Positions 1-64,000 of a stretch of 64,000 nucleotides of DNA are shown piece by piece. Source of the DNA: an uncultured Ectothiorhodospiraceae bacterium (GTDB lineage Bacteria; Pseudomonadota; Gammaproteobacteria; UBA9214); contig CAMYMI010000007.1 in the NCBI GenBank assembly GCA_947259415.1, positions 35,565 through 99,564 on the forward strand, read 5' to 3'. The notes beneath the pieces were generated by a model. It was not told the origin of the DNA. It saw only the letters and a list, made by a program, of their open reading frames with translations, and ran no database searches. The position numbers were made by a program, and so were the translations under genes. Each line of letters begins with the position of its first letter. Positions within the stretch are counted from its first letter, which is position 1.

Positions 1-128
1 CTCCTGACGGACAGGTGCGGGCGACTCCCGCGCCCGTCGTTGACATATCATTTGTATTCAATTAGTTAGCGCGGACATCCTGCGGCCGGTGTCAAATCGC
101 GCCCGTGCCGGTTACTTATGGGGCCGCC

Positions 129-641
129 TCACGATGTTTTCAAGGGTGTCAGGTCTACGCCCTCGTGATCCAGCAGCCACAGCTTGCGCTGCAGTTCGGG
201 TCCGGCCGTGTGCCCGGCATAACCACCGATGCCGGAGGCCCCGACCACGCGGTGACAGGGCACGACGATCGTCAGCGGGTTGTGGCGACAGGCATTGCCC
301 AGGGCGCGGGCGCCACTGCCCAGCTGCACGGCAAGTTCACCGTAGCTCCGGGTCTGTCCGGTCGGGATGGCACTGAGCGCAGTGAGCACGCGTTGCTGGA
401 ACGGCGTTGCGGCTGGCGCAACAGGGACACTGAAGCGCTGCTGTGCATCCTCGAAGTAGCCTTCGAACTCTGCGGCCACCCGTGACGCAAACAGGGAAAC
501 CGGCACCTGCAAGGGCACTGTGTCCGGGAGGAACTCCACCCGGGACAGTTGTCCTGCCTGCAGGCGTATACCCAGCCGCCCCAGTGGCGACTCCAGCACA
601 CAATCAAACCCGGTTTCTGCGTCCTTCATCTCAGCGGGCAA
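129..641 (-). CDS. ogt: methylated-DNA--protein-cysteine methyltransferase (Ogt/MGMT)
   Basis: Translation contains the MGMT active-site motif PCHRVV and a typical ~170 aa length; the start may be the Met at 629 because a terminator hairpin abuts 641. Confidence 0.85.
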   Translation of the reverse strand: MPAEMKDAETGFDCVLESPLGRLGIRLQAGQLSRVEFLPDTVPLQVPVSLFASRVAAEFEGYFEDAQQRFSVPVAPAATPFQQRVLTALSAIPTGQTRSYGELAVQLGSGARALGNACRHNPLTIVVPCHRVVGASGIGGYAGHTAGPELQRKLWLLDHEGVDLTPLKTS

Positions 642-680
642 AAAAAACGGGCACCCTGTGACAGGGTGCCCGTTTGATCA
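641..680 (-). terminator. intrinsic terminator downstream of rplS (minus strand)
   Basis: 11-bp GC-rich stem cgggcaccctg/cagggtgcccg (648-672) with a 3-nt loop, followed on the minus strand by a run of 8 T (plus-strand A8 at 640-647). Confidence 0.6.
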
Positions 681-705
681 ACAGCAGCATGTCTGCCATC
701 CAGGT

Positions 706-1050
706 TCAGAGCTTCTCCTTGATACGCGCGGACTTGCCGGAGCGCTCACGGAGGTAATAAAGCTTGGCACGGCGGACATCCCCCCGGCGTTTGACCTTGA
801 TGGAGCCGATCGCCGGGCTGTGTGACTGGAATACACGCTCCACACCCTCTCCATGGGATATCTTGCGCACGGTGAAGGCCGAATTGAGGCCGCGGTTACG
901 CATGGCGATGACCACACCCTCGAACGCCTGCAGACGTTCGCGGTTCCCTTCCTTGACCTTGACCTGAACCACGACCGTGTCACCGGGACTGAAGTCCGGA
1001 ATATCCTTTTTCAACTGTTCCTGTTCAAGTTGTTCGATAATATTGCTCAT
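706..1050 (-). CDS. rplS: 50S ribosomal protein L19
   Basis: [12 protein letters not shown]... is a typical L19 sequence; start taken at the internal Met of the ORF 706..1086; lies in the conserved rpsP-rimM-trmD-rplS operon. Confidence 0.95.
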
Positions 1051-1092
1051 TACCCGATCCTCTGTTTTGCATCCGGGCAGGAACACTGATGA

Positions 1093-1842
1093 TCAATGGT
1101 CCTGCCCGCCACTTTCCTTAATATACTCGTTCAATAATTCCAGCTGAACATCATCCAGCGCCATCGCCTCCAGCAGATCGGGGCGCCGTTGCCAGGTCCG
1201 CCCGAGTGCCTGCTTTTGTCGCCAGCGGCGAATATCCGCATGGTTACCACCCAGCAGGACTACCGGTACCCGTCGTCCGTCAACCTCTTCCGGCCGCGTG
1301 TAATGCGGGTAGTCCAGCAGACCGTCCATAAAGGAGTCCTGCTGCGCGGAATCCGCATCGCCCAGCGCACCGGGCAACATCCGCGTGATGGCGTCCACAA
1401 GCACCAGCACCGGCAACTCACCGCCACTCAGGACGTAGTCACCTATCGACCATTCCTCGTCCACTTCCATTTCGATGACACGTTCATCGATACCTTCGTA
1501 ACGGCCCGCTAACAGGATCAGCCGCTCGAAACCGGCAAGCTCACGGACCCGTGACTGGGTGAGCCGCTGACCCTGGGGTGACAGATATATCACCGGGGCC
1601 TTTCCCGCCGCCGCCCGGGCAGCCCGGATAGCATCCCGCAACGGTTGCACCTGCATCACCATGCCCGGACCACCGCCGTAGGGCCGGTCGTCGACCCCCC
1701 TGTGCTTTTCCCGGCTGTAATCGCGGGGATTCCAGGTCACCAGTTCCAGCAGGCCGAGTCTGAAGGCACGGCCCTGGATACCATAACCGCTTTGCGCCCG
1801 GATCATCTCCGGGAACAGTGTCACCACATCAATGCGCATCAT
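1093..1842 (-). CDS. trmD: tRNA (guanine37-N1)-methyltransferase
   Basis: [14 protein letters not shown]... TrmD N-terminus and SPOUT-fold length; operon context. Confidence 0.95.
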
Positions 1843-1850
1843 CGGGCGTG

Positions 1851-2387
1851 TCAGAAATCCGGGTCCCAGTCGACCCGTATCTGGCGCCCGGCGAGATCGA
1901 CTGTATTGATCACCTGACCCTGTATAAACGGTACCAGGTATTCCCGTTCGCCCCTGATCACCAGTACGTCATTGGAACCGGTCTCGATCAAATGGTCGAC
2001 GATACCCAGTTCCTTGCCATCCAGAGTAACCACGTGCAGCCCGACAAGGTCATCCCAGTAATACTCATTGTCATCCGTAAGTGGCAATTGCTCCCGGAAA
2101 ATACCGATCTCGGTGCCCGAGTAGCTTGCCGCCATGTCACGGTCTCTGCAATCCGGCAGGCGCACAATCAGACCCTTGCCGTGACGTCGTCCCTCGACCA
2201 CGTCGACGGACTGCCAGACGTTATCCTGCCTGAGTTGCCAGGGCCTGTAGTCCAGCAGGTTCTCCAGCGGCTTCGTATAGGACACGACCCGTACCCAGCC
2301 CTTGACGCCGTAGGGGCCTGCGATATGCCCCATGATGATGGGACTGCTTGCAGCCCTGGTGCCCGGCGTGTCGTGAACAACCACCAT
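1851..2387 (-). CDS. rimM: 16S rRNA processing protein RimM
   Basis: [15 protein letters not shown] motif characteristic of RimM; sits between rpsP and trmD. Confidence 0.9.
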
Positions 2388-2423
2388 GTAAGTACCGGAT
2401 AACAGCTACCCGGGACGCAGTCG

Positions 2424-2669
2424 TTATTGCTGGCGGTGCTCTTTAAGCAATTTGCCGACGCGCTCGGAGATCTGGGCGCCCTTACCGCTCCAGTAATCTG
2501 CGCGCTCGGTATCAATCCTCAGACGCTCTTCACTACCCGTGGCAATCGGGTTGAAAAAGCCGATACGCTCGATGTAACGACCGTCTCGCCGGTTACGGCT
2601 GTCGGTCACTACGATGTGGTAGAAAGGACGTTTCTTGGCGCCACTGCGTGACATCCTGATCGTCACCAT
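2424..2669 (-). CDS. rpsP: 30S ribosomal protein S16
   Basis: [21 protein letters not shown]... canonical S16. Confidence 0.95.
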
Positions 2670-3052
2670 GAACCTGTTTCCTCATTCAGCTGGGTAATGT
2701 CGCCGCCCCGTGCAGGCCGCAACCGTTTAAAACCGCGCAATTCTACGCGATCGGCAGAAAATGTGAAGGGCTGACAGGCAATCAGTGTAAATGATTAGCC
2801 ACTTGTAACGAACCGGATGATGTGACCTTGTCAATATAGCTGCTATCTGTCGAATATCATTACAGCCGGCCAGTTTGAGGCTATTTTTAAAAAGAAAATT
2901 CCTAACTACCTGTATCTATTAATTATTATTTCGACAAGTCAAGCGCCTCGTGGCGGCCGAATGTCGGTAATTATTACAATCAGCGGCATCGCTCTCTACT
3001 AACCGTCAAAGAGATGACTCTAAGTGAACGCAATCACTACCATTTTTTATCT

Positions 3053-3068
3053 TGGCACGGTGATTGCT
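3053..3068 (+). promoter_or_regulatory. candidate sigma-54 (RpoN) promoter, -24/-12 elements
   Basis: TGGCACggtgaTTGCT matches the TGGCAC-N5-TTGCW consensus exactly, with GG and GC spaced 12 nt; it lies in the 617-bp AT-rich rpsP-ffh spacer and points toward the hairpin at 3232. Confidence 0.4.
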
Positions 3069-3079
3069 GTCTTATCTAC

Positions 3080-3262
3080 GCTGATCAGTCGAAGTTTCGC
3101 GGAGGAGTTTTCACCCGGAGCATAAAAAATTCGAACTCATTGCATACAACAATAACCGGGTTCGCGCACGGCAATAATTAAAACAAGCGGTCAATAACAA
3201 GAAAAACCAGCCGAATTCGCGCAACATTTCACGGTGGCCCTGGCCACCGTTTTTATTTTCTG
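3080..3262 (+). ncRNA. candidate sigma-54-dependent small RNA (~180 nt), A-rich with ARN/CA motifs
   Basis: Bracketed by the sigma-54 consensus (start site predicted ~3080) and a plus-strand intrinsic terminator at 3232-3260; no ORF of 60 aa or more on either strand across 2670-3234; contains ACAACAAUAAC and CAAUAACAAGAAAAAC tracts resembling Hfq/Crc-binding ARN motifs. Confidence 0.3.
3232..3260 (+). terminator. intrinsic terminator (plus strand; may also act bidirectionally for ffh)
   Basis: 7-bp GC stem cggtggc/gccaccg with tetraloop, followed by GTTTTTATTTTCT; the U-tract is on the plus strand only, 27 nt downstream of the ffh stop on the other strand. Confidence 0.6.
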
Positions 3263-3286
3263 CCGGGCGCCGCCGGCACCACCAGT

Positions 3287-4654
3287 TCACATACCCTGGA
3301 ACGGAAAACCCTGGGGTGCCTTACCCTTGAGTCCACGCAGCATCTTGCCCATACCGCCCTTGGACATCTTCTTCATCATCTTGCGCATCTGGATGTATTG
3401 CTTGAGAAGCCGGTTCACATCCTGTACCTGGGTCCCGGATCCGGCCGCAATACGCCGCCGGCGTGAGCCCTTGATAACATCCGGAAAATGGCGTTCCTGC
3501 TGTGTCATGGAGCTGATGATCGCGACCATGCGACTGAGATCACGGTCATTCACCATTGACTTGGCGTTCTGTGGCAATTGACCCATACCCGGCAATTTGT
3601 CCATTAACCCGGACAAGCCACCCATGTTCTGCATCTGTTCGAGCTGTTCGCGGAAGTCATCCATGTCAAAACGCTTTCCCCTGGAGATCTTGTTGGCCAG
3701 CCGGGCGACCTTTTCCTTGTCAACCTTCTGCTCGGCCTCTTCCACCAGGCTGAGCACATCACCCATCCCCAGAATGCGCGAGGCCACCCGGTCAGGGTAG
3801 AACGGTTCCAGGGCGGCCGTCTTTTCTCCGACACCGATGAACTTGATGGGCTTGCCGGTAATCGAGCGAATTGACAGGGCCGCACCACCCCGGGCATCAC
3901 CGTCGGTCTTGGTGAGGATCACGCCGGTCAGTGGCAGGGCCTCGTTGAAGGTATGCGCGGTATTGGCCGCGTCCTGGCCGGTCATGCTGTCAACCACGAA
4001 GAGTGTCTCGACCGGCTGCAGTACCTGATGAATCTGATGGATCTCTTCCATCATTTCATCATCGATGTGAAGGCGGCCTGCGGTATCGATGATCACCACA
4101 TCGATGTGATGCCTGCGCGCATGCGCCACGGCATCCCGGGCGATAGCGACCGGCTCCTGGTCGGGATGACTCGGAAAGAATTTCGCACCGACCTCCCTGG
4201 ACAGGGTTTGCAACTGGTCGATCGCAGCCGGACGGTATATGTCACAACTCGCCAACAGTACCGACTTTTTGTGGCGTTCCTGTAACAGGCGTGCCAGCTT
4301 GGCACTGCTGGTGGTCTTGCCGGATCCCTGCAGACCGGCCATCAGGATAACCGCAGGCGGCTGGACACTGAGGTTCAGGGCATCGTTGGCCTCGCCCATG
4401 ACCCGGACGAGTTCATCGTTCACCACCTTGACCAGGGTCTGGCCCGGGGTCAGGCTTTTCAGCACCTCCTGGCCAGTAGCACGTTCCCGCACCCTGTCGA
4501 TGAAGTCCTTGACGACCGGCAGGGCGACATCGGCCTCGAGCAGTGCCATGCGGACTTCCCGCAAGGTCTCCTTGATATTGTCCTCGGTCAGCCGGCCCTG
4601 GCCACGCAGATTCTTGATGGTTCGGGAAAGGCGTTCAGTAAGATTGTCGAACAT
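3287..4654 (-). CDS. ffh: signal recognition particle protein Ffh
   Basis: NG domain with GLQGSGKTT P-loop and a Met-rich C-terminal M domain; conserved position upstream of rpsP. Confidence 0.95.
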   Translation of the reverse strand: MFDNLTERLSRTIKNLRGQGRLTEDNIKETLREVRMALLEADVALPVVKDFIDRVRERATGQEVLKSLTPGQTLVKVVNDELVRVMGEANDALNLSVQPPAVILMAGLQGSGKTTSSAKLARLLQERHKKSVLLASCDIYRPAAIDQLQTLSREVGAKFFPSHPDQEPVAIARDAVAHARRHHIDVVIIDTAGRLHIDDEMMEEIHQIHQVLQPVETLFVVDSMTGQDAANTAHTFNEALPLTGVILTKTDGDARGGAALSIRSITGKPIKFIGVGEKTAALEPFYPDRVASRILGMGDVLSLVEEAEQKVDKEKVARLANKISRGKRFDMDDFREQLEQMQNMGGLSGLMDKLPGMGQLPQNAKSMVNDRDLSRMVAIISSMTQQERHFPDVIKGSRRRRIAAGSGTQVQDVNRLLKQYIQMRKMMKKMSKGGMGKMLRGLKGKAPQGFPFQGM

Positions 4655-4821
4655 GGTTCAGGTATTGTTTGCAAACGGAATCGAAGTGCGCATTATAACC
4701 GGAATGAAAATACCAGGGGCTGGATCGTTTTCTGTGCCCTTGCCGCTTGACGGACAGCGCTTCAATGCCTTACAAAGTTATGCGATGATGACCTCATGAA
4801 ATCCGGACGCCAGCCTTTGCT

Positions 4822-5634
4822 ATGACATCCTACATTCCCGGATTGCTCGCCATCATACTTTACGTGCTGGCCAGCGGTCTGCTGACTGCACGACTGGCAC
4901 ATGGACCGGGCGAGAGGGCCAGCCAGAAAACCCAGATCCTGATTATCGCTGTCGCTGCAATAGTGATTCATGGCGGACTGCTCTACCAGTCGATTCTGAC
5001 GCCGGCCGGTATGGACCTCGGATTCTTCAACGCCGCCTCGCTGATCTCACTGTTGACCGCGACCCTGCTGTTGCTGGCCTCGTTCCAGGAGCCGGTCGAA
5101 AACCTGGGTATCCCGGTATTTGCAGTGGCCGCCCTCAGCATCGGCCTCGGCCTCCTCTATCCAACCGACCGGATCATTACCAGCGGGACCCAATCCTGGC
5201 AGCTGGATACCCATATCCTGATCTCGCTACTGGCCTACAGCGTGCTGGGCCTGGCCGTGCTGCAGGCGCTGCTGCTGGCCATCCAGGACTATCATCTGCA
5301 CAACCGCCAGCCCGGCGGTTTTATCCGCTCACTACCGCCGCTGCAGACCATGGAATCGCTGATGTTCCAGATGATCCGGATCGGTTTTGTCCTGTTGAGC
5401 CTGGCGCTGTTCACCGGAGTCCTGTTCCTGGAGGATATCTTTGCCCAGCATCTGGTGCACAAGACTGTCCTGTCCATCGTCGCCTGGCTGGTGTTCGCCA
5501 CCCTGCTCTGGGGTCGCTGGCGTTTTGGCTGGCGCGGTCAGGTTGCCATCCGCTGGACCGTGGGTGGATTCGTGTTTCTGATGCTCGCCTATTTCGGCAG
5601 CAAACTGGTGCTGGAGCTGATTCTCAACCGCTGA
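4822..5634 (+). CDS. ypjD: inner membrane protein, CcsA/cytochrome c assembly family (YpjD-like)
   Basis: Polytopic membrane protein divergent from ffh, as ypjD is in E. coli and Pseudomonas; 270 aa. Confidence 0.75.
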   Translation: MTSYIPGLLAIILYVLASGLLTARLAHGPGERASQKTQILIIAVAAIVIHGGLLYQSILTPAGMDLGFFNAASLISLLTATLLLLASFQEPVENLGIPVFAVAALSIGLGLLYPTDRIITSGTQSWQLDTHILISLLAYSVLGLAVLQALLLAIQDYHLHNRQPGGFIRSLPPLQTMESLMFQMIRIGFVLLSLALFTGVLFLEDIFAQHLVHKTVLSIVAWLVFATLLWGRWRFGWRGQVAIRWTVGGFVFLMLAYFGSKLVLELILNR

Positions 5635-5708
5635 TGGCCGCAATTCCTGACAGGCCCGGCAAAATTACGTAAACTGGCGACTGGCCACTATCACGAGACT
5701 GTCCCCGT

Positions 5709-7001
5709 TTGGACGACATCCCGCTCAACATACTTCTGGTCGCGCTGTTTTTTCTCATCCTGCTCTCCGCCTTCTTCTCCGGCTCCGAAACCGGTCTGAT
5801 GACGCTGAATCGTTACCGGCTTCGCAATCTGGCAGAAAGCGGTCACCCCAATGCCCGCCGAGCCGAGCGTTTACTGAAACGACCGGACCGGTTGATCGGA
5901 CTGATCCTGCTCGGCAACAATTTTGTCAACATCCTGGCCTCCATGCTTGCCACGATCATTGCCCTGCGCCTTCTGGGGGAGGCCGGGATCGCGATTGCGG
6001 CCGGACTGCTGACACTGGTTGTGCTGATATTCGCCGAGGTGGCACCGAAAACACTGGGCGCATTGCATCCGGAGCGCATCGCCTTTCCGGCGGCCTTTGT
6101 CTATACACCGCTACTCAAAGTACTTTATCCGCTGGTGTGGCTGGTCAATCTCCTGGCCAACACCCTGCTGAAACGGCTGGGGGTATCGACAGAAGAAGGC
6201 GGGTCCACCGCCCTCTCACACGAGGAGCTGCGCACCGTGGTCATCGAAGCGGGTGCTATGATCCCGGCACGTCACCAGGAAATGCTGCTCAACCTGATGG
6301 ATCTCGAACAAGTGACCGTCGAAGACATCATGGTGCCGCGCAACGAGATTACCGGTGTCGACATCGACGACGACTGGGAGGCGATCACCAAGCAGCTTGC
6401 CGCCAGTCAGTACACACGGCTGCCACTGTACCGCGACAATATCGACCAGGTCATAGGCATCCTGCACATGCGTGATGTGCTGCCACTATTGAACCTCAAG
6501 GAACTCGACCGGGTTGCCTTGCGGCGCATCGTACGCGAACCCTACTTCATCCCGGAGGCGACCACGCTGAATCACCAGCTGCTTAATTTTCAGCGAGAAA
6601 AACGCCGTATCGGCTTCGCCGTCAATGAATACGGCGATATCCAGGGCCTGGTGACACTCGAGGACATCCTGGAAGAGATTGTCGGCGAGTTTACCTCGGA
6701 CCCTGCCGCACATTTCGAAAACATCATTACGCAGCCGGACGGTACCTGGCTGGTTGATGGTTCGGTCAATATCCGTACCCTGAATTCGGTACTGCGAATG
6801 CAGCTCCCCACCGACGGGCCGAAGACCCTGAATGGCCTGATCACCGAATACCTGGAGATGATCCCGGAAACCGATACCAGCCTGTTACTCGACCAGCACC
6901 CGGTCGATATCATCCAGATCAGGGAGAATATGGTGAAGACGGCTCGCATCCATCCGGCGCTCCCTGAAACCGGCGAACAGGAACCGGCAGACCAATCATG
7001 A
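5709..7001 (+). CDS. CNNM/CorC-HlyC family transporter (CorB/YfjD-like): DUF21 + CBS pair + CorC_HlyC
   Basis: N-terminal 4-TM DUF21, tandem CBS, C-terminal transporter-associated domain; TTG start at 5709; follows ypjD as in E. coli. Confidence 0.85.
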   Translation: MDDIPLNILLVALFFLILLSAFFSGSETGLMTLNRYRLRNLAESGHPNARRAERLLKRPDRLIGLILLGNNFVNILASMLATIIALRLLGEAGIAIAAGLLTLVVLIFAEVAPKTLGALHPERIAFPAAFVYTPLLKVLYPLVWLVNLLANTLLKRLGVSTEEGGSTALSHEELRTVVIEAGAMIPARHQEMLLNLMDLEQVTVEDIMVPRNEITGVDIDDDWEAITKQLAASQYTRLPLYRDNIDQVIGILHMRDVLPLLNLKELDRVALRRIVREPYFIPEATTLNHQLLNFQREKRRIGFAVNEYGDIQGLVTLEDILEEIVGEFTSDPAAHFENIITQPDGTWLVDGSVNIRTLNSVLRMQLPTDGPKTLNGLITEYLEMIPETDTSLLLDQHPVDIIQIRENMVKTARIHPALPETGEQEPADQS

Positions 7002-7267
7002 AACTCTTGTTCAATCTTGATGTCATCGAAGGTAACCGGATAAAGGCACGTCCCAGTGACTATCTACGCTCGCTACCACATGAGCGGCAACTCGAGGAAG
7101 TCACGGAATTCCTGCGCTGGGCCGAGAACGAGGCCAGGACGAACCAGGATCCCAAGACCCGTGCAGAGGCCGAGATCGGCGTAGTCACCGCGCGGGAATT
7201 CCTGGAGAAACTGGGACAGGCGGAATCCGTCATCTACACGGGTGACAATGACAGGAGCCGATCATGA
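6998..7267 (+). CDS. hypothetical protein (89 aa), translationally coupled on both sides
   Basis: ATGA overlap with the corB-like stop (6998-7001) and with the msrB start (7264-7267); no recognisable motif. Confidence 0.45.
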
Positions 7268-7665
7268 CCGACAAGATCGATAAAACCGACGCCGAATGGC
7301 GCAGGCAATTAACGCAGGAACAATACGAGGTCACGCGCTGCAAGGGCACGGAACGCGCCTTCACGGGTATTTACCATGACTGCAGGGACAGCGGCATCTA
7401 CCGCTGTGTCTGCTGTGGTGCCGAGCTGTTCAAATCGGATGACAAGTTTGATTCCGGTACCGGCTGGCCGAGTTTCACGCGGGCGGCGGACGCACAGAAT
7501 ATTCATACCGAGACCGACACCAGCCATGGCATGGTGCGCACCGAGGTCACTTGCCGGCACTGTGGCGCCCACCTGGGACATGTCTTCGAGGACGGGCCGG
7601 CCCCGACCGGCCAGCGCTACTGCATCAATTCCCTGTCGCTGAACCTGGTGAAAGACGAAGGCTGA
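7264..7665 (+). CDS. msrB: peptide-methionine (R)-S-oxide reductase MsrB
   Basis: Two CxxC pairs (CVCCGAELF and [16 protein letters not shown]), the SelR signature. Confidence 0.9.
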
Positions 7666-7814
7666 GCCGCAGCCCGCGCCAGCGGCTGGCTGACCAGCTG
7701 CCTGGCCTGATAACGACACGCCAAATGCCAAAAATGTGGCGTATGCACGTTGCCCTGACCATATAAATCCTATACTTGTCCCAATGATCCGCTTTCCTTG
7801 AGCGAGGAATCGGC

Positions 7815-8777
7815 ATGGCGAAACTCATATTGTCCTATCAAGGTCAGCCGAGAAAAAACTACTTCCTTGGCAACGAGGAAGTAGTTGTCGGCCGTGACCA
7901 GCGCTGTAGCGTGCATATCAACGATCCCGGGATGCTGCCGGAGCATGCCAGAATTACCCTGGACAACGGCGTCTACACGATCAGCGCGGAGGGAGTCGAC
8001 CGGGAATTACTGGTCAACCATGGGCACGTGCGCCAGCATGCCCTCAGGGACGGCGACATCATCCACTGCGGTGACTACACCCTGACATACGCCGAGGACC
8101 ACGGCCTGGCGGGAAGCCTGCTGAAGGCGATCCCCCCCGCCACCGGCTGGCTGCAGATACTAACGGGCCCCAACGAGGGCCGTGTGATCATCCTGAACAG
8201 ACCGGCACTGCGTCTTGGCAAGGCCGGTGTCATGACCGCAATCATAACCCGTCAGGACGACGGCTATTACCTGACTCACCTCGATGGCAGCAAACACCCG
8301 CAGATCAATGAGACGACAGTCGCTGACAGGGCATATCCCCTGAATCACGGTGACCACATCCACTTCGGCGAGATCGAGCTCAAGGTCCTGCTGGGCTACG
8401 CCACGGCCGATGAGGTCGACACTCAGCCACCCCCGCAGAGACGTCACACCCGTATCTCCCTGGATACCCCTGCCTCACTCACCCTGGGGGGGCTGCACTG
8501 GGACACCCGCGTGATCGACCTCTCGCTCGGCGGTGCACTGATCACGCGCCCGGTCGACTGGTCGAACAGTACCTGGGAACGCTACCGCCTGCGCTTCGAG
8601 GTGGAGGATCACGCCCCGCTGAATATCGAGACCGTCATCCGGCACGTTAGCGAAAAACACCTTGGGCTGGCCTTCAGCAACATGGATGACCGCACCCGGG
8701 GTGTGCTGCACTGGCTGATCGAGACGAACCTGGGGGATCCGGCGCTGTTTGAATACGAACTGTCAGTCCAGAGATGA
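7815..8777 (+). CDS. tandem FHA-domain protein with C-terminal PilZ (c-di-GMP-binding) domain
   Basis: FHA-1: GRDQRCSVHINDPGMLPEHARI...NGV; FHA-2: LGKAGVMTAIITRQDDGYYLTHLDGS; PilZ motifs RRHTR (RxxxR) and DLSLGG (DxSxGG) about 20 aa apart. Confidence 0.7.
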   Translation: MAKLILSYQGQPRKNYFLGNEEVVVGRDQRCSVHINDPGMLPEHARITLDNGVYTISAEGVDRELLVNHGHVRQHALRDGDIIHCGDYTLTYAEDHGLAGSLLKAIPPATGWLQILTGPNEGRVIILNRPALRLGKAGVMTAIITRQDDGYYLTHLDGSKHPQINETTVADRAYPLNHGDHIHFGEIELKVLLGYATADEVDTQPPPQRRHTRISLDTPASLTLGGLHWDTRVIDLSLGGALITRPVDWSNSTWERYRLRFEVEDHAPLNIETVIRHVSEKHLGLAFSNMDDRTRGVLHWLIETNLGDPALFEYELSVQR

Positions 8778-10133
8778 CAGCTGTTCGAGCACGTCACTGA
8801 GCCGCGTCACCGCCCTGATCTCCAGCCCCTCGACGGCACCTTTGGGCTTGTTTGCCACCGGAATGATGGCGCGGTGAAAGCCGTGCTTGACCGCCTCGCT
8901 GAGCCGGTCCTGACCATTAGGCACCGGGCGCAGCTCGCCCGACAGTCCCACCTCACCGAACACGATCAGGTCAGCGGGCAGGGGCCGGTTCCTGAAACTG
9001 GAGATGACCGCCAGTAGCACCGCCAGGTCGGCCGCGGTCTCCGTGACACGGACACCGCCGACCACATTGACGAACACATCCTGGTCGCCCATGACAAGAC
9101 CGCCATGGCGGTGCAGTACGGCCAGCAGCATGGACAGGCGGTTCTGTTCGAGGCCCAGGGTCACCCGCCGGGGGTTGCCCAGCTGGCTCTGATCCACCAG
9201 GGCCTGCACCTCGACCAGCAACGGCCGGGTACCCTCCCAGGTGACCATCACCACGCTGCCGGGCACACCGGTCTCATGACGTGACAAAAAGATGGCCGAG
9301 GGATTGCGCACTTCCTTGAGGCCTGTCTCTGTCATGGCAAACACGCCCAACTCGTTGACGGCACCGAAGCGGTTCTTGATGGCGCGCAGCATGCGGTAAC
9401 GGTCACCGGCATCGCCCTCGAAATACAGCACCGTGTCGACCATGTGCTCCAGTACCCGCGGACCAGCCAGCGTCCCTTCCTTGGTGACATGACCGACCAG
9501 GAACATCGCGGTACCGGACTGTTTGGCAAAACTCACCAGCTGGGCGGCACTCTCCCTGACCTGGGCCACCGAACCCGGCGCCGATTGCAGGGTCTCTGTG
9601 TACAGTGTCTGGATGGAGTCCAGCACCATCACCCGGGGCCTTTCTTTGCGCGCCGTCTCGATGATGCGCTCCACCGAGGTCTCCGACATCAGGCGCACAT
9701 CACCCCCGTCGAGCCCGATCCGTTCCGCCCGCAGCGAGATCTGTTCCGGTGATTCCTCGCCCGTTACATACAACGAGGCCATGCCGCAGGAGAGGGCCGC
9801 GAGGACCTGCAGCAGCAGGGTCGACTTGCCGATCCCCGGATCACCCCCGATCAGCACCACGGAGCCGGTGACCAGGCCACCCCCGAGGACCCGGTCAAGC
9901 TCCTGCAGGCCGACACTGGTACGCAGGTGAGAATCCGGCTGAACGGCTGAAAGCGGGATCACCGTCGCCGCGCTGTCTCCGGCATAGCCGGCGAAACGTC
10001 CGGAACGGGTGGGCGCCACCGCGACCGCCTCGACCAGCGTGTTCCAGGCACCGCAGTCGGTACAGCGGCCGGACCACTGGGGTGACCGGGCTCCGCAGTC
10101 GCTGCAGGTATAGACTGTCTTGGCTTTAGCCAT
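8763..10133 (-). CDS. radA: DNA repair protein RadA (Sms)
   Basis: N-terminal C4 zinc ribbon (CSDCG...CTDCGAWN), RecA-like GDPGIGKST P-loop, Lon-like C-terminal domain. Confidence 0.95.
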   Translation of the reverse strand: MAKAKTVYTCSDCGARSPQWSGRCTDCGAWNTLVEAVAVAPTRSGRFAGYAGDSAATVIPLSAVQPDSHLRTSVGLQELDRVLGGGLVTGSVVLIGGDPGIGKSTLLLQVLAALSCGMASLYVTGEESPEQISLRAERIGLDGGDVRLMSETSVERIIETARKERPRVMVLDSIQTLYTETLQSAPGSVAQVRESAAQLVSFAKQSGTAMFLVGHVTKEGTLAGPRVLEHMVDTVLYFEGDAGDRYRMLRAIKNRFGAVNELGVFAMTETGLKEVRNPSAIFLSRHETGVPGSVVMVTWEGTRPLLVEVQALVDQSQLGNPRRVTLGLEQNRLSMLLAVLHRHGGLVMGDQDVFVNVVGGVRVTETAADLAVLLAVISSFRNRPLPADLIVFGEVGLSGELRPVPNGQDRLSEAVKHGFHRAIIPVANKPKGAVEGLEIRAVTRLSDVLEQLSSLD

Positions 10134-10363
10134 GGTTCATCTCGCGGCTGGACTGGTCGAAGTGTATACGTCCGGGGTCGGTGAGATCAAAGCCTGCACT
10201 GCCCAGAACCGCCGCGAGAACAGCCCGGCAAAACGGAAGAGTCGGACTGGACGATGATCTATTGCGGGTATCGCTGGCTGCGGCTGCAGGCCCGCCTGAC
10301 GATTGTGTCCAGGGATTATCCTGATTTGCACATGTATAGACCGAAAAGGCCGGAATCGCCGGC

Positions 10364-11440
10364 TCACGTCATGTAATCGAAATGCACCCGGTTATTCACG
10401 CTACACAGGATTTCGTAGGCGATGGTGCCGGCACGTGCGGCGACATCATCAACCGGCAGGCCTTCACCCCAGAGCACGACTTCATCACCGATGCCGGCGT
10501 CCGGCTGCGACCTCAGATCAATGCAGATCATGTCCATGGATACGCGTCCGATTATTGATGTGCGTTTCCCGTTGACCAGCACCGGCATACCACTGGGCGC
10601 ATGACGCGGGTAGCCATCACCGTAGCCGATGGCTGCAACACCAACATTCATGGCCTCCGGACACACCCAGTCGCCGCCATAACCGACGGCATCTCCGGCC
10701 TGATGCCGGTTTACGGCAATTAACCGGGTAGCCAGGGTCATCACCGGTCGTAGGCCCAGTTCATCGGCCGTTCTGTTGAGCAGTGGCGATGCACCGTAGA
10801 GCATGATCCCGGGACGCACCCAGTCGAGCCGGGTATCGGGCCAGGCCAGCAGCGCCGCGGAGTTGGCCAGGGAACGCTCGCCATGCAGGCCCTGCGTGGC
10901 CTCCATGAAGCGATTCAGCTGAAGGCTGGTGTAGTCGTTCTCCGGGTCATCGGCACAGGCGAGATGTGACATCAGGCGCAGATTGCCGATACCGTCGAGT
11001 CGTGCGAGGCGACCGATCACGCTGGAGACGTCGGCCGGCGCGAAACCGAGACGGTTCATCCCGGTGTCGATCTTGAGCCAGACATCCAGCGTCCCGGCAG
11101 GTGGTGTCCGCTCCAGCAAATCGATCTGACTGGAATGATGCAGCACCACATCCAGGCCATATCCGCTGACCAGCGGGAAATCATCGGCCCCGAAGAAGCC
11201 TTCGAGTAACACGATACGGCTGTCAAAGCCGGCCTCCCGCAGTGCAATCGCCTCATCCAGGGTTACGACCCCGAAGGCATCGGCCGCCGCCAGGGCACGC
11301 CCCACATCGACCAGCCCATGACCATAGCCATTGGCCTTGATGATGGCCATCACCCGACTCCCGGATGCTGCCTGTTGTATACGCTGGAAGTTGTGCTGCA
11401 GGGCCGACAGATCAATGCGCGCCCGTGCGGGTCGCGTCAT
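10364..11440 (-). CDS. alr: alanine racemase
   Basis: PLP-lysine motif AIIKANGYGHG; 358 aa; downstream of dnaB as in Pseudomonas. Confidence 0.9.
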   Translation of the reverse strand: MTRPARARIDLSALQHNFQRIQQAASGSRVMAIIKANGYGHGLVDVGRALAAADAFGVVTLDEAIALREAGFDSRIVLLEGFFGADDFPLVSGYGLDVVLHHSSQIDLLERTPPAGTLDVWLKIDTGMNRLGFAPADVSSVIGRLARLDGIGNLRLMSHLACADDPENDYTSLQLNRFMEATQGLHGERSLANSAALLAWPDTRLDWVRPGIMLYGASPLLNRTADELGLRPVMTLATRLIAVNRHQAGDAVGYGGDWVCPEAMNVGVAAIGYGDGYPRHAPSGMPVLVNGKRTSIIGRVSMDMICIDLRSQPDAGIGDEVVLWGEGLPVDDVAARAGTIAYEILCSVNNRVHFDYMT

Positions 11441-12834
11441 GCAAAGTCCCCGCCGGGATAGGTGTCTTCGGCGTAATTCTCGAAGCGGGTGAACTGGCCG
11501 CGGAACGTCAGGTGGCAGGTGCCGATGGGTCCGTTTCGCTGCTTGCCGATAATGACCTCGGCCATTCCCTTTTGCGGACTGTCCTCGTTGTAGACCTCAT
11601 CGCGGTAGATAAAGATGATCACATCGGCGTCCTGCTCAATGGCCCCCGACTCACGCAGGTCCGACATCACCGGACGCTTGTCGGTGCGCTGTTCTAGACC
11701 ACGGTTCAACTGCGACAGCGCAATCACCGGGACATTGAGTTCCTTTGCCAGCGCCTTCAGGTTGCGGGATATCTCGGAGATCTCTGTCGCACGGTTCTCG
11801 CGCGTGTTGGCCACCTGCATCAGCTGCAGGTAATCAATTATGATCATGCCGATGTCGTGCTCGCGCTTGAGCCGCCGGGCGCGGGCGCGCATCTCGGTCG
11901 GTGAGAGTGCCGGCGTGTCATCGATAAACAGCGGCGCCGTGTCCAGCAGGCTGACAGCGGAAGTCAGGCGCGGCCAGTCGTCATCCTGCAGCTTGCCGGT
12001 CCGGATCTTGTGCTGATCGATATGGCCCAGGGAGGACATCATGCGCAAGGCCAGCTGCTCTCCCGGCATTTCCATACTGAAGATGGCCACCGGGATTTGA
12101 TGACGGATGGCCGCATTCTCGGCGAAGTTCATTGCCAGTGTGGTCTTGCCCATCGAGGGCCGGCCGGCCACGATGACCAGGTCTGAAGGCTGCAGCCCGG
12201 CCGTCTTGGTATCAAGATCGGCGAACCCGGTGGGCACACCGGTGATTGGATCATCCTGCTGGAACAGCTGGTCGATACGGTCGACCGCAGCACTTAACAG
12301 GCTGCGGATATTCCTGAAGCCGCGCTGTCCGCGCTTGCCACGCTCGGCGATATCGAAGACCTTCTGCTCTGCAGTAGCCAGCAGTTCACTGGAAGAGCGG
12401 CCTTCGGTCACAAAGGCACTGCCGGCGATTTCGTTGCCGACAGAAATCAGCTGGCGCAATACCGAGTGCTCACGCACGATATCCGCATAGGCCTGGATAT
12501 TGGCCGCTGTCGGGGTGTTCTGTACCAGCGCACCGAGTGCGGCCAGCCCCCCTGCCTCCTCCAGCAACTGGTTCTGTTCCAGCCATTCCGAAAGCGTGAC
12601 GGCATCGAACGGGCTGTGCCTGTCTGCCAGCTGGGTGATGGCGCGAAAGATCAGGCGGTGATTGCGGCGGTAAAAGTCCTCCTCGGTGACGCGGTCGGCC
12701 ACCTTGTCCCAGGCGTTGTTGTCGAGCATCAGCCCGCCCAGCACCGCCTGTTCCGCCTGCAGTGAATGCGGCGGCACCTTCAGTGCATCGGTTTCTACTT
12801 GAATAGGTTCTGCGGAACGAAGGGACTCAGCCAT
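11437..12834 (-). CDS. dnaB: replicative DNA helicase DnaB
   Basis: DnaB N-terminal domain and RecA-like core with GRPSMGKTT P-loop. Confidence 0.95.
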   Translation of the reverse strand: MAESLRSAEPIQVETDALKVPPHSLQAEQAVLGGLMLDNNAWDKVADRVTEEDFYRRNHRLIFRAITQLADRHSPFDAVTLSEWLEQNQLLEEAGGLAALGALVQNTPTAANIQAYADIVREHSVLRQLISVGNEIAGSAFVTEGRSSSELLATAEQKVFDIAERGKRGQRGFRNIRSLLSAAVDRIDQLFQQDDPITGVPTGFADLDTKTAGLQPSDLVIVAGRPSMGKTTLAMNFAENAAIRHQIPVAIFSMEMPGEQLALRMMSSLGHIDQHKIRTGKLQDDDWPRLTSAVSLLDTAPLFIDDTPALSPTEMRARARRLKREHDIGMIIIDYLQLMQVANTRENRATEISEISRNLKALAKELNVPVIALSQLNRGLEQRTDKRPVMSDLRESGAIEQDADVIIFIYRDEVYNEDSPQKGMAEVIIGKQRNGPIGTCHLTFRGQFTRFENYAEDTYPGGDFA

Positions 12835-12961
12835 GAGCAGGTATCTGGTATTGCGGCCGCGCTGTCGCGTGTATATACATCAGAAAATAAATAGCACAAA
12901 GCGGTGCTAAAGAGAATCTTGTTTTACTGCCTGATTTATGCGTCTCGTTATCGAGTGTTTC

Positions 12962-12997
12962 AGTAATAAAACGGGCCGTCGAATCCGATAGCCCGTT
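12962..12997 (-). terminator. intrinsic terminator downstream of rplI
   Basis: Stem aacgggc/gcccgtt (7 bp) with a 13-nt loop, followed on the minus strand by TTTATTACTG. Confidence 0.5.
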
Positions 12998-13044
12998 AGC
13001 TCCTCATTACAACAGCTTGCAATGAATGCCTGAGACAGAATTTA

Positions 13045-13491
13045 CTATTCCGCTTCAATCACCAGTTTGATCACCACATTGACATCAGTGTACAGATGGA
13101 GCTCAACATCGTATTCGCCGATCTGCCGGAAGGCGCCCATGGGCAGTCGGATTTCATTGCGTTCAACAACCACCCCGGCCTCCCCGATGGCATGCGCGAT
13201 ATCCGCAGTACCGATGGAACCGAACAGCTTGCCCTCTTCGCCGGCCTTGGCCTTGATGGTAATGGTCGTGTCGGCCAGCTGGGCACGCCGCGCCTCGGCG
13301 GCCCCCAGTGCATCGGCTGCCACCTTCTCGAGTTCTGCCCTTCGAGCCTCGAACTCGGCAATGTTCTCTGGTGTTGCGGGTGCGGCCTTGCCTTTGGGAA
13401 TCAGGAAATTACGACCATAGCCGGGCTTTACCTTGACACGGTCACCCAGGGCACCCAGGTTCTCAATTTTCTCTAGCAGAATGACTTCCAT
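13045..13491 (-). CDS. rplI: 50S ribosomal protein L9
   Basis: [32 protein letters not shown]... canonical L9. Confidence 0.95.
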
Positions 13492-13527
13492 CGTAACAAC
13501 CTCTTGCTAATTGCTAATCTCTGTCAG

Positions 13528-14460
13528 TTATTTATCTGGTTTGCTGCCGGCCCTGCCCAGGCGTCGGCGAAAATCAATCCAGGTATCCAGTAAACCACCA
13601 CCGGCCAGCAACAGGGTAGCCTGTGGCAGTATCGCGAGCATGATATAGACCGCGATCAGCCAACCGCTGCCGCGACCGGTCTGCGCGACCAGGCCGTGCA
13701 CCACGGCCAACCCCACAAACAGGTACGGCACCAGCAGCACCATGGCTGACTGCGCCGCCATGTCACTGGCGACGCCCTCGGTAAACTGGGCGACGAGCAT
13801 CAAACCCAGTGTTACTACCCCGGCACCCTGGCCCAGCCGCAGGTCGATGAACTCGCTGCGCAGCCCACCCGGGTTAACCAGCAGCGACTGCCACCAGCGT
13901 CCCAGCAGTACACTGCAGATGGTACTGAGCACCAGTGATGCCAGCACTATCCCGCTCAGCAGCCGGGACAGCTCCTGCAGCAGGTCCTGTGCCGGCATCC
14001 CCTGCAGGAACAGTCCGGCCGCCTCAAGCTCGGCCTCGAACGACTGCAGGCGCTCCAGCCACCATGGCGCCGGATCACCGGCCAGCCCATAGACCAGCAT
14101 CAGTACAACGAATCCCAGTGCGGCTGCCGTGAGCATGGCGCTGGCCAGATTTACCGTCTGCCGCAGCACCACACTGACCAGCCAGCACGGCAACCACAAC
14201 AGCAACACCATGACGGCGACAGTTGCCGCCTGCGTCCCCGCCGCCAGGTAGAACAGCACCGTCAGGAGCGTTGCAACGATCAGTACCTGCAAACCCTGGG
14301 TGACACCGATCCTCAGAGTCACCAGGGCAACCACCGCCGCTCCCAGGTAATGGATCAATGTCGTGAGGGGCGGCAGTGCAAATGCCAGCACCCCGCTCAG
14401 CGCCGCGACCAGGATCGCCTGGAAGCGTCCGCTGACAATATAACCGGCCAGTGCCTTCAT
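13528..14460 (-). CDS. conserved polytopic membrane protein between rpsR and rplI (as PA4933 in Pseudomonas)
   Basis: About 9 predicted TM helices; syntenic position in the rpsF-rpsR-X-rplI operon. Confidence 0.7.
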   Translation of the reverse strand: MKALAGYIVSGRFQAILVAALSGVLAFALPPLTTLIHYLGAAVVALVTLRIGVTQGLQVLIVATLLTVLFYLAAGTQAATVAVMVLLLWLPCWLVSVVLRQTVNLASAMLTAAALGFVVLMLVYGLAGDPAPWWLERLQSFEAELEAAGLFLQGMPAQDLLQELSRLLSGIVLASLVLSTICSVLLGRWWQSLLVNPGGLRSEFIDLRLGQGAGVVTLGLMLVAQFTEGVASDMAAQSAMVLLVPYLFVGLAVVHGLVAQTGRGSGWLIAVYIMLAILPQATLLLAGGGLLDTWIDFRRRLGRAGSKPDK

Positions 14461-14518
14461 GCCTTCTGTACCCTGGCCAGGACACAGTCAATCAGTCCGG
14501 CTGCGCCTGGTCAGACAA

Positions 14519-14743
14519 TCAATGCGAGTCGCAGTAAGGCAGCAGGGCCAGGTAGCGTGCCCGCTTGATGGCCGTTGACAGCTGGCGCTGATAGCGGGCC
14601 TTGGTCCCCGTGATACGGCTGGGTACGATCTTGCCGGTCTCGGTGATGTATTGCCTGAGCAGATTGATATCCTTGTAATCAATCTCCTTGATGCCTTCGG
14701 CGGTGAACTTGCAGAACTTGCGACGACGAAAATAACGAGCCAT
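14519..14743 (-). CDS. rpsR: 30S ribosomal protein S18
   Basis: [17 protein letters not shown]... canonical S18. Confidence 0.95.
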
Positions 14744-14776
14744 TTATTGCACCTTTTGAAATCTTTTAATCAAGAA

Positions 14777-15232
14777 TTATTCGGGGTTTGCCGGGGTTTC
14801 CTCAGCCACCGCTTCAGCGGCGGCCTGGCCTCCCTCGGCGACCGGTTCCTTAGCGACAGTTTCTTCACCTCGGATACTCTCATCCCGGGTTTCGTCGCGC
14901 TCGCGCTTTTCCTCGGGCTTCTTCATCAGCGGTGAAGACTCGGTCTTGGCCTCCTTTTGACTGATGACCATGTTTCTCAGCACGGCGTCATTGAAGCGGA
15001 AGGCACTGGTCAGCTCCTCGAGGGTTGCGGTGCCGCACTCGATATTCATCAGCACGTAATGCGCCTTGTGCAATTTCTGGATCGGATAGGCCAGTTGGCG
15101 ACGGCCCCAGTCTTCCAGGCGATGTACGGTACCACCATCGGACTCGATGGTCGCGCGGTAGCGATCAATCATGGCGGGTACTTGTTCACTCTGGTCAGGG
15201 TGGACCAGAAACACGACTTCGTAGTGTCTCAT
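14777..15232 (-). CDS. rpsF: 30S ribosomal protein S6
   Basis: [19 protein letters not shown]... S6 with acidic C-terminal tail; start taken at the internal Met of the ORF 14777..15271; no priB between rpsF and rpsR. Confidence 0.9.
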
Positions 15233-15416
15233 ACAGACCCCTTGTGGATGTGAAGCCTTCTGTCGGTGCAAAAGGCAAGGAGTTAAGAATCAGATTGTTA
15301 GAGGCCGCGCATTCTACGTGAGGCATCTGCGGGATGCAATCACCCTGCCTATCTCTGATCACGAGACACAAGATCACAGGCAGACCGTTCCTCAGGCCTG
15401 AAATTCAAGTCTCACC

Positions 15417-15590
15417 GCAGAGACGCGCGGACGCAGAGACAGGCAAGTACATGTTTTAATGAATGGGAGACAGGTTGACTTCAGATACTAGACTCTAGTT
15501 TATATAAAAGTTATATATTATTGATTTTACTGGTGTTTAGTCATATGTATATGTTTTTTATTGCTTCTCTGCGTCCTGGGCGTCTCGGCG
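15417..15590. repeat. ~23-nt imperfect inverted repeats flanking a 115-bp AT-rich core upstream of rpsF
   Basis: GCAGAGACGCGCGGACGCAGAGA (15423-15445) is nearly the reverse complement of TCTCTGCGTCCTGGGCGTCTCGGC (15561-15584); the core is about 25% GC and probably carries the rpsF promoter. Confidence 0.35.
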
Positions 15591-15604
15591 GTGAACATTC
15601 TTTG

Positions 15605-15697
15605 CGTCCTTTTTACCTCTCGGCAATTGCTCCCTGCATCACCTAAAGCGCCTACTTTTGGTGTTCTACCTCATCCTTCCCTGGAGTCGTGCGGTGA
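15605..15697. repeat. dispersed repeat, copy A (shares ~80 nt with 26440-26570)
   Basis: ctcggcaattgctccctgcatcacctaaagcgcctacttttggtgttctacc is near-identical to the copy at 26455-26512; contains a 9-bp stem / 7-nt loop hairpin; the copy overlaps the last 16 codons and stop of rlmB. Confidence 0.5.
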
Positions 15698-16452
15698 GGT
15701 TTGGTTTGGCTTCCGGTGGCCCGCTGGCGGCGCGTCTCGAACAGCAGCACCCCCGCGGCGACCGACACGTTGAGGCTCGCCACTTGCCCGGCCATGGGGA
15801 TCGCCACCAGGTAGTCGCAATGCTCGCGGGTAAGCCTCCTGAGGCCCTTGCCCTCCGCCCCGAGCACAAGCGCAAGCGGGCCAGTCAAGTCGGTGCCGTA
15901 GAGCTCGCCCTCCGCGGCATCACTGGCACCGTATATCCATATGCCGGCCTGCTTTAACAGACGCAGGGTGCGCGCCAGGTTGGTCACGCTGAATACCGGA
16001 ACCGACTCGGCCGCGCCACTGGCTACCTTGCGGACCACGGGAGTTATCCGCGCTGCCCGGTCACGCGGGACGATCAGTGCGTGCACCCCGGCCGCATCGG
16101 CAGTGCGCAAGCAGGCGCCCAGGTTGTGCGGGTCCTGGACCCCGTCAAGGACCAGCAGAAAGGCCGGCTCCTGCAGCGACTCGAGAAAGACCGGCAGGTC
16201 CTGTTCACGCGATTCATGCACAGCGTCACGCAGCGACGCGATCACGCCCTGATGGCTTGCATCCGGTAGCAACGCGTCCAGTTCACTGCGCGCTACACGC
16301 TTCACCGGAACGCCGGCCGCATCGGCCTGCTTGACGACCCGTGCGATGCGCCGGTCTTCCCGTCCCGCGGCCACCCTCAGTTGACTAACCCGCGCGGGGG
16401 CGTTAGCCAGCAGCCCTTCCACGGCGTGCAGGCCATAGACCAACTCGTTCAT
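15652..16452 (-). CDS. rlmB: 23S rRNA (guanosine2251-2'-O)-methyltransferase RlmB, with repeat-encoded C-terminal extension
   Basis: SpoU/TrmH fold preceded by an L30e-like N-domain; syntenic with rnr; the last 16 aa (KPHRTTPGKDEVEHQK) and the stop lie within repeat copy A. Confidence 0.85.
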   Translation of the reverse strand: MNELVYGLHAVEGLLANAPARVSQLRVAAGREDRRIARVVKQADAAGVPVKRVARSELDALLPDASHQGVIASLRDAVHESREQDLPVFLESLQEPAFLLVLDGVQDPHNLGACLRTADAAGVHALIVPRDRAARITPVVRKVASGAAESVPVFSVTNLARTLRLLKQAGIWIYGASDAAEGELYGTDLTGPLALVLGAEGKGLRRLTREHCDYLVAIPMAGQVASLNVSVAAGVLLFETRRQRATGSQTKPHRTTPGKDEVEHQK

Positions 16453-16481
16453 GTCATGCCACTGGTGCTGCGTGCCCGGCC

Positions 16482-17159
16482 TCAGGGTGCCTGGTAGGCG
16501 TCCTGCTCCTGACCTTCAACGACAGGCTTGACGATAAGTTCGACCCGACGGTTCAGCTGGCGTCCGGCCTCGGTCGCATTGGTGTCGCGCGGTTCGTGTT
16601 CACCGCGCCCTTCCGCTTGCAGACGGCCGTCCGGCACACCGCGGCTCGTCAGATAATTTGCGACACTACGTGCCCGGCGTTCCGACAGGTCCTGATTGTA
16701 GGCGTCGCTGCCGGTGCTGTCGGTGTGGCCGATGACATGGACAATGGAACGGTCATAGCGCACCAGGATATCTGCCACCTTGTCCAGGGTCGTCATGAAG
16801 GCCGGCTTGATCTCCGCCCGGTCAAAATCGAAGGAAACCTCGCTCGGGACGTTGAGTCTCAGGCTCTCGTCCTCCAGGCGTTCGATCTCGACATCATGGG
16901 CGTAACGTTCTTCCGCAAGGGCATCCTCGAATTCATTCTGCTGCTTGTCCATGTAATGCCCGACCGCCCCGCCGGCGATCGCCCCGGCAACCGCGCCGAC
17001 GTAACGGCCCGAGTCGTCATCGAGCTGGTGGCCGAGGACGGCTCCGACCACAGCGCCGACTGCCGCTCCCGTCTTGGTGCGCCGATTCGGGTCATCGGCC
17101 GCACAGCCATAGAGTGACACGACCAGCAATAAACATATGGCCTTTAATGAATGGTTCAT
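16482..17159 (-). CDS. OmpA-family lipoprotein with glycine-zipper N-region
   Basis: Lipobox LYGC, glycine-zipper GAVVGAVLG...GAIAGGAVG, C-terminal OmpA peptidoglycan-binding domain (HTDSTGSDAYNQDLSERRA); ATGA overlap with the rnr stop. Confidence 0.8.
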   Translation of the reverse strand: MNHSLKAICLLLVVSLYGCAADDPNRRTKTGAAVGAVVGAVLGHQLDDDSGRYVGAVAGAIAGGAVGHYMDKQQNEFEDALAEERYAHDVEIERLEDESLRLNVPSEVSFDFDRAEIKPAFMTTLDKVADILVRYDRSIVHVIGHTDSTGSDAYNQDLSERRARSVANYLTSRGVPDGRLQAEGRGEHEPRDTNATEAGRQLNRRVELIVKPVVEGQEQDAYQAP

Positions 17160-19420
17160 CTTGATTTCCTCCTCGTCTTGGCAGTGCGCCGTCCCTTCTT
17201 CTTCCTGCGTTTAGTTAAGACTGATTCCTGCTCTATCAGTTCAAAATCGATCTTGCGCTCGTCCAGGTTGACCTGCATCACCTTGACGGCGACCACATCA
17301 CCGAGGCGGTAGATGCGGTTGGTGCGCTCCCCGATCAGCCAGTGCCGCGCCGGGTCATAGTGGTAGTAGTCATTACCCAGCGCGGTGACATGCACCAGAC
17401 CTTCCACATAGATCTCCTGCAGTTCCACGAAGATCCCGAACGAAGTCACGCTGCTGATAATGCCCTTGTAGGACTCGCCGATCTTGTCGAGCATGTATTC
17501 GCACTTGAGCCAGTCGATGGCATCACGGGTCGCGTCGTCGGCACGCCGCTCGGTCATCGAACAGTGATCGCCGAAGGCCTGCATATCGGCATGGCCATAA
17601 TCAAACTGCGCCGCCTTTTCCCCGGAGAGGATGTGGCGGATAGCCCGGTGAACCAGCAGGTCCGGATAGCGCCTGATCGGTGAGGTGAAGTGTACATAGT
17701 TTTCGTGTGCCAGGCCGAAGTGCCCGATATTCTCGGGGTGGTATTCGGCGCGCGGCAGCGAGCGCAGCAGGACGGTATTGATGAGGTGTTCATCCGGCCG
17801 GCCGCGGACGGTATGCAGCAGGGTCGCGTAGTCCTTGGCCGTCGGCCGCAGGCGGCCACGCAGCGACAGCCCGAGCTCACCCAGGAACTCCTGCAGGCCC
17901 TCCACCTTATCGGAATCCGGCTGCGCATGGACCCGGAACAGGGCCGGCATCTTGTGGCGGATCAGGAAACGGGCCGCGGCCACATTGGCGGCAATCATGC
18001 ACTCCTCGATCAGCTTGTGGGCATCATTGCGCACCACGGGCACGATGCGCTCGATCTTGCGGTGTTCGCCGAAGACGATACGGGTCTCGGTAGTTTCGAA
18101 ATCGATAGCGCCGCGCTGCTCGCGCGCGTCACGCAGTACCCCGTACAAGCGGTACAGTTCCTCGAGATGGGGCACCAGTTCACGGTATTTTTCGCGGGTG
18201 TCTTCATCCTCATCGACCAGGATGGCCGCGGCCTGCTCATAGGTCAGGCGTGCATGCGAGCGCATCACGCCCTCGATGAAATTGGAGCGCGTGATCTTGC
18301 CCTGCGGGTTGATATGCATCTCGCAGACCATGCACAGACGGTCCACATCCGGGTTGAGGGAGCACAGCCCGTTCGACAGCACCTCGGGTAGCATCGGGAT
18401 CACGCGCTCGGGGAAATAGACGGAATTGCCGCGGTTCTCGGCCTCGCTGTCCAGTGCGGTATCGGTGCGCACATAATGCGAGACGTCGGCGATGGCGACG
18501 ATCAGGCGCCAACCGCCCGACTTGCGCTCACAGAAAACGGCATCATCGAAGTCGCGCGCATCCTTGCCGTCGATGGTGACCAGGGGAGTGGCGCGCAGGT
18601 CGGTGCGGCCCTGGCTGGCCTGTGCAGGGACCTCGCTGCCGAATTTGCCAATCTCCCTGTCAACGGCCTCCGGCCACTCCTGGGGCAGGTCGTGACTGCG
18701 GATGGCGATATCGATCTCCATCCCGGGCGCCATGTGCTCACCCAGCACCTCGACTACATGGCCGACCGGGATAGCGTGTTTGCCGGGTTGCTCAACAATC
18801 TCGACCGTGACAATCTGGCCGTGGGCCGCGCCACCGGTGTGTTTGTCGGGTACCCCGATGTCATGGGTGATGCGCTTGTTGTCCGGCACCACGGTATTGA
18901 TGCCGCTCTCACGGTAGAAACGCCCCACCACGCGCCGGGTATTGCGCTCCAGGACCTCGACAATGTTGCCTTCCAGGCGCCCGCGCCGGTCCTTGCCCGT
19001 GATCCGCACCATCACCCGGTCGTCATGAAACACGGTGTGCATCTGGCGGGCCGAGAGGTAAACGTCCTCGCCCTTCTCATCCGGGACCAGGAAACCAAAA
19101 CCGTCGGGGTGGGCAATGACCCGGCCCGGGATCAGGTCGAACTGATCGGCCTGCGCATAACAGCCACGCCGGTTGCGTACCAGCTGGCCGTCCCGGGTCA
19201 TTGCATTCAGACGCCGGCGCAGGGCCTCGGTGCCCTCCTCCGTGTTGATACCGAGAATCCCGGCCAGTCCCTCACGGTTGACCGGTACATCGGCCGCAGC
19301 GATGACCTCGATGATGTGTTCGCGACTTGCAATGGGTGATTCGTAGCGTTCCGCCTCGCGCCGGGCATGTGGGTCACGGCGGCGCAGACCAGTCGTTTTT
19401 CGTTTTCTGGTTTTCTTCAT
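17156..19420 (-). CDS. rnr: ribonuclease R
   Basis: RNB catalytic domain, cold-shock and S1 domains, Lys/Arg-rich tail; upstream of rlmB. Confidence 0.95.
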   Translation of the reverse strand: MKKTRKRKTTGLRRRDPHARREAERYESPIASREHIIEVIAAADVPVNREGLAGILGINTEEGTEALRRRLNAMTRDGQLVRNRRGCYAQADQFDLIPGRVIAHPDGFGFLVPDEKGEDVYLSARQMHTVFHDDRVMVRITGKDRRGRLEGNIVEVLERNTRRVVGRFYRESGINTVVPDNKRITHDIGVPDKHTGGAAHGQIVTVEIVEQPGKHAIPVGHVVEVLGEHMAPGMEIDIAIRSHDLPQEWPEAVDREIGKFGSEVPAQASQGRTDLRATPLVTIDGKDARDFDDAVFCERKSGGWRLIVAIADVSHYVRTDTALDSEAENRGNSVYFPERVIPMLPEVLSNGLCSLNPDVDRLCMVCEMHINPQGKITRSNFIEGVMRSHARLTYEQAAAILVDEDEDTREKYRELVPHLEELYRLYGVLRDAREQRGAIDFETTETRIVFGEHRKIERIVPVVRNDAHKLIEECMIAANVAAARFLIRHKMPALFRVHAQPDSDKVEGLQEFLGELGLSLRGRLRPTAKDYATLLHTVRGRPDEHLINTVLLRSLPRAEYHPENIGHFGLAHENYVHFTSPIRRYPDLLVHRAIRHILSGEKAAQFDYGHADMQAFGDHCSMTERRADDATRDAIDWLKCEYMLDKIGESYKGIISSVTSFGIFVELQEIYVEGLVHVTALGNDYYHYDPARHWLIGERTNRIYRLGDVVAVKVMQVNLDERKIDFELIEQESVLTKRRKKKGRRTAKTRRKSR

Positions 19421-19473
19421 CCGATCGGGCTTCTATTCACCTGTTAAACGGGTAGTGTGCGTGCCCCGGGGGC

Positions 19474-19508
19474 AAATTGACAAGCTATATATCAGCGGTT
19501 AGAGTTCG
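19474..19508 (+). promoter_or_regulatory. candidate sigma-70 promoter for tRNA-Leu
   Basis: TTGACA-N17-TAGAGT about 45 nt upstream of the tRNA 5' end. Confidence 0.3.
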
Positions 19509-19552
19509 CGCTCCCGGGATTTTTTCAGCATCTCCGGGAACGTAACAGCATG

Positions 19553-19639
19553 GCCGAGGTGGCGGAATTGGTAGACGCGCTAGCTTCAGGTGCTAGTGGG
19601 GGTAACCCCGTGGAGGTTCAAGTCCTCTCCTCGGCACCA
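19553..19639 (+). tRNA. tRNA-Leu (anticodon CAG)
   Basis: 87 nt, type II tRNA with long variable arm, anticodon loop cuUCAGgu, T-arm GGTTCAAGTCC, encoded CCA; occupies the same position as tRNA-Leu between rnr and purA in Pseudomonas. Confidence 0.9.
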
Positions 19640-19951
19640 TCTCCCCGGGTTCCCGCACAACATCCACCTTTTGCTACCGATATGCACAAAGTTGACAGGG
19701 CAGGCTCGGTCCGCGCGGACCTCTATCTTGCGGGGCCTGCGCTCCTTTCGCTTCGGGATATGCAGGGTCTGGACACACGCCTTCAGACTTGCCTTGATTA
19801 TATCTCCGTCCAGTTCCCGCTGAGGGAGAATCTGTGTTGGCAGCGGGACGAATGGGTGTCGGCATAGACTGCCTCCATGCCGTCGGGCATGGGAATACTC
19901 ACATCACCCTCGGTAGATAAGCGGAACGGATCCCCAGCCCCCGATCCAGCC

Positions 19952-19980
19952 AAAAAAAAGCACCAACCCGCGGGTTGGCG
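19952..19980 (-). terminator. intrinsic terminator for the 20048-20509 gene
   Basis: Stem ccaacc/ggttgg with tetraloop cgcg, followed on the minus strand by TTTTTTTT. Confidence 0.6.
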
Positions 19981-20047
19981 CCTGTGTTCTGGAAAAGCCG
20001 TATGGCCGGGGGCCCTCAGGGACGGCGCCGGTCGGCGTTGTTTGCTG

Positions 20048-20509
20048 TCAGGCCGCGTTCTGCTCTTTATCGCTGATTTCACGGATCAGCGGATAGAGCC
20101 TCTCGGTCTCGTCCAGGATCCTCTCCAGGATCAGATGGAACATCATATCGGTATCGCTGAGGAAGTCTTCATGTGAGGAAATTACCAGTTCAGCCCTCTT
20201 TTCAGTTCTGTTATGCGTAGGACACCAGTGCCTGGTGTATTCTGACGTGATCCGCTTGATCTGCTGCGAACCCGACATGAAATTCCTGACCAGTTTCTGG
20301 ATCTCATGGTCATCGTGCGTCAGCAGCTTGCTGATCAGGTTCTTGTCGACCAGGTCGATGTGCTCCTTGACCTTGTCCATGTAGCGGTGGAAAAGCTCAC
20401 AGCAGGCCCCGGTGTCGCACATGGAGCGATCCTTGAGCAGGTATAACAGGATGTTGGAGAGTTCGGTAATTTCGTGATTCTGGGAATGCAATTCTTCGTA
20501 GGTAATCAT
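20048..20509 (-). CDS. hemerythrin-like (HHE cation-binding) domain protein, low-GC
   Basis: Repeated H...HxxxE spacing (HSQNHEITE, HRYMDKVKEH, HDDHEIQ, SHED) plus a CDTGACCE cysteine cluster; about 50% GC versus about 62% elsewhere; own terminator. Confidence 0.35.
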   Translation of the reverse strand: MITYEELHSQNHEITELSNILLYLLKDRSMCDTGACCELFHRYMDKVKEHIDLVDKNLISKLLTHDDHEIQKLVRNFMSGSQQIKRITSEYTRHWCPTHNRTEKRAELVISSHEDFLSDTDMMFHLILERILDETERLYPLIREISDKEQNAA

Positions 20510-20910
20510 GATGCTCCCTGTTCTAATCTGAGTTAGATTGCGTTTATTTCACTGTATATATATCTGGTTCAGGCTAGGACGAAAAGACGGGCCTGTCAAT
20601 GAATCGAATTATTTAAGCAAATACTAAAATACCAATAATAACACGGCCCTACTACTCGCAGTCAGGAATCTGGGATCCATTATCAAGTCCGTAAACCTCG
20701 TAGAACACCCTATCGCAGTCGCTGTCACGGAAGACATGGTTAAGCATCGGTTATTCCCGCACCAACAGACGCCCATGCAGCGCCTGGCTGCGTAAGCCAG
20801 GAGCGTCCGGTCCGGAAAGACCCCGCGTTACAGCGGATTGCACAGCAGTATAATCAAGATACCCACAGGCTGATCGGGGTGTCAGCTGTTCCTGCTACCG
20901 GAGATTGCCA

Positions 20911-21648
20911 ATGAAGGATCCAGCCGCAGTGTCACGCGGCGAAGCGGACGCGGTCTTTCACGTGCGCGGCCTCACCAAGGTCTACCACATGGGCGAGGTC
21001 GACGTGCATGCACTGCGCGGTGTGGACCTGGACCTGTATGGCGGCGAACTGGTGGTGCTGCTGGGTCCGTCCGGTAGCGGCAAGTCCACCCTGCTCAACA
21101 TTCTCGGCGGGCTGGACACCGCCACCCAGGGCGAGGTGCGCTACTGCGACCACGACCTCACCCATGCCGGTGAGGCCGAGCTCACCGAGTACCGCCGCGA
21201 CCATGTCGGCTTCGTTTTCCAGTTCTATAACCTGATCCCCAGCCTGACCGCGCGCGAGAATGTCGCCGCCGTCACCGAGATCGTTGAGCACCCCATGAAG
21301 CCCGAGGACGCATTGAGGCTGGTGCACCTGGACGACCGCATGGATCACTTTCCCGCCCAGATGTCCGGCGGTGAGCAGCAGCGCGTCGCCATCGCCCGCG
21401 CCATCGCCAAGAACCCGGCGGTGTTGCTGTGTGACGAGCCCACCGGGGCGCTGGACTCGCAGACCGGCGTGGTGGTCCTGGAGGCCCTGGAGCGCGCCAA
21501 CCACGAACTGGGCACCACCACCGTGTTGATCACACACAATGCCGGCATCGCCGACATGGCCGACCGGGTAGTGCACATCACCGACGGACACATCGGTTCG
21601 ATCGAGCACAATTCGGAGCGAAAACCGGCCAGTGAACTTAGTTGGTAG
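20911..21648 (+). CDS. ABC transporter ATP-binding protein (YbbA/MacB-type ATPase)
   Basis: Walker [10 protein letters not shown], signature [14 protein letters not shown], Walker [12 protein letters not shown]; ATG at 20911 preferred over TTG at 20905. Confidence 0.9.
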
Positions 21649-21654
21649 CAACGC

Positions 21655-24018
21655 GTGCGCGCCCTGAATAAAAAACTCTGGCGCGACCTCTGGGGCATGC
21701 GCGCCATGGTGCTGGCCATCGCCCTGGTGCAGGTCGGCGGTATCGGCACCTTCGTGATGTCACTGACTACCTATGACTCGCTGGTACTGACGCGTGACAA
21801 CTACTACCGGGAACAGCGTTTCGCCGAGGTCTTCGCCTCCCTGAAGCGGGCACCGAACAGCGTGACTGAACGCATCCGCGACATCCCCGGTGTCGAGCTG
21901 GTCCAGACCCGTGTGGTGGCACCGGTACGCCTGACCGTGACCGGCTTCAGCGATCCGGTTACGGGCACCCTGGTGTCGATCCCGGATACCCACCCGCCCC
22001 TGCTCAACGCACTGCACCTGCGTCGTGGCCGGATGCCCGAGGCCGGACGCGCTGACGAGGTAGTGATCAACGAGACCTTTGCCGATGCCCATGCGCTGGA
22101 GCCCGGTGATCAACTCACCGCGACCATCAATGGCCGGCGCAAGTCGCTCACTATCGCGGGCATAGCCCTGTCACCCGAGTATATTTACGCGGTGGCTGCC
22201 GGCGCCGTATTCCCTGACTACGAGCGCTACGGAGTGCTGTGGATGGGACGGACGCCACTGGCAGCCGCCTACGACATGGAGGGTGGCTTCAATGATGTCG
22301 CCCTCACGCTGGCATCGGGTGTAATCCCCGAGGAGGTCATCCAGCGACTGGACCTGCTGCTGGCGCGCTACGGCTGCCACGGGGCCTACAAGCGCAAGGA
22401 CCAGATCTCCCACCGCTTCCTGAGCGAGGAACTCCATGGCCTCGAGATCATGGCACTGGTCTTCCCGGTGATCTTCCTCGGCGTGGCGGCCTTCTTGCTG
22501 AACGTGGTTATCAGCAGGCTGATCGACACCCAGCGCGAGCAGATCGCGATCCTCAAGGCCTTCGGCTACAGTAACCGGGATGTCGGCCTGCACTATGCTG
22601 CCCTGGTGCTGCTGATCGTTTTTCTGGGGCTGGCCGGCGGCATCGCCGCGGGCATCTGGATGGGCAGGGGACTCAGTGGTATCTATACGGAGTTCTACAA
22701 TTTCCCGTTCCTGCACTACGTCCTGGAACCCTGGGTAATTGCCCTCGCCGCCCTGGTGAGCGTCGTGGCGGGGCTGGCCGGCACCCTGTACGCGGTGAGT
22801 CGTGCCGTACGCCTGCCCCCCGCCGAGGCCATGCGCCCGGAATCCCCCACCGCCTACCGTCCTACCCTGATCGAGCGGCTCGGTATGCAGCGCTGGTTTT
22901 CCCAACCAACCCGCATGATCGCGCGCCATATCGAGCGGCGCCCGTTCAAGTCGCTGCTGACGGTGGCCGGCATCGCCGCCGCCTGCGGTGTCATTATGGT
23001 GTCCAATTTCCAGGAGGACGCCATCCATTACATGATCGATGTGCAATATGCCATGAGCGAAAGCCAGGACCTGTCGGTGATCTTCACCGAACCGAGTTCC
23101 CATCATGCCCTGTACTCGCTGGCCGGGCTCGAGGGTGTCGAACATGTTGAGGGGGTACGCACGGTTCCGGCACGCCTGCGCTTCGAGCAGCGCAGTTATC
23201 TGGGTTCACTGCAGGGACTGGAACCCGATGGCCAGCTGCGCAGGCTGCTGGATGCACAGCTGCAACAGGTCAACCTGCCGCCCGAGGGTGTATTGCTGAC
23301 GGATTACCTGGCCGAACTGCTTGGTATAAAGCCGGGGGAACTGCTTACCGTGGAGGTCCTCGAAGGCAACCGTGCTGTGTTGCAGATACCGGTGACTGGG
23401 CTGACCAATGAATACCTCGGCGTGTCGGCCTACCTGCAGCGCACTACCCTCAACCGCCTGCTGCGCGAGGACAGCGCGGTCACAGGCGCCTACCTGGCCG
23501 TGGATAATGCCTACCATGACCGGGTCTATACGAATCTGGACGAAATGCCGCGCGTCGCGGGAACCGTGGTGCGCGAGAGCGCCATCAAGAGCTTCTACCG
23601 GACCATGGAAGAGACCATCCTGTTCTTCACCTTCGTCACGGCGCTGCTGGGCGGGGTTATCGCCTTCGGCATGGTCTACAACAGTGCACGAATCGCTCTC
23701 TCGGAGCGGGACCGTGAACTGGCCAGCCTGCGGGTGCTAGGCTTCACCCAGGGCGAAATCGCCTACATTCTGCTGGGCGAACTGGCGGTACTCACACTGG
23801 CCGCCCTGCCACTGGGGTTCCTGTTCGGACAGGGGCTGTGCGCCTACCTGTCACACGAAATCCGCTCTGACCTGTACCGGGTACCGCTGGTGCTGGAAGT
23901 CGATACCTTTGCCTTCGCCTCCAGCGTGGTACTGGCCTCGTCGGTGGTGTCAGGCCTGATGATGTGGCACAAGCTGAAACGCCTGGACCTGATCGGCGTG
24001 CTCAAGACACGGGAATAG
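21655..24018 (+). CDS. ABC transporter permease with two FtsX modules (YbbP-like, 787 aa)
   Basis: Duplicated FtsX-type 4-TM bundles each preceded by a large periplasmic domain. Confidence 0.85.
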
Positions 24019-24092
24019 ACCGTGGAGAATTTATTCAGTTAAACTGGAACTTATAAAGAAAACATGAACTGCCTTATCAGGAAAAAATCGCT

Positions 24093-25298
24093 ATGAGCCG
24101 GTCAAGGAACCTGGGCCTGAGTATTACTGCAATCGCTGTTCTGGCCGCACTGGCTTGGGGTTTCCGGCCGCGTCCGGTGCCGGTGGAAGCGGGTGCATTG
24201 GAACGTGGCCCGTTGTCCGTGGTAGTCGAGGAGGAAGGCCACACCCGCGTGAAGGACCGTTACGTGATCTCCGCACCGGTGGCCGGCTACCTGCAGCGTA
24301 TCGAACTGGACGTCGGGGACAGCGTGACCCAGGGACAGACCCTGGCGCTGCTGGAACCACTGCGCCCCGAGGTACTGGACCCGCGCAGCCAGGCCCGCGC
24401 CGAGGCCCAGGTCGCCGCGGCCGAGGCGGCGCTCAAGGGCGCCGAGGAGACAGTCACCGCCGCACGCGCCGAGGCCAGGTATGCCCGCGCCGAATATACA
24501 CGTAAAAAGAAGCTGCGTGCGGATGCCCTGATCTCGCAGGAGGCGCTGGACCAGGCTGACACCCGTAACCGCCAGGCCAGTGCCGCACTGCGTTCGGCCG
24601 AATTTTCCGTGGATGTCGCGCGCTTCGAGCTGGAGGCGGCGCGCACCTCCCTGAGCTACTCACTGGCCGAAAACGGGGAGACGTCACTGCCAGTGGTCAA
24701 GCTGAAGGCGCCTGCCGCCAGCCGGGTGCTGCGAGTCGATCACGAAAGCGAGGGTGTCGTCAACACAGCACAGCCCCTGCTCGAGATCGGCGATCCCTCC
24801 GCCCTGGAGATCGCGGTGGATGTCTTGTCGGCCGATGCCGTGCGGATACGACCCGGGAGCCGGGTGGAATTTCATCGCTGGGGCGGTGAACAGCTCCTGG
24901 AAGGCGTGGTACGGACGGTCGAACCCGTTGGCTTCACCAAGATCTCCGCACTCGGTGTCGAGGAGCAACGGGTCTGGGTGATCGCTGACCTGACCTCGCC
25001 GCGGGAAGCGTGGCTGACGCTGGGTGACGGTTACCGGGTCGAGGCGCACTTCATCCTCTGGGAGGCCGAGGATGTCCTGAAACTCCCCGCCAATGCCCTG
25101 TTCCGGCATGCCGGCGGCTGGGCGGTCTTCAGCGTTGAGAACGGGCGTGCCCAGCTTCGTGAAATCGAAACCGGGCAGCGCACGGGGCTTGTTGCCGAGG
25201 TCCTCGCGGGACTCGACGCAGGGGCCCGGGTCATCCTGCACCCCGATGATCGTATCAAGGACGGGGTGCGGGTCGAGGTGCAGCAGACGGGCCAGTGA
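24093..25298 (+). CDS. HlyD/MacA-family periplasmic adaptor subunit
   Basis: N-terminal TM anchor, coiled-coil hairpin (AEAQVAAAEAALKGAEE...), lipoyl and beta-barrel segments. Confidence 0.85.
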   Translation: MSRSRNLGLSITAIAVLAALAWGFRPRPVPVEAGALERGPLSVVVEEEGHTRVKDRYVISAPVAGYLQRIELDVGDSVTQGQTLALLEPLRPEVLDPRSQARAEAQVAAAEAALKGAEETVTAARAEARYARAEYTRKKKLRADALISQEALDQADTRNRQASAALRSAEFSVDVARFELEAARTSLSYSLAENGETSLPVVKLKAPAASRVLRVDHESEGVVNTAQPLLEIGDPSALEIAVDVLSADAVRIRPGSRVEFHRWGGEQLLEGVVRTVEPVGFTKISALGVEEQRVWVIADLTSPREAWLTLGDGYRVEAHFILWEAEDVLKLPANALFRHAGGWAVFSVENGRAQLREIETGQRTGLVAEVLAGLDAGARVILHPDDRIKDGVRVEVQQTGQ

Positions 25299-25394
25299 AC
25301 CACACCCTGCTTATAAAACATAAAGTTGACACCGATCAATACATTCCAGCCAGAACCGGCTATCCTTATTTATGTAGAAGAGAGAGGATAAAAT

Positions 25395-25772
25395 ATGCAA
25401 ACACCCTTACAGATCATGTTCCATAACATGGAGCCGTCTGACGCCGTAGAAGCTAATATCAAAGAAAAGGCGGCCAAACTCGAACGATTCAGCGACAAGA
25501 TCACCAGCTGCCGGGTCACGGTAGAAGCACCACACAAACACCATCACAAGGGCAACATCTATCACATTGGCCTGGATATTACCGTGCCTGACGCGGAGAT
25601 CGTGGTTAGCCGCATCCCGCATGATAATCATGCCCATGAGGACATCTATGTGGCGATACGTGACGCCTTCAAGAGTGCCCGTCGCCAGCTGGAGGACTAC
25701 GAGCTGAAGCGCCGCGGGAAAACCAAGCATCACCAGATCTACGAGCCGGTCCCCGGCCAGGTCGCTGAGTAA
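25395..25772 (+). CDS. hpf: ribosome hibernation promoting factor / RaiA family (sigma-54 modulation protein fold)
   Basis: MQ...I.F.....S.A....I.EK..KLERF...I.S..V pattern typical of HPF/YfiA; 125 aa with basic C-terminal tail. Confidence 0.75.
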   Translation: MQTPLQIMFHNMEPSDAVEANIKEKAAKLERFSDKITSCRVTVEAPHKHHHKGNIYHIGLDITVPDAEIVVSRIPHDNHAHEDIYVAIRDAFKSARRQLEDYELKRRGKTKHHQIYEPVPGQVAE

Positions 25773-25826
25773 TCAGTAACCACGGGGTGGCGTTTAACGC
25801 CACCCCGTGCAGTCAATCACCTTCCC

Positions 25827-26237
25827 ATGTGGAGGCACTTCCACCACGAGGCCGATATCGGGATTGTTGGCCTGGGTGCTACCCTGGAGCAGGCCTTTGA
25901 GCAAGCCGCCGTTGCCCTGACAGCGGTGATCACCGATCCGGAATCCGTTATCTGCCGCGAGACCGTGGTGCTGGACTGCGAGGCGCCTGATACGGAACTG
26001 CTGCTGGTCGACTGGCTCAATGCACTCGTCTACGAAATGGCCACGCGCCGCATGCTGTTCCGGCGCTTCAACGTTGAACTCAACAACCACAGCCTGCACG
26101 GTACCGCCTGCGGTGAAGCCGTGGATATCCGGCGCCACCAGCCTGCTGCCGAGATCAAGGGCGCCACCTATACGGCACTTAACATCCATGCGGACGCCGG
26201 TGGCATCTGGCATGCTCAATGTGTGGTTGATGTCTAG
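25827..26237 (+). CDS. archease (RtcB activator)
   Basis: [31 protein letters not shown] matches the archease N-terminal signature (HxxHTADIGI...LEEAF). Confidence 0.8.
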
Positions 26238-26373
26238 CCCGAAAAGGGGGTAGCGCCACTGCTGTCCCATTTATTTCAATTGAATCCAGCGCAAGCACCT
26301 CAGCATACTCTCTAAAAGTTGAAATAATAATGGATCAGAGACATGAATGCTGTCCATGACGTTCGGGTAAGAT

Positions 26374-26410
26374 CCCCTCTCCCATGAGTGGGAGTGAGGC
26401 AGGGAGAGGG
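26374..26410. repeat. strong hairpin (9-bp stem ccctctccc/gggagaggg, 18-nt loop) in the archease-rtcB spacer
   Basis: Seen directly; part of a 516-bp non-coding, structured spacer. Confidence 0.5.
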
Positions 26411-26439
26411 TTGATAAATCATGCTGTTAAGAAACTTCG

Positions 26440-26596
26440 TTTCTCACCCCTCATCCTCGGTAACTGCTCCCTGCGTCGCCTAGAGCGCCTACTGTTGGTG
26501 CTCTACCTCCTGCATGGCCCAGGCCAGCCTCTCGACCGGTTCCCGGTCTCACCTTCTCCCTGCAGTCGTAACCTTCTCCCCTTGAAGGGGAGAAGG
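26440..26596. repeat. dispersed repeat, copy B (plus terminal perfect hairpin ccttctcccc-ttgaa-ggggagaagg)
   Basis: Core at 26455-26512 is near-identical to copy A; a 42-nt segment is inserted relative to copy A; ends with a 10-bp perfect hairpin at 26572-26596. Confidence 0.5.
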
Positions 26597-26753
26597 AATT
26601 AACGATACAGCAGTGTGTCAGCACCATTTTCTTGTTTCGATATGGATGCTGCGAGCGAGGCACGAGAAAAGGGCATCGATACCTTTATTCGATGTGCGGG
26701 CTAAACTTAGAACAGGACATGTTTAATTCTGCAGCTATGCGCGGGCACCACCC

Positions 26754-28184
26754 ATGGACACCGCACAACTGACCCGCACCTCGGATTACGAGTGGCGTAT
26801 CGAACCGCAGGGTGCCATGCAGGTACCGGGGATCATATTTGCCAGCGAGGACCTGGTGAGGGCCATGGACGACAAGGTTCGCGAACAGGTCTGCAACGTG
26901 GCCACCCTGCCCGGCATCGTCAAGGCCTCCTACGCCATGCCGGATGCCCACTGGGGCTATGGCTTTCCCATCGGCGGGGTGGCTGCCTTTGATGCCGACC
27001 AGGGCGGAGTCGTTTCCGCCGGGGGTGTCGGTTTCGATATTTCCTGCGGCGTACGCACCCTGCACACCGGCCTGAAACGGCCTGATATCGACGCGGTCAG
27101 GGAACGTCTGGCTGACGCCCTGTTCCATACCATCCCGGCGGGTGTCGGCAGCACCGGGCGCATCCACCTGGACGAGGCCGGCATGGACGCCATGCTGAAC
27201 GGCGGTGCCCGCTGGGCGGTAAAGCGCGGCTGGGGTTACCGCGAAGACCTGGAGCGTGTCGAGGAACACGGCTGCATGGATGGCGCCCGGGCGGAGAACG
27301 TCTCCGAGCGCGCCCGCAAACGCCAGCGTAACGAAATGGGCACCCTGGGTTCCGGCAACCACTACCTCGAGTTGCAGGAGGTCTGCGAGGTCTTTGATCC
27401 CGAGGCGGCCAGCGTCTTCGGTATCAGCCCGGGCGATGTCGTAGTCAGCATCCATTGCGGCTCGCGCGGACTGGGCCATCAGATCGGGACGGAGTTCCTG
27501 AAATCGATGGTGATCAAGGCACAGCAGTACGGCATCACCCTGCCGGACCGCGAACTCGCCTGTGCCCCGATTGACTCGGATACCGGTCAGGCCTATCTCG
27601 GCGCCATGCGCGCGGCCATCAACTGTGCCCTTGCCAACCGCCAGATAATCACCCACCTCACCCGCGAGGTATTCGAGCGGATCATCCCGGCGGCCACGCT
27701 GGAACTGCTCTACGACGTGTCACATAACACCTGCAAGGTGGAGGAGCATGTCATAGACGGCAACCCGCAACGCCTGTATGTCCATCGCAAGGGTGCGACG
27801 CGCGCCTTCGGACCCGGTCACCCCGATATCCCGGAGGACCTGCGCTCCATAGGCCAGCCAGTGCTGATCGGGGGCTCCATGGGGACCGCCTCGCACATCC
27901 TGGCCGGCACCCGACAGGGCGAGGCCCTGTCGTATTCATCGGCCTGTCATGGCGCCGGTCGTGCCATGAGCCGGCGCCGGGCCTACAAGCTCTGGAAGGG
28001 TCGCCAGCTGGTCGACAGCCTGCAGGAGCAAGGCATTCTGATTCGCAGTCCGTCCTCGCGCGGCGTGGCCGAGGAGGCACCGGGAGCCTACAAGGACGTC
28101 GACGCGGTGGTCGATGCCGCCGACGCGGCGGGCCTGGCGCGCAAGGTGGCGAAGCTGAAGCCACTGGCCTGCATCAAGGGCTAG
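26754..28184 (+). CDS. rtcB: RNA-splicing ligase RtcB (3'-phosphate/5'-OH RNA ligase)
   Basis: 476 aa, metal-binding His/Cys (MPDAHWGYGFPIGG, SSACHGAGR), archaeal/eukaryote-like RtcB type. Confidence 0.95.
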   Translation: MDTAQLTRTSDYEWRIEPQGAMQVPGIIFASEDLVRAMDDKVREQVCNVATLPGIVKASYAMPDAHWGYGFPIGGVAAFDADQGGVVSAGGVGFDISCGVRTLHTGLKRPDIDAVRERLADALFHTIPAGVGSTGRIHLDEAGMDAMLNGGARWAVKRGWGYREDLERVEEHGCMDGARAENVSERARKRQRNEMGTLGSGNHYLELQEVCEVFDPEAASVFGISPGDVVVSIHCGSRGLGHQIGTEFLKSMVIKAQQYGITLPDRELACAPIDSDTGQAYLGAMRAAINCALANRQIITHLTREVFERIIPAATLELLYDVSHNTCKVEEHVIDGNPQRLYVHRKGATRAFGPGHPDIPEDLRSIGQPVLIGGSMGTASHILAGTRQGEALSYSSACHGAGRAMSRRRAYKLWKGRQLVDSLQEQGILIRSPSSRGVAEEAPGAYKDVDAVVDAADAAGLARKVAKLKPLACIKG

Positions 28185-28188
28185 GCCG

Positions 28189-28989
28189 ATGCCAGCACAG
28201 CGCGGGCAGCTGTATATCGGGACTTCCGGCTGGTCCTATGACCACTGGAAAGGCCGCTACTACCCCAACGACCTGGCCAGCAGCGGGTGGTTGGGCTATT
28301 ACGCCCGGGAGTTCAACAGCGTCGAGATCAACAGCTCCTTCTATCGTCTGCCCACTGCTTCCACGTTGCAGCACTGGCAGGACGCCACGCCCGCCGACTT
28401 TGTATTTACCGCCAAGGCGAGCCGATACATCACACACATGAAGAAACTGAAAGGGTCGCGGCAAACCCTGCCCCCCTTCCTCGAACGAATCAGTCTTCTC
28501 GGCGACAGGCTGGGCCCCATCCTGTTTCAGCTGCCGCCACACTGGCGCTTCAATGCTGAACGCCTCGCCGCTCTGCTTGATGACCTAGGCGGCGCCTGCC
28601 GTTGCGCCTTCGAATTCCGTGACCACAGCTGGTTCAATGAACAGTGTTATGAACTCCTGTCACGGCACGGCGCCGCGCTGTGTCTCTATGAACTGGAGGG
28701 CTTTCTCAGCCCGCAGGAAATGACTGCCGATTTCGTCTATGTGCGTCTGCATGGGCCTGGGGCGGCCTACCAGGGCAGTTATGGCGACAAGGCACTGGTC
28801 GCTTGGGCGGAGGCCTGCACCCGCTGGACGACCAGTGGGCGCGAGGTTTACATTTATTTTGACAACGACGAATACGCGTATGCGGTACAAAATGCCGCAA
28901 GCCTGCAGGCCATGATTCAGGAGCCCTGCCATGCCGGTTCACAATGCCGAGATCGCCGAACTGTTCAATCGACTCGCCGACCTGCTTGA
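28189..28989 (+). CDS. DUF72 (YecE/UPF0759) family protein
   Basis: YIGTSGWSYDHWKGRYYP N-terminus diagnostic of DUF72; starts 4 nt after rtcB; 3' end overlaps polX by 59 nt. Confidence 0.8.
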   Translation: MPAQRGQLYIGTSGWSYDHWKGRYYPNDLASSGWLGYYAREFNSVEINSSFYRLPTASTLQHWQDATPADFVFTAKASRYITHMKKLKGSRQTLPPFLERISLLGDRLGPILFQLPPHWRFNAERLAALLDDLGGACRCAFEFRDHSWFNEQCYELLSRHGAALCLYELEGFLSPQEMTADFVYVRLHGPGAAYQGSYGDKALVAWAEACTRWTTSGREVYIYFDNDEYAYAVQNAASLQAMIQEPCHAGSQCRDRRTVQSTRRPA

Positions 28990-30652
28990 GCTTGAGGACG
29001 CCAATCCCTTCCGGGTACGCGCCTACCGAACGGCGGCGCGCAATATCAACGGCCTGTCGCACAGCCTGGTTGACCTGCTGGCTGCTGGCGAGGACCTGTC
29101 GAAACTGTCGGGCATCGGCAAGGACCTGGCGGGGAAGATCCGTACCATCATCGAGACCGGCAAGCTGCCACTGCTGGAACAGGTGCAGGCACGCACCCCC
29201 GCCGAGCTCAGCGACCTGATGAAGATCGACGGACTCGGCCCAAAACGGGTGAAGACACTGCACCAGCAGCTGCATATCAGCAGCTTCGAAGACCTGCAGC
29301 GAGCGGCGCGTAGCGGCAAGATCCGCGCACTGGCGGGCTTCGGCGCAAAGACCGAGGCACTCATCCTGGAACGCCTGACACGTTCCCGGCAAGCAGATAT
29401 CCGCTCCCGCCTGGCAGATGCGGAGGATATCGCCGGCCCGCTGGTCAATTATCTGCTGGACTGCACCGGGGTCAAACAGGTCAATATCGCCGGCAGCTAC
29501 CGGCGCCGCCGCGAGACCGTCGGCGACCTGGATATCCTGGTGACAGCGAAACAGGGCACCCCGGTAACCGACCACTTTGTCGCCTATGACGAGGTGAGCG
29601 AGGTGATTTCACACGGCAAGACCCGGTCCACCGTGCACCTGCGTTCCGGCATGCAGGTCGACCTGCGCGTAGTTGCCCAGGTGAGTTATGGTGCCGCCCT
29701 TCTGTATTTCACCGGATCCAAGGCACACAACATCGCCTTGCGCAAGCTGGCCATCAGGCAGGGATACAAGCTCAACGAGTACGGCCTGTTCAGGGGCGAC
29801 AAGCGCGTTGCAGGACGCACGGAGGCGGCCGTGTATGCAAAACTGGGCCTGTCCTATATCGAGCCTGAACTGCGCGAGCAGCAAGGCGAGATAGAGGCAG
29901 CCCGCAAGGGCACTTTGCCTGAACTTGTCAGCCGCGAGGACATCCGTGGTGACCTGCACTGCCATACCCGGGCCACCGATGGCCACGACAGCCTGGAGGC
30001 CATGGTGGCTGCCGCCCGCAAGCTGGGTTATGAATACCTCGCCATCACGGACCATTCAAAACGGGTCAGCGTCGCCCACGGGCTCGATCACAAGCGCCTG
30101 CTGGAGGAGGCCCGGCGAATCAACAAACTCAACGAACAGCTGGATGATATCGTGGTACTCAAGTCCATCGAGGTCGACATCCTCGAGGACGGCAGCCTGG
30201 ACCTGCCCGACAGCGTACTCGGCCAGCTGGACCTGGTGGTCGGTGCGATCCACTACAAGTTTAATCTCACGCGCAAACAGCAGACCGAGCGCATCATCCG
30301 CGCCATGGACAACCCGCACTTCAATATCCTGGCACACCCCAGTGGACGGCTGCTCAACCAGCGCCCGCCCTACGATATCGATATGGAAAAGATCATGCAG
30401 GCCGCTGTGGAGCGCGGCTGCTTCCTGGAACTGAACGCCCAGCCCGCGCGCCTAGACCTCACCGATGGCGACTGCATGCTGGCCCGCGAGTTGCGACTCA
30501 AGGTGGTGATTTCAACCGATGCACACAGTACCGGCACCCTCGACTATATGCGTTTCGGAATAAGCCAGGCACGGCGCGGCTGGCTGGAACCTGACGACGT
30601 GGTCAACACGTGCGGACTGGATGAATTGAGAAAATTACTCAAACGCAACTGA
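28931..30652 (+). CDS. polX: DNA polymerase X family protein with C-terminal PHP phosphoesterase domain
   Basis: Pol-beta-like N-terminus ([17 protein letters not shown], Hh[18 protein letters not shown] catalytic Asp) plus PHP motifs (HCHT, DH, HP). Confidence 0.9.
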
Positions 30653-30725
30653 GGAGCGCTTGCCACGACAACATCTGCGCTGCTCAGCAGCGTCACGGAG
30701 AGCGACACAGGGCAGCATTGGCCAG

Positions 30726-30966
30726 TCAAATACTCTGGCGACAACTGCCTTCGCGAATCCACACACCACGCTCTTCACACCGCAGCATCTCGTCACCGCT
30801 GCAAACATAGTCGCCGATCGCGTAGGCGATATTGTTGAAATGACAGACCCCGGATTCCAGCTCCAGGTCCAGCGACAGCTCATCGGCATCGGTGTCGTCG
30901 AAAATGGGCGAATTCTTCAACTCCGGATCCGGCGCGCCTACCTTCGGTAACTGCCTGACTTCAGTC
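30726..30966 (-). CDS. small hypothetical protein with conserved Cys pattern (C-x15-C...LRC...SC)
   Basis: ORF only; start taken at the internal Met of the ORF 30726..31028; family not recognised. Confidence 0.35.
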
Positions 30967-31214
30967 ATCACCTTTCTCCTCATGGTGTCATTCCCTGTCT
31001 TCTGGATCTGCGCCAGCACACAGGACAACTCTAAATCTTTTTAACTCTTAATGTTAAGTATAGAAGCTGCTGCCGAACCGGACATCGCCCCTGTCAACAA
31101 GCCCCATCTGGTGCGCCCACCATGCTTGTAATGGTCTAGTATTAATGTAGGACTGCCTGAAAGCAGGGACCTGATAATCATCATTTTAATTGCTGATCAT
31201 ATTCGGGAGGCACC

Positions 31215-31649
31215 ATGTCAAGACCCTGGATTGTAGTAGCAGACCAAAGCAAGGCGCGGATATTTTCCATGGAAGACCCGCAAGGGCCACTGCAGGAAAT
31301 GGGCCAGCTGAAACACCCCGAGGCCCGTGAGCATGCCCGGACACTGACGTCCGACCGCCCGGGGCGCAGCTTCGACAGCGGTGGCCAGGGGCGCCATGCC
31401 ATGGGGACATCTGTGGAACCCAAGGAACAGGAGGCCATCCGTTTTGCCAAACAGATTGCCGAACACCTGCGTGCCGAGTGTCACGATAAAGGCTGCAACC
31501 GACTGGTACTGATCGCCGGACCGGACTTTCTGGGCCTGCTCCGGGAGCAGATTGGTTCGATGAATGACATTACCATCACGGAGATCAAGAAAAACCTGGG
31601 GCAGTACAGCCCGCACGAGATTCGTACGCATTTGCCGGCAAGGTTATAA
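31215..31649 (+). CDS. Host_attach (PF10116-like) protein, probable bacterial eRF1-like (baeRF1) fold
   Basis: N-terminus MSRPWIVVADQSKARIFS matches the W[IV]LVAD..ARLF signature of host-attachment family proteins; 144 aa. Confidence 0.5.
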   Translation: MSRPWIVVADQSKARIFSMEDPQGPLQEMGQLKHPEAREHARTLTSDRPGRSFDSGGQGRHAMGTSVEPKEQEAIRFAKQIAEHLRAECHDKGCNRLVLIAGPDFLGLLREQIGSMNDITITEIKKNLGQYSPHEIRTHLPARL

Positions 31650-31726
31650 CGGGACAGTTGCAACCGGAACGATTTTCGGACGTTTTGAAGACGGTTCAGC
31701 ACACCCTGTATCGAGGAGGCAGACAC

Positions 31727-32053
31727 ATGGTCAGCGAAGCCGACCCCATCATCGGAGCGTGGTATCACTACCCGGAAAAGGCGCAGAAATTCGTGGTGGT
31801 TGCCATTGATGAACACACGGATACCATCGAGGTCCAGTACTTCGACGGCAACATCGACGAATTCGATATGAGCGCCTGGTATGAACTCGACATGGAGCGT
31901 ATCGAGGAGCCGGAGGACTGGACCGGGCCAATGGACAACATCGAGAAAGACGACCTCAACCCGGTGGGCACGGAGATGCGGCGCGAGGACTGGGACGCGC
32001 CCTATCAGGAAGAGGATGAGAAAAAGAGCGCCGGACCGCGCGAACCGGATTAA
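31727..32053 (+). CDS. hypothetical acidic protein
   Basis: ORF downstream of the Host_attach gene; highly acidic C-terminus; internal start MVSEADP preferred. Confidence 0.35.
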   Translation: MVSEADPIIGAWYHYPEKAQKFVVVAIDEHTDTIEVQYFDGNIDEFDMSAWYELDMERIEEPEDWTGPMDNIEKDDLNPVGTEMRREDWDAPYQEEDEKKSAGPREPD

Positions 32054-32241
32054 TGGGTAAACTGGAGACAGTCTCCATATCACACGATCACATGGCGGGG
32101 CAGGCAACTGCGTAACCCGTCTATCCCGAATTTGGTTCAGTCCACGCAGATCCGGCCCGCACAGGTGGCAAACGACATGGGCTCGGTTCCAGCGGATGGC
32201 CCCGTGGCTTTGACCGGCTCCCGGGTTCAGGGTAAAAGCGA

Positions 32242-33630
32242 CTAAAGCGGCAACTTCTGCAGGTATTCAGCCTGCGTGACCCGACCACCGAACCCGCGTT
32301 GCAGCTGCGCGGCCAGCACGTCCATCGCATCGGGTTCACCGTGCACCAGGACCACCGGCGGGTGCCCCTCGATCTGGTCATACCAGTCCAGCAAACCCTG
32401 CTGGTCGGCATGGGCAGACAGGCCGCCTACGGTGTGGACCCGAGCCTGCACCTTGATGGTCTCACCCCACAACCTGATATGGCTGGCCCCGTCGACCAGG
32501 GCACGACCCTGTGTCCCGCGCGCCTGGAAGCCGACAATCATGACGTGCGCATCCCGACGCCAGATGTTGTGTTTCAAATGGTGCTTGATGCGCCCGCCGG
32601 TACACATGCCGCTGCCGGCGATGATTATGGCACCGGCATGCAGCGTGTTGATCTGCATGGACTCCTCGGCGCGTTCAGTCATGCGCAGATTGGGCAAGTC
32701 GAACAGGGTGCCGCGCTCGCGGGCAAAGTCACGCGCCCTGACGTCATAGACGCGCGAGTGCCGGTCATAGATCTCGGTTGCCTCGATCCCCATCGGGCTG
32801 TCCAGGAAGATCTGCCAGTCGCCGATCCCCCATTCCTCGTAATGACTGTTGAAGATATACAGCAGCTCCTGGGTGCGGCCAACGGTAAAGGCGGGAACCA
32901 GGATATTACCCTTGCCGGCGTGGGCGCTGGATAGCACCATGCGCATCTCCTCCCAGGTGGATTCCCAGTCGCGGTGCCGGCGGTCGCCGTAGGTGCTTTC
33001 CAGGACCACCAGGTCAGCCTGCGGCACGCGTTCCGGGTCACGCAGGATCGGGGCGCCATGATGCCCGAGGTCGCCGCTGAAAACGACCTTGCGCCTGTGT
33101 CCGCCCTCTTCAAGGTCCAGTACGACGATAGCGGATCCGAGGATATGTCCGGCATCATGCAGCGTCAGGCGCACGCCCGGCAGGATCTGCTGTAGCTGTC
33201 CGAACTCCAGCGCCTTGAAGTGCCGATGCGAGGCGCGTGCCTCCTGGCGGGTGTAGAGGGGTTCCAGGAGTTCCAGACCCTTGCGTGCACGCTTGCGGTT
33301 TTCCCACTCGGCTTCCTTCTCGTTCAGGTAGCCGGCGTCTTCGAGCATGATCGCACACAGGTCGACGGTGGCCGTGTGGGTGTAAACCGGACCCTGGTAA
33401 CCGCGCTTGACCAGCAGCGGCAGCCGTCCGGAATGATCGATATGGGCATGGGTAAGGACCACCGCATCGATCTTTGCCGTATCGAAGCTGAACGCGTCGC
33501 TGTTGTGGCGCTCGTGTTTACGGCTGCCCTGTATCAGCCCGCAGTCAACCAGGACCTGTTGATCAGCGACCCGCAATAGAAAACAGGACCCGGTGACCTC
33601 GCGCGTGGCACCCAGAAACTCGATCTCCAT
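32242..33630 (-). CDS. MBL-fold beta-CASP ribonuclease (RNase J/CPSF73-like)
   Basis: HxHxDH motif THAHIDHSG, beta-CASP region, C-terminal RNA-metabolising MBL domain; 462 aa. Confidence 0.8.
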   Translation of the reverse strand: MEIEFLGATREVTGSCFLLRVADQQVLVDCGLIQGSRKHERHNSDAFSFDTAKIDAVVLTHAHIDHSGRLPLLVKRGYQGPVYTHTATVDLCAIMLEDAGYLNEKEAEWENRKRARKGLELLEPLYTRQEARASHRHFKALEFGQLQQILPGVRLTLHDAGHILGSAIVVLDLEEGGHRRKVVFSGDLGHHGAPILRDPERVPQADLVVLESTYGDRRHRDWESTWEEMRMVLSSAHAGKGNILVPAFTVGRTQELLYIFNSHYEEWGIGDWQIFLDSPMGIEATEIYDRHSRVYDVRARDFARERGTLFDLPNLRMTERAEESMQINTLHAGAIIIAGSGMCTGGRIKHHLKHNIWRRDAHVMIVGFQARGTQGRALVDGASHIRLWGETIKVQARVHTVGGLSAHADQQGLLDWYDQIEGHPPVVLVHGEPDAMDVLAAQLQRGFGGRVTQAEYLQKLPL

Positions 33631-33749
33631 AGTGACTCCTTGTCAGCGGGGGCCGGCGTCGATGTACACACGTCTTAAACACCGGGATCAGCTGCCGGTA
33701 TCCCGAAGCGCCCGCCGGGCGTATTAGGCCATATTTTATTAATTATAGT

Positions 33750-34847
33750 TCAAGTTCTTATATAGAATCTCTCATCCAAAGCCTTAAGTGTTTCCACAAT
33801 CCCTGTGTACTCGAGTTCGTCCATGGGCAGCATGGCCGCACCGAAGAAGCCCTGGCGCCGCATGCCGATGGCCTTGTTCGCGACGGTGTCACGTACCTTG
33901 TCCCAGAAGGGGTGGGCGAACACGTCCACCGCCTCGGTGAAGCGGCCGTCGTGCATGGCAAACGCGGCACAACTCACCACCGGTGGGCCATCGAAATAAC
34001 TGATTCCCGAATTCAGCTGCACCGGCATCAGCGGCATCTGGTGGGAACCGCGCATGGCACCGGCCACGTAGGGCCCGATGGCATAGGGCGCGATGATCTC
34101 GCCGGTCGCCGGAAAGGTCTTCTGCACCCGCACCAGCAGGACCGGATCATCCTTGCCGGTGTACTTGCCGGCAATGTTGTGCAGGCGTGACGTGGACAGC
34201 GAAACCGCCTGTTCGCCGCTGGTCCGTGACCAGACCGATTCGATCACATAGCGCTCCGGATTACGCAGCAGCGCGGCAATGTCGTAGAGATCCTCGGGCG
34301 CATTCAGTTCGATTATACGGTCGCCTTCGGTGTGACTGACATCCATGATCACAAAGCGGAAGCCTTCTTTCATGGACGGCGACAGCATCAGCCCCGGGGT
34401 ATTCATGGGGTCGGCAAAGGCCAGGTACAGAGCCAGGTTGTAACAGCCGGGATCGGTCTTGTCGGCGGCAAAAAACAGGAAGGGTTCATTGGGGCGCTCG
34501 TCGAAGTCCATCTCCGCAACGGCCGGTCCCATACCGCGCACGTTTCCGGAAAAGGCCTCCTTGAGCAGGTCCTGGCCAGCGCCGTAGAGGCCCTGCTCCC
34601 TGGCGGTTTCCGTACCCGCCATGAAGGCATCCCAGGCCAGGGCGTGGATATCCTCATCGGTCACACCACGGGTATGGCTCATGACAATGGCAATGTCGTC
34701 GCCGGTATAGCTGATATAACTGTCGAGCAACAGATCGGCGCTGCGCTCCTGCACCATGTGACGCACGGTTTCCAGGAGGCGGCGTGATGGACAGATATGG
34801 CCGCCGATCGAGCCGATATCCGCTTTAATGACACTGAGTGTGATCTG
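33750..34847 (-). CDS. fbp: bifunctional fructose-1,6-bisphosphate aldolase/phosphatase (class V FBPase)
   Basis: MQITLSVIKADIGSIGGH N-terminus is the hallmark of the archaeal-type FBP aldolase/phosphatase; about 365 aa. Confidence 0.85.
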   Translation of the reverse strand, partial: QITLSVIKADIGSIGGHICPSRRLLETVRHMVQERSADLLLDSYISYTGDDIAIVMSHTRGVTDEDIHALAWDAFMAGTETAREQGLYGAGQDLLKEAFSGNVRGMGPAVAEMDFDERPNEPFLFFAADKTDPGCYNLALYLAFADPMNTPGLMLSPSMKEGFRFVIMDVSHTEGDRIIELNAPEDLYDIAALLRNPERYVIESVWSRTSGEQAVSLSTSRLHNIAGKYTGKDDPVLLVRVQKTFPATGEIIAPYAIGPYVAGAMRGSHQMPLMPVQLNSGISYFDGPPVVSCAAFAMHDGRFTEAVDVFAHPFWDKVRDTVANKAIGMRRQGFFGAAMLPMDELEYTGIVETLKALDERFYIRT

Positions 34848-34970
34848 CATCGGAGTCCCTCCTGCAATAACCGGTATATCAGGCAGCAACAGCTATTTTA
34901 AAGGTAGCAGATTACCAGTGATCCGGGACTGACGTGTGTCAAGGAGAACGCGATCTGCGCTGTGTTTATC

Positions 34971-36224
34971 CTACAGCAGCAGCCACACGACAAGCAGTCC
35001 CGTCGCTGCTGCCAGCACCAGCGGCGCCACGACCTTTCTGCCCAGCGTTATCCCGCCAACTGTAAATGCCAACACGGCCTTGACGCTGCTGTTAACCGCA
35101 CTGGCGATGATGATGCCGGCCGTAGCCAGCTGCAGCAAGCCGGCGTCATGTGTCGTCATGCGTGCCAGGCTGAGGGTAATGGCATCGACATCCGCCACAC
35201 CGGAAGCGGCTGCAAGCAGGAGAATGCCGACCTCACCCAGGGCATCCTTGAGCGCCTCTGCCAGCAACATGATGGCCGCAAGCAGAAAACCAAAACGCAG
35301 CGCCGCCATCAGTTCGAGAGGGTTGCCGATGGGTGCAGGTTCTTCCACAGCTGTATCTCGCCTGTTCCAGCCCTGCCACAAGGCTGCGCCATAAATAATC
35401 AGCGTCATCAGGCCCGCCGGCAGCAGCAGCAGCCGAAACAGTTGCGGACTGATGAAACTGCCGACCAGGAGCATGCGCGGGTACATGGTCCCGCAGGCGA
35501 TCAGGATGCCGGGTGCCAGCGCCTGTATCATATCCGGCTTGCGCCGTGCCAGGCGCGAGAAATGCAGTGTCAGCGCCGTCGACGAGGCCAGCCCGGCAAA
35601 CAGCCCGGTCAGTATGGCCCCCTTGCTGGTACCGGCAATTCGCATGGCGAAATAGCCACTGAAGGAAATCGCGGCGATCAGAACCACCATCCACCATATC
35701 TGGTAGGGATTGAGCGCCTCCCAGGGACCGTAGCCCCGGTCAGGCAAGACCGGAAGCAACACGATCGAGATCAGCAGCAGCTTCAGCCCGGCGCGCAACT
35801 CCTCACGCTGCAAGCGGCGCAGCCAGCCGTGCAGCACCGGTTTGAAGCCGAGCAGCAGGGTAGTAACAACCGCGGCGGCACCGGCTTCCGCCACATAACC
35901 CAGGCCGGCCAGCGCGCCCAGGGCAAAGGTCAGCAGGCCCGCAATCAGACTGGTAATGCCGACAGCGTGGGTGCGGCGCACATTGGCGAGGTAGGCCGCC
36001 GTCATCACCCCCGCCATGCCCAGGAACACAATTCCAAGCAGCAGTTCACCCAGCTGCTGCGATAGCAGCCCGATGACCCCGCCCAGCAGACCGATCAGCC
36101 CGAAGGTGCGCAGCCCGGAAATGCGCGTCCCTTCCTCGGCCTCACGCTGTTGCCATCCGCGCTCGATGCCGATCAGGAAACCGACAGCCAGCGCCACACC
36201 CAGTAATACGATCGAGTTGTACAT
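34971..36224 (-). CDS. MgtC/SapB family membrane protein fused to DUF4010
   Basis: MgtC-like N-terminal TM region followed by additional TM repeats typical of DUF4010. Confidence 0.7.
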   Translation of the reverse strand: MYNSIVLLGVALAVGFLIGIERGWQQREAEEGTRISGLRTFGLIGLLGGVIGLLSQQLGELLLGIVFLGMAGVMTAAYLANVRRTHAVGITSLIAGLLTFALGALAGLGYVAEAGAAAVVTTLLLGFKPVLHGWLRRLQREELRAGLKLLLISIVLLPVLPDRGYGPWEALNPYQIWWMVVLIAAISFSGYFAMRIAGTSKGAILTGLFAGLASSTALTLHFSRLARRKPDMIQALAPGILIACGTMYPRMLLVGSFISPQLFRLLLLPAGLMTLIIYGAALWQGWNRRDTAVEEPAPIGNPLELMAALRFGFLLAAIMLLAEALKDALGEVGILLLAAASGVADVDAITLSLARMTTHDAGLLQLATAGIIIASAVNSSVKAVLAFTVGGITLGRKVVAPLVLAAATGLLVVWLLL

Positions 36225-36434
36225 GCCTGTAACTTACACCTCTTGCTGCCGTTATGCCCCTGGGCAAACCCGCAAGCGTCCACAACCACTGCTTGCACCT
36301 GACCGGTTATCACTGATAATTGACGCAAATCAGTCCGGCGACGGATTATGTGGTCCATAATTAATATATAAATCGTAAACCGGTAATTGTCATTAAACGG
36401 ACGTATCCCGGCCACCAGCAGACGAGGCAAACTC

Positions 36435-38870
36435 ATGGAACCAGGCAAGCCGCTGACCCCTGACATGCTCTACCAGGAATGTGACCCGGAACTGTTTGAC
36501 TTTAAAACCACTGACGAACTTGAGGACCTGGTCGATATCCCGGGCCAGGACCGTGCCGTCGAGGCCATCCATTTCGGCACCGAGATGGCGCCCGACGGCT
36601 ATAACCTGTACGTGCTCGGCACCCCGGGCAGCGGCCGGCACAGTCTCGTCAGACACATCCTCGAGCAAAAGAGCGCACAAATACCGGCCGCCGATGACTG
36701 GTGTTACGTGAACAATTTTTCCGACCCGACGAAGCCTTGCGCGCTGCATATGCCTGCAGGCCAGGGTACCGAGCTGCGCAGTGACGTCGCACAGCTGATC
36801 GGCGAGGCCTACACGGGCATACCCGCAGCCTTTGAAAGCGAGGATTACCAGACCCGCCAGCAGGCCATCGAGGAGGAATTCAAGGAATCCCAGGAAAAGA
36901 CCTTCGAGGATGTACAACAGTTCGCCAGGAAACGCGGCATCAAGATCATCCAGACCGCGACCGGCTTCGTATTCGCACCACTGCACAAGGACAAGGCCAT
37001 CAGCCCGCAGGAATACGAAAAGCTGCCACAGACGGAAAAGGAGCACCTGGAACAGGTCACCGAGGAAGTCGGCAAGGAACTACAGCGCGCCATGCAGGCA
37101 ATACCACAGGAGGCGCGCAAGGTGCGCGCCAAGATGCGGGAACTTGACCGCGAGGTCTCGATGTATGCCGTCGGCGGGCTGTTTGACCAGTTGCTGGACA
37201 AGTACCGCACTCAGGAGCAGGTCGTCACCTATCTCAGGGAGATGCAATCCGATATCGTCGACAACGTCGATGTCTTTTTAAAGGCTCCGGAACATGACAG
37301 GCTCCCGGCCAAGGTTCTGCTCGGCGGTCGTGCCCAGGGACTGGAGTCCACTGAATCACCGGCCATGCGCCGCTATGCCGTCAACGTCATAATCGACCAT
37401 GGCGGTGACGAGGGTGCCCCGCTTGTCTTCGAGGATTACCCGACCTTTCCCAACCTGGTCGGCAAGATCGAGCACGTTTCCGAAATGGGCACCCTGATCA
37501 CCAACTTCACCCTGATCAGGGCCGGAGCCCTGCACAGCGCCAATGGCGGATACCTGGTGCTGGATGCCGCAAAGCTGCTGGTACAGCCGTTCGCCTGGGA
37601 GGGCCTGAAGCGCGCCCTGAAATCGTCCCGGATCCGCATCCGTTCGCTCGGCGAGGTTCTCAGCCTGATCAGCACGGTGTCGCTCGAACCGGAACCGATA
37701 CCGCTCAACCTCAAGGTCATTCTGCTGGGCGACCGCCTGATTTACTACCTGCTGCAGGCCTATGACCCCGAGTTCATGGATCTTTTCAAGGTGGCGGCGG
37801 ACTTTGATGACGCAATTGACCGTACCGCGGAGAACAGCCGACAGTTCGCCCGGCTGCTGGCCACCCATATCAAGCGCGAGCAACTCAGGCCACTGGATTG
37901 CTCCGGCACCGCCCGGGTGCTGGAGGAATGCGCACGCCATGCCGGTGATGCGGAAAAGATCTCCGCACAGATCCGCCACGCGGCCGACATCGTTCGCGAG
38001 GCGGATTTCCATGCCCGTAACAACGACAGCAAGATTATCGGCAGCGAAGAGGTCCAGCGTGCGATTGATGCCCGTATCCGCCGCGACAGCCGTATTCGCG
38101 ACCGCCTGCAGGAGGAGATTCTGCGCGGCACCATCCTGATCGACACCGACGGCGAACGCGTAGGCCAGGTCAACGGTCTGGCTGTGGCCCAGCTCGGCGA
38201 GTCCTCCTTTGCCCATCCCTGCCGTATCACCGCGCGCGTCGCCCTGGGATCGGGCGAAGTCGTGGATATCGAACGCGAGGTGGAACTCGGCGGGCCAATC
38301 CATTCCAAGGGCGTATTGATTTTATCGGGGTTCCTGGCATCCCGCTATGTGATAGATCAACCCCTGTCACTGTTCGCGAGCCTGGTGTTCGAGCAAACCT
38401 ACGGCGGGATCGAGGGTGACAGTGCCTCTGCGGCCGAACTCTGTGCCCTGCTCTCGGCACTCGCGCAGATTCCGGTACGGCAGGGCCTGGCGATTACCGG
38501 CTCGGTCAACCAGCATGGCCAGGTCCAGGCCATCGGCGGTGTCAACGAGAAAATCGAGGGGTTCTTCGACATCTGCTCAAGACGCGAGCTGACAGGAACG
38601 CAGGGTGTGCTGATCCCGTCTTCCAACGTCAAGCACCTGATGTTACGCAGGGACGTGATCGAGGCGGTTGCGGCCAAGCATTTCCAGATCTACCCGGTTG
38701 AGACCATCGACCAGTGCATGGAACTCCTGACCGGGATTGAAGCGGGCGAGTGCAATGCCCGGGGTGATTTTCCCACTGATTCGGCCAACCAGCGGATACG
38801 CACCCGGCTGATCGAATTTGCCGAAAAGCGGCATGCCTTCGGCGCGACCGGTTCCAAATCAGAGACCTAG
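36435..38870 (+). CDS. LonC-like Lon-related protease with degenerate AAA+ module
   Basis: Walker A reads GTPGSGRHS (no Lys); C-terminal Lon S16 protease domain with Ser (GDSAS) and Lys (NEKIEGF) dyad; start at MEPGKPLTPD. Confidence 0.8.
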   Translation: MEPGKPLTPDMLYQECDPELFDFKTTDELEDLVDIPGQDRAVEAIHFGTEMAPDGYNLYVLGTPGSGRHSLVRHILEQKSAQIPAADDWCYVNNFSDPTKPCALHMPAGQGTELRSDVAQLIGEAYTGIPAAFESEDYQTRQQAIEEEFKESQEKTFEDVQQFARKRGIKIIQTATGFVFAPLHKDKAISPQEYEKLPQTEKEHLEQVTEEVGKELQRAMQAIPQEARKVRAKMRELDREVSMYAVGGLFDQLLDKYRTQEQVVTYLREMQSDIVDNVDVFLKAPEHDRLPAKVLLGGRAQGLESTESPAMRRYAVNVIIDHGGDEGAPLVFEDYPTFPNLVGKIEHVSEMGTLITNFTLIRAGALHSANGGYLVLDAAKLLVQPFAWEGLKRALKSSRIRIRSLGEVLSLISTVSLEPEPIPLNLKVILLGDRLIYYLLQAYDPEFMDLFKVAADFDDAIDRTAENSRQFARLLATHIKREQLRPLDCSGTARVLEECARHAGDAEKISAQIRHAADIVREADFHARNNDSKIIGSEEVQRAIDARIRRDSRIRDRLQEEILRGTILIDTDGERVGQVNGLAVAQLGESSFAHPCRITARVALGSGEVVDIEREVELGGPIHSKGVLILSGFLASRYVIDQPLSLFASLVFEQTYGGIEGDSASAAELCALLSALAQIPVRQGLAITGSVNQHGQVQAIGGVNEKIEGFFDICSRRELTGTQGVLIPSSNVKHLMLRRDVIEAVAAKHFQIYPVETIDQCMELLTGIEAGECNARGDFPTDSANQRIRTRLIEFAEKRHAFGATGSKSET

Positions 38871-39667
38871 TGATGACGCAGCGCGCCAAACACCCACCTG
38901 CACGGATTGCGGTCATGCTGGTCAACCTCGAGTCTGATCACGCCACCCTGGAAATGCTGAACCTGCTCGCCGGTGAATCACCGGCCGAGATCCACGGCCT
39001 GTTCGTGGAGGATATCGAACTGCTGTCACTGGCTGACCTGCCGCTGGCACGTGAATATTGTCGCCTGACTCATGTGGAACGCGTTGTGCAGGTCCCGGAA
39101 CTCGAACGCCAGTTCAGAATCCAGGCCCGTGCCGCTGAACAGGCACTGACCGCACTCGCCAGCCGTCGCGGCATGCAGTGTTCTTTCAGGACAGTACGCG
39201 GCGAGCCTGCCACCCTGCTGCGGGAAACGCTGGAGGCAATGGATTTGATGTTACTCAGCGCCACTCGCCATACCCTGTCGACAGCCGACTATCGTGCATT
39301 TGCGACCCGTGGCCGTCCCGTCAAAAGGCCGGTGACCGTGGTGTTCGATGGCTCTGAAGTCGCCCAACGCGCCCTCGGGGTTGCCACGCAACTGGCCCGT
39401 GCCGGAGCGGCTGCCTTGACGGTATTGCTGGTGGACGATACATCGGCTGCATTTGATGCACTGCGTTCACAGGCGACTGAACAAATCGGCACACAGCCGG
39501 CCGAGTTCAGGGAAGTCGTAAAACCGGAGATGAGCGAACTCATCAGGCAGGTGCAATCAAGCCGTGCCGGCTGCCTGGTAATCGGGCGGAACGAGGACCT
39601 GCTCACACCGAACAATATCGAACGCCTGCGCCACCAGCCCGGCTGCCCGGTCGTGCTGGTCAGCTAG
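38870..39667 (+). CDS. tandem universal stress protein (UspA) domain protein
   Basis: Two Usp-like alpha/beta modules; ATGA overlap with the lonC-like stop. Confidence 0.65.
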   Translation: MMTQRAKHPPARIAVMLVNLESDHATLEMLNLLAGESPAEIHGLFVEDIELLSLADLPLAREYCRLTHVERVVQVPELERQFRIQARAAEQALTALASRRGMQCSFRTVRGEPATLLRETLEAMDLMLLSATRHTLSTADYRAFATRGRPVKRPVTVVFDGSEVAQRALGVATQLARAGAAALTVLLVDDTSAAFDALRSQATEQIGTQPAEFREVVKPEMSELIRQVQSSRAGCLVIGRNEDLLTPNNIERLRHQPGCPVVLVS

Positions 39668-39733
39668 GGTAACGATGCGTCCACGGATATACCAAACCAG
39701 GCGCCCGGACCCGGCCCGGACGCCTGGCAGCTC

Positions 39734-40204
39734 TCACAGCGTATGGCCGTAGTGGCCGCGCTGCGCCTCCTTTAGCAGTTGCTGGAACGACCCGCCATCG
39801 ATACGAACCAGCTCCTCGTGATCGCCGGCCTCGAAAAACACCTCGGGCTCATCCAGCAGGCATTCGTCAAGATAGGTCTCCATCCCCCACGCGGGCCCCG
39901 CGGGTGGAATGGCGCCCACGGCACAGTCAGGAAACAGTTGCACCAATTCTTCCTCCGTCGCCAGGTCCACGCCGTGCCCGAACTGTGCACGCAAGGCAGC
40001 CATGTCGACATGTTCCACCGATGGCAAGACGACCATCAGGTAGCGACCCTCCTCCTTCAGAATGACCGCCTTGGCCAGACGCTGCCCCGGGACATGAGCC
40101 TGTTCCGCCGTCTCCATGCTGCTGCCGGTGTGGGGATGGGGAATCAGGTCGTATTGCGTATCATGCCGGTTGAGAAACTCCTCGAGTGTGACTGAAATCG
40201 TCAT
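39734..40204 (-). CDS. YbaK/ProX-type aminoacyl-tRNA deacylase domain protein
   Basis: About 156 aa from internal start MTISVTLEEFL; YbaK fold motifs (AKAVILK...GAIPP). Confidence 0.7.
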   Translation of the reverse strand: MTISVTLEEFLNRHDTQYDLIPHPHTGSSMETAEQAHVPGQRLAKAVILKEEGRYLMVVLPSVEHVDMAALRAQFGHGVDLATEEELVQLFPDCAVGAIPPAGPAWGMETYLDECLLDEPEVFFEAGDHEELVRIDGGSFQQLLKEAQRGHYGHTL

Positions 40205-40359
40205 GATATGACCTCCTTTTTCAACATATACCGCTAAACTTCTATATGGTAAATATAGACGCTTATTAATTCGTATATACTGATTTATATCAATCCGGCC
40301 AGATCCCTGATGAAAATAAATTTCAACAGGGCTGCAAACTGGAGACTGGTACAGGCTCG

Positions 40360-41379
40360 ATGAACGGCTATCTTGAAAACGGTCTTTCCAGGATACGCAA
40401 GATGTTGCGCCGATACCGGCCCCGTAGTCGGGTCGCTGGTCAACCAACGGCCGCTGCCCTGGATACCATCGAGCATGTTATTCAGAGTACCGATGAACGC
40501 ATACGCCTGGTCAATGGCTACAAGCACAGGCTGTTGGACGCCGTAACCACCACACTAGAGTACACCGGCTCAATCATCGACCAGTTCCCCACGGCCATCG
40601 AGGTCAGCAGCAATACCTTTGTTTCCAACCCCTATGTCAATGCCTTCTTCGCCAATATCGAGGAGCTGCAGTCGGTCTTCAGCCGCAGTCCCGAATTGAG
40701 GGATTTTATCGACGATTACCGGCATCACGACGTCAAGGATATCTGCGCGCTGTTGTGCATGCGTAAGGCCGAAAAGACAGCACTGGGGATGGAGTATGCC
40801 GGCAATACCATGAAAAGGGATGTGCGCCAGGTTGCCATCAATTTCTACGACCATCATGTCTATTCACCCGCGCCGACGGAGGCCGAAACACGCCAGGGAC
40901 TGAAAGACTGTCTGCTTGAAGGGTTAACCACGATGGCCCTCGAGCGTGTGGTGCAATTGCGCCTGTCACGACAAACGCTGGAAGACGAGCAACGCATCCT
41001 GCAGGCGAGATTGAGGTCCCAGCAGGCAGACAGCTGGGACAATCTTGACATGGAGAAGTCCCGGGAGAAACTCGGCCAGATTGAGGAGGCCATGAAGGAC
41101 ACACCACCCGCCTCCCCCATGGAAACCCTGAACGTGGTGGAAGAGGTCCTCAGTCACCCGGAGGAATTCGTCAGGCTGGAGATGATGTCACTGCGGGTTG
41201 ACAGGATGGGGATCAAGCGCAGCGAGGACTCCCCCGGGTCAAGCAACAAGCTGGATCTTATCGAGGTGACCATCGGCAAGGATGATCCCAGGGTTATTAC
41301 GCTGGCCAGGTTTCCCAGGAACGAGGTCCTGCCCCGTATCGATATCCATGAATGGACCCGCCAGCGCATGCGGGTCTAG
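40360..41379 (+). CDS. hypothetical protein (339 aa), charged with coiled-coil region, no recognisable domain
   Basis: ORF with AT-rich divergent promoter region shared with the ybaK-like gene. Confidence 0.5.
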   Translation: MNGYLENGLSRIRKMLRRYRPRSRVAGQPTAAALDTIEHVIQSTDERIRLVNGYKHRLLDAVTTTLEYTGSIIDQFPTAIEVSSNTFVSNPYVNAFFANIEELQSVFSRSPELRDFIDDYRHHDVKDICALLCMRKAEKTALGMEYAGNTMKRDVRQVAINFYDHHVYSPAPTEAETRQGLKDCLLEGLTTMALERVVQLRLSRQTLEDEQRILQARLRSQQADSWDNLDMEKSREKLGQIEEAMKDTPPASPMETLNVVEEVLSHPEEFVRLEMMSLRVDRMGIKRSEDSPGSSNKLDLIEVTIGKDDPRVITLARFPRNEVLPRIDIHEWTRQRMRV

Positions 41380-41449
41380 TCCAAGGTTGACTGGCCACCA
41401 CCCCAAGGAAGTCTGAGGCGGAGCAGAACGGCCCTGATTGCAGCCCCCT

Positions 41450-42337
41450 TCAGTCCTCCGGATATGCGACGGCATCCTGAAAGAACGGCAGGTACTCGGT
41501 CCAGTCGTTGACCGGACCGGCATGGAAAAACAGCACAATGCCGTTACGGTCGAGCACGTAGCTTGACGGGAAAATCCTGGCCAGCTCCCGGTCCGGCATC
41601 TTTTCGCCGGCAGCGGTCACCAGGAAGGCATCATCCTCCCCGCTGGCGCCGGAATCTGCCAGGGGCAACCCGGCGAATCCCTGTCGCTGCGCCCACTCAC
41701 GTGCATTGCTGATCGGTTCGCGCAGCTGCAACAGGACCAGGGCGACATCATCACCGGTCTTGTCCAGCAGGATACGGTGCAGGGTGTCCAGGGTGGGCAA
41801 TTCTCGCAGGCATGGTGGGCACCAGCTGCCCCAGAAATGCACCATCACGACCTTGCCGCGCAGGTCGGCAATTGACCGGGACCGTCCGTCCGCACTGGTG
41901 AAGGCGATGTTCGGGAATCGATCACCGACTTGCGTGCCCGTCGCGGCTGTCGCGGCCTGTTCAGCTGTCTTATAGGGCCCCCAGAGCTTGCCCCATGCCT
42001 CGCGCGCGAACTCCAGCGTGTCATCCACGGCATAAGGAATACAGCGCAGGGCCGTGTGCTTCTGGCATTCCTCCACAGCGACCTGGCGGGCCTCCTCGGC
42101 AGTGGCCCTCCCGGATGACCAGGCCCAGGCCCCGCCCGGTGCGATCGCGAATGCGCGGTGCCTGTCGGCCGACAGAAAGACCTGCTGATAGGTCGCACGC
42201 GCGCGTTCACCGACATGCGGGATGGCGTCCGCGTCATCAATTCCGGCAGCGCTGACGGTGTTACCCGGAATGAAAAACAGGCACGGCAGCAGGATAAAAA
42301 AGAGAGCCCGGATTAACGGACTCTCAGGTTTCGCCAT
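41450..42337 (-). CDS. TlpA/ResA-family thiol:disulfide oxidoreductase
   Basis: Thioredoxin-fold WCPPC motif, N-terminal signal/anchor; start at MAKPESP. Confidence 0.8.
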   Translation of the reverse strand: MAKPESPLIRALFFILLPCLFFIPGNTVSAAGIDDADAIPHVGERARATYQQVFLSADRHRAFAIAPGGAWAWSSGRATAEEARQVAVEECQKHTALRCIPYAVDDTLEFAREAWGKLWGPYKTAEQAATAATGTQVGDRFPNIAFTSADGRSRSIADLRGKVVMVHFWGSWCPPCLRELPTLDTLHRILLDKTGDDVALVLLQLREPISNAREWAQRQGFAGLPLADSGASGEDDAFLVTAAGEKMPDRELARIFPSSYVLDRNGIVLFFHAGPVNDWTEYLPFFQDAVAYPED

Positions 42338-42388
42338 GATTGCTTGCCTTGTACCAGGCATTGCTGTTGTTATTCGGTTTATCCCGTG

Positions 42389-42982
42389 CTAATCGATCTC
42401 TTCCCAGCCGGTGATCATCGCCTTGATGTGCGACATCGGCTTGTGGCCGGTAGTGGCAAGATAGATGTGCGCAATGAAGAAGATCAGCATCATGAAGGCG
42501 CCGATGACGTGCGCGGTGGCCACCCACTCCAGGTTCAACCAGCCCAGGCCCCAGCTTTCCCATGACGTATAGAACAGGTACAGCAGCCCGGTGGCCCAGA
42601 TCAACGGGTTGATCATCAGTTTTACAAACAGGTAGGCCAGGCGCTGCAGAGGATTATGCTTGTGCAGCGTGGTCTGACGAAACGGATGCGGCGCATGGCT
42701 GAAGATACCCGTGAGGTAGTAACGCATCATCGCCTCCACCTTGTCCATGGTGGGCACGTACTGCTTCCATTCACCGGTGGTGAAATGCCAGAAGATGGCG
42801 AACACCCACAGGGTGATCAGCGCCCAGGCGGACAGGGTATGCAATTCCACGGCGCGTTCAAAACCCAGGTTGCTGTAGGTACCGTGGATTTCAAAACCCG
42901 TGATCATCATCACGATGATCAGCAGGGCCTGGGTCCAGTGCCAAAAGCGTTCGAAGCGTTTAAAGATGTATATTTTCTCCAT
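42389..42982 (-). CDS. membrane di-haem cytochrome b (FdnI/HyaC-like b-type subunit)
   Basis: 4 TM helices with conserved His pairs (WHWTQ, HTLSAW, HVIGAF, AHIYL); 4 nt downstream of the octaheme gene stop. Confidence 0.75.
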   Translation of the reverse strand: MEKIYIFKRFERFWHWTQALLIIVMMITGFEIHGTYSNLGFERAVELHTLSAWALITLWVFAIFWHFTTGEWKQYVPTMDKVEAMMRYYLTGIFSHAPHPFRQTTLHKHNPLQRLAYLFVKLMINPLIWATGLLYLFYTSWESWGLGWLNLEWVATAHVIGAFMMLIFFIAHIYLATTGHKPMSHIKAMITGWEEID

Positions 42983-42986
42983 TGTC

Positions 42987-44747
42987 TTAATCCTCTCTCT
43001 TGGCAAGGATGACACGGATACCACCGTGGATCAGGACACCAATCAGTGCCAGCAAGGCCACTCCAAAGCCAATCATGTCGAGGAGCGGCATCCTGTCACG
43101 CGCCGGCAGGTAGATGCCATCAATACCGGCCAGGCGGCCACCATCGGTATGACAGCTTTCACACGCCAGTGCATCCTCCTTCGGTGACACCATGTGGGTA
43201 ATCGGCCAGCTCATCTCGGTGGACACGAAGCCGAGCTCCCCGCTGTATTCGGAACCGGCGGTCCGCATACCCACTTCCATGGCCTTGTCCCAGTCGTAGT
43301 TACCCCAGAAGGCGGCATCATCTTTACCTGCGGTGTGCAGGACGGCCAGGGTCTGCAGGCCCTTGTCGTACATCTGTTTGCCACGGAACACGCGCACCGG
43401 CCAGATGCGGGCCTCCGGATCATCCGCGTCACCCTGGAACTCGTTGATCTTGACAACGCTGTCTTCACTGACCTTGTCACCGAACAGGGTGTAATTCACC
43501 TTGCCGTTGAACCACTGGTACTCGGGTACCACGTAACGGTCATAGGTGAAGTTGCCCTTCTTGCTGTCGTAGACGACCTTGCCCGCGCTGTTCTTGAGCT
43601 GGATACGGTGACCCTGCTCATCGAGCTTGCCGGCCGTGGACCAGTCCCAGCTCATCTTGGTCTGCAGCGTGCTGCGTGCATACGCCGGGATGTGGCAGGT
43701 CTGGCAGGCCAGCTTGCGGGTGTGGTCATTGAGCTTTGCCGCCTTGTCGGGATGCGGCGTATTGCCGTGACAGGCCACGCAGGTGGTGGGATTGCGCGGG
43801 TCCTGGCTGCCGGGTACCAGCACGCCCTTTTCGTCCGCCGCGGTCGGACCGTAGCGGCTGCCCGACACCTCGTGTTCATCGGTCACATGACATGTCGAGC
43901 AGGTGAAGTTCAGCCCCTTGCTGTCCATGTGCACATCAAGATAGCGCCCCGGATTCGTCAGCGAGCTGTCGAGGTCGCCGTGCTTGACGGCATCACCGCC
44001 ACCGCCATAGAAATGACAGGTACCGCAGGTCTTGCGGCTGGTCGGTCCGACATTCTGGGCGACCTGCTTCAGGTCGGTGGGCGGCCGGAACTTGCCTGAA
44101 TGCGGCGGCCACTCGATGGTTTCATAGTTGGGATGACCCGACAGCCCCGGAAGCTTCTTGTAGGTCCCGGTGGTGTCGTGGCAGACCAGACAGTCGACAT
44201 TGGCCTCGGCAGTGAAATCGAAGCTGTCATCTGCCCACCCGTAACCGATATGACAGGCCGAACAGAAGGTGTTATTTGACTTGACCGAGGTACAGAAGTT
44301 GTTGATGACGTGCTTCTTGCCCAGTTTCTGACCGGTATCCGGATTGATGTATTCCCAGCTCCAGTGCTTGGTCTTGTGGATCTGCTTGGCGGCTTCGGTG
44401 TGACATTTAAGACAGGCCTTGGTCACTTGCGGTCCTGACTTGAAGTCGATATCGAGTTCCTCGAACTTGGAGTGATCCGCGGTGGACTTGCTTTTCTCTT
44501 CCACCGGTTCCTCGACCGCGACCTGCTTCGGTGCCGGGACACTCTGTATACTTTCGGCTGCGGCCTTTTCGTCCTCACCGGCGACCTTGACCACAGCGCC
44601 TTCAATGGCCTGTTCTATTTCTGCAACCGCACCCTTCTCTGCTTCGGCCAGGGGTGTCGCCGTAGCAATGACCGGACTGGATACTGCCAGGGCCAGTGCG
44701 AATGCAATTCCCAGCACCGGAGCAATCACTCGATCTATGGTAAACAT
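42987..44747 (-). CDS. octaheme c-type cytochrome (OTR/HAO-superfamily-like) with C-terminal TM anchor
   Basis: Eight CxxCH motifs (CLKCH, CSACH, CLVCH, CGTCH, CSTCH, CVACH, CQTCH, CESCH), signal peptide from MFTIDRV, C-terminal hydrophobic helix. Confidence 0.85.
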   Translation of the reverse strand: MFTIDRVIAPVLGIAFALALAVSSPVIATATPLAEAEKGAVAEIEQAIEGAVVKVAGEDEKAAAESIQSVPAPKQVAVEEPVEEKSKSTADHSKFEELDIDFKSGPQVTKACLKCHTEAAKQIHKTKHWSWEYINPDTGQKLGKKHVINNFCTSVKSNNTFCSACHIGYGWADDSFDFTAEANVDCLVCHDTTGTYKKLPGLSGHPNYETIEWPPHSGKFRPPTDLKQVAQNVGPTSRKTCGTCHFYGGGGDAVKHGDLDSSLTNPGRYLDVHMDSKGLNFTCSTCHVTDEHEVSGSRYGPTAADEKGVLVPGSQDPRNPTTCVACHGNTPHPDKAAKLNDHTRKLACQTCHIPAYARSTLQTKMSWDWSTAGKLDEQGHRIQLKNSAGKVVYDSKKGNFTYDRYVVPEYQWFNGKVNYTLFGDKVSEDSVVKINEFQGDADDPEARIWPVRVFRGKQMYDKGLQTLAVLHTAGKDDAAFWGNYDWDKAMEVGMRTAGSEYSGELGFVSTEMSWPITHMVSPKEDALACESCHTDGGRLAGIDGIYLPARDRMPLLDMIGFGVALLALIGVLIHGGIRVILAKRED

Positions 44748-44871
44748 GGCCTCTCTCCGCTGGAATGGATGAGCTAATGCTAAAAAATCGTTTACTACTA
44801 TACAAACAACCGACCGCTGGGCAGCGGCCACTAACGGCCGCTGCATCAGCAGGGTCAGATAAGCAGACCCC

Positions 44872-45417
44872 TCAGCATCCGCTGACTTCCGGTCCACCGG
44901 CGCCACCACCGCCCGGTTTCACCTTGATCAACGGCGGCGCCGGCTGGTTCGGATCGAACTTCAGGAACTCGGCCTGATCCTTGGCGACCTCGTTCATGAC
45001 AGCGGCCACCTTCTTGCCAAACAGCCTGCCCATCAGAGCGGAGTTCATGGTACCGATATAGGTCTTGCCATCATCCTTCTTGTAGACGGTAATGGTGCAC
45101 GGCATCATGATGGACAGGATGCGCGCCTGGTCATCAGCAAGCAGCACTCCCGAGTAGTCGGTACTGCAGGCCTCCACCAGCAGCACGGGCGGTACGTTCC
45201 TGCCCGAATTGGCAACGGCCTTGGACGGATCCCGCAACCCGGAAAGTGTCCATCCGCGGTGGCCCATCCTCTGGATATTGGCCTGAATCCGGGCGGCCGT
45301 CTCCTCGATACCGAACGGGCTCTCATGCTCGACCATCATGAAACTGCCAGCTGTGTTAAACCCGACGATTCCCAGCAGGGCGATGCCTGCGATAAATCCC
45401 ATAACTGCTTTCCACAT
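44872..45417 (-). CDS. DUF302 domain protein with N-terminal TM segment
   Basis: Length and conserved core consistent with DUF302; Gly-rich C-terminal tail. Confidence 0.65.
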   Translation of the reverse strand: MWKAVMGFIAGIALLGIVGFNTAGSFMMVEHESPFGIEETAARIQANIQRMGHRGWTLSGLRDPSKAVANSGRNVPPVLLVEACSTDYSGVLLADDQARILSIMMPCTITVYKKDDGKTYIGTMNSALMGRLFGKKVAAVMNEVAKDQAEFLKFDPNQPAPPLIKVKPGGGGAGGPEVSGC

Positions 45418-45872
45418 GGCGAATCCTCCTGAAAATATCCATCTTAATCCGGGCCACTATGGCCATAACAAGATGTTAGCATATTTTTACATTATTATTT
45501 ACTTATTTTCTTTGATCCAGGACAAGAAAATTGCCATATCCTGGGCTTCTTGCGGGCTCAATGACGATTCCCGATGGCAAGCAGCAGCGTTCACTAACAT
45601 CCCGGGGGGGTGGGTACAGGCCTGCTTCCGGTACCGAGTGACCGGCATAATGACTCCTTACATCCCGGTGGCAGGATTATACCCCGACAGGACGCGACCG
45701 GACTGCCTGGACTGACTAAAAGTACCAATGTTCTCTCATTCATTGGTAAGCTTGCCGCTTGTTCTCATAGCTGTTCTGACGCCCGCACTGAATTCAGGCT
45801 GAACGTGATTACCGTGATTTTCCTCGCGCCCGGTTTTCCACAAACCCGGCTTTTTTTGGGAGGCCATAACTG

Positions 45873-46430
45873 ATGCTTGATGATCTGCATGTCCGGGATT
45901 TCTATATTCCCATCACCGACTATCCCCACGTTTCCGTTTCGGCCTCCATCTGCGACGCCATCCAAATGATGCACAACAGCCTGATCGAGGGCCACAAGTA
46001 CCGCACCATCCTGGTAACCGACGATGACCAGCACCTGCAGGGTTATCTCTCACTGCGTGACCTGACTCGGGCTATCGGACCGAAGTATCTCAGTAAAAAA
46101 GCACCCGATTACAAGGGACACCAGCCCTTCATGGGGATCAGCGAAGATTTCACCGCGTTGTCACTGATCTGGCAGGAAGGCTTCACCCTGAAGATCATGG
46201 AGGAGGCCAGGAAACCCGTATCCGATGTCCTGACGCTGATCAAGAACACGGTCAGCCTCAACGATCCCTTTGCCAAGTGCGCCTACCTGCTTCTGGTTGA
46301 GGACGTCCTGATTCTCCCGGTGGTGGATGATGACAAGGTCATCGGTGTGGTGCGACTGGTCGACATCTTCGAGCGTATCGCCGACACGATTTGCACCCAG
46401 AAAAAATTGCATGAGGCCTCCGGGGACTGA
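45873..46430 (+). CDS. CBS-pair domain protein
   Basis: Two CBS motifs (ILVTDDDQHLQGYLSLRDL and ILPVVDDDKVIGVVRLVDI). Confidence 0.7.
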   Translation: MLDDLHVRDFYIPITDYPHVSVSASICDAIQMMHNSLIEGHKYRTILVTDDDQHLQGYLSLRDLTRAIGPKYLSKKAPDYKGHQPFMGISEDFTALSLIWQEGFTLKIMEEARKPVSDVLTLIKNTVSLNDPFAKCAYLLLVEDVLILPVVDDDKVIGVVRLVDIFERIADTICTQKKLHEASGD

Positions 46431-46449
46431 TGTTCACAGGCAGATTCAG

Positions 46450-47925
46450 ATGAAAACGCCCCTACATTTTCGCAAGCCCGCACTGGAGCTTGATTTAAAG
46501 CGGATCTCCTTCATTGTGTTCGGTTTGGGCGCATTTATGGTCGTTTACCTGATAGACCCGCTGCCCGATGCCATCGACCCCGCAGGCGAGCACTTCCAGC
46601 TCACGCGTGAAGGCAAGGCCGCGATTGCCCTGTTTCTGCTGGCCGGGATCTGGTGGGTCTTCGAGGTGATCCCGATCGGGGTCACCAGCCTGGTCATCGG
46701 CGTGGTACAGGCCTTGTTCTTTATCCGCCCAGCCGAAGTGGCCTTCAAGGATTTCATGGACCCCTCGGTGATGTTCATCTTCGGCTCGCTGGTCATCGGC
46801 ATGGTGTTCACCAAGGTGGGACTGACCAAGCGCCTGGCTTACAAGATGCTGACGGTGGTCGGCGATCGCACCAGTATGATCTACCTGGGCTGCTTCGTCG
46901 TCACCGCCGCGCTGACCCACATCATGGCGCACACGGCGGTTGCCGCCACCATGTTCCCGATCCTGATGGCCATTTATTCCCTCTATGGAGAGGACGATGT
47001 GCCCTCGCGTTTCGGCAAGGGACTGTTCATCGGCATGGCCTTCGTGGCCGGGGCCGGCAGCATGATCACCCTGCTGGGTGCTGCGCGTGGTGCCGTGGCC
47101 ATCGGTTTCTACAATGATATCGTTGGTCAGCAGGTAACGTTTTTCGAATTGACCTATTTCATGTTCCCGATCGGCTGGTTGCTGGTGTTTCTGGTCTGGG
47201 GCCTGATCATGTTGTTGTTCAGGCCGGAAAAGGCGACCATACCGGGACTGAAGGAAAAGGCCAAGCGCCTCTACGAGGAAACCGGGTCCCTCTCCGGCCA
47301 GGAAATCTTCGTGGCAGTTGTCGTCCTCGGGGTGATCATCACCCTGTCACTCAAGTCGTTCATCCCGGCCATGTCCGAGGTCGACAAGACCTCCGTGGTG
47401 CTGGTCTCGACGGTCCTGTTTTTCATGTTCCGCATCCTCTCGCTGCAGGATCTCGAGCAGATCCCGTGGAATATTATCCTGCTGTTCGCCGGCGCCATGA
47501 GCATCGGCTTTTGTCTGTGGGAAACCGGCGCGGCAAAATGGATGGCGGTCAACTGGCTAGTCATGTTCCAGAATTCCAGCTGGTTCGTTTTCGTGATGGG
47601 CATCGCCTTTTTCATCATGCTGATGACCAACTTCATCATGAACGTGGCCGCAATCGCGATCTCCCTGCCGGTGGCACTGGTGATCGCACCCTACCTGGGT
47701 GTGGCGGAGGAAGTCGTACTGTTCGCTGCCCTCGCGGTGGCGGCCTGCCCCTACCTGCTGCTGGTCGGGGCCGCCCCCAACGCCATTGCCTACGACTCGA
47801 AACAGTTCACCGCGGCCCAGTTTTTCAAGGCGGGCATACCGGGTAGCTTGCTGCTGATGGCCGTTGTGGCCTTCGCTGTCGGCATCGTCTGGCCGCTGAT
47901 GGGGATGCCGGTCACTACGCTGTAG
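46450..47925 (+). CDS. DASS/SLC13-family anion:sodium symporter (ArsB/NhaD superfamily)
   Basis: About 490 aa polytopic permease with the internally duplicated architecture of divalent anion:Na+ symporters; start at MKTPLHF. Confidence 0.75.
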   Translation: MKTPLHFRKPALELDLKRISFIVFGLGAFMVVYLIDPLPDAIDPAGEHFQLTREGKAAIALFLLAGIWWVFEVIPIGVTSLVIGVVQALFFIRPAEVAFKDFMDPSVMFIFGSLVIGMVFTKVGLTKRLAYKMLTVVGDRTSMIYLGCFVVTAALTHIMAHTAVAATMFPILMAIYSLYGEDDVPSRFGKGLFIGMAFVAGAGSMITLLGAARGAVAIGFYNDIVGQQVTFFELTYFMFPIGWLLVFLVWGLIMLLFRPEKATIPGLKEKAKRLYEETGSLSGQEIFVAVVVLGVIITLSLKSFIPAMSEVDKTSVVLVSTVLFFMFRILSLQDLEQIPWNIILLFAGAMSIGFCLWETGAAKWMAVNWLVMFQNSSWFVFVMGIAFFIMLMTNFIMNVAAIAISLPVALVIAPYLGVAEEVVLFAALAVAACPYLLLVGAAPNAIAYDSKQFTAAQFFKAGIPGSLLLMAVVAFAVGIVWPLMGMPVTTL

Positions 47926-48039
47926 GCCTTGTCACACCGCTATCCAGCGGACGCATACCCGAAAACAAAACGGCCGGCGCGGTAATCCGCGCCGGCCGCC
48001 TGCTGTGAACTTCAATGAGCGTTTACGAAGGAGTTGGCA

Positions 48040-48270
48040 CTATTCCTCGTGCACGTCCTTATGCTGGCCGTCACCCGGGCCCATCGCCTGGGGGTTGTCC
48101 AGGTTGTGCTCGAAGTCTTCGCCGGGGTGTTCCACCGGGATATCCTGAAACTCCGCCTTGCTCGCTTCGGATTCGAAGTAGATCTTGAGGTCACCATCAA
48201 TGATGTACGGTGCATTCTCGAGATCTGTCACTTCATTGCCGGTGATCGGATCGGTTGTTTCAACAATCAT
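48040..48270 (-). CDS. small protein with degenerate YHS-like domain (metal-binding Cys absent)
   Basis: TDPITGNEV...YIIDGDLKIYFESEASKAEF mirrors the YHS pattern DPVCGM...Y.G..YYFCS..C...F but lacks the cysteines. Confidence 0.35.
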   Translation of the reverse strand: MIVETTDPITGNEVTDLENAPYIIDGDLKIYFESEASKAEFQDIPVEHPGEDFEHNLDNPQAMGPGDGQHKDVHEE

Positions 48271-48364
48271 TGCATGCCCTCCCTCATTATTTACAATATT
48301 TACAATGGCTTTATATAATCATTAGGTAGCTCTGAAACGCTAGCAAATCGAAAACCCAAAAAAA

Positions 48365-48378
48365 TTGACCTAGGTCAA
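48365..48378. promoter_or_regulatory. FNR/FixK/Dnr-type box (perfect 14-bp palindrome TTGACCTAGGTCAA)
   Basis: TTGA-N6-TCAA / TTGAC-N4-GTCAA, flanked by A-tracts, 150 bp upstream of the membrane cytochrome c gene and 95 bp upstream of the divergent YHS-like gene. Confidence 0.45.
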
Positions 48379-48526
48379 AAAAGCGCTCCTTATTGCAGGT
48401 CCCGCAAGCTGACAGCCGCCGCCCGCGGGCACCTCACCGCTGCGTCCACTAGCTCCTGCAGGTCTGAGACTAATGGCAGCAACATTCTGTTATTATAGCG
48501 GTGAAAACAAGAGGGAGGGGAGATTC

Positions 48527-49294
48527 ATGAAAACAACAAGTTTCGACCACTTCCAGCAGCAGCCAATCGGCTGTCGGGCACTCTACACCATGACCCTCCT
48601 GGTCCTGGGAACAGGCTACCTGTTCGCCATGATCCAGACCTTTCATGTCCACTCTGGCCGTGACGGAAAACCGGGCTTGTCACACACCGACATTCAGATT
48701 GCCTACAGCGGCTCCCAGTCGGATACCCGTCTGGAGGCCGCTCTCAAAGGCTCGATGTCGGGGATGATCAGATCGGAGGATGCCGCGGTGATCAGTGGTT
48801 GGGTCCGCGGTGGTGCCAAGATGGAAAAGTTCCAGCAGCAGGTGGAACCATTGCTACAGGCCCACTGTTCCAGCTGCCATGGCACGGACTCGCAAATGCG
48901 CCTGGCCAACCCGCACATACCGAACCTGGGCACCTATGCTGATGTCATGAAGATGGTCCAGCTCGATACGGGAGCGGACGTCTTCACCATGGTCCGCGTC
49001 TCCCATATCCACCTGTTCGGGATGACCTTCATCTTCTTCATCATGGGCACGATCTTCCTCCATGTACAGATGAAAGCTATCTGGTTGAAGTGCCTCATCC
49101 TCATTACACCGTTTGTTGCCATCATCGTTGACATCATGTCCTGGTATTTGACCAAGTTGTACCAGCCGTTCGCCTGGGTGGTCTATTTCAGCGGAGTCTT
49201 GATGGCGATGGCATTCACCGTCCAGTGGTTTATGTCGATGTACCAGCTGTGGTTTTTCAAGTTGCCCCCGGAGCAAGCGGAAACCGGGGATTAG
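48527..49294 (+). CDS. membrane-anchored monoheme c-type cytochrome (N-terminal TM, haem domain, 3 C-terminal TM)
   Basis: Single CSSCH motif in the context LLQAHCSSCHG; hydrophobic helices before and after. Confidence 0.55.
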   Translation: MKTTSFDHFQQQPIGCRALYTMTLLVLGTGYLFAMIQTFHVHSGRDGKPGLSHTDIQIAYSGSQSDTRLEAALKGSMSGMIRSEDAAVISGWVRGGAKMEKFQQQVEPLLQAHCSSCHGTDSQMRLANPHIPNLGTYADVMKMVQLDTGADVFTMVRVSHIHLFGMTFIFFIMGTIFLHVQMKAIWLKCLILITPFVAIIVDIMSWYLTKLYQPFAWVVYFSGVLMAMAFTVQWFMSMYQLWFFKLPPEQAETGD

Positions 49295-49414
49295 CGTGTG
49301 CCAACCACACCTTTGCAAGGCGGTTGAACCGAGACAGCCACGCTGAAATCTGGTTATCCGAATCAAGTTGGTGTAACGTTAACGCGCATAGAAACAGTCA
49401 TCAGGGAGAATGAA

Positions 49415-49813
49415 ATGCGTTCCAGTGTAGTGATCATCGGACTTGCCATCGCCGCACCATTTCTTGGTACGGGCTGCAGCAAACAGGTCAGTTATGCAGC
49501 CGATATACAACCGTTGCTGAATCAGTACTGTGTACAGTGCCATGACGGCACAGGCGAGGGTTCCCAGAAGAGCGGCTTCATCATGACGAATTATGACAGT
49601 GTAATGAAAGGCACCAAGTTCGGTCCAGTCGTTGTCGCCGGGGACAGCGAATCCAGCACCCTGTACCGGATCATCAGCGGCAAGGTCAGTCCCAAGATCG
49701 ACATGCCGCCGACCGGACCGGAGTCCGTGGCCATCGGACGCGGACATAAAATGACCCCGGATGCCATCACCGCCTTCCAGCAGTGGATCGATCAGGGCGC
49801 ACTCAATAACTAG
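49415..49813 (+). CDS. monoheme cytochrome c lipoprotein
   Basis: Lipobox LGTGC; haem motif LLNQYCVQCHDG paralogous to that of the upstream membrane cytochrome. Confidence 0.7.
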   Translation: MRSSVVIIGLAIAAPFLGTGCSKQVSYAADIQPLLNQYCVQCHDGTGEGSQKSGFIMTNYDSVMKGTKFGPVVVAGDSESSTLYRIISGKVSPKIDMPPTGPESVAIGRGHKMTPDAITAFQQWIDQGALNN

Positions 49814-50024
49814 TTTCGGGATACAGTCAGCAGCACGCTTCCGCCTGAAGTGCGCTGCCGCCGCTGACTGCCAGCCGTCGTGCACCGGGTCACCGTCTCC
49901 GCCGCTACTGGCAAACCCGTTATTGTCGTTATCCAACTGATTCTGCTAATTTTATTCTCGACTAACCCAGCTTGCATGGTATAAGATTGACAATATCCCA
50001 TATATTTTAAGGGCTTAAACCACC

Positions 50025-50534
50025 ATGATCATCGAAGACTGGATACTCGCGACCCTCATTATCATGTTCATCCTGGCATGCGGCTGGCTCTACGTGATCT
50101 GGCAGAATACCCAGCGATCGGAGCGCCAGATCCGCCAGGTCGTCTCGCAGCAGACCCTGATCGGCACCGATATCAGTGCCCGCTCGCTTTGCCATGCCGT
50201 GCATTACCTGCACCCCAGCATGCACGCGGGTGTCGACTTTGTGATCAAGCACGATGACCCCGGTAAGCCGCCCTATATTGCCGAATGGAATTCGACCCAG
50301 GAAAAACCTACAGCCGAGCAACTCAGGGCGGCGCTCACCAAGATCTCGGAACATGGCCTGCTGGAGAATTACGCCATACGTCGCCAGGCTGAATATCCCA
50401 GCATCGGTGACCAGCTCGACGCAGCCTTCAAGGCCCGTCATGGCGACAAGACCGAGCAGATGGAACAGGACAGGAGGATCCAGGAGATCAAGGACAGATA
50501 TCCGAAGACCTCCGGCGAATGCGGCGAGATGTAA
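50025..50534 (+). CDS. hypothetical protein with N-terminal TM anchor
   Basis: ORF only; no recognised motif. Confidence 0.4.
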   Translation: MIIEDWILATLIIMFILACGWLYVIWQNTQRSERQIRQVVSQQTLIGTDISARSLCHAVHYLHPSMHAGVDFVIKHDDPGKPPYIAEWNSTQEKPTAEQLRAALTKISEHGLLENYAIRRQAEYPSIGDQLDAAFKARHGDKTEQMEQDRRIQEIKDRYPKTSGECGEM

Positions 50535-50634
50535 GGATCAAGGACAGCGGCTGAACCAGGCCACCCTGCTCTACCCGTCCCGGGCTGCCGGCCCGGTGTC
50601 CACTCCGGGTCAGACTTTCCCTGCAGGCGATCGA

Positions 50635-51951
<1,317 letters not shown>

Positions 51952-52031
51952 TCAACAATGAGTTATTCAGGCCGGCCAATACACGCGTCGACCATCCAGT
52001 AGTTGTCAGCCTGCGAGACCTTGACAGTTTA

Positions 52032-53216
52032 TCAAACCGGCTTGACAACCCACGCGCCATCTTCATGAACAATGACCCGGTCACAACCCATTGCAGCCGC
52101 ATCGCCGTTCTGCCCGGGCAGCTCGAAGAGCACCCGTTCACCAGCCGCACGCAGCGCCCTGACAGTATCAATCAGCGCTGGATCACTGTCTGCCGGTGAA
52201 AATATGGCGTCATCCGACAGGTCATACTCGCGTGTATCGAGATCGACCAGCGTCTTGAGATCCATACTGAAACCGGTGGCCGGACGCGCCCCGCCGAAGA
52301 CCTTGCCGATATCGTTGTAGCGACCACCACGCGCAATTTCCTGGCCGCGCCCGGGAACAAAGACCGCGAACACCATCCCGGTGTGGAAATTATAGCCGCG
52401 CAGCTCCGCCAGATCGTAGAACAGGACCGTGTCTGCGCGGCTGCGGCGCATGGCATCCGCTATGGCACACAGATTGTCGAGTGCCGCCATCACCTCATTA
52501 CCGGCGCCCGCAAGTGATTCGCGCGCGCTTTCCAGAATCTCGTAACCGCCGTTCAGCTCCGCCAGGCAGGCCAGTCGCCGAGCCTGTTCTCCGGTGGCAC
52601 GGCTGGCAACAAGTAGCTCGGTTATTTCGCTGCTGGCCTTGCGCTGCAGGGCATCAAACAGGGCAGTTTCCTGCTGGTCGTCAAGGCCCGCCTCCGCGGC
52701 AAGGGCGCGGAATATCCCGACATGACCAAGGTCCATGTGCACCTTGGTAATACCCATGGCAGAGAGCGATTCCAGCACCAGGTTGAGTATTTCGACATCG
52801 CTTTCAATTCCGGCATGTCCGAACAGTTCAGCACCCACTTGCAGCGGACTGCGGGTCCCGGCAAAACCGTCTGGACGGGTGCGCAACACCGTACCTGTGT
52901 AACACAGACGCGAAGGCACATCGCGTTTCAGCGGGTGCGCATCGATGCGCGCCGCCTGCGGGGTCATGTCAGCGCGCACCCCCATCAAACGCCCGGTCAA
53001 CTGGTCCGTCAGTTTGAATGTCTGCAGGTCCAGATCGTTGCCGGTCCCGGTGAGCAGTGATTCAAGATACTCGATGAATGGCGGCATGATCAGCTCAAAT
53101 CCCCAGCCGGAAAACAGGTCCAGGATTTCGCGGCGGGCTCGCTCCAGCCGCCAGGCCTCGGGCGGCAGGACCTCTTCAATGCCTTCCGGCAATAGCCATT
53201 GGTCTTTATTGCTCAT
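52032..53216 (-). CDS. hisZ: ATP phosphoribosyltransferase regulatory subunit HisZ
   Basis: Class II aaRS-like HisZ (LPEGIEEVLP...); start at MSNKDQW; between purA and DUF2065-hflC as in Pseudomonas. Confidence 0.9.
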   Translation of the reverse strand: MSNKDQWLLPEGIEEVLPPEAWRLERARREILDLFSGWGFELIMPPFIEYLESLLTGTGNDLDLQTFKLTDQLTGRLMGVRADMTPQAARIDAHPLKRDVPSRLCYTGTVLRTRPDGFAGTRSPLQVGAELFGHAGIESDVEILNLVLESLSAMGITKVHMDLGHVGIFRALAAEAGLDDQQETALFDALQRKASSEITELLVASRATGEQARRLACLAELNGGYEILESARESLAGAGNEVMAALDNLCAIADAMRRSRADTVLFYDLAELRGYNFHTGMVFAVFVPGRGQEIARGGRYNDIGKVFGGARPATGFSMDLKTLVDLDTREYDLSDDAIFSPADSDPALIDTVRALRAAGERVLFELPGQNGDAAAMGCDRVIVHEDGAWVVKPV

Positions 53217-53238
53217 CTTTCCGATAACCGTGACTTTG

Positions 53239-53433
53239 TCAGCGCACCAGGTACAGCAGGACGACACCACAGATCATGCTGACCAGCCCGGTTATTCTCA
53301 GGGTCCTGTCATCAATCTGTGAAACCGTTTGCAGCATCTTGCGCATCGATGCCGGACTGACAAACGGGACGATCCCCTCGATCACCAGTACCAGGGCCAG
53401 GGCCGCAAGCAAGTCATCCCACATCAGCATCAT
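53239..53433 (-). CDS. DUF2065 small membrane protein (YjeT-like)
   Basis: 64 aa, two TM helices, conserved position downstream of hflC. Confidence 0.7.
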   Translation of the reverse strand: MMLMWDDLLAALALVLVIEGIVPFVSPASMRKMLQTVSQIDDRTLRITGLVSMICGVVLLYLVR

Positions 53434-53498
53434 TTACCCGCAAAAAAATCCGGGCACAGGCCCGGGAGTCGCTATCCGGCAGTCGTCCCGGCTGTGAA

Positions 53499-54374
53499 CT
53501 AGCGGTCTGCGCCCGTGTTGGAGTTGAAGAACTTGAAGAACTCCGAATCCGGCTGCAGCACCAGGATGTCCTGCTTGCTGCCCAGCGCGCCGCGGTAGGC
53601 ATTCATGCTGCGGTAGAACTCGTAGAAACCCTCGTTCTGGTTATAGGCGTTGGCGTAGGTCTCGGTCGCTCTGGCATCACCCTCACCGCGGATGACTTCG
53701 GCATCACGCGCGGCCTCGGCCAGCAGCACGGTTCGCTCCCTTTCCGCAATAGCACGTATGCCCTTGGCGGCCTCTTCACCCTCTGCCCGGTGTTCACGCG
53801 CCACCCGCTCGCGTTCCGCGCGCATGCGCTGGAACACCGAGTTGCGCACGTCCTCCGGCAACTCGATCTGCTTGATGCGCACATCGACGATCTCGATGCC
53901 GAATTTCTGGACCTCATCGTTGCCCTTTGTTGTCAGGTTATCCATCATCTCGGCACGCTCGGTCGCCACGACCTCCTTGATGGTGCGGTGATCGAACTCG
54001 AGTTGCAGACCGTTCTTGATGATCTGCAACAGGCGCAGCGCCGCCTGACGTTCATCCCCTCCAAAGGATGTATAGTAAATCGCCGGGTTCTTGATCCGCC
54101 ACTTGATGAAGAAGTCCACCGAGACATTCTTTTTCTCGCCGGTCAGGAAACGTTCCGGGCGAGTATCCAGTGTCAGGATACGCTTGTCGAACTTGCGGAC
54201 ATTATTGATGAACAGCGGTTTCATGAAATGCAGGCCCGGCTCGTATTCCGAATCCACGATCTCGCCGAGCTGGAACTTGATGGCAAGCTGGCGCTCGTCC
54301 ACGATGAAAAACGACGTTGCGAGCACCACCAGGCCGAATGCTACCAACACCATAAAGATTTTCCCGGAAGCCAT
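53499..54374 (-). CDS. hflC: protease modulator HflC
   Basis: SPFH/band-7 domain, N-terminal TM; follows hflK. Confidence 0.95.
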   Translation of the reverse strand: MASGKIFMVLVAFGLVVLATSFFIVDERQLAIKFQLGEIVDSEYEPGLHFMKPLFINNVRKFDKRILTLDTRPERFLTGEKKNVSVDFFIKWRIKNPAIYYTSFGGDERQAALRLLQIIKNGLQLEFDHRTIKEVVATERAEMMDNLTTKGNDEVQKFGIEIVDVRIKQIELPEDVRNSVFQRMRAERERVAREHRAEGEEAAKGIRAIAERERTVLLAEAARDAEVIRGEGDARATETYANAYNQNEGFYEFYRSMNAYRGALGSKQDILVLQPDSEFFKFFNSNTGADR

Positions 54375-55501
54375 TAGCGTACTCCTCCCTCTCTCAACGG
54401 ACTGCGCCGGCGCTGGCCATCCTGCGCCATTCCTTCCGGGGTGGTCCTGATCTGTGTCCCTTCAGGAACCGGCTGCTGGAAGCCGGATGGTCTCTCCATC
54501 AGCTTGTCCAGCGGCAGGTACATCAGGCTGTTGCCGTCCTGAGACTGCATCACAACCTTGCTGGTGCTGGCAAGGACCGCCTCCATGGTCTCGAGGTAAA
54601 GCCGCTTGCGGGTGATCGCGGGGGCCTTCTCGTATTCCTTGAGGGTCTGCAGGAAACGGCTGGTCTCACCCTCGGCCTGCGCGATGACCTGTTCCTTGTA
54701 GCCGATAGCCTCCTCGCGCATGCGGGCGGCCTCACCGCGGGCGCGTGGCACGATGTCACGCGCATAGGCCTCCGCCTGGTTCTTGAACTTGACCTCGTCC
54801 TCCTGGGCCTTGATTGCATCCTCGAATGCGCCCTGCACCTCTTCCGGCGGCTGCGGGTCCTGCAGGTTCACACTGGTCAGGATCAGGCCGGTCTGGTAAC
54901 GATCCAGGATGGTCTGGATCAGTTCTTTGGTCTGGCGGACGATTTCACCGCGGCCACCGGTGAGGAACTGATCCATGGGGATGCCACCGATAACCTCGCG
55001 CAAGGCACTTTCCGTGGCCTCCTGCAGGGTATAGTCGGGATCGCGCACCTGGAACAGGTAATCCTTCGCGTCCTTGACCTGGTACTGCACGGCCAACTCC
55101 ACCTGGATGATGTTTTCATCCCGGGTCAGGATCTTCGCACGGTGACTGACGGTGCGCACATGGTCCACGTCGATCTTTTCCACGCTCTCGATAAAGCGCA
55201 TATACCAGTGGGGACCCGGACCGGTGAGGGTCTTGAATGTGCCCAGGCGCAAAACCACACCACGCTCCGCCGGCTGAATGAGGTAGATACCGGACAGGAC
55301 CCAGACCACCAGCAGCAGGATGGCGATCAGGCCGAGGCTGATTGAAGGCTTGGCGCCCCGGCCGCCACCGCGGCCGCCGAACAGGCGGTTGATTCTGTCG
55401 CGCATCTTGCGGACGACAGCATCCAGATCAGGTGGACCCGCACTACCGCCACGCCCACCCCAGGGATCGCGGTTATCACCACCCGGTTCATTCCAAGCCA
55501 T
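54374..55501 (-). CDS. hflK: protease modulator HflK
   Basis: SPFH/band-7 domain with Gly/Arg-rich N-terminus; precedes hflC. Confidence 0.95.
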   Translation of the reverse strand: MAWNEPGGDNRDPWGGRGGSAGPPDLDAVVRKMRDRINRLFGGRGGGRGAKPSISLGLIAILLLVVWVLSGIYLIQPAERGVVLRLGTFKTLTGPGPHWYMRFIESVEKIDVDHVRTVSHRAKILTRDENIIQVELAVQYQVKDAKDYLFQVRDPDYTLQEATESALREVIGGIPMDQFLTGGRGEIVRQTKELIQTILDRYQTGLILTSVNLQDPQPPEEVQGAFEDAIKAQEDEVKFKNQAEAYARDIVPRARGEAARMREEAIGYKEQVIAQAEGETSRFLQTLKEYEKAPAITRKRLYLETMEAVLASTSKVVMQSQDGNSLMYLPLDKLMERPSGFQQPVPEGTQIRTTPEGMAQDGQRRRSPLREGGVR

Positions 55502-55579
55502 AAAAAACTCCAGTCAAGATTATGCACACCCCGCACCGGGGTAGCGTTTTTCGATACCAGGGGTCAATTCTAATGAAGC

Positions 55580-56902
55580 CTAGGCAGTCCCCGCAAGGAG
55601 ATCATCGGAATCAGCTGAATGAAAGCGGACACCCTGCTCCGGGTCGCTGGTCAGCCTGTCGACATCACGCCTTGCCATCCTGACTTCAAGCCACCAGTCA
55701 CCCTGTTCGTCCACGTGCTCGGACAGGACGCAACCCGTCTCGAAAAGGCTGGAGCGAATAGCGCCTGCCCATGACGACAAATGCAACCATCCGTGCACCT
55801 GTTCACCCTCAAAATACTCTGTCAATGCGGCTGCCAGCAGGTCCAGGCCGTTTCCACTCATGGCCGACAGCCAGATCCTGGAAATCCTGCCCTCGGCATC
55901 ACGTTCCACCCGCGGCTCCATACCGTTGAGGTCGATCTTGTTGTAGACACACAGTTGCGGCACCTTGTCCGCACCTATTTCGCGTAATACCTCGTTGACC
56001 TGCTCGATACGCGCCCCGCGATCAGCATCCTGCACATCAACGACATGCAACAGCAGATCGGCCTTGCGGGTCTCTTCCAGCGTGGCACGGAAGGCCGCGA
56101 CCAGGTCATGTGGAAGGTGGCGTATGAAGCCAACCGTATCGGCCAGTACCAACGGTCCTACACCGCGGAGCTCGATTCGCCGCAGGGTCGGGTCCAGCGT
56201 TGCGAACATCTGGTCCGCTGTATAGGCATGGGCACCGGTGATCGCGTTAAACAGGGTCGACTTGCCGGCATTGGTGTAACCGACCAGCGATACCGAGGGC
56301 ACATCGGCCCGGCTGCGTGCCCGGCGCCCCTGGTCACGCTGACGCTCGACCTTCTCGAGGCGCTTGTTGATCATCTTGATGCGCGCATTGATCATGCGGC
56401 GATCAGATTCCAGCTGGGTCTCACCCGGCCCGCGCAGGCCGATACCACCCTTCTGGCGTTCCAGGTGAGTCCAGCCGCGCACCAGTCGGGTTGACAGGTG
56501 GCGCAACTGCGCCAGCTCGACCTGCAGCTTGCCCTCGAACGAACGCGCACGCTGGGCGAATATATCCAGTATCAGGCCCGTCCGCGCCAGCACCCTGCAG
56601 GACAGCAGCCGCTCCAGGTTGCGTTCCTGGCTGGGGCTCAGGGCGTGATTGAAGATGACGATGTCAGCCTGCGTTTCCTGAACAGTTTTGTGGATTTCTT
56701 CGGCCTTGCCATGCCCGACATACAGGCGCGGGTCCGGCGCAGTTCGCGTCGCCATGACGGTTGCAACCGGGATCGCACCCGCAGAGCGAACAAGTTCGGT
56801 GAATTCCTGGAGGTCCTCCCGGTCATTACCGGCGGGAAAGTTCACATGGACCAGAACGGCCCGCTCACCACTTTCAGGGCGTTCGAACAAACATCCACCC
56901 AA
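55580..56902 (-). CDS. hflX: ribosome-associated GTPase HflX
   Basis: G1 GYTNAGKST, G3 DTVGF, G4 NKID; downstream of hfq. Confidence 0.95.
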   Translation of the reverse strand: MGGCLFERPESGERAVLVHVNFPAGNDREDLQEFTELVRSAGAIPVATVMATRTAPDPRLYVGHGKAEEIHKTVQETQADIVIFNHALSPSQERNLERLLSCRVLARTGLILDIFAQRARSFEGKLQVELAQLRHLSTRLVRGWTHLERQKGGIGLRGPGETQLESDRRMINARIKMINKRLEKVERQRDQGRRARSRADVPSVSLVGYTNAGKSTLFNAITGAHAYTADQMFATLDPTLRRIELRGVGPLVLADTVGFIRHLPHDLVAAFRATLEETRKADLLLHVVDVQDADRGARIEQVNEVLREIGADKVPQLCVYNKIDLNGMEPRVERDAEGRISRIWLSAMSGNGLDLLAAALTEYFEGEQVHGWLHLSSWAGAIRSSLFETGCVLSEHVDEQGDWWLEVRMARRDVDRLTSDPEQGVRFHSADSDDLLAGTA

Positions 56903-56922
56903 GTAGTATAGTGGTAATGGTT

Positions 56923-57189
56923 TCAGGCATTACCCGGCTCATTTCCACTGTTGTTATCGGGAGCAGCGTCTGATCCCATGAACCTGACATTGCGCGCAGG
57001 CACGACGGTTGAAATTGCATGCTTGTAGACCATCTGGCTGACAGCATTCTTGAGAAGAACCACAAACTGGTCAAACGACTCGATCTGACCCTGCAGCTTG
57101 ATGCCATTGACCAGATAAATAGACACCGGGACTCGCTCCTTGCGAAGTGCGTTTAAAAACGGGTCTTGCAAAGATTGTCCTCTATTCAT
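56923..57189 (-). CDS. hfq: RNA chaperone Hfq
   Basis: [45 protein letters not shown] Sm1/Sm2 motifs; start at MNRGQSL. Confidence 0.95.
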
Positions 57190-57304
57190 GTCATTTCTCC
57201 TTTTTCTTGTCCCATACACCAATGCACTGTCTCCCTTCGAATTCTTCTTTTGCGATCATACCGTCTCGCATCCTCTTGGGATAATACTAAAAGTCTTCAC
57301 AGAA

Positions 57305-58276
57305 TCACATGCTTATTGCCTTTTGCTCAAGCCAGCCCTGGATATGGTGCGCCACCTCCCGGGTCACATCCCCGGCCCCGGCATCAAACCACCAAGTATC
57401 CTCCTCGCTGCGCAACCAGGTCAACTGGCGCTTGGCATACTGGCGCGTCGCTACTATAGCTTGATTCACCATTTCTTCATAGCTGACCCGGCCCTCCAGC
57501 CAGGCCCACGCCTGCCGGTAACCGACCGCGCGCATGGCCGGAAGTTCACGGCCAAGGTCTGCACGCCGGAACAGCGACCGGACTTCATCAGCGAAACCCG
57601 CCGCGAGCATCGCATTGAAACGCTGCTCGATGCGGCGCTGCAATAACGCGCGATCCGCCGGAGCCAGGACCAGCTTGGACAGGCGGTAGGGTAATACCGT
57701 TGCCGGCCCCTGCGCATGGAAACTGCTCAGGGGCCGGCCGCTTAGTTCGTAGACCTCCAGTGCACGCTGAATGCGTTGCGGGTCATTCGCATGGATGCGT
57801 GCCGCCGAAACGGGATCGACCTGTTGCAGGCGCGCATGCATGGCAGCCCGGCCGAGCTGCTGCGCCTGCTCCTCGAGCAAGGCGCGCACCTCCGGATCCG
57901 CCGGCGGCATCTCCGAGAGCCCTTTTTCAAGGGCACGGAAGTAAAGCATGGTGCCGCCCACCAGCAGCGGGACGCGCCCCCGTGCTGTGATCTCAGCCAT
58001 TGCATCCAGGGCATCCGCGCGAAACTCTGCCGCTGAATAGGGTTCCGTGGGGTCGCGGATATCGATCAGGCGGTGCGGCGCGGCCCGCAGGATCTCGGCA
58101 TCCGGCTTGGCGGTGCCGATATCCATGCCCCGGTAGACCAGCGCAGAGTCGACGCTGATGATCTCAAAGGGGAACTCGTTGACCAGCTCAACGGCCACTG
58201 CGGTCTTGCCGGAGGCCGTGGGGCCCATGAGGAATACCGCGGGCGGTAATGCGCCCGGACGGGAGGGATCATTCAT
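57305..58276 (-). CDS. miaA: tRNA dimethylallyltransferase
   Basis: P-loop [24 protein letters not shown]. Confidence 0.95.
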
Positions 58277-58309
58277 AATGCGATCGATTGCTGTGGATAC
58301 CCCGAACGG

Positions 58310-60088
58310 CTAGCGCCCGCGCAGGAAGAGCTTGTCCAGCTCATCCATAGCGATCTGCACCCAGGTCGGTCTGCCATGGTTGCACTGGCCGCTGCGCTCG
58401 GTAACCTCCATTTCCCTCAGCAGGGCGTTCATTTCATCGAGCGACATGCGGCGGTTGGCACGAATCGAGCCGTGGCAGGCCATGGTGGAGAGTATCTCGT
58501 TCACCGAGGTCTCGATGCGCTGGCTACTGCCGTGTTCGAGCAGGTCGGAGAGGACATCCCGGACCAGGGCCTCGATGTCCGTGTCGTGAAGCAAGGCCGG
58601 CACCTGGCGAACGACCAGCTGCTCGGGACCCCTGCGATCGATCTCGAATCCCAATTCGCTGAACCCGGCCTGACTGGACTCGGCGACCTCTGCCTCGCGC
58701 TGGCTGACACCCAGATTGAGCGGCACCAGCAGCGGCTGGCTGCGGATCCCCTCACCCGCCTGGGACGCCTTCAGGCCCTCGTAGGTAATGCGTTCATGTG
58801 CCGCGTGCATGTCGACGAGCACCAGGCCCTGTGGATTCTGCGCCAGGATATAGACACCGTGCAGCTGGGCCAGAGCGAAGCCCAGCGGATAGTCGCCTGC
58901 CGGCTCCCCGACAGCGGAGGCAGGCGTGGCGATCGGCGCTGGCGCCGGGTGCAGCGCGGCATACCCGGCAACCTGCTCGCCGACCCCGAGAGGCATACCC
59001 GCTTGCCGGGGGAGCTGCCCAGGCCCCGTACCGATATCCAGACCTTGGAGTGGCTGTGCCGGTCGCGGTGCCGGCTGTGACCCGTCGGGGCGCACCCGGG
59101 CCAGCGCCTCGTGCAGGGTCCTGAACAGAAAGTCGTGTACCAGACGGCTGTCCCGGAAGCGCACCTCGTACTTGGTGGGGTGGGCATTGACATCCACGCC
59201 GGCGGGGTCCATGTCCAGGAACAGGACATAGGCCGGGTGCCGTCCGTGGAACAGGACATCCTGGTAGGCCTGCCGGATCGCATGCGTCACCAGCTTGTCG
59301 CGCACCATGCGCCGGTTGACATAAAAGAACTGCAGGTCGGGCTGGCTGCGCGAGAAGGTCGGCTGGGCAATCCAGCCGTGCAGTGACAGCCCGGCCCCTG
59401 CGTGCTCGACGTGGACGGCCGCCTCCATAAAGGAAGGCCCACACACCCTGGCGATGCGCCGCTCCTGCTGTTCGCGGGCTTCGGCAGACGCCAGGTGCAG
59501 GACCGGTCGCTGGTTATGCTGCAGCCGAACCTCGACGGGGAAACAGCCCAGGGCAATGCGTCGCACCACCTGCTCGATGTGCTTGAACTCGGTGTTATCC
59601 GTGCGCATGAACTTGCGTCGCGCGGGAGTGTTGTAGAACAGGTCGTGGACGTCAACGGTGGTGCCGTCGGGATGCGCCACCGGCGCACTCTGCAGTTCAT
59701 GTTCAGTGCCGTTGCTGCGCACGGACCAGCCGGCATCCGAGCCGCGCAAACATGAACTCAGGTTGAGACGCGCAACTGACGCAATACTGGGGAGTGCCTC
59801 ACCGCGAAAACCCAGGCTGCCGACGCGCTCCAGGTCCTCCAGCGAGGCGATCTTGCTGGTGGCATGGCGTGACAGGGCCAGTGGGATCTGCTCGCGCGCT
59901 ATTCCGCTGCCGTTATCACGCACCCGGATGCGGCGCTTGCCGCCCGCCTCGATATCCACCTCGATGGTGTCGGCCCCAGCATCCAGGCTGTTTTCCAGCA
60001 ATTCCTTGACCACGGAGGCCGGCCGCTCGATGACTTCGCCGGCGGCGATCTGGTTGATCAGTTCTGAAGGGAGTACCTGGATACGCAT
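58310..60088 (-). CDS. mutL: DNA mismatch repair protein MutL
   Basis: GHKL ATPase N-terminus [39 protein letters not shown]. Confidence 0.95.
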
Positions 60089-60137
60089 GGGTGGTCCATG
60101 ATAACCCAACTACAACGGCCGGGCCGGCAGGCAAGCG

Positions 60138-60620
60138 TCAGTGGGCGTCCTCGGGAAACCTGAAAGTGAAATAATCGCCCAGCGCCTCCTCGATCTGGGC
60201 CTGGGTAAGCGGACGCCCGGAGAGCGGCCAGTCATAGTACTCGCAGACCATCGGCATGATCCCGGACTGGAGCTTCGATCTCAGCCGAAAGGTCTTGTAG
60301 AACCGCTTGGTATGAGGGTAATTCTCCCATTCCTGCTGGCTGCCATAGCCGGTGATCAGAAAGGTATCGGGCTGGATAACCCGGGGACCGAGATCCCTGA
60401 CCTCGAAACGGCAGGCAACCTCGAATTCACTGGCCGCCCTGGCAGCCGTCCCGTGCTGCAGCATGATATGCGCCCGTTGCGCCGGGATGGTCAGCGTCCG
60501 GTTCAACACCAGCTGCGAGCCGGGCGGTATCCTGAACCAGACCGAGCTGCGGTCATCGGTTGCCATGGACTGGCAACCGGCTAGCATCAGGGCCACTGCC
60601 AGTGCGTACAATACCTTCAT
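60138..60620 (-). CDS. hypothetical lipoprotein
   Basis: Signal peptide with lipobox LAGC (MKVLYALAVALMLAGC); inserted between amiB and mutL. Confidence 0.55.
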   Translation of the reverse strand: MKVLYALAVALMLAGCQSMATDDRSSVWFRIPPGSQLVLNRTLTIPAQRAHIMLQHGTAARAASEFEVACRFEVRDLGPRVIQPDTFLITGYGSQQEWENYPHTKRFYKTFRLRSKLQSGIMPMVCEYYDWPLSGRPLTQAQIEEALGDYFTFRFPEDAH

Positions 60621-60722
60621 ACCAACCATCCGTTCATCCATACCCATGCAGTCCAGGCAGCGTTGTAACGCACCGGGATTGACCGGGAAATGGCGCCAAA
60701 GTTCAGGGGGGGTGGTGGCGGG

Positions 60723-62087
60723 TTAGCTGTCGGCAGGCGGTATCCGCAGGGTGTCCCCAATGCGCAGGCGGTCGGATTTCAGTCTGTTATAGCCTTTCAG
60801 GCGGTTGAGACTGACATCATATCGCTGTGCGATATGGCCGAGGGTGTCACCCGCTTTGATGACGTGCTCACGCGCCGCCAGCGCCAGGTGGGTTCCGGGT
60901 GGTGCGTGACTGGCGAAATACCCCCTGATCCCGCGCAGCATGGCATGCGCCAGCGACTCCTGATGGCGCCGGTCGCGCAACTTGCGCTCTTCCGAGGGGT
61001 TGGAGATGAACGCGGTCTCGACCAGAACCGAGGGGATATCCGGGGACTTCAGCACGACAAAACCGGCCTGCTGGACCGAGGACTTGTGGGTCTTGCCGAG
61101 ACGTTTCAGTTGGCCCAGCATGTTGCCGGCCACGTCGATACTGGCCTCGATGGTCGCTGTTTGTGACAGGTCGAGCAACACCTCGGCCAGCAGGTCATCC
61201 TTGTCGTCAAGCCTCACTCCACCGGCCAGGTCCGCGGCATTTTCCTTCTCGGCCAGCCAGCGCGCCATTTCGGACGATGCGCCACGCCGCGACAGGACAT
61301 AAACAGAGGAACCGTTAACCCGCCGGTCACGGAAACCATCAGCATGAATGGATATGAACAGATCGGCCCCATGCTTGCGGGCGATGTTGATACGCTGGCG
61401 CAGTCCGATGTAGTAATCACCCTGGCGGATCATTACCGGTCGCATACCCTGTTCCTGTTCGACCAGGGCCTCCAGCCGTTTGGCAATGGACAGCACGACA
61501 TCTTTTTCACGGGTACCGCCCCGCCCGATTGCGCCCGGATCGTCACCGCCATGGCCCGCATCGATCGCGATGACCAGGTCGCGCAACCGGGTCTTCTCGG
61601 CGACCGATTTCTTTACCGTCGCCTTCTGGCTTGCGCCGGTCTCGTACAGGTCGATGACCAGTCGGTGTCCGTGCTGACCGCCCGGTTTCAGGGTGAAGCT
61701 GCGCGGCTTGGTCAGCCGTTCCAGGTCCAGCACGATTCTTAGCACGCCCTTGTCCTGCAGGGCGGTCCGGACCCCCTTGACCAGTCCGACAGCCTTCATC
61801 TGTGCCTGCAGCGAGGCCCCGATACGGGCGGCCGGGACATCGACGACCAGGCGCTCGGGATCATGCAGTGAAAACAGCGTATGCTCGATCGGACCGCTGA
61901 TATCGAAAACCACGCGGGTATGATCGGGTGCGGCCCAGAGGCGCACACCCTGCACCTCCACTGGTGCCGCACAGACCAGTGACTGGCCGACAAGCCAGAG
62001 GCAACATACTGTGATCAGCCGTTTCACGTTGTGGACCGCCCCCGGGTCACGCTGCAGATGGGCGTATCTTAGCCACAAAACCCACAA
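60723..62087 (-). CDS. amiB: N-acetylmuramoyl-L-alanine amidase (AmiB/AmiC type) with C-terminal LysM
   Basis: AMIN-like N-domain, Amidase_3 core (IDAGHGGDDPGA), C-terminal LysM (GDTLGHIAQRY...); exact start uncertain. Confidence 0.85.
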   Translation of the reverse strand: MWVLWLRYAHLQRDPGAVHNVKRLITVCCLWLVGQSLVCAAPVEVQGVRLWAAPDHTRVVFDISGPIEHTLFSLHDPERLVVDVPAARIGASLQAQMKAVGLVKGVRTALQDKGVLRIVLDLERLTKPRSFTLKPGGQHGHRLVIDLYETGASQKATVKKSVAEKTRLRDLVIAIDAGHGGDDPGAIGRGGTREKDVVLSIAKRLEALVEQEQGMRPVMIRQGDYYIGLRQRINIARKHGADLFISIHADGFRDRRVNGSSVYVLSRRGASSEMARWLAEKENAADLAGGVRLDDKDDLLAEVLLDLSQTATIEASIDVAGNMLGQLKRLGKTHKSSVQQAGFVVLKSPDIPSVLVETAFISNPSEERKLRDRRHQESLAHAMLRGIRGYFASHAPPGTHLALAAREHVIKAGDTLGHIAQRYDVSLNRLKGYNRLKSDRLRIGDTLRIPPADS

Positions 62088-62200
62088 AATTTCAAATATT
62101 ATGTTGAAACTCCATGGGATAGATTAGAAACCTCTCAGTGAGCCCAAGGGATATACGATAAGTACCTGTCACATTGTACGTTGCGGAACAAGAACATGGC

Positions 62201-62674
62201 TCACCCGGCGTCGGTCCGGCGCACATCCCGCATAGCCGCCAGCCACTGGCGACCCCGTGTGCTGGCCGCCTGCAGATCCAGCTGGCGCCCTGCGTCCCGG
62301 TAATCGATGGCGATGACCAGATCGGGCGGCGGCAACGCGCCCTCACCCTGTTCCGGCCATTCGACCAGCAGCAATTCGTTTCCGGCCATCAGGTCGCGGA
62401 TACCGATCCATTCCAGCTCATCCCCGGAGGCCAGTCGGTAAAGGTCCAGGTGATATACCGTCAACCGTCCCAGGGGATACGGTTCGATCAGCGTATAGGT
62501 CGGGCTCTTGACCTTGCCCGGAAAGCCGAGCCCGCGCAGCAGGCTGCGCACCAGCGTGGTCTTGCCAGCGCCCAGATCACCCTGGATATAAATGATGCCG
62601 GGTCCGCTCACTACCTGTGCCAGGCGCAACCCGATGTCCTTCATGGCCGCTTCATCCGCTGCGAAGAGTTTCAC
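62201..62674 (-). CDS. tsaE: tRNA threonylcarbamoyladenosine biosynthesis protein TsaE
   Basis: P-loop GDLGAGKTT and YjeE family size; precedes amiB. Confidence 0.9.
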   Translation of the reverse strand: MKLFAADEAAMKDIGLRLAQVVSGPGIIYIQGDLGAGKTTLVRSLLRGLGFPGKVKSPTYTLIEPYPLGRLTVYHLDLYRLASGDELEWIGIRDLMAGNELLLVEWPEQGEGALPPPDLVIAIDYRDAGRQLDLQAASTRGRQWLAAMRDVRRTDAG

Positions 62675-63999
62675 CCGGTCTCGCCTTTCGCCTCCATCAC
62701 GGCACGCAGTTCGTTGATGACATCGCGCGCCGTCAAGCCGCGTTCACCGGTGAGCGCGGCGCGGTCACCTGCGAACCCGTGCACGCAGACCCCCGCCGCT
62801 GCCGCCTGCCACAGGCCCAGACCCTGGGCCGCCAATCCGGCGATGACCCCGCTGAGGACATCACCCATGCCAGCCGTCGCCATCCCCGGATTACCGACCG
62901 CACACACCGTGACCGGAGTGGCCGTACGGGCCACCAGCGAGCCGGCTCCCTTCAGCACCGCCGTGCCGCCGTAGCTGGTGGCCAGGGCGGATGCCGCAGC
63001 GAAACGGTCGATCTGGATATCCCGGGCGGAAATCTTCAGCAGGCGTCCCGCCTCGCCCGGATGCGGTGTCAGCACCCAGTTGTCACGGGTTTCCGGCTCC
63101 CGGGCCAGCAGGTTCAAGGCATCGGCGTCCACGATCAACGGCAAATCGGTGTCCAGCACCGCGGCAAGCAATCCCCGGGCCCAGCGTGACTGGCCGAGGC
63201 CAGGCCCGACAACGACAATGCTGGCGCGCTTTAACAGGGGCGCAAGTTGGCCAGCCTCGGCAACCCCATGGCTCATCAGCTCCGGGCTGGCAGCCGCGAT
63301 CATTGCCGCATGCTCCGGCCGGGTGGCAAGACTAACCAGACCCGTGCCGACACGCAGGGCCGCCATGCCCGCCAGCTGCACGGCCCCGGTCATCCCGGGG
63401 GCACCGCCAACGACCAGAACGTGACCGTTGTGGCCCTTGTGCGCCGTGCGTGAACGCGGCCGTGCCAGCCTCCCCAGGGGCGGCTCGCTGAGCAACTGCG
63501 CGGCCGGTACGACCTGCGGGTAGACAGACGCCGGTATATTGAGGTCGTTGAAATTGACCTTGCCGGCGTATTCAGGACCATCGCCGGTGTACAGTCCCTG
63601 CTTGCGGCCGATGAAGGTCACGGTATGGCATGCCTTTATGCTGGCACCCAGCGCCGTCCCGCTGTCACTATGCAGGCCAGTGGGGATATCGATGGCCAAT
63701 ACCGGGGTCGACGCACCATTGATTGCCTCGACCACTGCCCGCCATTCCCCCTCCAGGGGCCGTTCCAGCCCGGTACCCAGCAGGGCATCGACGATTACAT
63801 CCGCGCGCGCGAGGGATTTCTCGTCAAAGCTGTGTTCCTCGCCGCCCGCTGCCAGCCAGTCATTGCGCGCGCTCAGGGCATCACCTGTCATGCGGCCGGC
63901 GTCACCCAGCTGGATCACCCGGCTCTGACAGCCGGACTCCTGTGCCAGGCGCGCCACCACATAGCCGTCGCCGCCGTTATTGCCGGTGCCACAGGCCAC
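62671..63999 (-). CDS. nnr: bifunctional NAD(P)H-hydrate repair enzyme Nnr (YjeF), 5' end beyond window
   Basis: YjeF N (epimerase) and C (dehydratase) domains; the ORF runs to the window edge. Confidence 0.85.
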   Translation of the reverse strand: MACGTGNNGGDGYVVARLAQESGCQSRVIQLGDAGRMTGDALSARNDWLAAGGEEHSFDEKSLARADVIVDALLGTGLERPLEGEWRAVVEAINGASTPVLAIDIPTGLHSDSGTALGASIKACHTVTFIGRKQGLYTGDGPEYAGKVNFNDLNIPASVYPQVVPAAQLLSEPPLGRLARPRSRTAHKGHNGHVLVVGGAPGMTGAVQLAGMAALRVGTGLVSLATRPEHAAMIAAASPELMSHGVAEAGQLAPLLKRASIVVVGPGLGQSRWARGLLAAVLDTDLPLIVDADALNLLAREPETRDNWVLTPHPGEAGRLLKISARDIQIDRFAAASALATSYGGTAVLKGAGSLVARTATPVTVCAVGNPGMATAGMGDVLSGVIAGLAAQGLGLWQAAAAGVCVHGFAGDRAALTGERGLTARDVINELRAVMEAKGETG

Positions 64000-64000
64000 T

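Follow-up and report, generated by a model that had tools for sequence, protein, structure and literature searches.

Between ffh and rpsP, in the 64-kb stretch of DNA analysed here (the window), lies a spacer of 617 bp, in agreement with the initial annotation, which had singled it out as unusually long. The counterpart in E. coli K-12, where gene order is identical, measures 248 bp and contains neither a sigma-54 site nor a match to the profile of the RNA described below, and the spacers of the relatives are also long (570-800 bp in 17 of 17 distinct relatives). The GC content of the spacer had been put at about 40%, a figure that has to be revised to 46.5%, as compared to 59.8% for the whole window, with only the central stretch from 2801 to 3200 dropping to 41-44%. 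The idea that this AT-richer DNA represents a mobile element or foreign DNA was discarded, as blastn searches against plasmids and E. coli genomes gave no match. The features of the locus are listed in Table 1.

Table 1. Annotated and predicted features of the ffh-rpsP locus, together with the hfq gene found in the same window
Feature	Position	Strand	Description
rpsP	2424-2669	-	gene layout
ffh-rpsP spacer	2670-3286		617 bp
sigma-70-like promoter	2740-2767	-	promoter of the divergent rpsP-rimM-trmD-rplS operon; TTCACA-16-TAGAAT, 10/12 positions matched
distal enhancer box 1 (candidate)	2848-2864	+	TGTCGAATATCATTACA; TGTCG-N7-TTACA; begins ~231 nt upstream of the predicted start of transcription
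AT-rich block between the boxes	2901-2930		CTAACTACCTGTATCTATTAATTATTATTT; in relatives ..CTTATTGTTTT..
proximal enhancer box 2 (candidate)	2962-2978	+	TGTCGGTAATTATTACA; TGTCG-N7-TTAC; begins ~117 nt upstream of the predicted start of transcription
IHF-like block	3003-3026		CCGTCAAAGAGATGACTCTAAGTG; ~ -76 to -53, between box 2 and the promoter
sigma-54 (-24/-12) promoter	3053-3068	+	TGGCACGGTGATTGCT; exact TGGCAC-N5-TTGCW, here TGGCAC-N5-TTGCT
predicted small non-coding RNA	3079-3260	+	~180 nt, 46% GC, 32% A
two GGA-containing motifs	3099-3120	+	G-rich motif CGGAGGAG, then CCGGAGC; 5' third of the RNA
conserved segment	3137-3156	+	UCAUUGCA, then ARN tract 1 ACAACAAUAAC
nearly invariant box	3157-3172	+	CGGGUUCGCGCACGGC; closing helix, 5' half (predicted)
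A-rich loop	3173-3209	+	AAUAAUUAAAACAAGCGGUCAAUAACAAGAAAAACCA; five ARN triplets in a row (AAU AAC AAG AAA AAC)
closing helix, 3' half (predicted)	3210-3225	+	GCCGAAUUCGCGCAAC
intrinsic terminator	3231-3260	+	ACGGUGGCC-CUG-GCCACCGU, then UUUUUAUUUU; from terminator scan
ffh	3287-4654	-	gene layout
hfq	56923-57189	-	canonical N-terminal Sm core

The perfect RpoN consensus reported on the plus strand of the spacer is confirmed, and it is the sole exact match to TGGCAC-N5-TTGCW on either strand of the 64 kb, where 0.06 sites are expected; in a shuffle control, 6 of 100 shuffled sequences contained at least one. TGGCA[CT]-N5-TTGC is kept at the orthologous position in 17/17 homologues. The site combines the GG at -24, the GC at -12, the 10-bp spacing, the extended context and the orthologous conservation that identify a promoter of the sigma-54 class, and its activity would depend on sigma-54 and on an enhancer-binding protein (EBP). 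The standard GG(-24)/GC(-12) geometry places the predicted transcription start near 3079.

Upstream of the promoter are two boxes of the form TGTCG-N7-TTAC(A), the more distal of which (box 1) was found in all 17 distinct homologues, while the start of the proximal one (box 2) is held at 91±1 bp from the T of TGGCA, again in 17/17. The distance between the boxes ranges from 105 to 126 bp across homologues and falls into clusters of 105/106, 112-118 and 126 bp, approximating 10, 11 and 12 helical turns. Only two TGTCG-N7-TTAC sites exist in the window, and both are the spacer boxes, ~114 bp apart. What had initially been described here was a cgaca-N21-tgtcg dyad, of which the right half is conserved and starts box 2, whereas the left half finds no counterpart in the relatives, and the spacing is in fact N25 (cgaca at 2932-2936, tgtcg at 2962-2966). 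The AT-rich stretch between the boxes is partly conserved, with a TTGT core, in all upstream alignments and may be a DNA bending site. Between box 2 and the promoter, a second block matches, on the minus strand, 7 of the 9 specified positions of the IHF consensus WATCARXXXXTTR (PMC3045617), a match that taken alone is suggestive of a putative IHF site; at the same block, GCGTCAA-N4-ATGAC..AAG recurs in most lineages. The two boxes, the IHF-like block and the promoter form a classic enhancer layout, in which boxes of fixed or phased spacing correspond to the often duplicated activator sites that the class typically has between roughly -100 and -250, with an intervening IHF site.

Downstream, a scan of positions 2300-3700 returned a single terminator-like site, bearing out the plus-strand intrinsic terminator that had been proposed some 180 nt from the promoter. 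An 8-bp stem at 3231-3250, invariant in all homologues and varying in its loop alone, is followed by TTTTTATTTT up to position 3260. Conserved elements of this kind could conceivably act at the DNA level, the boxes as activator sites for the rpsP promoter and the hairpin as a shared ffh terminator, with no stable RNA being made. The sigma-70-like promoter of the rpsP operon, kept in all relatives, is separated by ~290 bp from the sigma-54 promoter, which has the opposite orientation. Box 1 is a mere 73-87 bp away from the rpsP -35 element, on its upstream side, and the invariant hairpin comes ~36 nt downstream of the stop codon of ffh, an arrangement that would suit such a role. Yet it is the sigma-54 promoter to which box 2 is fixed, while box 1 and the rpsP promoter lie at varying distances from each other; a T-run comes after the hairpin on the plus strand alone, the ffh strand reading GAAATG there; the ~150 nt between promoter and terminator contain conserved blocks that would serve no purpose as rpsP or ffh signals; and a perfect -24/-12 element is kept in 17/17 sequences. 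A purely DNA-level function is accordingly regarded as very improbable.

The comparison set consisted of 17 distinct relatives from 11 lineages, with RimM proteins 57-93% identical. In 17/17, the promoter, an RNA of 185-240 nt and the same terminator are found in the same position and orientation, the gene being flanked by ffh and rpsP at all loci and lying on the strand opposite both in every relative. At the level of computation the module is established as conserved, and the conservation of promoter, RNA body and terminator throughout the set is the strongest evidence against chance. Absence of the TGGCAC/TTGC elements from relatives had been named beforehand as a refuting observation; they are present in every relative, with RimM identity down to 57%. 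Two homologues were retrieved by a pattern based on the RNA body only, and both possess the promoter. A nhmmer profile built from 14 homologues matched one locus in the window (E=1e-45), leaving no second copy (paralogue) of the RNA there, and matched every relative with E from 1e-18 to 1e-49, as against no match in 16 unrelated control loci. The original reading of the locus as a sigma-54-dependent sRNA gene is supported, in that promoter, RNA, terminator and two-site enhancer are all conserved.

Within the RNA, islands of conservation coincide with the functional elements and the sequence between them drifts. In the 5' third, GG(D)GGAG occurs at a constant position in 16/17 sequences and a second motif, C(C)GGA(G/A), in ~13/17. 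Further along, TCATTGCA stands out as an island of conservation when 13 diverse representatives are compared, and the adjoining ARN tract 1 differs in length between homologues by ACA/AAC units; if the RNA has a single-stranded seed or an Hfq distal-face site, the segment that these make up (3137-3156) is its foremost candidate. The UCAUUGCAC and GGGUUCGCGCACGGC blocks are candidate seed segments for target pairing. The 3' part of the RNA is predicted to form a helix closing an A-rich loop. GCGC of the 5' box is invariant in 14/14 sequences, GCCGA and GCGCA are conserved islands in the 3' half, and RNAalifold pairs GUUcGCGC with GCGCAAC, to which single-sequence folds add CGGC with GCCG. Because the paired segments are invariant in sequence, the predicted fold receives no covariation support, the closing helix and terminator together showing one compensatory event in 15 pairs and a covariation term of -0.07 to -0.37 kcal/mol; the closing helix is thus a prediction, and the folding energy of the whole RNA is no better than that of shuffles (z=0.05). 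The enclosed loop is 38-70 nt long across homologues and contains a tandem duplication in one of them (L001).

A protein-coding function for the transcript was also considered. ORFs inside the spacer indeed stay below 60 aa, among them one of 59 aa (3111-3290, minus strand) and one of 55 aa (3014-3181, plus strand); the statement that none exists on either strand needs amending for a 115-aa GTG ORF that starts at 3234 and runs antisense into ffh. A 33-aa ORF at 3024-3125 was rejected as a gene, for it overlaps the sigma-54 promoter itself, and no reading frame is conserved across homologues. It could still be proposed that the transcript is an mRNA for a very small protein, such as the TTG-initiated 13-codon ORF LHTTITGFAHGNN at 3140-3181, since a like mini-ORF is found in several close relatives and a Shine-Dalgarno-like GGAGGAG is present at 3101-3107. 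The TTG itself, however, is not preceded by a Shine-Dalgarno sequence, and most homologues lack an ATG, GTG or TTG usably spaced after the G-rich motif. Moreover, it is the nucleotides that are conserved rather than the frame, which shifts over the conserved GGGTTCGCGC block in L001 and L034 and loses its stop codon in L022. Of all the explanations weighed, a tiny protein is the least credible, and its probability is close to negligible.

Whether the RNA engages Hfq bears on how it would act. The A-rich tracts first noted as ARN/CA motifs, ACAACAATAAC and CAATAACAAGAAAAAC, are located at 3146-3156 and 3192-3207. AAnAAnAA occurs four times in the RNA, in overlapping fashion within two to three tracts, as compared to 0.5 times in dinucleotide shuffles (P=0.008). 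Enrichment of AAnAAnAA/ARN is significant in 11/16 homologues, so the claim stands for the majority of them, but it is absent in L031, L032, L033 and L040. The sequence hallmarks of an Hfq-dependent sRNA are present, namely a terminator with a UUUUUAUUUU tail, ARN runs of up to five triplets and an hfq gene, and from these the predicted RNA probably associates with Hfq. The adjacent genes do not appear as targets: when each homologue was compared by RNAduplex with the translation-initiation regions of its own rpsP and ffh, z-scores came out around 0, and the rpsP leader was dismissed as a target, a 9-nt match to it in L005 not being conserved. Elsewhere in the window, 16 complementary 10-mers were counted against 17 expected, and neither comparison yielded a predicted target.

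An RNA with this promoter and these tracts might instead be a decoy that titrates a protein, either a CrcZ-like sponge for Hfq or a binder of the CsrA type acting through its GGA motifs. Four occurrences of AAnAAnAA and five ARN triplets in succession within ~180 nt would fit such a function, as would the loop duplication in L001 and the 38-70 nt loop range, which would be anticipated if function depended on how many binding motifs there are and not on a fixed seed; the positions of GG(D)GGAG and C(C)GGA are conserved, and there is a weak local likeness to the last CA motif and terminator of CrcZ. The A-rich tracts number just two to three, however, and are not enriched in 4 of 16 homologues, the most conserved segments, UCAUUGCA and GGGUUCGCGCACGGC, are not A-rich, and the overall GGA count of the RNA shows no enrichment over shuffles. 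The likeness to CrcZ is slight when scored with its covariance model (RF01675), reaching 19.5 bits against a gathering threshold of 95 (E=0.0073 in a 1.1-kb search) over model positions 278-377, which span the last CA motif and terminator only, and no CrcZ match was obtained in the loci of nine relatives. A decoy function is considered rather unlikely.

Comparison with characterized systems places the RNA outside known families. A gathering scan of the window, spacer scans at E≤10 and scans of nine relatives' loci found no Rfam family that covers the RNA, and because of this the view that no such RNA was known at this locus is upheld; likewise, no paper was found that describes an sRNA between ffh and rpsP. 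With CrcZ and CrcY it shares a sigma-54 promoter, upstream sites with IHF assistance (putative here), a stand-alone RNA, an intrinsic terminator and A-rich AAnAAnAA (CA/ARN) motifs, which in CrcZ bind Hfq (with Crc). Yet CrcZ is ~400 nt long with five to six tracts and directly follows cbrB, whereas the RNA here has ~180 nt with two to three tracts and lies between ffh and rpsP. CbrB subsites are TGTTAC/GTAACA, 12-16 nt apart (PMC6296734), unlike the TGTCG-N7-TTAC(A) boxes, and published descriptions confine CbrAB to the pseudomonads (PMC6296734, PMC8871633). The suggested likeness to CrcZ/Crc thus fails on the covariance model and on the CbrB sites alike, and membership of the CrcZ family was rejected for a score below gathering, absent CbrB sites and a gene not next to cbrB.

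GlmY and GlmZ are of similar size and also have sigma-54 promoters, with several upstream activator sites that begin TGTC and, in the interval separating enhancer from promoter, IHF sites that are conserved (PMC3045617). The GlrR consensus TGTCN10GACA is nevertheless palindromic, 18 bp long and present as three sites, as compared to two imperfectly symmetric boxes of 17 bp here (TGTC-N9-TACA or TTAC); a GlmY/GlmZ Rfam match is absent even at E≤10, and the gene is not beside glrK/glrR. GlmY and GlmZ are also not known to have ARN tracts. Qrr of Vibrio and NrsZ of Pseudomonas are likewise dependent on sigma-54 and an EBP (LuxO and NtrC, respectively), and Qrr on Hfq, but neither gives an Rfam match here. 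Qrr and NrsZ genes adjoin the gene for their activator, and their activator sites differ, whereas the window contains no EBP gene as judged by GAFTGA, Walker A and ESELFGH signatures, nor an RpoN-box signature of rpoN. With class II Hfq sRNAs of the ChiX/MgrR type the RNA has in common a terminator U-tail and internal ARN motifs, which together engage Hfq at its proximal and its distal face; the class II genes are enterobacterial genes of sigma-70 or other regulons without sequence relation, and the resemblance is one of functional class, not of homologous family.

The boxes also recall RsmY/RsmZ/CsrB, in that their right half, (C/A)TTACA, is also that of the GacA box, TGTAAGN6CTTACA (PMC8523701, PMC11837529). 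The left half of the GacA box is TGTAAG and its length 18 bp, as against TGTCG and 17 bp, and the conserved GGA motifs that are the other shared trait number two to three here, with no enrichment over shuffles. GacA, which is not an AAA+ activator, is not known to drive sigma-54 promoters. CbrB, GlrR and GacA were each rejected as the activator because the consensus of the boxes does not fit, and the same presumably holds for NtrC, NifA (TGT-N10-ACA) and TyrR (TGTAAA-N6-TTTACA).

Taken together, the spacer likely holds a new family of sigma-54- and enhancer-dependent, trans-acting, Hfq-associated sRNAs. In the proposed mechanism, an independent sRNA gene would be transcribed away from rpsP toward the 3' end of ffh. 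A candidate EBP, encoded elsewhere in the genome, would bind the two boxes at ~117 and ~231 nt upstream of the start, and a bend of the IHF kind, between roughly -76 and -53, would bring it to sigma-54 RNA polymerase on TGGCAC-N5-TTGCT. Transcription from near 3079 to the terminator would yield a non-coding RNA of ~180 nt, consisting of a variable 5' part with the G-rich motif, UCAUUGCA(C), the ARN tract, a helix (GCGC..CGGC / GCCG..GCGC) closing the A-rich loop, and the terminator U-tail. The U-tail would occupy the proximal face of Hfq and the ARN tracts its distal face. We infer that, given the signal to which the activator responds, the RNA acts on mRNAs in trans; as a regulator it is probably itself controlled by stress or nutrients.

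Few sigma-54-dependent sRNAs are known, comprising Qrr, GlmY/GlmZ, CrcZ/CrcY, NrsZ and a handful more, and each is the output of a major signalling pathway. The new family would add an unusually clean, fully conserved module of enhancer, promoter, RNA and terminator from a poorly cultured environmental lineage, labelled Ectothiorhodospiraceae/Gammaproteobacteria. The locus offers a ready-made reporter for a two-component or EBP pathway, TGTCG-N7-TTAC(A) a defined motif with which to find the activator's regulon, and the 17-sequence alignment the basis for an Rfam-style model to annotate genomes of the lineage. A bolder and decidedly unlikely proposal is that the RNA and its activator form a lineage-wide global switch of the rank of CbrB/CrcZ or LuxO/Qrr, that the fixed placement, tail-to-tail with ffh and back-to-back with the promoter of rpsP-rimM-trmD-rplS and maintained across deep divergence, is functional, and that the invariant 3' domain (the GCGC/CGGC helix and terminator stem) binds a dedicated protein partner instead of being a generic terminator. 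Were this so, the enhancer complex, the RNA or both could place synthesis of the translation and SRP machinery under the influence of a sigma-54 signal, and a global switch would have come to light in uncultured sulfur-cycle Gammaproteobacteria.

The spacer between ffh and rpsP is 617 bp long with a GC content of 46.5% (about 40% in the initial annotation), within a window of 59.8% GC; in E. coli K-12, with the same gene order, it measures 248 bp. Like ffh and rpsP, the genes rimM, trmD and rplS lie on the minus strand, and ypjD-like and corC/yfjD-like genes lie upstream of ffh on the plus strand. Opposing both flanking genes, the proposed sigma-54 promoter is present; across both strands of the 64-kb window no other exact TGGCAC-N5-TTGCW exists (0.06 expected). 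The plus-strand terminator was likewise found, its hairpin about 36 nt past the ffh stop and followed by a T-run on the plus strand only. With GG counted as -24 and GC as -12, the predicted transcription start is close to 3079 and the RNA would be about 180 nt long. A sequence signature of textbook quality suggests dependence on sigma-54 and a bacterial enhancer-binding protein (EBP), and it is very probable that the spacer holds a real sigma-54-driven RNA gene.

Features of the ffh-rpsP spacer, its conserved islands and related genes in the window
Feature	Position	Strand	Remarks
rpsP	2424-2669	-	gene call
box 1, TGTCGAATATCATTACA	2848-2864		upstream alignment
box 2, TGTCGGTAATTATTACA	2962-2978		upstream alignment
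block CCGTCAAAGAGATGACTCTAAGTG	3003-3026		about -76 to -53; conserved, between box 2 and promoter
sigma-54 promoter TGGCACGGTGATTGCT	3053-3068	+	exact TGGCAC-N5-TTGCW
island TTGGCACG and TTGCT			in promoter
GGA-containing pair CGGAGGAG ... CCGGAGC	3099-3120	+	relative position conserved
island TCATTGCA	3137-3144	+
island CGGGTT.GCGCA	3157-3168	+
island GCCGA	3210-3214	+
island GCGCA	3219-3223	+
island, terminator	3231-3254	+
intrinsic terminator	3231-3260	+	8-bp GC-rich hairpin then TTTTTATTTT; terminator scan
ffh	3287-4654	-	gene call
hfq, about 89 aa	56923-57189	-	canonical N-terminal core; directly upstream of hflX (region 55580-57189)

Related loci were gathered by three routes: a RimM scan of one genome per species, which gave three uncultured Ectothiorhodospiraceae MAGs (RimM 79-84% identical); a metagenome scan with a pattern from the RNA body only (CGGGTTCGCGC-N30-60-GCGCAACATT), in which 2 of 18 stretches were true homologues and the 16 unrelated ones served as controls; and contigs traced from the matches of a RimM protein search (identities of 93, 85, 68, 65, 65, 64, 63, 61, 58, 57 and 57%). 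All relatives are metagenomic, and statements on conservation cover the sampled clade. In every related locus the spacer is long (570-800 bp) and the strand opposite ffh and rpsP carries TGGCA[CT]-N5-TTGC, 185-240 nt, ACGGTGGC-loop-GCCACCGT and a T-run. Loss of the -24/-12 elements among relatives had been named as a ground for abandoning the proposal; they are kept in every related locus, and the promoter-terminator pair in all loci sampled. A profile HMM of 14 homologues matches the same position in each relative (E from 1e-18 to 1e-49) and has a single match in the window, at 3078-3260 (E=1e-45), with none in the 16 control loci or the E. coli locus. Between lineages the RNA bodies are only 50-63% identical, conservation sitting in discrete islands. 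Computationally, the module's existence and its conservation are both shown.

The order corC/yfjD-ypjD-ffh-[sRNA]-rpsP-rimM-trmD-rplS-ogt-like-htpG-dsbA (window 129-7001) is common to every lineage sampled; its yfjD-to-rplS part equals that of E. coli K-12, which is without the module, and a search of E. coli genomes and plasmids found no similar sequence. On the minus strand, the rpsP leader and its sigma-70-like promoter (2670-2770; TTCACA-16-TAGAAT at 2767..2740) rank among the best-conserved parts of the spacer (column identity 0.74-0.88). The leader includes a GC-rich hairpin-like segment, GCGGCCTGCACGGGGCGGCGAC, and this region gives a weak, sub-threshold and probably meaningless match to Rfam Atu_C7.

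Alignment of the 300 bp before the promoter (16-17 distinct sequences) revealed two copies of a motif, TGTCG-N7-TTAC(A), with no further copy on either strand of the window. Box 2, the proximal copy, starts, in every sequence, 90-92 bp ahead of the T of TGGCA and about 117 nt ahead of the predicted transcription start. Its distance from box 1 is 105 or 106, 112-118, or 126 bp, never 107-111 or 119-125, values that group near 10, 11 and 12 helical turns (10.5 bp each). Box 1 keeps no fixed distance to the rpsP -35 element (73-87 bp). An AT-rich block lies between the boxes, and the block downstream of box 2 agrees with the IHF consensus WATCARXXXXTTR (PMC3045617) at 7 of its 9 specified positions. 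Judged by sequence, the region is laid out as is usual for sigma-54 promoters that depend on an activator, crcZ (PMC6296734) and glmY (PMC3045617) being described examples. A cgaca...tgtcg dyad proposed earlier has a spacer of 25 rather than 21 nt and is not conserved as a dyad; its tgtcg half is conserved because it begins box 2. As for the activator, the boxes match neither the CbrB subsites TGTTAC/GTAACA nor the GlrR site TGTCN10GACA, and the GacA box TGTAAGN6CTTACA is one base longer, with the right half alone in common. Nor are they known to match the consensus sites of NtrC, NifA or TyrR. Neither an EBP gene nor rpoN was found in the 64-kb window, so the activator would be encoded elsewhere.

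The predicted RNA is non-coding, with no conserved ORF across homologues. As the initial annotation held, the spacer has no ORF of 60 aa or more, ORFs of 55 and 59 aa falling just under that limit. A recurrent TTG mini-ORF (3140-3181) shifts frame over the conserved GGGTTCGCGC block in two related loci (L001, L034) and loses its stop in a third (L022), the nucleotides being unchanged. A hydrophobic 33-aa GTG ORF (MNAITTIFYLGTVIAVLSTLISRSFAEEFSPGA; 3024-3125, +) overlaps the sigma-54 promoter, lacks its own promoter and is absent from distant relatives; it seems to persist in close ones because the promoter is conserved. From 14 sequences, RNAalifold predicts, besides the terminator, a long-range helix, GUUcGCGC/GCGCAAC, to which single-sequence folds add CGGC/GCCG pairing, together enclosing an A-rich loop of 38-70 nt. 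The predicted pairs are all invariant and so show no covariation that could prove the fold; on inspection of the sequences, the two members that diverge most have other complementary runs in place of CGGC/GCCG. The terminator stem ACGGUGGC/GCCACCGU (3231-3250) is sequence-invariant in all homologues, which is unusual across lineages differing by 40-50% elsewhere; the flanking GCGC and CGGC/GCCG segments are invariant too. Since ordinary terminators covary, the stem may have a partner that recognises its sequence, or it may act on both strands, given how near the hairpin lies to the ffh stop.

Variable as it is, the 5' third keeps a G-rich GG(D)GGAG in 16 of the 17 sequences, in most cases with C(C)GGA 8-15 nt further on; the paired GGA motifs recall paired CsrA/RsmA sites, although overall GGA count is not enriched. 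The A-rich strings of the initial annotation lie at 3146-3156 and 3192-3207. In 11 of 16 homologues, but not in four lineages, ARN/AAnAAnAA motifs exceed dinucleotide shuffles; the window's RNA has four AAnAAnAA where 0.5 are expected (P=0.008), and five ARN triplets follow one another there. ARN tract 1 differs among relatives by ACA/AAC units, and loop length varies by duplication, AAATAACGAT occurring twice in L001 (a 21-nt tandem insertion at about 4150-4200, -, aligned to window 3173-3190), which suggests that the A-rich parts evolve by repeat slippage. The hfq gene in the window indicates that the genome has a canonical Hfq that could bind an ARN/U-tail RNA.

In the best-supported mechanism, an AAA+ activator at both boxes, aided by an IHF-type bend, would open the promoter, and the RNA, ending in a U-tailed terminator, would expose its ARN tracts. 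By motif content and analogy, it is probably bound by the proximal and distal faces of Hfq and acts in trans; association with Hfq is rated slightly above even. Duplex predictions against the rpsP and ffh start regions were no better than shuffles, a local 9-nt match to these regions in one lineage is not conserved, and the window contains complementary 10-mers at a frequency expected by chance, so that no target emerged. The RNA may be a base-pairing regulator or a protein sponge; that it is purely a decoy is considered unlikely.

The Rfam scan suggested earlier gave no family at gathering score over the sRNA; the sole such match in the whole window is a tRNA-Leu(CAG) with a long variable arm (19553-19639, +). 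At E<=10 the single relevant match, to CrcZ, covers the last CA motif and terminator (19.5 bits vs 95) and is absent from nine relatives' loci. The mode of action would resemble that of the sigma-54-dependent sRNAs CrcZ/CrcY, GlmY/GlmZ, Qrr and NrsZ, and the motif content that of class II Hfq sRNAs; going by model score, activator sites and gene context, the RNA belongs to none of these families. In a full-text literature search, no published sRNA at the ffh-rpsP junction turned up. The candidate would thus form a family of its own among regulators of a familiar type. To our knowledge, sigma-54-dependent sRNAs are few, each has marked a major pathway, and the host lineage has almost no experimental genetics; here, the control region of such a candidate is unusually complete and conserved, and its activator motif is an orphan.

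Follow-up and report, generated by a model that had tools for sequence, protein, structure and literature searches.

A tandem-FHA module joined to a MapZ-lineage PilZ domain in a predicted gammaproteobacterial c-di-GMP receptor

The locus and the domain architecture of its product

The window, i.e. the whole 64-kb stretch of DNA analysed here, codes for a soluble protein of 320 residues which comprises, in this order, two FHA domains (FHA1 and FHA2), a flexible linker and a PilZ domain (Table 1). A database protein, P0001, is 100 % identical to this product, and the start MAKL(T/I)LS is common to its homologs. No transmembrane segment is detected in the protein (maximal KD19 = 1.03). The gene is separated from msrB by a spacer of 149 bp; a promoter and terminator scan recovered neither a sigma-70 consensus promoter nor a + strand intrinsic terminator around it, and no Rfam family is found on either strand of positions 7000-10500. 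Opposite-strand ORFs within the gene (8160-8447, 8475-8711 and 8609-8797) are taken as shadow ORFs of a high-GC gene.

Table 1. Features of the FHA-FHA-PilZ gene and its neighbours in the window
Feature	Coordinates	Strand	Residues	Basis and remarks
corC/CNNM	5709-7001	+		Pfam; synteny: conserved left border of the slot
89-aa ORF	6998-7267	+		Variable among syntenic loci
msrB	7264-7665	+		Pfam; variable among syntenic loci
Shine-Dalgarno-like GAGGA	7804..7808	+		Read from sequence; 6 nt 5' of the ATG
FHA-FHA-PilZ gene	7815..8777	+	320 aa	ORF list; ATG start; complete including the stop codon
FHA1	7815..8105	+	1-97	Pfam 44.6 bits (residues 23-86); AF2 pLDDT 84-95; pThr pocket predicted to be degenerate
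FHA2	8130..8399	+	106-195	Divergent; Pfam 20.4 bits; profile against PDB; AF2 pLDDT 77-91
FHA2-PilZ linker	8400..8438	+	196-208	Flexible, acidic/Pro-rich; AF2 pLDDT <50 for residues 196-210
PilZ β-barrel	8439..8687	+	209-291	Pfam 52-55 bits; AF2 pLDDT 82-96; Foldseek
RxxxR c-di-GMP-binding motif	8439..8453	+	R209-R-H-T-R213	Equivalent to MapZ R9...R13; ungapped PA4608 alignment
[D/N]hSxxG c-di-GMP-binding motif	8517..8534	+	D235-L-S-L-G-G240	Equivalent to MapZ D35-V-S-L-H-G40
Two C-terminal helices	8688..8768	+	292-306 and 309-318	AF2; equivalent to MapZ α1/α2, the CheR1-binding element
radA	8763..10133	-		Pfam; convergent neighbour, 3' end overlapping the FHA-FHA-PilZ gene by 15 bp

A preliminary description of this DNA had presented the gene as convergent with radA and as having no kinase or phosphatase partner in the window. 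The 3' overlap bears out the former; as to the latter, a Pfam scan of about 51 ORFs of the window, i.e. nearly all non-shadow ORFs of at least 150 aa, recovered no Ser/Thr kinase, PP2C, CheR, flagellar or GGDEF/EAL gene among them. The possibility of an anti-phage defence protein was rejected, PADLOC returning 0 matches at E<=0.01.

The architecture itself, two FHA domains fused to a C-terminal PilZ domain, had likewise been proposed and holds on the combined evidence of Pfam, an FHA2 family profile run against the PDB and the AF2 fold. With the entire protein as query, Pfam returns FHA at 60.7 bits (cutoff 20.7) and PilZ at 52.1 bits (cutoff 22.5), and the PilZ segment by itself (residues 208-302) scores 54.9 bits against the same PF07238 cutoff; PilZ and FHA1 thus lie above their thresholds, whereas the FHA2 segment alone reaches 20.4 bits against a cutoff of 20.7 with a partial model matched, so the second FHA domain is not established by Pfam alone. 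A family profile built from FHA2 of 18 relatives, on the other hand, aligns over its full length with FHA domains of known structure, namely those of EmbR (E=1.9e-8) and GarA (E=2e-4). The AF2 model (28-sequence alignment; pLDDT 83) features two β-sandwiches and one PilZ barrel, all three of them confident, and in Foldseek searches the sandwiches match the FHA domains of FhaA, GarA and OdhI with TM 0.85-0.89. Inter-domain packing is not confident (pTM 0.42), and the model therefore lends no structural support to an FHA-PilZ contact or a c-di-GMP-driven rearrangement. Both the FHA and PilZ cutoffs of Pfam are passed by all of the 22 full-length relatives tested, which argues that the architecture is not the result of chance or a gene-calling artefact.

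Degeneration of the FHA phosphothreonine pockets

Phosphopeptide binding by Rad53 FHA1, EmbR and GarA is abolished by mutation of the equivalent pocket Arg, Ser or Asn. Aligned to Rv1747 FHA-1, the FHA1 domain keeps G26, R27 and H44; the canonical Ser between β4 and β5 is replaced by Leu41 (Ser in 0/39 fused relatives), and the S/T-N-G-T loop between β6 and β7 corresponds to V61-D62-R63-E64-L65, with D62/R63 in place of the canonical Thr/Asn. Even the phosphate-binding Arg27 is not conserved (29/39); it is a Ser in the closest orthologs (72-76 % identical), suggesting that it is not under selection. In FHA2 a deletion of about 12 residues, visible in the PDB profile alignment, takes out the strand and loop bearing the Ser-x-x-His; further, the GR is replaced by G135-K136, i.e. 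Lys for Arg, and the Asn loop is missing. This domain is instead characterized by the family-specific motifs GWLQ and DGYYL.

Both domains retain a genuine FHA fold and, as judged by these residues, have lost the canonical pThr-binding pocket. Hence, the earlier reading of the two modules as phosphothreonine readers is not supported: L41 stands for the Ser, the Asn loop is lost, and FHA2 is devoid of the Ser/His segment. Distant tandem-FHA relatives, in contrast, retain the complete GR...SxxH...STNGT pocket, and the gene for one of these (L041) is the immediate downstream neighbour of a gene for a PP2C phosphatase. Since these relatives keep the pocket and one of them adjoins a PP2C gene, the ancestral FHA module was probably pThr-linked. 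The locus thus presents a clear case of an FHA fold kept with the pocket apparently lost, and a warning that a bacterial 'FHA' annotation is not equivalent to Ser/Thr-kinase signalling.

FHA folds without the conserved pThr-binding residues are also found in the N-terminal tandem FHA of EssC (T7SS) and the cytoplasmic domains of YscD/MxiG (T3SS). The tandem arrangement resembles that of EssC, with 5fwh among the Foldseek matches; unlike these proteins, the one described here has no secretion-system context, transmembrane segment, ATPase or ring domains. Membership in two secretion families was considered and rejected: the YscD/EscD T3SS ring proteins, where the PF16697 (Yop-YscD_cpl) match of 55.8 bits (cutoff 33.2) overlaps that of FHA and neither a transmembrane segment nor a T3SS context is seen; and the TagH/T6SS FHA proteins (TIGR03354), where the score is 46.5 against a cutoff of 120.25 with only the N-terminal FHA part matching, and where the Pfam scan finds no T6SS genes nearby in the window. 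FHA is likewise combined with c-di-GMP signalling in Bdellovibrio DgcB (FHA-GGDEF), whose FHA domain (6hc0/6hc1) is among the structural matches, and in cyanobacterial FHA-GGDEF-EAL proteins. Those enzymes belong to the synthesis/degradation side, whereas here the FHA domains are joined to a receptor domain; moreover, the DgcB FHA binds a phosphorylated peptide, unlike the FHA domains described here, which are predicted to lack the pThr pocket.

The PilZ module and its relationship to MapZ

The PilZ motifs RRHTR and DLSLGG had been described as intact; the sequence is as stated, and among fused relatives R209, R213, D235 and G240 are conserved in 44/44 and S237 in 43/44. Such conservation points to strong purifying selection on the c-di-GMP motif residues. 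The module adopts the six-stranded barrel followed by a C-terminal helix that is typical of the fold, and Foldseek matches it to the PilZ structures of MapZ and Alg44. We accordingly describe the 320-aa protein as a predicted c-di-GMP receptor with all c-di-GMP-contacting residues present in its PilZ barrel. The linker, which differs in length and sequence among relatives, runs straight into the RxxxR.

The best sequence match in the PDB is PA4608 (MapZ; E=2e-8, ungapped across 114 residues), and the best Foldseek structures, 5y4r_D and 5xly_B, are of c-di-GMP-bound MapZ in its complex with CheR1 (TM 0.84-0.87, rmsd 1.8 Å). These matches, the two C-terminal helices and the position convergent with radA place the PilZ module in the MapZ lineage as a predicted positional ortholog. 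A convergent radA is also observed at L001-L016, L032, L040, L042, L043 and in Pseudomonas (L035-L037); at the Pseudomonas loci and in a member of the Chromatiales (L043) the gene is a stand-alone MapZ-type PilZ gene. This arrangement, with a gap of -15 to +122 bp, persists from Pseudomonas through to Ectothiorhodospiraceae and Sedimenticola, and radA is a conserved landmark for the position of MapZ-type PilZ genes. The literature searched yielded nothing on PA4608 together with radA; the adjacency is shown here from genome contexts.

MapZ of Pseudomonas aeruginosa is a single-domain PilZ adaptor which binds c-di-GMP with a KD of 6-9 µM and then the chemotaxis methyltransferase CheR1 via α1/α2, an interaction abolished by R99A (bioRxiv 10.1101/2020.02.11.943704). 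The window's protein shares with it identical RxxxR and DxSxxG residues and the helix signature L-x-x-L-V-E-L-N-L-G-D...L-L-E-R-E-L, of which it keeps NLGD..L.E.EL; the helix residues aligning with MapZ are L298, L301, I302, E303, N305, L306, G307, D308, L311, E315 and L316. It differs in size, being 320 aa long with an N-terminal tandem-FHA extension of about 200 residues, whereas MapZ (~125 aa) belongs to the single-domain class of 120-130 aa. It differs, further, in a remodelled N-terminal half of α1, where L92/I95/S96/H97/R99/R100 of MapZ correspond to D292/R295/G296/V297/H299/W300. By the contact list of the above study (bioRxiv 10.1101/2020.02.11.943704), 6 of about 10 CheR1-contacting α1 positions in the window's subclade are unlike MapZ, including the essential R99; S96, H97, R99 and R100 are G, V, H and W. 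Consequently, CheR binding cannot be assumed for this subclade, and with R99 exchanged for His and R100 for Trp its output target may have shifted. Among the fused proteins, Arg occupies the R99 position in 37/44 and the R100 position in 31/44, and most of them have the MapZ-identical helix 'SITHLRRLVELNLGD'; a His at the R99 position is also seen in 15/127 stand-alone MapZ-like proteins. In a type-A fused relative 'HLRRLVELNLGD' is retained.

The YcgR/PlzD/MotI-type proteins (PilZN-PilZ), which are c-di-GMP effectors of motility, similarly possess an N-terminal β-rich module joined to a canonical PilZ via an RxxxR linker. Here, however, that module is a FHA tandem and not PilZ-derived, and the C-terminal helices are MapZ-like. 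Assignment to the PilZN-PilZ class was rejected, PF07317 and PF12945 giving no Pfam match even at E<=10.

Fused and split forms of the module and its proposed mechanism

In related loci, sought with a 5-sequence alignment, the slot between corC and the convergent radA is occupied by a PilZ gene alone, a tandem-FHA gene with a separate PilZ gene, or the fusion. The fused form is found in the window and at 13 further loci, in a corC->gene<-radA-alr-dnaB slot, and three split loci lie in the identical slot. In all, seven loci have the split form, with tandem-FHA genes of ~200 aa and PilZ genes of ~125 aa: L014/L015, which are two Sedimenticola hydrogenitrophicus isolates (SN1189 and SB48); L016; L032; L040; L042; and L044, where the pair adjoins a PrmC-like methyltransferase gene and not radA. 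The split pairs have real stop codons, spacers of 4-140 bp and their own starts, and the break falls at the position of the linker. A tandem-FHA gene without an adjacent PilZ gene is also observed (L033 and L039). The S. hydrogenitrophicus pairs represent the orthologous locus with the same modules in the same order, and are 29-33 % identical over both parts; they differ in making two polypeptides, a tandem-FHA protein of 225 aa and a PilZ protein of 121 aa, where the window's gene makes a single chain.

We interpret the FHA-FHA-PilZ gene as a Rosetta-stone fusion of two adjacent genes. Being a fusion of genes which are separate elsewhere, it is one state of a conserved locus and no isolated oddity; and the occurrence of the two parts as neighbouring genes in related bacteria suggests that they probably work together. 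In a neighbor-joining tree of the concatenated modules, which lacks support values and has long branches, the split forms make up two groups nested among the fused ones. The 320-aa protein evolves fast, with 29-39 % identity where neighbouring genes show 55-80 %, which would fit changing partners. The literature searched makes no mention of a FHA-PilZ fusion, and two censuses of PilZ proteins are silent on FHA.

Among c-di-GMP receptors, single-domain PilZ adaptors form the most numerous class, of which, to our knowledge, very few members have known partners. Of the signs of a physical or functional partnership that can be read from sequence alone, gene fusion is one of the strongest, and the locus thereby singles out the ~200-aa tandem-FHA protein, which is widespread, as a candidate partner for MapZ-type adaptors. 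In cultured Sedimenticola, where both proteins are separate, this prediction can be tested directly. Current models of c-di-GMP signalling are not overturned by the locus.

The reading we favour, and consider probable, is that of a cytoplasmic c-di-GMP receptor of the MapZ lineage covalently joined to its neighbour, the tandem-FHA protein, which acts as a phospho-independent module, with motility or chemotaxis as the most likely output. Under this proposal, c-di-GMP would be bound jointly by the DxSxxG loop and by the RxxxR, in which the flexible FHA2-PilZ linker ends, and would, as in MapZ, order the linker segment; the two C-terminal helices with the ligand would then offer a surface on which a target protein could dock. 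The FHA tandem, being degenerate, would serve as a phospho-independent protein-protein interaction module: it would either bring the adaptor to a second partner or location, or be moved itself once c-di-GMP clamps the linker. The pathway controlled would most likely be motility or chemotaxis via a CheR-type methyltransferase, as suggested by the MapZ orthology, the 'SITHLRRLVELNLGD' helix and the presence, close to several relatives, of genes for flagella, chemotaxis and c-di-GMP signalling: fleQ-fleSR-fliEFGH; FleQ and GGDEF-EAL; CheX and PilZ; GGDEF-EAL and CheW. More tentatively, the tandem FHA and MapZ-type PilZ might constitute a conserved two-part c-di-GMP effector module of sulfur-oxidising and related Gammaproteobacteria, its parts encoded as neighbours or, as here, fused. 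In it an FHA tandem that once depended on pThr would have been repurposed as a phospho-independent partner or target of the PilZ adaptor, the output would lie beyond or besides CheR, and in the fused form the binding of ligand at the inter-domain linker would switch FHA availability.

An intramolecular switch of the YcgR kind appears doubtful. Here the FHA tandem would stand in for PilZN and have no independent partner, and linker-bound c-di-GMP would clamp FHA2 on the PilZ barrel, creating or masking a composite surface. The RxxxR at the end of a disordered inter-domain linker is consistent with this, as the motif is located in the inter-domain linker of xPilZ-PilZ proteins (bioRxiv 10.1101/814665), and the Foldseek matches include MotI/DgrA and VCA0042, which are PilZ proteins of two domains. 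The matches to these two-domain proteins, however, have an rmsd of 13-17 Å, and the AF2 domain packing is not confident (pTM 0.42); further, an obligatory cis-clamp does not need the split into separate polypeptides observed at seven loci, and the tandem-FHA gene also occurs without a neighbouring PilZ (L033 and L039).

It is also unlikely that the FHA pair reads pThr marks set by a Hanks-type Ser/Thr kinase encoded elsewhere and so integrates kinase signalling with c-di-GMP, the coupling envisaged in the preliminary description. While both modules are genuine FHA folds, FHA1 of the window retains G26-R27 and H44, and a full pocket is found in distant relatives, one next to a PP2C gene (L041), the fused proteins themselves argue against it: the canonical Ser is present in none of 39, the β6-β7 Asn/Thr is gone, R27 is Ser in the closest orthologs, and FHA2 has lost the entire Ser/His segment. 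Nor did kinase or PP2C genes turn up among the ORFs scanned in the window or, by tblastn with genes of the window and by Pfam annotation, in those flanks of fused and split relatives that were examined. With the pockets apparently lost and no such gene seen in these flanks, the proposed coupling is not sustained, and a link of this protein to Ser/Thr-kinase signalling is unlikely.

The pairing of DisA (c-di-AMP) with RadA in Gram-positives offers an analogy for a third alternative, namely that the tail-to-tail pairing of MapZ-type PilZ genes with radA is functional and the FHA domains act as in eukaryotic DNA-damage signalling. The long conservation of this adjacency, from Pseudomonas to Ectothiorhodospiraceae and Sedimenticola, speaks for such a link; we nevertheless regard it as very improbable, because convergent genes are not co-transcribed, the L044 pair adjoins a PrmC-like methyltransferase gene instead of radA, and MapZ already has a demonstrated target in CheR1 (bioRxiv 10.1101/2020.02.11.943704). 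Most simply, the adjacency is a frozen boundary of a synteny block.

Finally, that the fusion is a non-functional or decaying read-through accident, or an artefact of assembly or gene calling, is hardly credible: although the protein evolves fast and a sister MAG (L002/P0005) has an in-frame deletion of ~71 aa removing the PilZ barrel, the conservation data essentially refute this reading, with 44 unique fused sequences from independent assemblies displaying intact frames, invariant ligand-binding residues and conserved structural glycines, and the AF2 model being confident for all three domains.

Domain architecture of the window protein

The window gene lies where the preliminary description placed it; it is an ATG-initiated ORF of 320 codons and is separated from msrB by a 149-bp spacer. 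Its architecture of two FHA domains followed by a C-terminal PilZ domain is real and conserved. In Pfam-A searches the whole protein scores 60.7 bits for FHA (cutoff 20.7) and 52.1 bits for PilZ (cutoff 22.5); in separate scans of its thirds FHA1 (residues 23-86) and PilZ (residues 208-302) reach 44.6 and 54.9 bits, respectively. The FHA2 segment alone falls just short (20.4 bits against 20.7) and matches only the C-terminal two-thirds of the model; hence, the second FHA domain required independent support. A profile of FHA2 from 18 relatives aligns along approximately its whole length with two FHA domains of known structure, from EmbR (E=1.9e-8) and GarA (E=2e-4). With 28 homologs as input, AlphaFold2 models each of the three domains confidently (mean pLDDT 83), and Foldseek searches with the model recover the FHA structures FhaA, GarA and OdhI at TM 0.85-0.89, as well as PilZ structures. 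The agreement of these approaches upholds the domain order first proposed, and the PilZ motifs cited with it are present as R209-R-H-T-R213 and D235-L-S-L-G-G240.

The Kyte-Doolittle mean over 19 residues peaks at 1.03, so that the window protein has no hydrophobic stretch and is soluble; a YscD-type membrane protein is ruled out on the same ground. TagH (46.5 bits against a cutoff of 120) and, in a PADLOC search, a defence protein were likewise rejected. No Rfam family was found on either strand of the window-gene region. Database labels for the relatives are generic ('FHA protein' or 'PilZ domain-containing protein'), and we found no mention of an FHA-PilZ fusion in the literature searched, nor is one listed in two PilZ censuses. 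In c-di-GMP signalling, FHA domains have been described in enzymes, namely Bdellovibrio DgcB and cyanobacterial FHA-GGDEF-EAL proteins.

The MapZ lineage and the states of the locus

The sole PilZ protein matched in a PDB-wide sequence search is MapZ (PA4608), the c-di-GMP-binding adaptor of Pseudomonas aeruginosa, which aligns ungapped with residues 204-317 (E=2e-8), so that residue numbers in the window protein are those of MapZ plus 200. The closest structures found by Foldseek are of c-di-GMP-bound MapZ complexed with its methyltransferase target CheR1 (5y4r and 5xly; TM 0.84-0.87, rmsd 1.8-2.9 Å). The match extends to the two extra C-terminal helices of MapZ (here residues 292-306 and 309-318), with the common signature L-x-x-L-[VI]-E-x-N-L-G-D...L-x-E-x-E-L. 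Thus, the PilZ part is of the MapZ lineage and a MapZ-like action is expected of the window protein, although it is multi-domain and MapZ single-domain. Among 44 non-identical fused relatives (FHA-FHA-PilZ in one chain), none departs from R209, R213, D235 or G240, and 43 have S237; these residues contact c-di-GMP, and their conservation indicates strong purifying selection on the ligand site in an otherwise fast-evolving protein. Binding of c-di-GMP by the window protein is very likely. The stand-alone MapZ-like family is very large, with 6,280 of the scored candidates matching at E<=1e-8.

Scanning a single genome for each GTDB species yielded 16 loci with relatives spanning the full query, from Ectothiorhodospiraceae MAGs, Thiogranum, Thiohalobacter, Sedimenticola and unclassified Gammaproteobacteria. 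They share a common slot, trmD-ffh / ccsA-like-corC(-msrB) -> gene <- radA-alr-dnaB; at L013, where the contig begins at the gene itself, the radA side alone is visible. In the more distant loci (L004-L016) the FHA-PilZ protein is only 29-39 % identical, against 55-80 % for its syntenic neighbours. Four locus states are observed: fused; split into a tandem-FHA gene and an adjacent PilZ gene; PilZ without an FHA gene; and tandem-FHA alone. ORF HMM scans and DNA inspection show the split state in Sedimenticola, in two independent isolate assemblies (L014, L015) and a 3.96-Mb MAG contig (L016): the tandem-FHA gene (225-230 aa) ends in a stop codon, and after a spacer of 30-103 bp a new ATG opens the PilZ gene (121-139 aa). 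Further split loci are L032, L040, L042 and L044. Stand-alone MapZ-type PilZ genes of 122-128 aa converge with radA, without an FHA gene, at L035-L037 (Pseudomonas) and L043 (a Chromatiales MAG); at L039 radA is faced by a tandem-FHA gene alone.

From these states the window gene is the positional MapZ ortholog joined to its upstream neighbour, a Rosetta-stone fusion. An exhaustive profile search agrees with this reading: besides some 25 full-length representatives of clusters at 50 % identity, it recovered numerous ~200-aa proteins that match positions 1-193 only, and ~120-aa PilZ proteins that match 203-319. In a crude neighbour-joining tree without support values, on which we do not rely, the split forms make up two groups placed within the fused forms, suggestive of repeated fusion or fission. 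The deletion in P0005, the ortholog in a sister Ectothiorhodospiraceae MAG (L002), reflects either decay of the allele or an artefact of assembly. The L044 pair faces a PrmC/HemK-like gene, and a Xanthomonas single-domain PilZ protein has been reported to bind an N5-glutamine methyltransferase (PMC11250160).

The phosphothreonine pockets of the FHA domains

Both FHA modules had been taken for phosphothreonine readers, a reading that their pockets do not support. Canonical FHA domains contact phosphothreonine through an Arg in the β3-β4 loop ('GR'), a Ser in β4-β5 ('SxxH') and a Thr/Asn in β6-β7 ('S/T-N-G-T'), and mutation of these residues in Rad53 FHA1, EmbR and GarA abolishes binding. FHA1 was aligned residue by residue with Rv1747 FHA-1 and with distant tandem-FHA relatives reading GR...S-x-x-H...S-T-N-G-T: it keeps G26, R27 and H44, has Leu41 for the canonical Ser, and reads V61-D62-R63-E64-L65 at the S-T-N-G-T loop. 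In the 39 fused proteins covering FHA1 the pocket Ser is never found, a loop Thr or Asn occurs in five, and Arg27 in 29. The orthologs nearest to the window protein (72-76 % identity) have Ser there, so that selection does not maintain Arg27 even inside the subclade. For FHA2, aligning the profile with the EmbR structure places a ~12-residue deletion exactly at EmbR 'hdndivldsanvSRHH'; the Ser/His-bearing strand and loop are gone and the 'S-N-G' loop is absent. Its Arg position is Lys136 (Lys or Arg in 36/43 fused relatives covering it), and family-specific conserved motifs are G111-W-L-Q, G122-R123 and D149-G-Y-Y-L.

Most of the 114 FHA-only relatives are equally degenerate, with the full R-S-H-T-N pattern kept in 10. 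One distant tandem-FHA relative, P0177, has a canonical GR...SxxH...STNGT pocket in FHA1 and is encoded directly downstream of a PP2C phosphatase gene, suggesting that the ancestral tandem-FHA module was linked to phosphothreonine. The simplest reading is that the lineage which came to be PilZ-associated lost the pocket of this phosphothreonine-dependent ancestor.

Proposed action and genomic neighbourhood

The window gene is a MapZ ortholog fused to a neighbouring degenerate tandem-FHA protein, from which a functional partnership of the two is predicted. c-di-GMP would bind the PilZ part as in MapZ, for which a KD of 6-9 uM is known (bioRxiv 10.1101/2020.02.11.943704). The linker between FHA2 and PilZ (residues 196-208) is variable and disordered (AF2 pLDDT below 50) and leads directly into RxxxR; ligand binding would order this segment and expose helices α1/α2 to a target. 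A β-rich N-terminal module joined via an RxxxR-bearing linker is also seen in YcgR-type effectors, but the window protein lacks their PilZN domain.

MapZ α1 contacts CheR1 through L92, I95, S96, H97, R99, R100, L101, E103, L104 and N105, and R99A abolishes binding (bioRxiv 10.1101/2020.02.11.943704). The MapZ-identical SITHLRRLVELNLGD is found in most fused relatives, with Arg at the R99 position in 37/44 and at R100 in 31/44; its retention makes a CheR-type target reasonable to infer for the family. The window subclade instead has RTRGVLHWLIETNLGD, without the R99/R100 contacts: D, R, G, V, H and W replace L92, I95, S96, H97, R99 and R100, and L101, E103 and N105 are kept. Because of these combined changes the target of the window protein is uncertain, although 15/127 stand-alone MapZ-like proteins likewise have His in place of R99. 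The fused family shows two helix types, 'HLRRLVE' and 'xxRWLVE/VLHWLIE', partially co-varying with FHA1 Arg27 loss.

The FHA tandem most plausibly acts as a phospho-independent protein-interaction module, for which EssC and YscD/MxiG are precedents. Seven loci encode it as a polypeptide of its own, which makes a role as partner of the PilZ adaptor, or as its subunit for recruiting partners, more likely than one as a lid acting solely within the chain; the AF2 inter-domain geometry is without confidence (pTM 0.42) and lends structural support to neither option. The coupling of Ser/Thr-kinase signalling to c-di-GMP first proposed is unlikely, given the lost pockets and that no kinase or PP2C gene is in the window or was seen in the examined flanks of fused or split loci. 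The fusion is the more informative result; the partnership that it predicts is addressable in cultured relatives, offers the c-di-GMP field a useful lead and leaves its paradigm unchanged.

The convergence with radA described earlier holds, with a 15-bp overlap. In a Pfam survey of ~51 ORFs spanning the 64-kb window, genes of housekeeping and respiration were identified and no Ser/Thr kinase, PP2C, CheR, flagellar or GGDEF/EAL genes, confirming the absence of a kinase or phosphatase partner there. A motility link is circumstantial, through the neighbourhoods of L032, L033/L034, L039 and L042, none of whose motility or c-di-GMP genes is in the window.

Coordinates of features in the window and in loci of relatives
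Locus	Position	Strand	Feature
Window	7815..8777	+	FHA-FHA-PilZ gene
Window	6 nt 5' of ATG	+	Ribosome-binding site GAGGA
Window	8763..10133	-	radA
Window	6998-7267	+	89-aa ORF without Pfam match; start/stop overlap corC and msrB
Window	26754-30652	+	Consecutive RtcB RNA ligase, DUF72 protein, PolX-family polymerase with PHP domain
Window	33750-34889	-	Archaeal-type fructose-1,6-bisphosphate aldolase/phosphatase (Pfam FBPase_3, E=4.7e-160)
Window	36387-39667	+	827-aa LonC/LonB-like AAA protease homolog, then 265-aa protein with weak Usp match
Window	41450-44909	-	Clustered redoxin-domain protein, cytochrome b561-type membrane protein, 640-aa multihaem cytochrome c (PF11783, MtrC/MtrF-like domains); then DUF302 protein
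Window	50025-50534	+	169-aa ORF, phage family XkdW match (E=4.4e-14), amid purA, hisS-like, hflKC housekeeping genes
L002	10001-10750		P0005: in-frame ~71-aa deletion, most of PilZ barrel lost, C-terminal helices kept
L032	4243-6446		CheX and two further PilZ genes within a few kb of split pair
L033/L034	6081-8645		fleQ-fleSR-fliEFGH adjoining tandem-FHA gene
L039	100-8645		FleQ and dCache-PAS-GGDEF-EAL within a few kb of tandem-FHA gene
L041	6989-8735		P0177 tandem-FHA gene downstream of PP2C gene
L042	11368-13868		GGDEF-EAL and CheW within a few kb of split pair
L044	4361-6252		Split pair, 4-bp spacer, convergent with PrmC/HemK-like methyltransferase gene, not radA

The 89-aa ORF recurs at 84-88 % identity in the three closest MAGs (L001-L003) only and is missing from more distant syntenic loci. 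Pseudomonas L035-L037 also have a LonC-like gene comparable to that in the window, at a distance of a few kb from their MapZ-radA pair. The RtcB/DUF72/PolX row is a possible nucleic-acid repair cluster, and the archaeal-type FBPase, in an apparently Ectothiorhodospiraceae-like gammaproteobacterial genome, may be relevant to autotrophic gluconeogenesis.

Follow-up and report, generated by a model that had tools for sequence, protein, structure and literature searches.

The window analysed here, a 64,000-nt stretch of DNA from an uncultured Ectothiorhodospiraceae bacterium, contains two short and very similar sequences, one of which (copy A) overlaps the 3' end of rlmB, while the other (copy B) lies between the genes for archease (25827-26237) and RtcB (26754-28184). 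The locus raises the question of what kind of repeat these are, and of what copy A has contributed to RlmB. A repeat search of the window recovered the pair on the same strand, at 15619-15672 and 26456-26509, as an ungapped alignment of 54 nt with 87% identity; no such pair is expected by chance. The degenerate 52-mer of the first-pass annotation matched only these two places in the window and was found in none of 100 shuffles. Past a 42-nt indel the copies align again, both stopping at ..AGTCGT, and their full extents are 15619-15690 (72 nt) for copy A and 26456-26569 (114 nt) for copy B, both on the plus strand (Table 1). The two near-identical stretches with a 42-nt indel that had been described earlier were thus borne out. 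A copy does lie within the span of 15605-15697 that had been given, a span slightly too wide, and the 54-nt alignment moves the start of the core from 15622 to 15619. Searches with nhmmer profiles of the family found no third copy in the 64-kb window. A tRNA/tmRNA scan of the window reported only a tRNA-Leu at 19553.

Table 1 Coordinates of the repeat copies, their modules and adjoining features in the window
Feature	Position	Strand	Remarks
Copy A, composite TCGG...GTCG, 70 nt	15620..15689	+	48-nt core with nested 22-nt micro-module
H2 micro-module in copy A, 22 nt, CACCTAAAGCGCCTACTTTTGG	15640..15661	+	loop contains the rlmB stop codon
rlmB CDS, 266 aa	15652..16452	-	stop is plus-strand CTA, 15652-15654
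Left half of REP-like unit split by copy A (TTCTTTGCGTCC + spacer)	15598..15618	+	unsplit units in L030
Right remnant of split REP-like unit (GCGGTGAGG)	15691..15699	+	read by rlmB as ..PHR
Two intact inverted REP-like units	15410-15440 and 15565-15597	.	context, outside the element; same layout in L028-L030
Copy B, composite TCGG...GTCG, 112 nt	26457..26568	+	core, H2 and 42-nt insert
H2 micro-module in copy B, 22 nt, CGCCTAGAGCGCCTACTGTTGG	26477..26498	+	
42-nt insert in the H3 loop of copy B	26515..26556	+	also in L013, L016, L017 and L018
Unrelated hairpin repeat CCCTCTCCC...GGGAGAGGG upstream of copy B	26375..26411	.	context
Unrelated hairpin CCTTCTCCCC-TTGA-AGGGGAGAAGG directly downstream of copy B	26571..26597	.	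context

A pattern search with a 25-nt core identified 24 contigs from 15 gammaproteobacterial genome assemblies, with at most three copies per genome and with unrelated flanks. The carriers were Methylobacter, Methylovulum, other Methylococcaceae, Ectothiorhodospiraceae and unclassified gammaproteobacterial MAGs, and a profile search added further copies beyond those that fit the pattern. A 24-mer from the 3' part of the repeat (CTACCTCCTGCATCCNTGCAGTCG) was present on 10 IMG/VR viral contigs, on more than 120 metagenome contigs among the matches listed, and on Pseudoalteromonas chromids. In plasmids of Salmonella and Moellerella, as well as in 2 of 5426 complete E. coli genomes, it falls within the ORF of the BREX gene pglX. 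The expectation that further copies would exist elsewhere therefore proved right and, judged by sequence, both window copies belong to a large gammaproteobacterial family of tiny hairpin repeats. The family has apparently not been described before: literature searches for the 3' module strings (both strands), for CsrA together with MITE or GGA motif, and for Methylococcales REPs found no description of the repeat in the papers covered. Rfam 15 gave no family match at the element when the whole window was scanned at the gathering score, only a chance snoRNA sR2 match (E=7.5) touching copy A when both window copies were scanned at E<=10, and no match over the element in eight loci of the short form at E<=1. 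All copies in WB-IL-06, although dispersed, carry the genome-specific variant GTCGGTGCCC..GTCGA, and in ES_M_Gamma_051 short and long forms alike begin TTCGGTAAC; private variants common to the dispersed copies of one genome point to amplification or homogenisation within genomes. The genes next to the window copies did not recur beside other family copies, and among 150 flanking ORFs no neighbouring protein family was seen more than three times, with no transposase in the families listed.

The commonest form of the family is a mini element of 47-48 nt, represented by 94 distinct sequences of the type TCGGCAACTGCTCC(N)TGCGTTGCT-CTACCTCC-TGCATCC(N)TGCAGTCG. It comprises, from 5' to 3', TCGG, a first hairpin (H1), the linker CTACCTCC, a second hairpin (H3, CTGCA-TCCN-TGCAG) that stands three bases from the 3' end, and GTCG. 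In the alignment of copies, either end of the module is marked by a step in information content, from approximately 0.1 to above 1.7 bits over two positions. The repeat unit is this core, and not a sequence of approximately 90-130 nt as had been proposed; the window copies are nested composites.

H1 has a stem of 5-6 bp, free in sequence but complementary, and the loop YGCTCC(N)TGC. Besides GGCAAC/GTTGCY, the stem variants GCAAT/ATTGC, GTAAC/GTTAC, GTAAT/ATTAC, GTCGC/GCGAC, ATCGC/GCGAT and ACAAC/GTTGT were observed. Both sides change in five of the six pairs, 97.8% of cells are paired and none of 500 shuffles reached the covariation score; the H1 stem is maintained by compensatory changes. One such compensatory pair accounts for the difference between copies A and B at AAY...RTC. 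In H3 the stem CTGCA/TGCAG was fixed by the search pattern of the largest scan, so that variation of this hairpin is under-sampled; copies found otherwise show the stems CGCCA/TGGCG, CCCACA/TGTGGG, CCTACA/TGTAGG and GGCCACA/TGTGGCC round the TCCN loop. The 3' hairpin of copy A is itself of a variant type, CCTTCCCTGGAG, which is also present in L003. TCC (complement GGA) is near-invariant in the loops of both H1 and H3, and the adjoining base and the stems vary. Counts of G.U against A.C did not indicate a transcribed strand.

Between GCRT and TGYT, both window copies contain a 22-nt block (CRCCTARAGCGCCTACTNTTGG; H2) that is missing from the mini form. Solitary H2 was found in unrelated contexts at L054, L114 and L161, in the last case inside an IS91-type gene whose frame ..RKVF|TLQ.. 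is restored by its excision. H2 is therefore a separately mobile micro-module nested in the core. In copy B the 42-nt insert displaces the short tetraloop context of H3, and the CTGCA/TGCAG stem is retained. The hairpin of 9 bp with a 7-nt loop reported by the first-pass annotation is indeed perfect in copy B (with one G-U pair) and imperfect in copy A; it is formed by H2 together with adjoining core. The family consensus of this hairpin (approximately 25 copies) has an A.C mismatch, which copy B alone repairs, by a private A-to-G change. No compensatory changes were found in it, the copies being too alike and the few changes one-sided. Copy B, which had been proposed to be closer to the source, is nearer to the family consensus, but in view of the private change its perfect hairpin is not the ancestral state.

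Relatives with comparable gene order provide empty sites for both window copies. The rlmB-rpsF spacers of L028 (RlmB 93% identical), L029 and L030 contain the REP-like units and lack the element, and the element is likewise absent from the archease-rtcB spacers of L163 and L166, in which RtcB is 82-83% identical. The approximately 125 bp of AT-rich DNA between the REP-like units at 15410..15597 contains promoter-like sites upstream of rpsF.

Interrupted genes define the inserted DNA further. The loci were given only rough ORF calls, and several copies scored as inside an ORF are start-codon artefacts; individual checks covered the copies in rlmB, murF, pglX and the IS91 genes. An IS91-family transposase in L113 reads GSSIT|47 nt|YRIAVGP, in another frame after the module, where L161 has the uninterrupted HSITYRIAIGP. 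A 47-nt module separates ..WAMLIARI from YETFPLACP in L052, and a 48-nt module separates ..RIIACI from EDPAVI in L120; at the codon boundary matching the L120 insertion site, L139 has an H2-like insert of 18 nt. In L118 a 48-nt module is nested within another module at CTACC|TCCTGC, and the entire module array adds approximately 65 aa in frame to MurF when this is compared with solved MurF structures. The plasmid-borne PglX exceeds PDB 8c45 by 8 aa, and the extra length falls precisely at the module. In all interrupted-gene reconstructions the inserted DNA was TCGG...GTCG and the target was unduplicated.

The first-pass annotation had called for the termini and any target-site duplication to be defined. 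The termini are sharp, whereas a duplication is absent: over all offsets, with k=2-8, no more than 5 of 113 copies matched, all of them in heptamer-repeat contexts. Terminal inverted repeats are absent as well, the ends TCGGCAAC... and ...TGCAGTCG not being inverted copies of one another. The earlier MITE/REP-like reading accordingly stands for a dispersed repeat of the insertion type, and fails for the ends and target-site duplication of a classical MITE and for REPIN doublets with a RAYT. Outside the module the 5' side is a pyrimidine-rich YYC and the 3' side is T, so the insertion site is usually YYC|T, with C at position -1 in 91 and a pyrimidine at position -2 in 95 of the 113 copies; the reconstructed targets were TACC|T, CATC|T, CTTC|G and TACC|T. 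Frequently the insertion falls at the centre or apex of a lineage-specific REP-like repeat, which is thereby split, and occasionally it falls in an ORF. The split repeats were of an Ectothiorhodospiraceae type (TTCTTTGCGTCC|..|GCGTCTTTGCGGTGAA), a Methylobacter type (CTTCGTG|..|TTCGTGGTGAA), a CCCTCACCC/CCCTCTCCC type and a Pseudomonas-like type (GTGGGAGGGGCTT|..|AGCCGCGA). Complementarity between the flanks was enriched, in a minority of copies only. An obligatory closing helix formed by the flanks, which would make the element a three-way junction, was rejected, as only 13.6% of copies exceeded the 5% control tail; this proportion reflects palindromic DNA being a preferred landing site, and not a component of the element.

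To return to rlmB, RlmB homologues of 70-86% identity have 247-259 aa and end in ..RRQRxxGx, those at 81-86% stopping at 250 aa, in comparison with 266 aa for the window protein and 265 aa for the two relatives nearest to it (93% and 87%). Where L030 has TGA, these three long proteins have CAA and are read on through QTKPHR into a REP-like unit; the stop loss is therefore shared and preceded insertion of the element. In the window protein QTKPHR is followed by TTPGKDEVEHQK and TAG, of which TTPGKDEVEHQK and the stop are provided by the complementary strand of copy A. Codons 255-266 and the stop (15652-15690) therefore come from copy A, and codons ~251-254 (15691-15702, ..KPHR) from a REP-like unit; in L028 the added residues QTKPHRRDAKDAERT of RlmB likewise come from a REP-like unit. 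The element replaced sequence that the already extended rlmB frame runs into, and the contribution of copy A to RlmB is incidental. The proposal that the repeat provides 16 codons and the stop thus holds for the last 12 codons and the stop, QTKPHR lying outside copy A. Similarly, remodelling of the rlmB 3' end by insertion is correct for the final tail and not for the extension as a whole, the ancestral stop having been lost first. The comparison with RlmB C-termini of relatives, which had been asked for, found the element-derived tail to be absent from the related proteins. Even the three closest sequences differ in this tail, which is therefore probably tolerated rather than functional.

The precise insertions, empty sites and nesting point to a very small, non-autonomous, nested mobile DNA module as the probable nature of the family. 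The module enters DNA precisely, usually at YYC|T, without terminal inverted repeats or target duplication, and is itself entered by other short modules, the 22-nt H2 and the 42-nt H3-loop insert, by which copy A comes to 70 nt and copy B to 112 nt. As the module has no coding capacity, its movement would have to depend on an enzyme supplied in trans. Its ends are a hairpin foot at the 5' side and a hairpin plus 3 nt at the 3' side; from these, the conserved stems, the short pyrimidine flank and the absence of inverted repeats and duplications we infer, tentatively, that it might move as single-stranded hairpin DNA by means of an HUH-type tyrosine transposase, for which an IS200/IS605-TnpA, a RAYT or an IS91-type Y2 enzyme would be candidates. 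A mild orientation bias relative to genes (see below) counts against the mobile-module reading, and is what insertion into the lagging-strand template would also produce. No RAYT-like or Y1 ORF was found in approximately 150 loci, using a YafM query and the best 25 families of 150 neighbouring ORFs. Five IS91-type genes were found, as insertion targets rather than demonstrated partners, and their divergence is too high to set their termini. A screen, by a noisy regular expression, for genes enclosed between a solo left and a solo right end yielded the candidates L100 and L045; these were extra module copies, and the idea was rejected. The near-identity of the module across orders and the invariant TCC loops could equally mean selection on an RNA- or protein-binding function.

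The same features bear on whether the copies are strict REP or REPIN elements spread by a cognate RAYT. They are short, intergenic and hairpin-forming, and on the complementary strand GTAG directly precedes H1 (..GGAGGTAG-AGCAAC..GTTGCC), as in GTAG-headed REPs, although this GTAG also belongs to the conserved linker GGAGGTAG. RAYTs are moreover known in the host group, Ectothiorhodospiraceae (Thioalkalivibrio; PMC3116915). Nearly all loci are, however, singletons rather than inverted doublets, and the inverted pairs that do occur (L008, L023, L048) are 0.8-1 kb apart round ordinary genes, namely thpR in L008 and etfB in L048, with no RAYT there. The approximately 150 loci did not provide a RAYT-like ORF, and the module is near-identical across orders whereas REPs are lineage-specific. 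Furthermore, its insertion targets include the local REP-like repeats, and these vary from lineage to lineage. Spread as strict REPs is thus very unlikely.

A second alternative, raised by the first-pass annotation, is that both copies encode a trans-acting small RNA, as paralogous genes. The predicted structure comprises three stable hairpins, with z = -2.8 to -4.4 relative to shuffles, and the sequence is highly conserved across taxa, as would suit an RNA gene. No sigma-70-like promoter or intrinsic terminator of its own was found at either window copy; copy B follows a terminator-like hairpin of archease, and copy A lies upstream of the AT-rich rpsF promoter region. Rfam 15 is without a match, the genomic neighbours are not conserved, copies occur in both orientations, within ORFs and nested in one another, and the syntenic sites in relatives are empty. 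These observations leave the paralogous small RNA scarcely credible.

A third alternative, which is compatible with mobility of the DNA, is that the module is primarily a functional RNA cassette binding CsrA/RsmA, either titrating CsrA or placing neighbouring mRNAs under Csr control. The complementary strand of every module reads ..CUGCA-NGGA-UGCAG-GAGGUAG..GCA(N)GGAGCA.., and if transcribed would offer three GGA sites: the hairpin CUGCA-NGGA-UGCAG, a single-stranded CAGGAGG and the loop GCA(N)GGAGCA. A GGA-motif subfamily has the loop CAGGA(U/C/A)GCC, with the sequences CAGGAUGCC, CAGGACGCC or CAGGAAGCC. The CsrB repeat is CAGGA(U/A/C)G, and the SELEX consensus is RUACARGGAUGU with GGA in a hairpin loop (PMC7652899). 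The motifs of the module match both, some copies (L100, L045) having exactly UACAGGGAUGUA or UACACGGAUGUA, and it is the GGA that is near-invariant in the two loops among variable neighbours. In L045, six or more of these hairpins follow one another in tandem at 3929-4380, in the direction of the genes on either side, and a separate module, X1 (L105, L139), also has CAGGAUG and a GGGA-loop hairpin. Among copies between co-directional genes the GGA strand is in mRNA sense in 36 and opposite in 20 (p=0.044), that is, in sense in 64%.

Several observations stand against a primary role in CsrA binding. The remaining 36% of copies have the opposite orientation, and the sense copies lie nearer to the upstream stop (median 93 nt) than to the next start, which is atypical for 5'-leader sites. 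Neither window copy has a promoter or terminator. No Csr or Rsm covariance model matched, and when the L045 array was scanned against Rfam 15 at E<=10 no family match was obtained, RsmY being the best named with E=3.8. H2 is without GGA, the 42-nt insert displaces the tetraloop context of H3, and relatives lack the element at both window sites. A primarily regulatory cassette is therefore rather improbable. The combined proposal, that these are selfish 47-48-nt mobile cassettes carrying predicted high-affinity CsrA/RsmA sites in their hairpin loops, is speculative to a similar degree.

Two further RNA-based ideas were rejected. A link with RNA repair was suggested by copy B, between archease and rtcB, and by copies near thpR in L008 and L005; a tblastn search of approximately 150 loci found no further RtcB, archease or ThpR neighbours and the archease-rtcB spacers of relatives are empty, so the association was judged a coincidence. 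A spliced mini-intron (BHB/RtcB) is at odds with the module being read in frame in murF and pglX, breaking the frames of IS91 genes and having unrelated flanks.

If the mobile-module reading is correct, the mobile DNA of Gammaproteobacteria includes units as small as 22 and 47-48 nt, which nest, home to the tips of other repeats and can be tolerated in frame in essential genes. To our knowledge, mobile repeats of this size class have so far been documented mainly in cyanobacteria. The modules would remodel protein ends and loops, as in the RlmB tail, MurF and PglX, create spurious ORFs and mislead annotation, and they may break metagenome assemblies, contig L162 ending beside the site. Dependence on an enzyme in trans would make them a way into a transposition activity that may have gone unrecognised. 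The resemblance of the loops to CsrA sites also provides a testable idea, that of selfish DNA rewiring post-transcriptional regulons. Were these loops CsrA sites, spread of the modules would seed Csr control or titration, even inside murF, pglX and rlmB mRNAs, and arrays such as that of L045 would be raw material for Csr-type sponges where none are known.

Among known systems, classical MITEs are likewise small, non-coding, multi-copy and variable in presence between relatives, and differ in that the module has neither terminal inverted repeats nor target-site duplication. Derivatives of IS200/IS605 share subterminal hairpins at both ends, the lack of inverted repeats and duplications, and insertion beside a short fixed sequence, of which only YYC is enriched in the module. 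IS91 and Helitron elements share a TC start, a hairpin 3 nt from the 3' end and the absence of duplication, but the module ends in GTCG rather than CTRR and its reconstructed targets are not GTTC or CTTG. The fit to either group is partial. The 4-5-nt targets of IS200/IS605 and IS91 are a stronger signal than YYC|T, and the known derivatives of IS200/IS605 and of IS91/Helitron exceed the module in size by a factor of ten to a hundred. The Csr/Rsm sponge RNAs (CsrB, RsmY/Z) have repeated A(N)GGA in hairpin loops and linkers, as the module does; the module differs in having no promoter or terminator of its own and no GacA/UvrY box that was seen, in being dispersed singly, in both orientations and inside ORFs, and in matching no covariance model.

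REP, BIME and REPIN sequences resemble the module as short intergenic hairpins of mosaic structure, with no inverted repeats or duplications, with GTAG (in the module also a part of the linker) by a hairpin on one strand, and with single-strand HUH chemistry as the likeliest route of movement. Unlike them, the module is conserved across orders, forms no doublets and uses the local REP-like repeats as its targets. The small dispersed repeats (SDR) of Nostoc and heterocystous cyanobacteria are reportedly about 21-27 nt long and hairpin-prone, and are said to nest and to insert precisely without target duplication, with no identified enzyme. The module has in common with them its tiny size (22 and 47-48 nt), nesting, precise insertion without duplication and hairpins; it differs in phylum, in its unrelated sequence with a two-hairpin core and TCC loops, and in the in-frame copies documented here in essential genes. 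Rickettsia palindromic elements (RPE), reportedly about 100-150 bp long, confined to Rickettsia and placed in frame in genes, are similar as selfish repeats that add peptide segments (here to MurF, PglX and the RlmB tail), but most copies of the module are intergenic. By analogy, the closest systems in behaviour known to us would be the Nostoc SDR, the REP/BIME mosaics and REPINs and, for the in-frame insertions, the RPE of Rickettsia.

The module, a 47-48-nt hairpin repeat, was found in frame within the BREX methyltransferase gene pglX. In addition to the Salmonella plasmid copy, pglX genes carrying an in-frame module were identified in Moellerella (NZ_CP093250.1) and in E. coli strains ZF31 and ZF34; the PglX loop that bears the module is 8 amino acids shorter in the solved PglX structure (8c45). 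Because no module was found among 5426 complete E. coli genomes apart from those in pglX of ZF31 and ZF34, acquisition of the gene from a carrier lineage is suggested. The insertion in murF separates the N-terminal Mur-ligase domain from the middle one.

Five diverged IS91-family (Zn_Tnp_IS91/Y2_Tnp) transposase genes, at loci L052, L113, L120, L139 and L161, and possibly a further one at L105, were also associated with modules. Each of the five is broken by at least one module, at four different positions overall, and the genes of L120 and L139 carry different modules at one shared codon boundary. The pattern either reflects pseudogenes that served as neutral targets, or it hints at a functional link. 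The further short module of L105 and L139 carries a TCCC-loop hairpin and CATCCTG, which reads CAGGAUG on the other strand.

Coordinates of modules, REP-like units and associated features in the window and in comparison loci (L-numbers) from other genomes, plasmids and metagenome contigs
Feature	Location	Remarks
Two REP-like units, TCACCGCAGAGACGCGCGGACGCAGAGA and inverted copy	window 15410-15597	flank an AT-rich stretch (~125 bp) of the rlmB-rpsF spacer
Window-lineage REP-like unit, TCTCTGCG..TCTCGGCGGTGAA	window 15565-15597; flanks of L005, L016-L018, L059, L081	
Methylobacter REP-like unit, CTTCGTG..CTTCGTGGTGAA	L008, L015, L022, L087, L091	
tRNA-Leu(CAG)	window 19553-19639	Rfam / ARAGORN
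Region from archease to rtcB, with a module in between	window 25827-28184	
Region with a module near thpR	L005 5145-6450	Ectothiorhodospiraceae MAG
thpR flanked by modules	L008 3925-4887	Methylobacter psychrophilus
Contig start 231 nt 5' of rtcB	L162 1-231	closest rtcB relative, 91% identical
Mini module within longer conserved intergenic unit, Pseudoalteromonas	L025 1380-1640; L026 1400-1660	
In-frame module in pglX, ..NADDCMDAGGRATQDAKADN..	L027 3986-4028	Salmonella plasmid NZ_CP133280.1
In-frame insertion in murF, ~65 aa	L118 2130-2320	nested modules and further repeat DNA
Further short module, TGCGCATCCCTGCGCCCGCGGCATACCGTTCATCCTG	L105 2390-2500; L139 about 632-669, minus strand	adjoins core module, also tandem
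Intergenic hairpin array, 450 nt	L045 3929-4380	at least 6 hairpins, TCCN (NGGA) tetraloops

The location of modules beside RNA-repair genes is probably due to chance, as about 150 loci gave no cases beyond L008, L005 and the window. At L162 the contig starts in the rtcB-upstream spacer, where the window carries copy B of the module, consistent with repeats breaking metagenome assemblies. Rfam and ARAGORN searches of the window returned nothing besides the tRNA-Leu(CAG).

REP-like units, which are distinct from the module, consist of direct heptamers or octamers with GGTGAA at the end, and their type differs by lineage. When translated they give an RRDAKDAE-type tail, as in the RlmB of L028 (protein P0001). 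The AT-rich stretch between the two units in the window contains two promoter-like sites on the minus strand. Such a pair around AT-rich DNA is also present in the relatives L028, L029 and L030, in which the AT-rich sequence has diverged; this arrangement might represent either a promoter island that has been conserved or an element of its own bounded by repeats.

In Pseudoalteromonas, ~90 nt 5' of the mini module (..GCTTAATTAARTGA..TATTTAGKTGTT) are common to L025, L026, L074 and L130. A further ~70 nt on the 3' side are common to L025 and L026, with L074 and L130 matching in the 5' flank only. The intergenic unit of L025 and L026 is a larger composite repeat.

Hairpins of the L045 array have varied stems and include an inverted pair. 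Comparison of the array with RNA family models yielded RsmY only, at a chance-level E value of 3.8. Read in the direction in which the two genes beside it are transcribed, the array resembles a Csr/Rsm-type sponge RNA.

Follow-up and report, generated by a model that had tools for sequence, protein, structure and literature searches.

In Burkholderia cenocepacia, the lxa locus (PMC3721108) has a host-like GC content and is not a predicted island; an Anr/Fnr-like motif occurs within it at 17 intergenic points, and among its products are USPs, a metal-dependent RNase, an ABC exporter, a Zn protease, a class II ribonucleotide reductase and cytochromes. The window analysed here, a stretch of 64,000 nucleotides from an uncultured Ectothiorhodospiraceae bacterium (contig CAMYMI010000007.1), contains a segment of 30,995 bp (19640-50634) lying between the 3′ end of a tRNA-Leu gene and the stop codon of purA. 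With a probability of about 0.6, this segment arose long ago as an expansion of the purA/tRNA-Leu/rnr junction, has been inherited vertically and is not recognisable as a mobile island; it is probably an oxygen-regulated survival locus. Its features and flanks are the following:

17156-19420, minus: rnr (RNase R), left conserved flank (NCBIfam NF008648, E 2e-300)
19553-19639, plus: tRNA-Leu(CAG), whose 3′ end is the left boundary (ARAGORN; Rfam RF00005, 55 bits)
19640-19937, unstranded: junction DNA lacking genes and att-like repeats, not shared by the close relative L170
20048-20509, minus: conserved protein of 153 aa, a four-helix bundle in which Cys and His residues are invariant
20905-25298, plus: ABC exporter operon (NCBIfam; Pfam FtsX/MacB_PCD) of an ATPase (20905-21648), a duplicated FtsX/MacB-type permease (21655-24018) and an HlyD-type adaptor (24093-25298)
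25395-25772, plus: ribosome hibernation factor, HPF/YfiA family (Pfam PF02482, E 3e-16; TIGR00741)
25827-26237, plus: archease, RtcB activator family (Pfam PF01951, E 2e-37)
26457-26569, unstranded: REP/MITE-like repeat within the 516-bp archease-RtcB spacer
26754-28184, plus: RtcB RNA ligase (NCBIfam RtcB models)
28189-28989, plus: DUF72 protein (Pfam PF01904, E 2e-72)
28931-30652, plus: PolX DNA polymerase/PHP 3′-5′ exonuclease (NCBIfam NF006375, E 2e-157)
31215-31649, plus: baeRF family 12/Host_attach protein (PF10116, E 2e-40; PF18856, E 4e-33)
31658-32053, plus: DUF6763 protein (Pfam PF20549, E 1e-30)
32242-33630, minus: beta-CASP metallo-beta-lactamase RNase, aCPSF1/Cas14-like (Pfam Beta-Casp, RMMBL)
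33750-34889, minus: bifunctional fructose-1,6-bisphosphate (FBP) aldolase/phosphatase (NCBIfam NF041126, E 2e-166, over the cut-off)
34971-36224, minus: MgtC/DUF4010 membrane protein (Pfam)
36387-38870, plus: LonC-type Lon-like protease (Pfam LonC_helical, AAA_32, LonB_AAA-LID, Lon_C)
38870-39667, plus: Usp-like protein (Pfam Usp, E 1e-5)
39734-40205, minus: YbaK-like aminoacyl-tRNA editing domain protein (Pfam PF04073, E 2e-25)
40360-41379, plus: conserved 339-aa protein, present in L081, L084, L085, L162 and L163
41450-45417, minus: respiratory operon (NCBIfam TIGR04315, E 3e-190; NF011582; NF047696; Pfam DUF302) of a DUF302 protein (44872-45417), an octaheme tetrathionate-reductase-family cytochrome c (42987-44909), a cytochrome b (42389-43024) and a TlpA-like thiol:disulfide oxidoreductase (41450-42361)
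45873-47925, plus: CBS-pair protein (45873-46430) and DASS-family anion:sodium symporter ORF (46327-47925) (NCBIfam)
48473-49294, plus: membrane protein, Aq_1264_TM family in relatives (PF27139 on the L162 orthologue)
49415-49813, plus: small c-type cytochrome, PSCyt1 (Pfam PF07635; gene calls in L162 and L163)
50025-50534, plus: XkdW-domain protein (Pfam PF09636, E 4e-14)
50635-51930, minus: purA, right conserved flank (NCBIfam NF002223, E 4e-201)

A first-pass annotation had placed about 31 kb between tRNA-Leu/rnr and purA in an otherwise Pseudomonas-like gene order. The landmarks lie where it put them, and rplI, rpsF, rlmB and hisZ were confirmed by Pfam; the 31-kb interruption is thereby confirmed. 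A YiaD/OmpA lipoprotein gene (16482-17159) separates rnr from rlmB, however, and the purA-rnr gap of Pseudomonas is itself 2.6-5.7 kb long and carries cargo genes. Rnr was used as the query to fetch 80 related loci (numbered with the prefix L, as are those fetched with LonC), and each of the 12 relatives checked has the same tRNA-Leu(CAG) upstream of rnr. Among the 56 gammaproteobacterial Rnr loci whose upstream sequence extends for 7 kb or more, 25 have purA within 0.09-5.7 kb of rnr, including those of Pseudomonas, Vibrio, Methylococcaceae and Thiohalomonadaceae, which indicates that the purA/tRNA-Leu/rnr adjacency is ancestral; the 31-kb segment is derived relative to it. An empty site is found in L002 (Rnr 72% and PurA 82% identical to the window), where just 27 bp separate the 3′ end of tRNA-Leu(CAG) from the purA stop codon, positions 6750 and 6801 of L002 corresponding by blastn to 50662 and 19639 of the window.

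In closer relatives, the segment is found in pieces. Between amiB and 40.46 kb, L161, L162 and L163 align collinearly to the window at 84-92% nucleotide identity, so that its right ~10 kb, with the XkdW gene adjoining purA, is joined to purA in relatives whose PurA is 92-96% identical. The contigs of L081 and L082 span 31.9-48.9 kb with unchanged gene order and lack window positions 35349-36308 (a 960-bp gap); in L082 the beta-CASP RNase and the FBP aldolase/phosphatase show 89% and 94% amino-acid identity. The respiratory operon is collinear in L081, L162 and L163, and the CBS/DASS pair is 85-91% identical in amino acids in the same three. On the left, L170, which possibly lies beside tRNA-Leu and like the mid-segment contigs is an unlinked metagenome contig, spans 19.9-22.3 kb (2.3 kb) and shares the exporter ATPase and a portion of the permease (89% nucleotide identity). 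Its homology ends at 19937, beyond which L170 has an Hsp20-like ORF (called by eye); six-frame translation of 19640-19937 revealed no gene remnant. The recovered contigs thus cover 19.9-22.3 kb and 31.9 kb to purA, with 22.3-31.9 kb outside this coverage. Wherever contigs were recovered, parts of the segment are common to close relatives in the same order, and the segment co-diverges with its flanks, segment genes of L162/L163 showing 83-85% amino-acid identity versus 88-91% for flank genes. The content is therefore shared in pieces at the genus level but not one step out, in L002, which argues for an old, fixed expansion of native modules.

Many of these genes also occur together at other loci. 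LonC served as the query to fetch 80 related metagenome loci. HPF, archease, RtcB, DUF72, baeRF12, LonC-like, DUF6763, Usp-like and YbaK-like genes form a recurrent neighbourhood. Compact HPF-archease-RtcB-baeRF12-LonC-Usp-YbaK-like arrays are found in L083, L085, L098-L100 and L166-L169, and the same genes in shuffled order in L175 and L176. HPF adjoins archease-RtcB in L083 as it does here, RtcB is followed by DUF72 in L164, L175 and L176, DUF6763 lies near LonC or RtcB in L111, L113, L119-L121, L136, L164 and L176, and LonC and the Usp-like gene are usual partners, the latter following the former in most loci down to ~50% LonC identity. The archease is 69% identical in nucleotides to that of L164, where a 47%-identical XkdW homologue lies near the RtcB cluster, and RtcB homologues at 74-91% identity are plentiful in gammaproteobacterial metagenome-assembled genomes. 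In the nearest complete genome (CP070821.1), an archease-RtcB-DUF72-YbaK-like-DUF6763...XkdW group lies 1.2 Mb from rnr; its RtcB and the core gene rnr have diverged equally (80% identity each), which suggests that these genes have long resided in the lineage. To this neighbourhood the window adds PolX (missing from the compact arrays of L083, L085, L099 and L166), the beta-CASP RNase, the FBP aldolase/phosphatase, MgtC, the ABC exporter (a homologous pair, 72% and 59% identical, lies 8 kb from LonC in L111), the octaheme tetrathionate-reductase operon, CBS/DASS and the small cytochromes.

Some individual features deserve comment. The REP/MITE-like repeat is 90% identical to L083 2656-2768, there downstream of RtcB, and has partial copies at 15619-15672 of the window and 8113-8162 of L163. 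An opposite-strand ORF over the archease (25794-26270) was dismissed as spurious. The baeRF12 protein belongs to an aeRF1-like release-factor fold and contains a GGQ tripeptide, which is present in 8 of 12 aligned homologues and so is not conserved family-wide. NCBIfam matches of the beta-CASP RNase fall under the model cut-offs. The YbaK-like ORF is readable to 40447; its orthologue in L164 and L176 has 156 aa. No family match was obtained for the 40360-41379 protein in Pfam, NCBIfam, PADLOC and PHROG scans, nor a significant one for the 48473-49294 protein when searched directly.

The segment looks native in composition, with a GC3 of 0.733 (flanks, 0.737), a CAI of 0.667 (flanks, 0.674) and tetranucleotide correlations of 0.85-0.95 with the flank profile, in agreement with the host-like character previously proposed; stress, respiration and RNA-repair genes were likewise found as announced. 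The reported lack of an integrase was borne out when all ORFs of 100 aa or more that had been taken as genes were scanned against NCBIfam and Pfam, and that of a tRNA 3′-end repeat by a search allowing up to 3 mismatches; no long repeats of any significance were found either. PADLOC detected no known defence gene apart from one weak partial match, of the beta-CASP RNase to LmuA (E 7e-5), and the only phage-like gene is that of the XkdW-domain protein, whose PHROG matches are to families of unknown function and which ends 100 bp before the right boundary. The first gene (20048-20509) had been singled out as clearly lower in GC: its GC is indeed 0.506, but its GC3 of 0.734 is host-like, and in the nearest complete genome its homologue is the only segment gene found next to this tRNA; in L001, a 65%-identical homologue adjoins tRNA-Leu. 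Its product has no Pfam or NCBIfam match, a few of its 403 homologues carry PF01814, and AlphaFold models it as a helical bundle (pLDDT 81) without significant match in the PDB; it is possibly hemerythrin-like.

A further shared trait is a set of FNR/CRP-type boxes, defined by pattern matching to TTGAT-N4-ATCAA, the first six listed having 1-2 mismatches (all unstranded):

25326-25339: FNR/CRP-type box TTGACACCGATCAA, upstream of the HPF gene, 1 mismatch
31171-31184: FNR-type box CTGATAATCATCAT, upstream of baeRF12, 2 mismatches
36320-36333: FNR-type box TTGACGCAAATCAG, upstream of LonC, 2 mismatches
40280-40293: FNR-type box CTGATTTATATCAA, divergent YbaK-like/40360 spacer, 1 mismatch
45512-45525: FNR-type box TTGATCCAGGACAA, divergent DUF302-operon/CBS spacer, 2 mismatches
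48365-48378: FNR-type box TTGACCTAGGTCAA, upstream of 48473-49294, 2 mismatches
49353-49366: FNR-type box, near the small cytochrome gene

The whole window holds 36 boxes versus 16.4 ± 4.0 in shuffles. A majority of boxes show 2 mismatches, and by raw count the motif just ties third among all 5-N4-5 palindromes. The 4.4 kb of intergenic DNA in the segment contain 8 boxes and the 6.0 kb in the flanks 1; shuffles of the former gave 1.5 ± 1.3, none of 2000 reaching 8. Comparable boxes precede baeRF12 in L083, L085, L098, L099 and L166, and at the same place upstream of LonC in L081, L082 and L083; the YbaK-like spacer carries perfect palindromes in four relatives (L081, L083, L085 and L164), TTGATCCAGGACAA is identical in L081 with related boxes in L162, and 1-mismatch boxes occupy the same place upstream of the 48473-49294 equivalent in L081 and L162. 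At one mismatch or fewer, L164 and L176 have 4-5 boxes each and L166 and L175 none. The left 5 kb of the segment (20048-25298) has no box, and no FNR-family regulator gene lies within the window. As judged from these patterns, the boxes are enriched in the segment and recurrent in relatives. From the HPF gene through to the cytochrome gene, the majority of promoters carry one, which makes co-induction by an FNR/Anr-like regulator likely.

The 3′ end of a tRNA is a classic island site, and the block starts exactly there, as would be expected of a single acquired mobile island; the compact array of L166 also adjoins a tRNA (tRNA-Met), and the closest RtcB match (L165, 91%) shares this gene alone in a different context, which hints at some horizontal exchange. 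This origin is nevertheless not supported, because the segment has neither mobility gene nor att repeat, the orthologues of RtcB, DUF72, YbaK-like, DUF6763 and XkdW are grouped elsewhere in the nearest complete genome, the core array archease-RtcB-baeRF12-LonC-Usp is compact at other loci of other genomes, and the same gap is filled in other lineages by unrelated cargo (DinB; Hmp with an Rrf2-family regulator; MCP; an ABC importer). Of the suggestion of an old, fixed island, age, native character and sharing by relatives hold, but not the island as one acquired element.

In the preferred reading of an inherited expansion, the purA/tRNA-Leu/rnr junction, which gains genes in many gammaproteobacterial lineages, would here have come to hold a neighbourhood that the group carries anyway, in an enlarged form, the block being assembled either stepwise or by a single relocation. 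An FNR/Anr-like regulator would likely co-induce the block as oxygen runs out. Translation may then be shut down and protected by HPF and baeRF12, RtcB/archease, beta-CASP, PolX, LonC and the YbaK-like protein would repair or clear damaged RNA, DNA and protein, and alternative respiration and gluconeogenesis would supply energy and carbon; this physiological role, like the regulator and the inducing signal, is inferred. As such a probable survival locus, the segment is comparable to the Burkholderia lxa locus described at the outset.

The junction at which purA and rnr are separated is defined by the following features of the window:

19553-19639, plus strand, tRNA-Leu(CAG), found by ARAGORN and Rfam, the sole tRNA in the window
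17156-19420, minus strand, rnr, left of the tRNA
16482-17159, minus strand, gene for a YiaD-family glycine-zipper/OmpA lipoprotein, between rnr and rlmB
50635-51930, minus strand, purA, followed by hisZ, hflC, hflK, hflX and others

The segment, with roughly 27 genes, starts at 19640, directly after the tRNA, and 30,995 bp separate the tRNA 3′ end from the purA stop codon, which bears out the proposal of the first-pass annotation that about 31 kb split conserved flanks at tRNA-Leu. The flank gene order was also as described there, with rlmB, rpsF and rplI further to the left, apart from the additional lipoprotein gene. This gene is present in Thiohalobacter-like loci (L003, L004) and absent from L001 and L002, and adds a second small indel to the ‘conserved’ flank. 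A scan with the Rnr protein, taking one genome per species, gave 80 loci, which were then searched by tblastn with all the window proteins. In 29 of these loci purA lies 0.09-5.7 kb upstream of rnr (25 of 56 among those with at least 7 kb of upstream sequence), in taxa that include Pseudomonas, Vibrio, Photobacterium, Methylococcaceae and Thiohalomonadaceae, and tRNA-Leu(CAG) occurs upstream of rnr in all 12 relatives checked. The second-closest relative (L002; Rnr 72%, PurA 82%) shows an exact empty site, where blastn joins its position 6750 to window position 50662 and its position 6801 to window position 19639, and where the tRNA end and the purA stop are 27 bp apart. The empty site, together with the near-adjacency of both genes across families, confirms the split and indicates that adjacency is the ancestral state. 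The L002 contig (JABDRC010000124.1) is titled ‘Halobacteria archaeon’; its synteny is gammaproteobacterial (hflX-hflKC-hisZ-purA-tRNA-Leu-rnr-rlmB-rpsF-dnaB, 65-82% identity to the window), and it is evidently mis-binned.

Wider purA/rnr gaps in other lineages hold unrelated cargo, such as a DinB-type polymerase (L052), a flavohaemoglobin with an Rrf2-family regulator (Veronia), a chemoreceptor (Metapseudomonas) or a chemoreceptor with ABC importer genes (P. proteolytica). The junction therefore gains genes repeatedly, and the gain in the window is far larger than in the other lineages. On a separate note, a locus of the unrelated gammaproteobacterium Pseudomaricurvus alkylphenolicus carries the gene of a 40%-identical LonC-type protease (L054, 5291-7651) 2.4 kb upstream of rnr, with purA not nearby, which may be coincidental or may mean that such a gene reached the junction independently.

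Among closer relatives, PurA homologues at 96, 94 and 92% identity led to three contigs (L161, L162 and L163, respectively), all of them collinear with the window from amiB via purA into the segment, with 84-92% nucleotide identity. The last two share the order XkdW, small cytochrome c, membrane protein, DASS, CBS, DUF302, octaheme cytochrome, cytochrome b, TlpA-like and the gene of a 339-aa protein (40360-41379, plus strand; the 40360 gene). Two metagenome contigs found through the LonC-like protein (L081 and L082; LonC 88-89%) cover 31.9-48.9 kb of the window in the same order. Their sole difference is the lack of 960 bp (window 35349-36308) of the MgtC/DUF4010 gene, with the 3′ part kept, so that this gene, intact in the window, has probably become a pseudogene in the populations they represent. 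L170, a short contig recovered from the L161 sample, matches the window between 19.9 and 22.3 kb at 89% identity. Parts of the block are thus kept in the same order at about the genus level, the recovered contigs leaving 22.3-31.9 kb uncovered and the left end unlinked to tRNA-Leu. Parts of it are present in the relatives with 92-96% PurA identity, and only L002, which is more distant, lacks the block. In L162 and L163 amino-acid identity is 83-85% for segment genes and 88-91% for flank genes, the pattern expected of co-inherited accessory genes. Homology of L170 to the window ends at 19937, just beyond the terminator of the protein gene nearest the tRNA (20048-20509, minus strand), and L170 continues from there (2320-2788) into an Hsp20-like ORF, assigned by eye from its N-terminal sequence, in place of the tRNA; the tRNA-side junction thus still appears to vary within the genus.

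In the nearest complete genome (CP070821.1, rnr locus L001; Rnr 80%) a homologue of 20048-20509 (65% identity) comes directly after the tRNA at the rnr locus, and a ccm cytochrome-maturation operon and gamma-glutamyltranspeptidase come next, not purA. The RtcB of this genome, 80% identical like its Rnr, is encoded 1.2 Mb from rnr in a cluster with the order NadA-archease-RtcB-DUF72-YbaK-like-PRTase-DUF6763-ribonucleotide reductase-FtsH-like-DUF748-XkdW (L164), and in a sister contig of that cluster (L176) LonC is found 10 kb further on. An RtcB cluster with Rnr-level divergence indicates that the common ancestor already had several segment genes in a cluster and that these genes are native to the lineage. 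Genomes differ in the location of the cluster and in the genes that joined it.

No integrase, transposase or other mobility family was found among the genes with NCBIfam, Pfam and PHROG scans, and a six-frame reading of the ~300 bp adjoining the tRNA revealed no gene or integrase remnant. The 25-nt tRNA 3′ end occurs once in the 64 kb, even with three mismatches allowed, and searches for long direct or inverted repeats in and around the segment, including its boundaries, gave chance-level matches only. Regarding composition, segment and flanks have GC3 values of 0.733 and 0.737 and values for codon adaptation to the flanks of 0.667 and 0.674, respectively, and tetranucleotide usage correlates with the flank profile at 0.85-0.95 for the segment as compared to 0.90-0.96 for the flanks themselves. 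The first-pass annotation had reported a segment with neither integrase nor direct repeat of the tRNA 3′ end and with host-like composition, and all three points hold. It had also singled out 20048-20509 as lower in GC, which is correct for overall GC, but its GC3 of 0.734 is host-like, and the low GC therefore comes from the amino-acid composition. PHROG matches were restricted to XkdW (three PHROGs) and DUF72 (one PHROG), all of them families of unknown function, and Rfam searches, with the gathering threshold for the window and with E values up to 1 for the segment, returned the tRNA only. Of the usual traits of a tRNA-linked island, insertion at the tRNA 3′ end is found here, while a recombinase, an att repeat, deviant composition and variable presence in close relatives are not. 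Neither is the set of structural, replication or lysis genes of a prophage remnant, the sole phage-like gene being the lone XkdW-domain gene beside purA. As for gene calls, the ORF at 49379-49936 (minus strand) is spurious, the true gene being a cytochrome c at 49415-49813 (plus strand).

The family of 20048-20509 (about 149 aa, 403 homologues) is widespread and occurs in varied contexts, for example beside batD in L171-L174. Residues C31, C36, C37 and H50 are invariant, and C96, H12 and H65 nearly so, which together with a predicted four-helix bundle hints at metal or redox binding. A Pfam search with E values up to 10, an AlphaFold model and a PDB fold search led to a generic four-helix bundle only; the fold search listed the hemerythrin DcrH at a non-significant E of 0.36, so that a hemerythrin-like nature would be a lead only.

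A subset of the segment genes recurs as a recognizable neighbourhood elsewhere. A Usp-like gene follows LonC in most LonC loci, down to ~50% LonC identity, and a compact array (HPF-)archease-RtcB-baeRF12-LonC-Usp(-YbaK-like-40360), where HPF is the ribosome hibernation factor, is found in L083, L085, L086 and L098-L100. The same array lies beside the rimP-nusA operon and a tRNA-Met in L166-L169, its genes appear reordered and accompanied by DUF72 in L175, and the ABC exporter recurs in L111, at 8 kb from LonC. As compared to the compact array, the window has an extra DUF72-PolX pair between RtcB and baeRF12, as well as DUF6763, a beta-CASP RNase, an FBP aldolase/phosphatase and MgtC between baeRF12 and LonC, additions that look like accretion on a conserved core. 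The window RtcB matches the NCBIfam RtcB-family models with a best E of 7e-189, all matches being below the model-specific cut-offs, and its relatives carry Pfam PF01139. The baeRF12 gene (31215-31649, plus strand; family 12/Host_attach, with an aeRF1-type fold) is split from RtcB in the window by DUF72 and PolX, and stands directly beside RtcB in L083, L085, L098, L099 and L166-L169. Its residues 56-58 form a GGQ tripeptide in a loop (SFDSGGQGRHAMG), which is also present in L098-L100 and L166-L169, replaced by GVGG in L083, L085 and L086, and missing in the distant L138. GGQ is thus not kept in all baeRF12 homologues, and catalytic release activity is therefore uncertain.

Several further observations concern individual genes of this neighbourhood. 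The archease gene is 25827-26237 (plus strand), an overlapping ORF at 25794-26270 (minus strand) being spurious. It is followed by an unusually long spacer before RtcB (26238-26753, 516 bp) with a hairpin-rich repeat, whose core (26457-26569) is 90% identical over 113 nt to L083 2656-2768, neighbouring genes being 72-78% identical; the L083 copy sits downstream of RtcB. Partial copies are found at window 15619-15672, between rlmB and rpsF, and at L163 8113-8162, in the hflC-hisZ spacer. The repeat has no Rfam match and is probably a REP/MITE-like dispersed element. The closest database RtcB (L165; 91% aa, 88% nt) has only the gene itself in common with the window. The upstream region (1-240) contains a perfect inverted repeat (GGGGACATTCTTCATTTTC...GAAAATGAAGAATGTCCCC), and from 1662 on, downstream of RtcB, genes for GGDEF-EAL, HD-GYP and pilMNOPQ follow, a pattern that suggests gene-sized horizontal exchange or recombination of RtcB. 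The FBP aldolase/phosphatase gene (33750-34889, minus strand) adjoins the beta-CASP RNase gene (32242-33630, minus strand), and the pair is kept in L082 (94% and 89%). Bifunctional FBP aldolase/phosphatases are typically enzymes of archaea and of deep-branching thermophiles among the bacteria. The best NCBIfam matches of the beta-CASP RNase are archaeal aCPSF1 and a type VII CRISPR Cas14 model, both below cut-off.

With regard to regulation, an FNR/CRP-type palindrome (TTGAT-N4-ATCAA, up to two mismatches) occurs 36 times in the window versus 16.4 ± 4.0 in shuffles. Nine of these boxes are intergenic, eight in the 4.4 kb of segment intergenic DNA and one in the 6.0 kb of the flanks. Shuffled segment intergenic DNA gave 1.5 ± 1.3 boxes, and none of 2000 shuffles reached eight. 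Single boxes lie upstream of HPF, baeRF12, LonC, the membrane protein gene and the small cytochrome gene, whereas the divergent spacers hold two (YbaK-like/40360) and one (octaheme operon/CBS). Relatives carry boxes at the same promoters, with perfect palindromes in the YbaK-like spacer of L081, L083, L085 and L164, and the L164 and L176 clusters have four to five boxes each with at most one mismatch, as against ~0.6 expected by chance at that length according to our own calculation. Most boxes of the window have two mismatches, and an unbiased raw count of all 5-N4-5 palindromes does not single out the FNR motif, because GC-rich hairpins score equally high; the case for the motif rests on the composition-corrected shuffles and on recurrence in relatives. 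Boxes with at most one mismatch were not detected in L166 or L175, the leftmost 5 kb of the segment are free of boxes, and no FNR/CRP-family regulator gene is encoded in the 64-kb window, which comes from an organism represented solely by metagenome-assembled genomes. The sigma-54 promoter pattern expected for RtcR-type control of RtcB gave 26 matches versus 24.6 expected, none of them upstream of RtcB.

Taken together, the 31 kb are best explained, from the sequence comparisons, as a gene-gain hotspot that expanded long ago and has been passed on vertically, and that would have grown from a native, rearrangement-tolerant neighbourhood. The ‘old, fixed island’ of the first-pass annotation would accordingly keep its age, and its fixation as far as the contigs allow, but not the sense of a mobile element. 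A tRNA-targeting genomic island or prophage-derived element, gained at tRNA-Leu in one piece, with integrase and att sites lost and composition fully ameliorated, seems distinctly unlikely. It would account for an insertion that starts exactly at the tRNA-Leu 3′ end and for the XkdW phage-type domain gene at the far end, and finds parallels in the compact RtcB-baeRF12-LonC array adjoining tRNA-Met in L166 and in the 91%-identical RtcB of L165, which lies in an unrelated context beside an inverted repeat. However, integrase, transposase and direct repeat are all missing, the composition is indistinguishable from that of the flanks, the CP070821.1 orthologues are as diverged as rnr and sit at another locus, and the modules are found separately and reordered elsewhere. 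Moreover, the 20048-type gene also adjoins the tRNA in L001, but there the ccm operon comes after it.

A single intrachromosomal relocation, by translocation or by an inversion with a breakpoint at the tRNA, could instead have put a native cluster into the purA/tRNA-Leu gap, or the cluster could have been ancestral there and moved away in L001, in either case with no stepwise accretion. The archease-RtcB-DUF72...DUF6763...XkdW order is equal in both genomes, and in L001 the 20048-type gene remains with the tRNA while the rest is elsewhere. The CP070821.1 RtcB cluster (0.67-0.69 Mb) and rnr (1.88 Mb) are also roughly mirror-symmetric on the 2.62-Mb chromosome (2.62 - 1.88 = 0.74 Mb), positions that might fit an origin-symmetric inversion. 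Nevertheless, this scenario remains unlikely. Within 10 kb the L164 cluster has no baeRF12, LonC, PolX, octaheme operon or ABC exporter, but other genes instead (ribonucleotide reductase, FtsH-like protease, DUF748); one move therefore cannot explain all the differences. That the 31 kb are ancestral, with the tight purA-tRNA-rnr arrangement elsewhere resulting from deletions, is highly improbable. Parts of the block do keep the same order in the genus-level relatives recovered, but tight or near adjacency spans numerous distant families, those of Pseudomonas and Vibrio as well as Methylococcaceae, Thiohalomonadaceae and L002, larger gaps hold lineage-specific cargo, and distant lineages do not have the 31-kb genes in the gap, with the 40%-identical LonC of L054 as a partial exception. 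Finally, an anti-phage defence island, with RtcB repairing RNA that toxins or nucleases have attacked and with the Lon-like protease and the beta-CASP nuclease as effectors, is barely credible. RtcB-release-factor pairs have been read as counter-conflict systems (PMC6514570), and the beta-CASP protein matches Cas14 and Avs1a models below cut-off, but PADLOC defence models gave no match for 9 of 10 proteins and a weak partial LmuA match for the tenth, the block has no restriction, CRISPR, toxin-antitoxin or abortive-infection genes, it sits with respiration and metabolism genes and FNR-type boxes, and it is common to close relatives rather than varying among them.

Returning to the old, native expansion, most of the block would probably be under an FNR/Anr-like oxygen sensor, and its role may be in surviving anoxia or growth arrest. 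HPF and baeRF12 would contribute ribosome hibernation and A-site blocking, while RtcB/archease, the beta-CASP RNase, PolX, LonC and the YbaK-like deacylase would repair or clear RNA, DNA and protein. The octaheme tetrathionate-reductase family cytochrome, together with cytochrome b, the thiol:disulfide oxidoreductase and the small cytochromes, would support alternative respiration; the FBP aldolase/phosphatase, gluconeogenesis; and the ABC exporter and DASS, transport. A further, tentative possibility is that the archease-RtcB-baeRF12(GGQ)-LonC-Usp array, often with HPF and the YbaK-like deacylase, constitutes an undescribed rescue and repair system of the translation apparatus, a functional analogue of PrfH-RtcB2. 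In such a system, the archaeal-type release-factor-like protein would free or block damaged ribosomes, RtcB and archease would religate cleaved tRNA or rRNA, LonC would clear stalled products and HPF would park ribosomes in anoxia. The boxes at array promoters in part of the lineage suggest oxygen control. If this were the case, the 31-kb block would be an enlarged version of the system, fused with anaerobic respiration and DNA repair genes.

As a case of a genomic island or of genome plasticity, the block is ordinary: the purA/tRNA-Leu/rnr junction is a recurrent gene-gain site, and a tRNA-adjacent block with no integrase can be old native DNA and not a decayed mobile element. The added value lies in the content, since RtcB, archease, DUF72, baeRF12, DUF6763, LonC-Usp, YbaK-like and HPF travel together, in varying order, in many uncultured sulfur-cycle Gammaproteobacteria, with FNR-type boxes in the window and several relatives. 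The part of most worth is the recurrent RtcB-baeRF12-LonC-Usp neighbourhood with its FNR-type boxes, which offers a testable hypothesis on the role of bacterial RtcB/archease outside the RtcR system, on that of baeRF12/Host_attach, and on anoxic survival in sediments.

Compared with known systems, the block resembles tRNA-linked integrase islands in starting at a tRNA 3′ end, carrying accessory genes and having an intact empty site in a related genome, but differs from them in having no integrase, tRNA-end repeat or compositional deviation, in being common to close relatives and in the native character of its genes. PrfH-RtcB pairing has been described as coupled RNA repair and ribosome rescue (PMC6514570), and the block likewise has an RtcB ligase beside a release-factor-like protein. 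However, the partner is an archaeo-eukaryotic-type baeRF of family 12 and not the bacterial-type PrfH, and archease is present. In the case of the RtcR-RtcBA operon of Enterobacteria, RtcB is common to both, whereas the block has neither RtcA nor RtcR, nor a convincing sigma-54 promoter. The LonC-Usp pair that follows in the block and in the compact arrays sets them apart from both RtcB systems. Neighbourhoods of the baeRF-HPF type, for several baeRF families, and of the PrfH-RtcB type have been described (Burroughs and Aravind 2019, PMC6514570), and those of baeRF-1 with HPF are similar in placing a baeRF-family gene near a ribosome hibernation factor; the searched text of that study makes no mention of archease or of a baeRF linked to RtcB or LonC. 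The LonC of Meiothermus taiwanensis is an ATP-independent Lon-like protease (PMC3391209, PMC13069640), with which the window protein shares the domain set LonC_helical, AAA_32, LonB AAA-LID and Lon_C, a match by family only, while the Usp-like partner is not part of the described Meiothermus enzyme.

Last, the lxa locus of Burkholderia cenocepacia (Sass et al. 2013) comprises 50 genes in 50 kb with host-like GC, is not a predicted island, carries an Anr/Fnr-like motif at 17 intergenic points and is required for persistence under anoxia (PMC3721108). Its genes include those for USPs, a metal-dependent RNase, an ABC exporter, cytochromes, a Zn protease and a ribonucleotide reductase of class II (PMC3721108). 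Like lxa, the 31-kb block is a large chromosomal stretch of host-like composition with no mobility genes, with an FNR/Anr-like palindrome at many internal promoters and partial synteny among relatives. Its stress and dormancy content includes HPF, the Usp-like protein, the octaheme tetrathionate-reductase family cytochrome, cytochromes b and c and the CBS protein, and the two loci have several gene categories in common, namely USP, metal-dependent RNase, ABC exporter with its adaptor, cytochromes b and c, and anion transporter. An FtsH-like protease and a ribonucleotide reductase appear in the related clusters L164 and L176, and Hsp20, a hallmark gene of lxa, has a possible counterpart in the Hsp20-like ORF, recognized by eye, that adjoins the L170 homology. 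On the other hand, lxa belongs to another bacterial class and has six Usp genes as compared to one Usp-like gene in the block, which is centred on RtcB/archease, baeRF12, LonC, PolX and the octaheme tetrathionate reductase, not listed for lxa; regulation and phenotype are experimental for lxa and inferred for the block. In any case, lxa can be regarded by analogy as the closest described system, the resemblance being one of organisation and gene categories.
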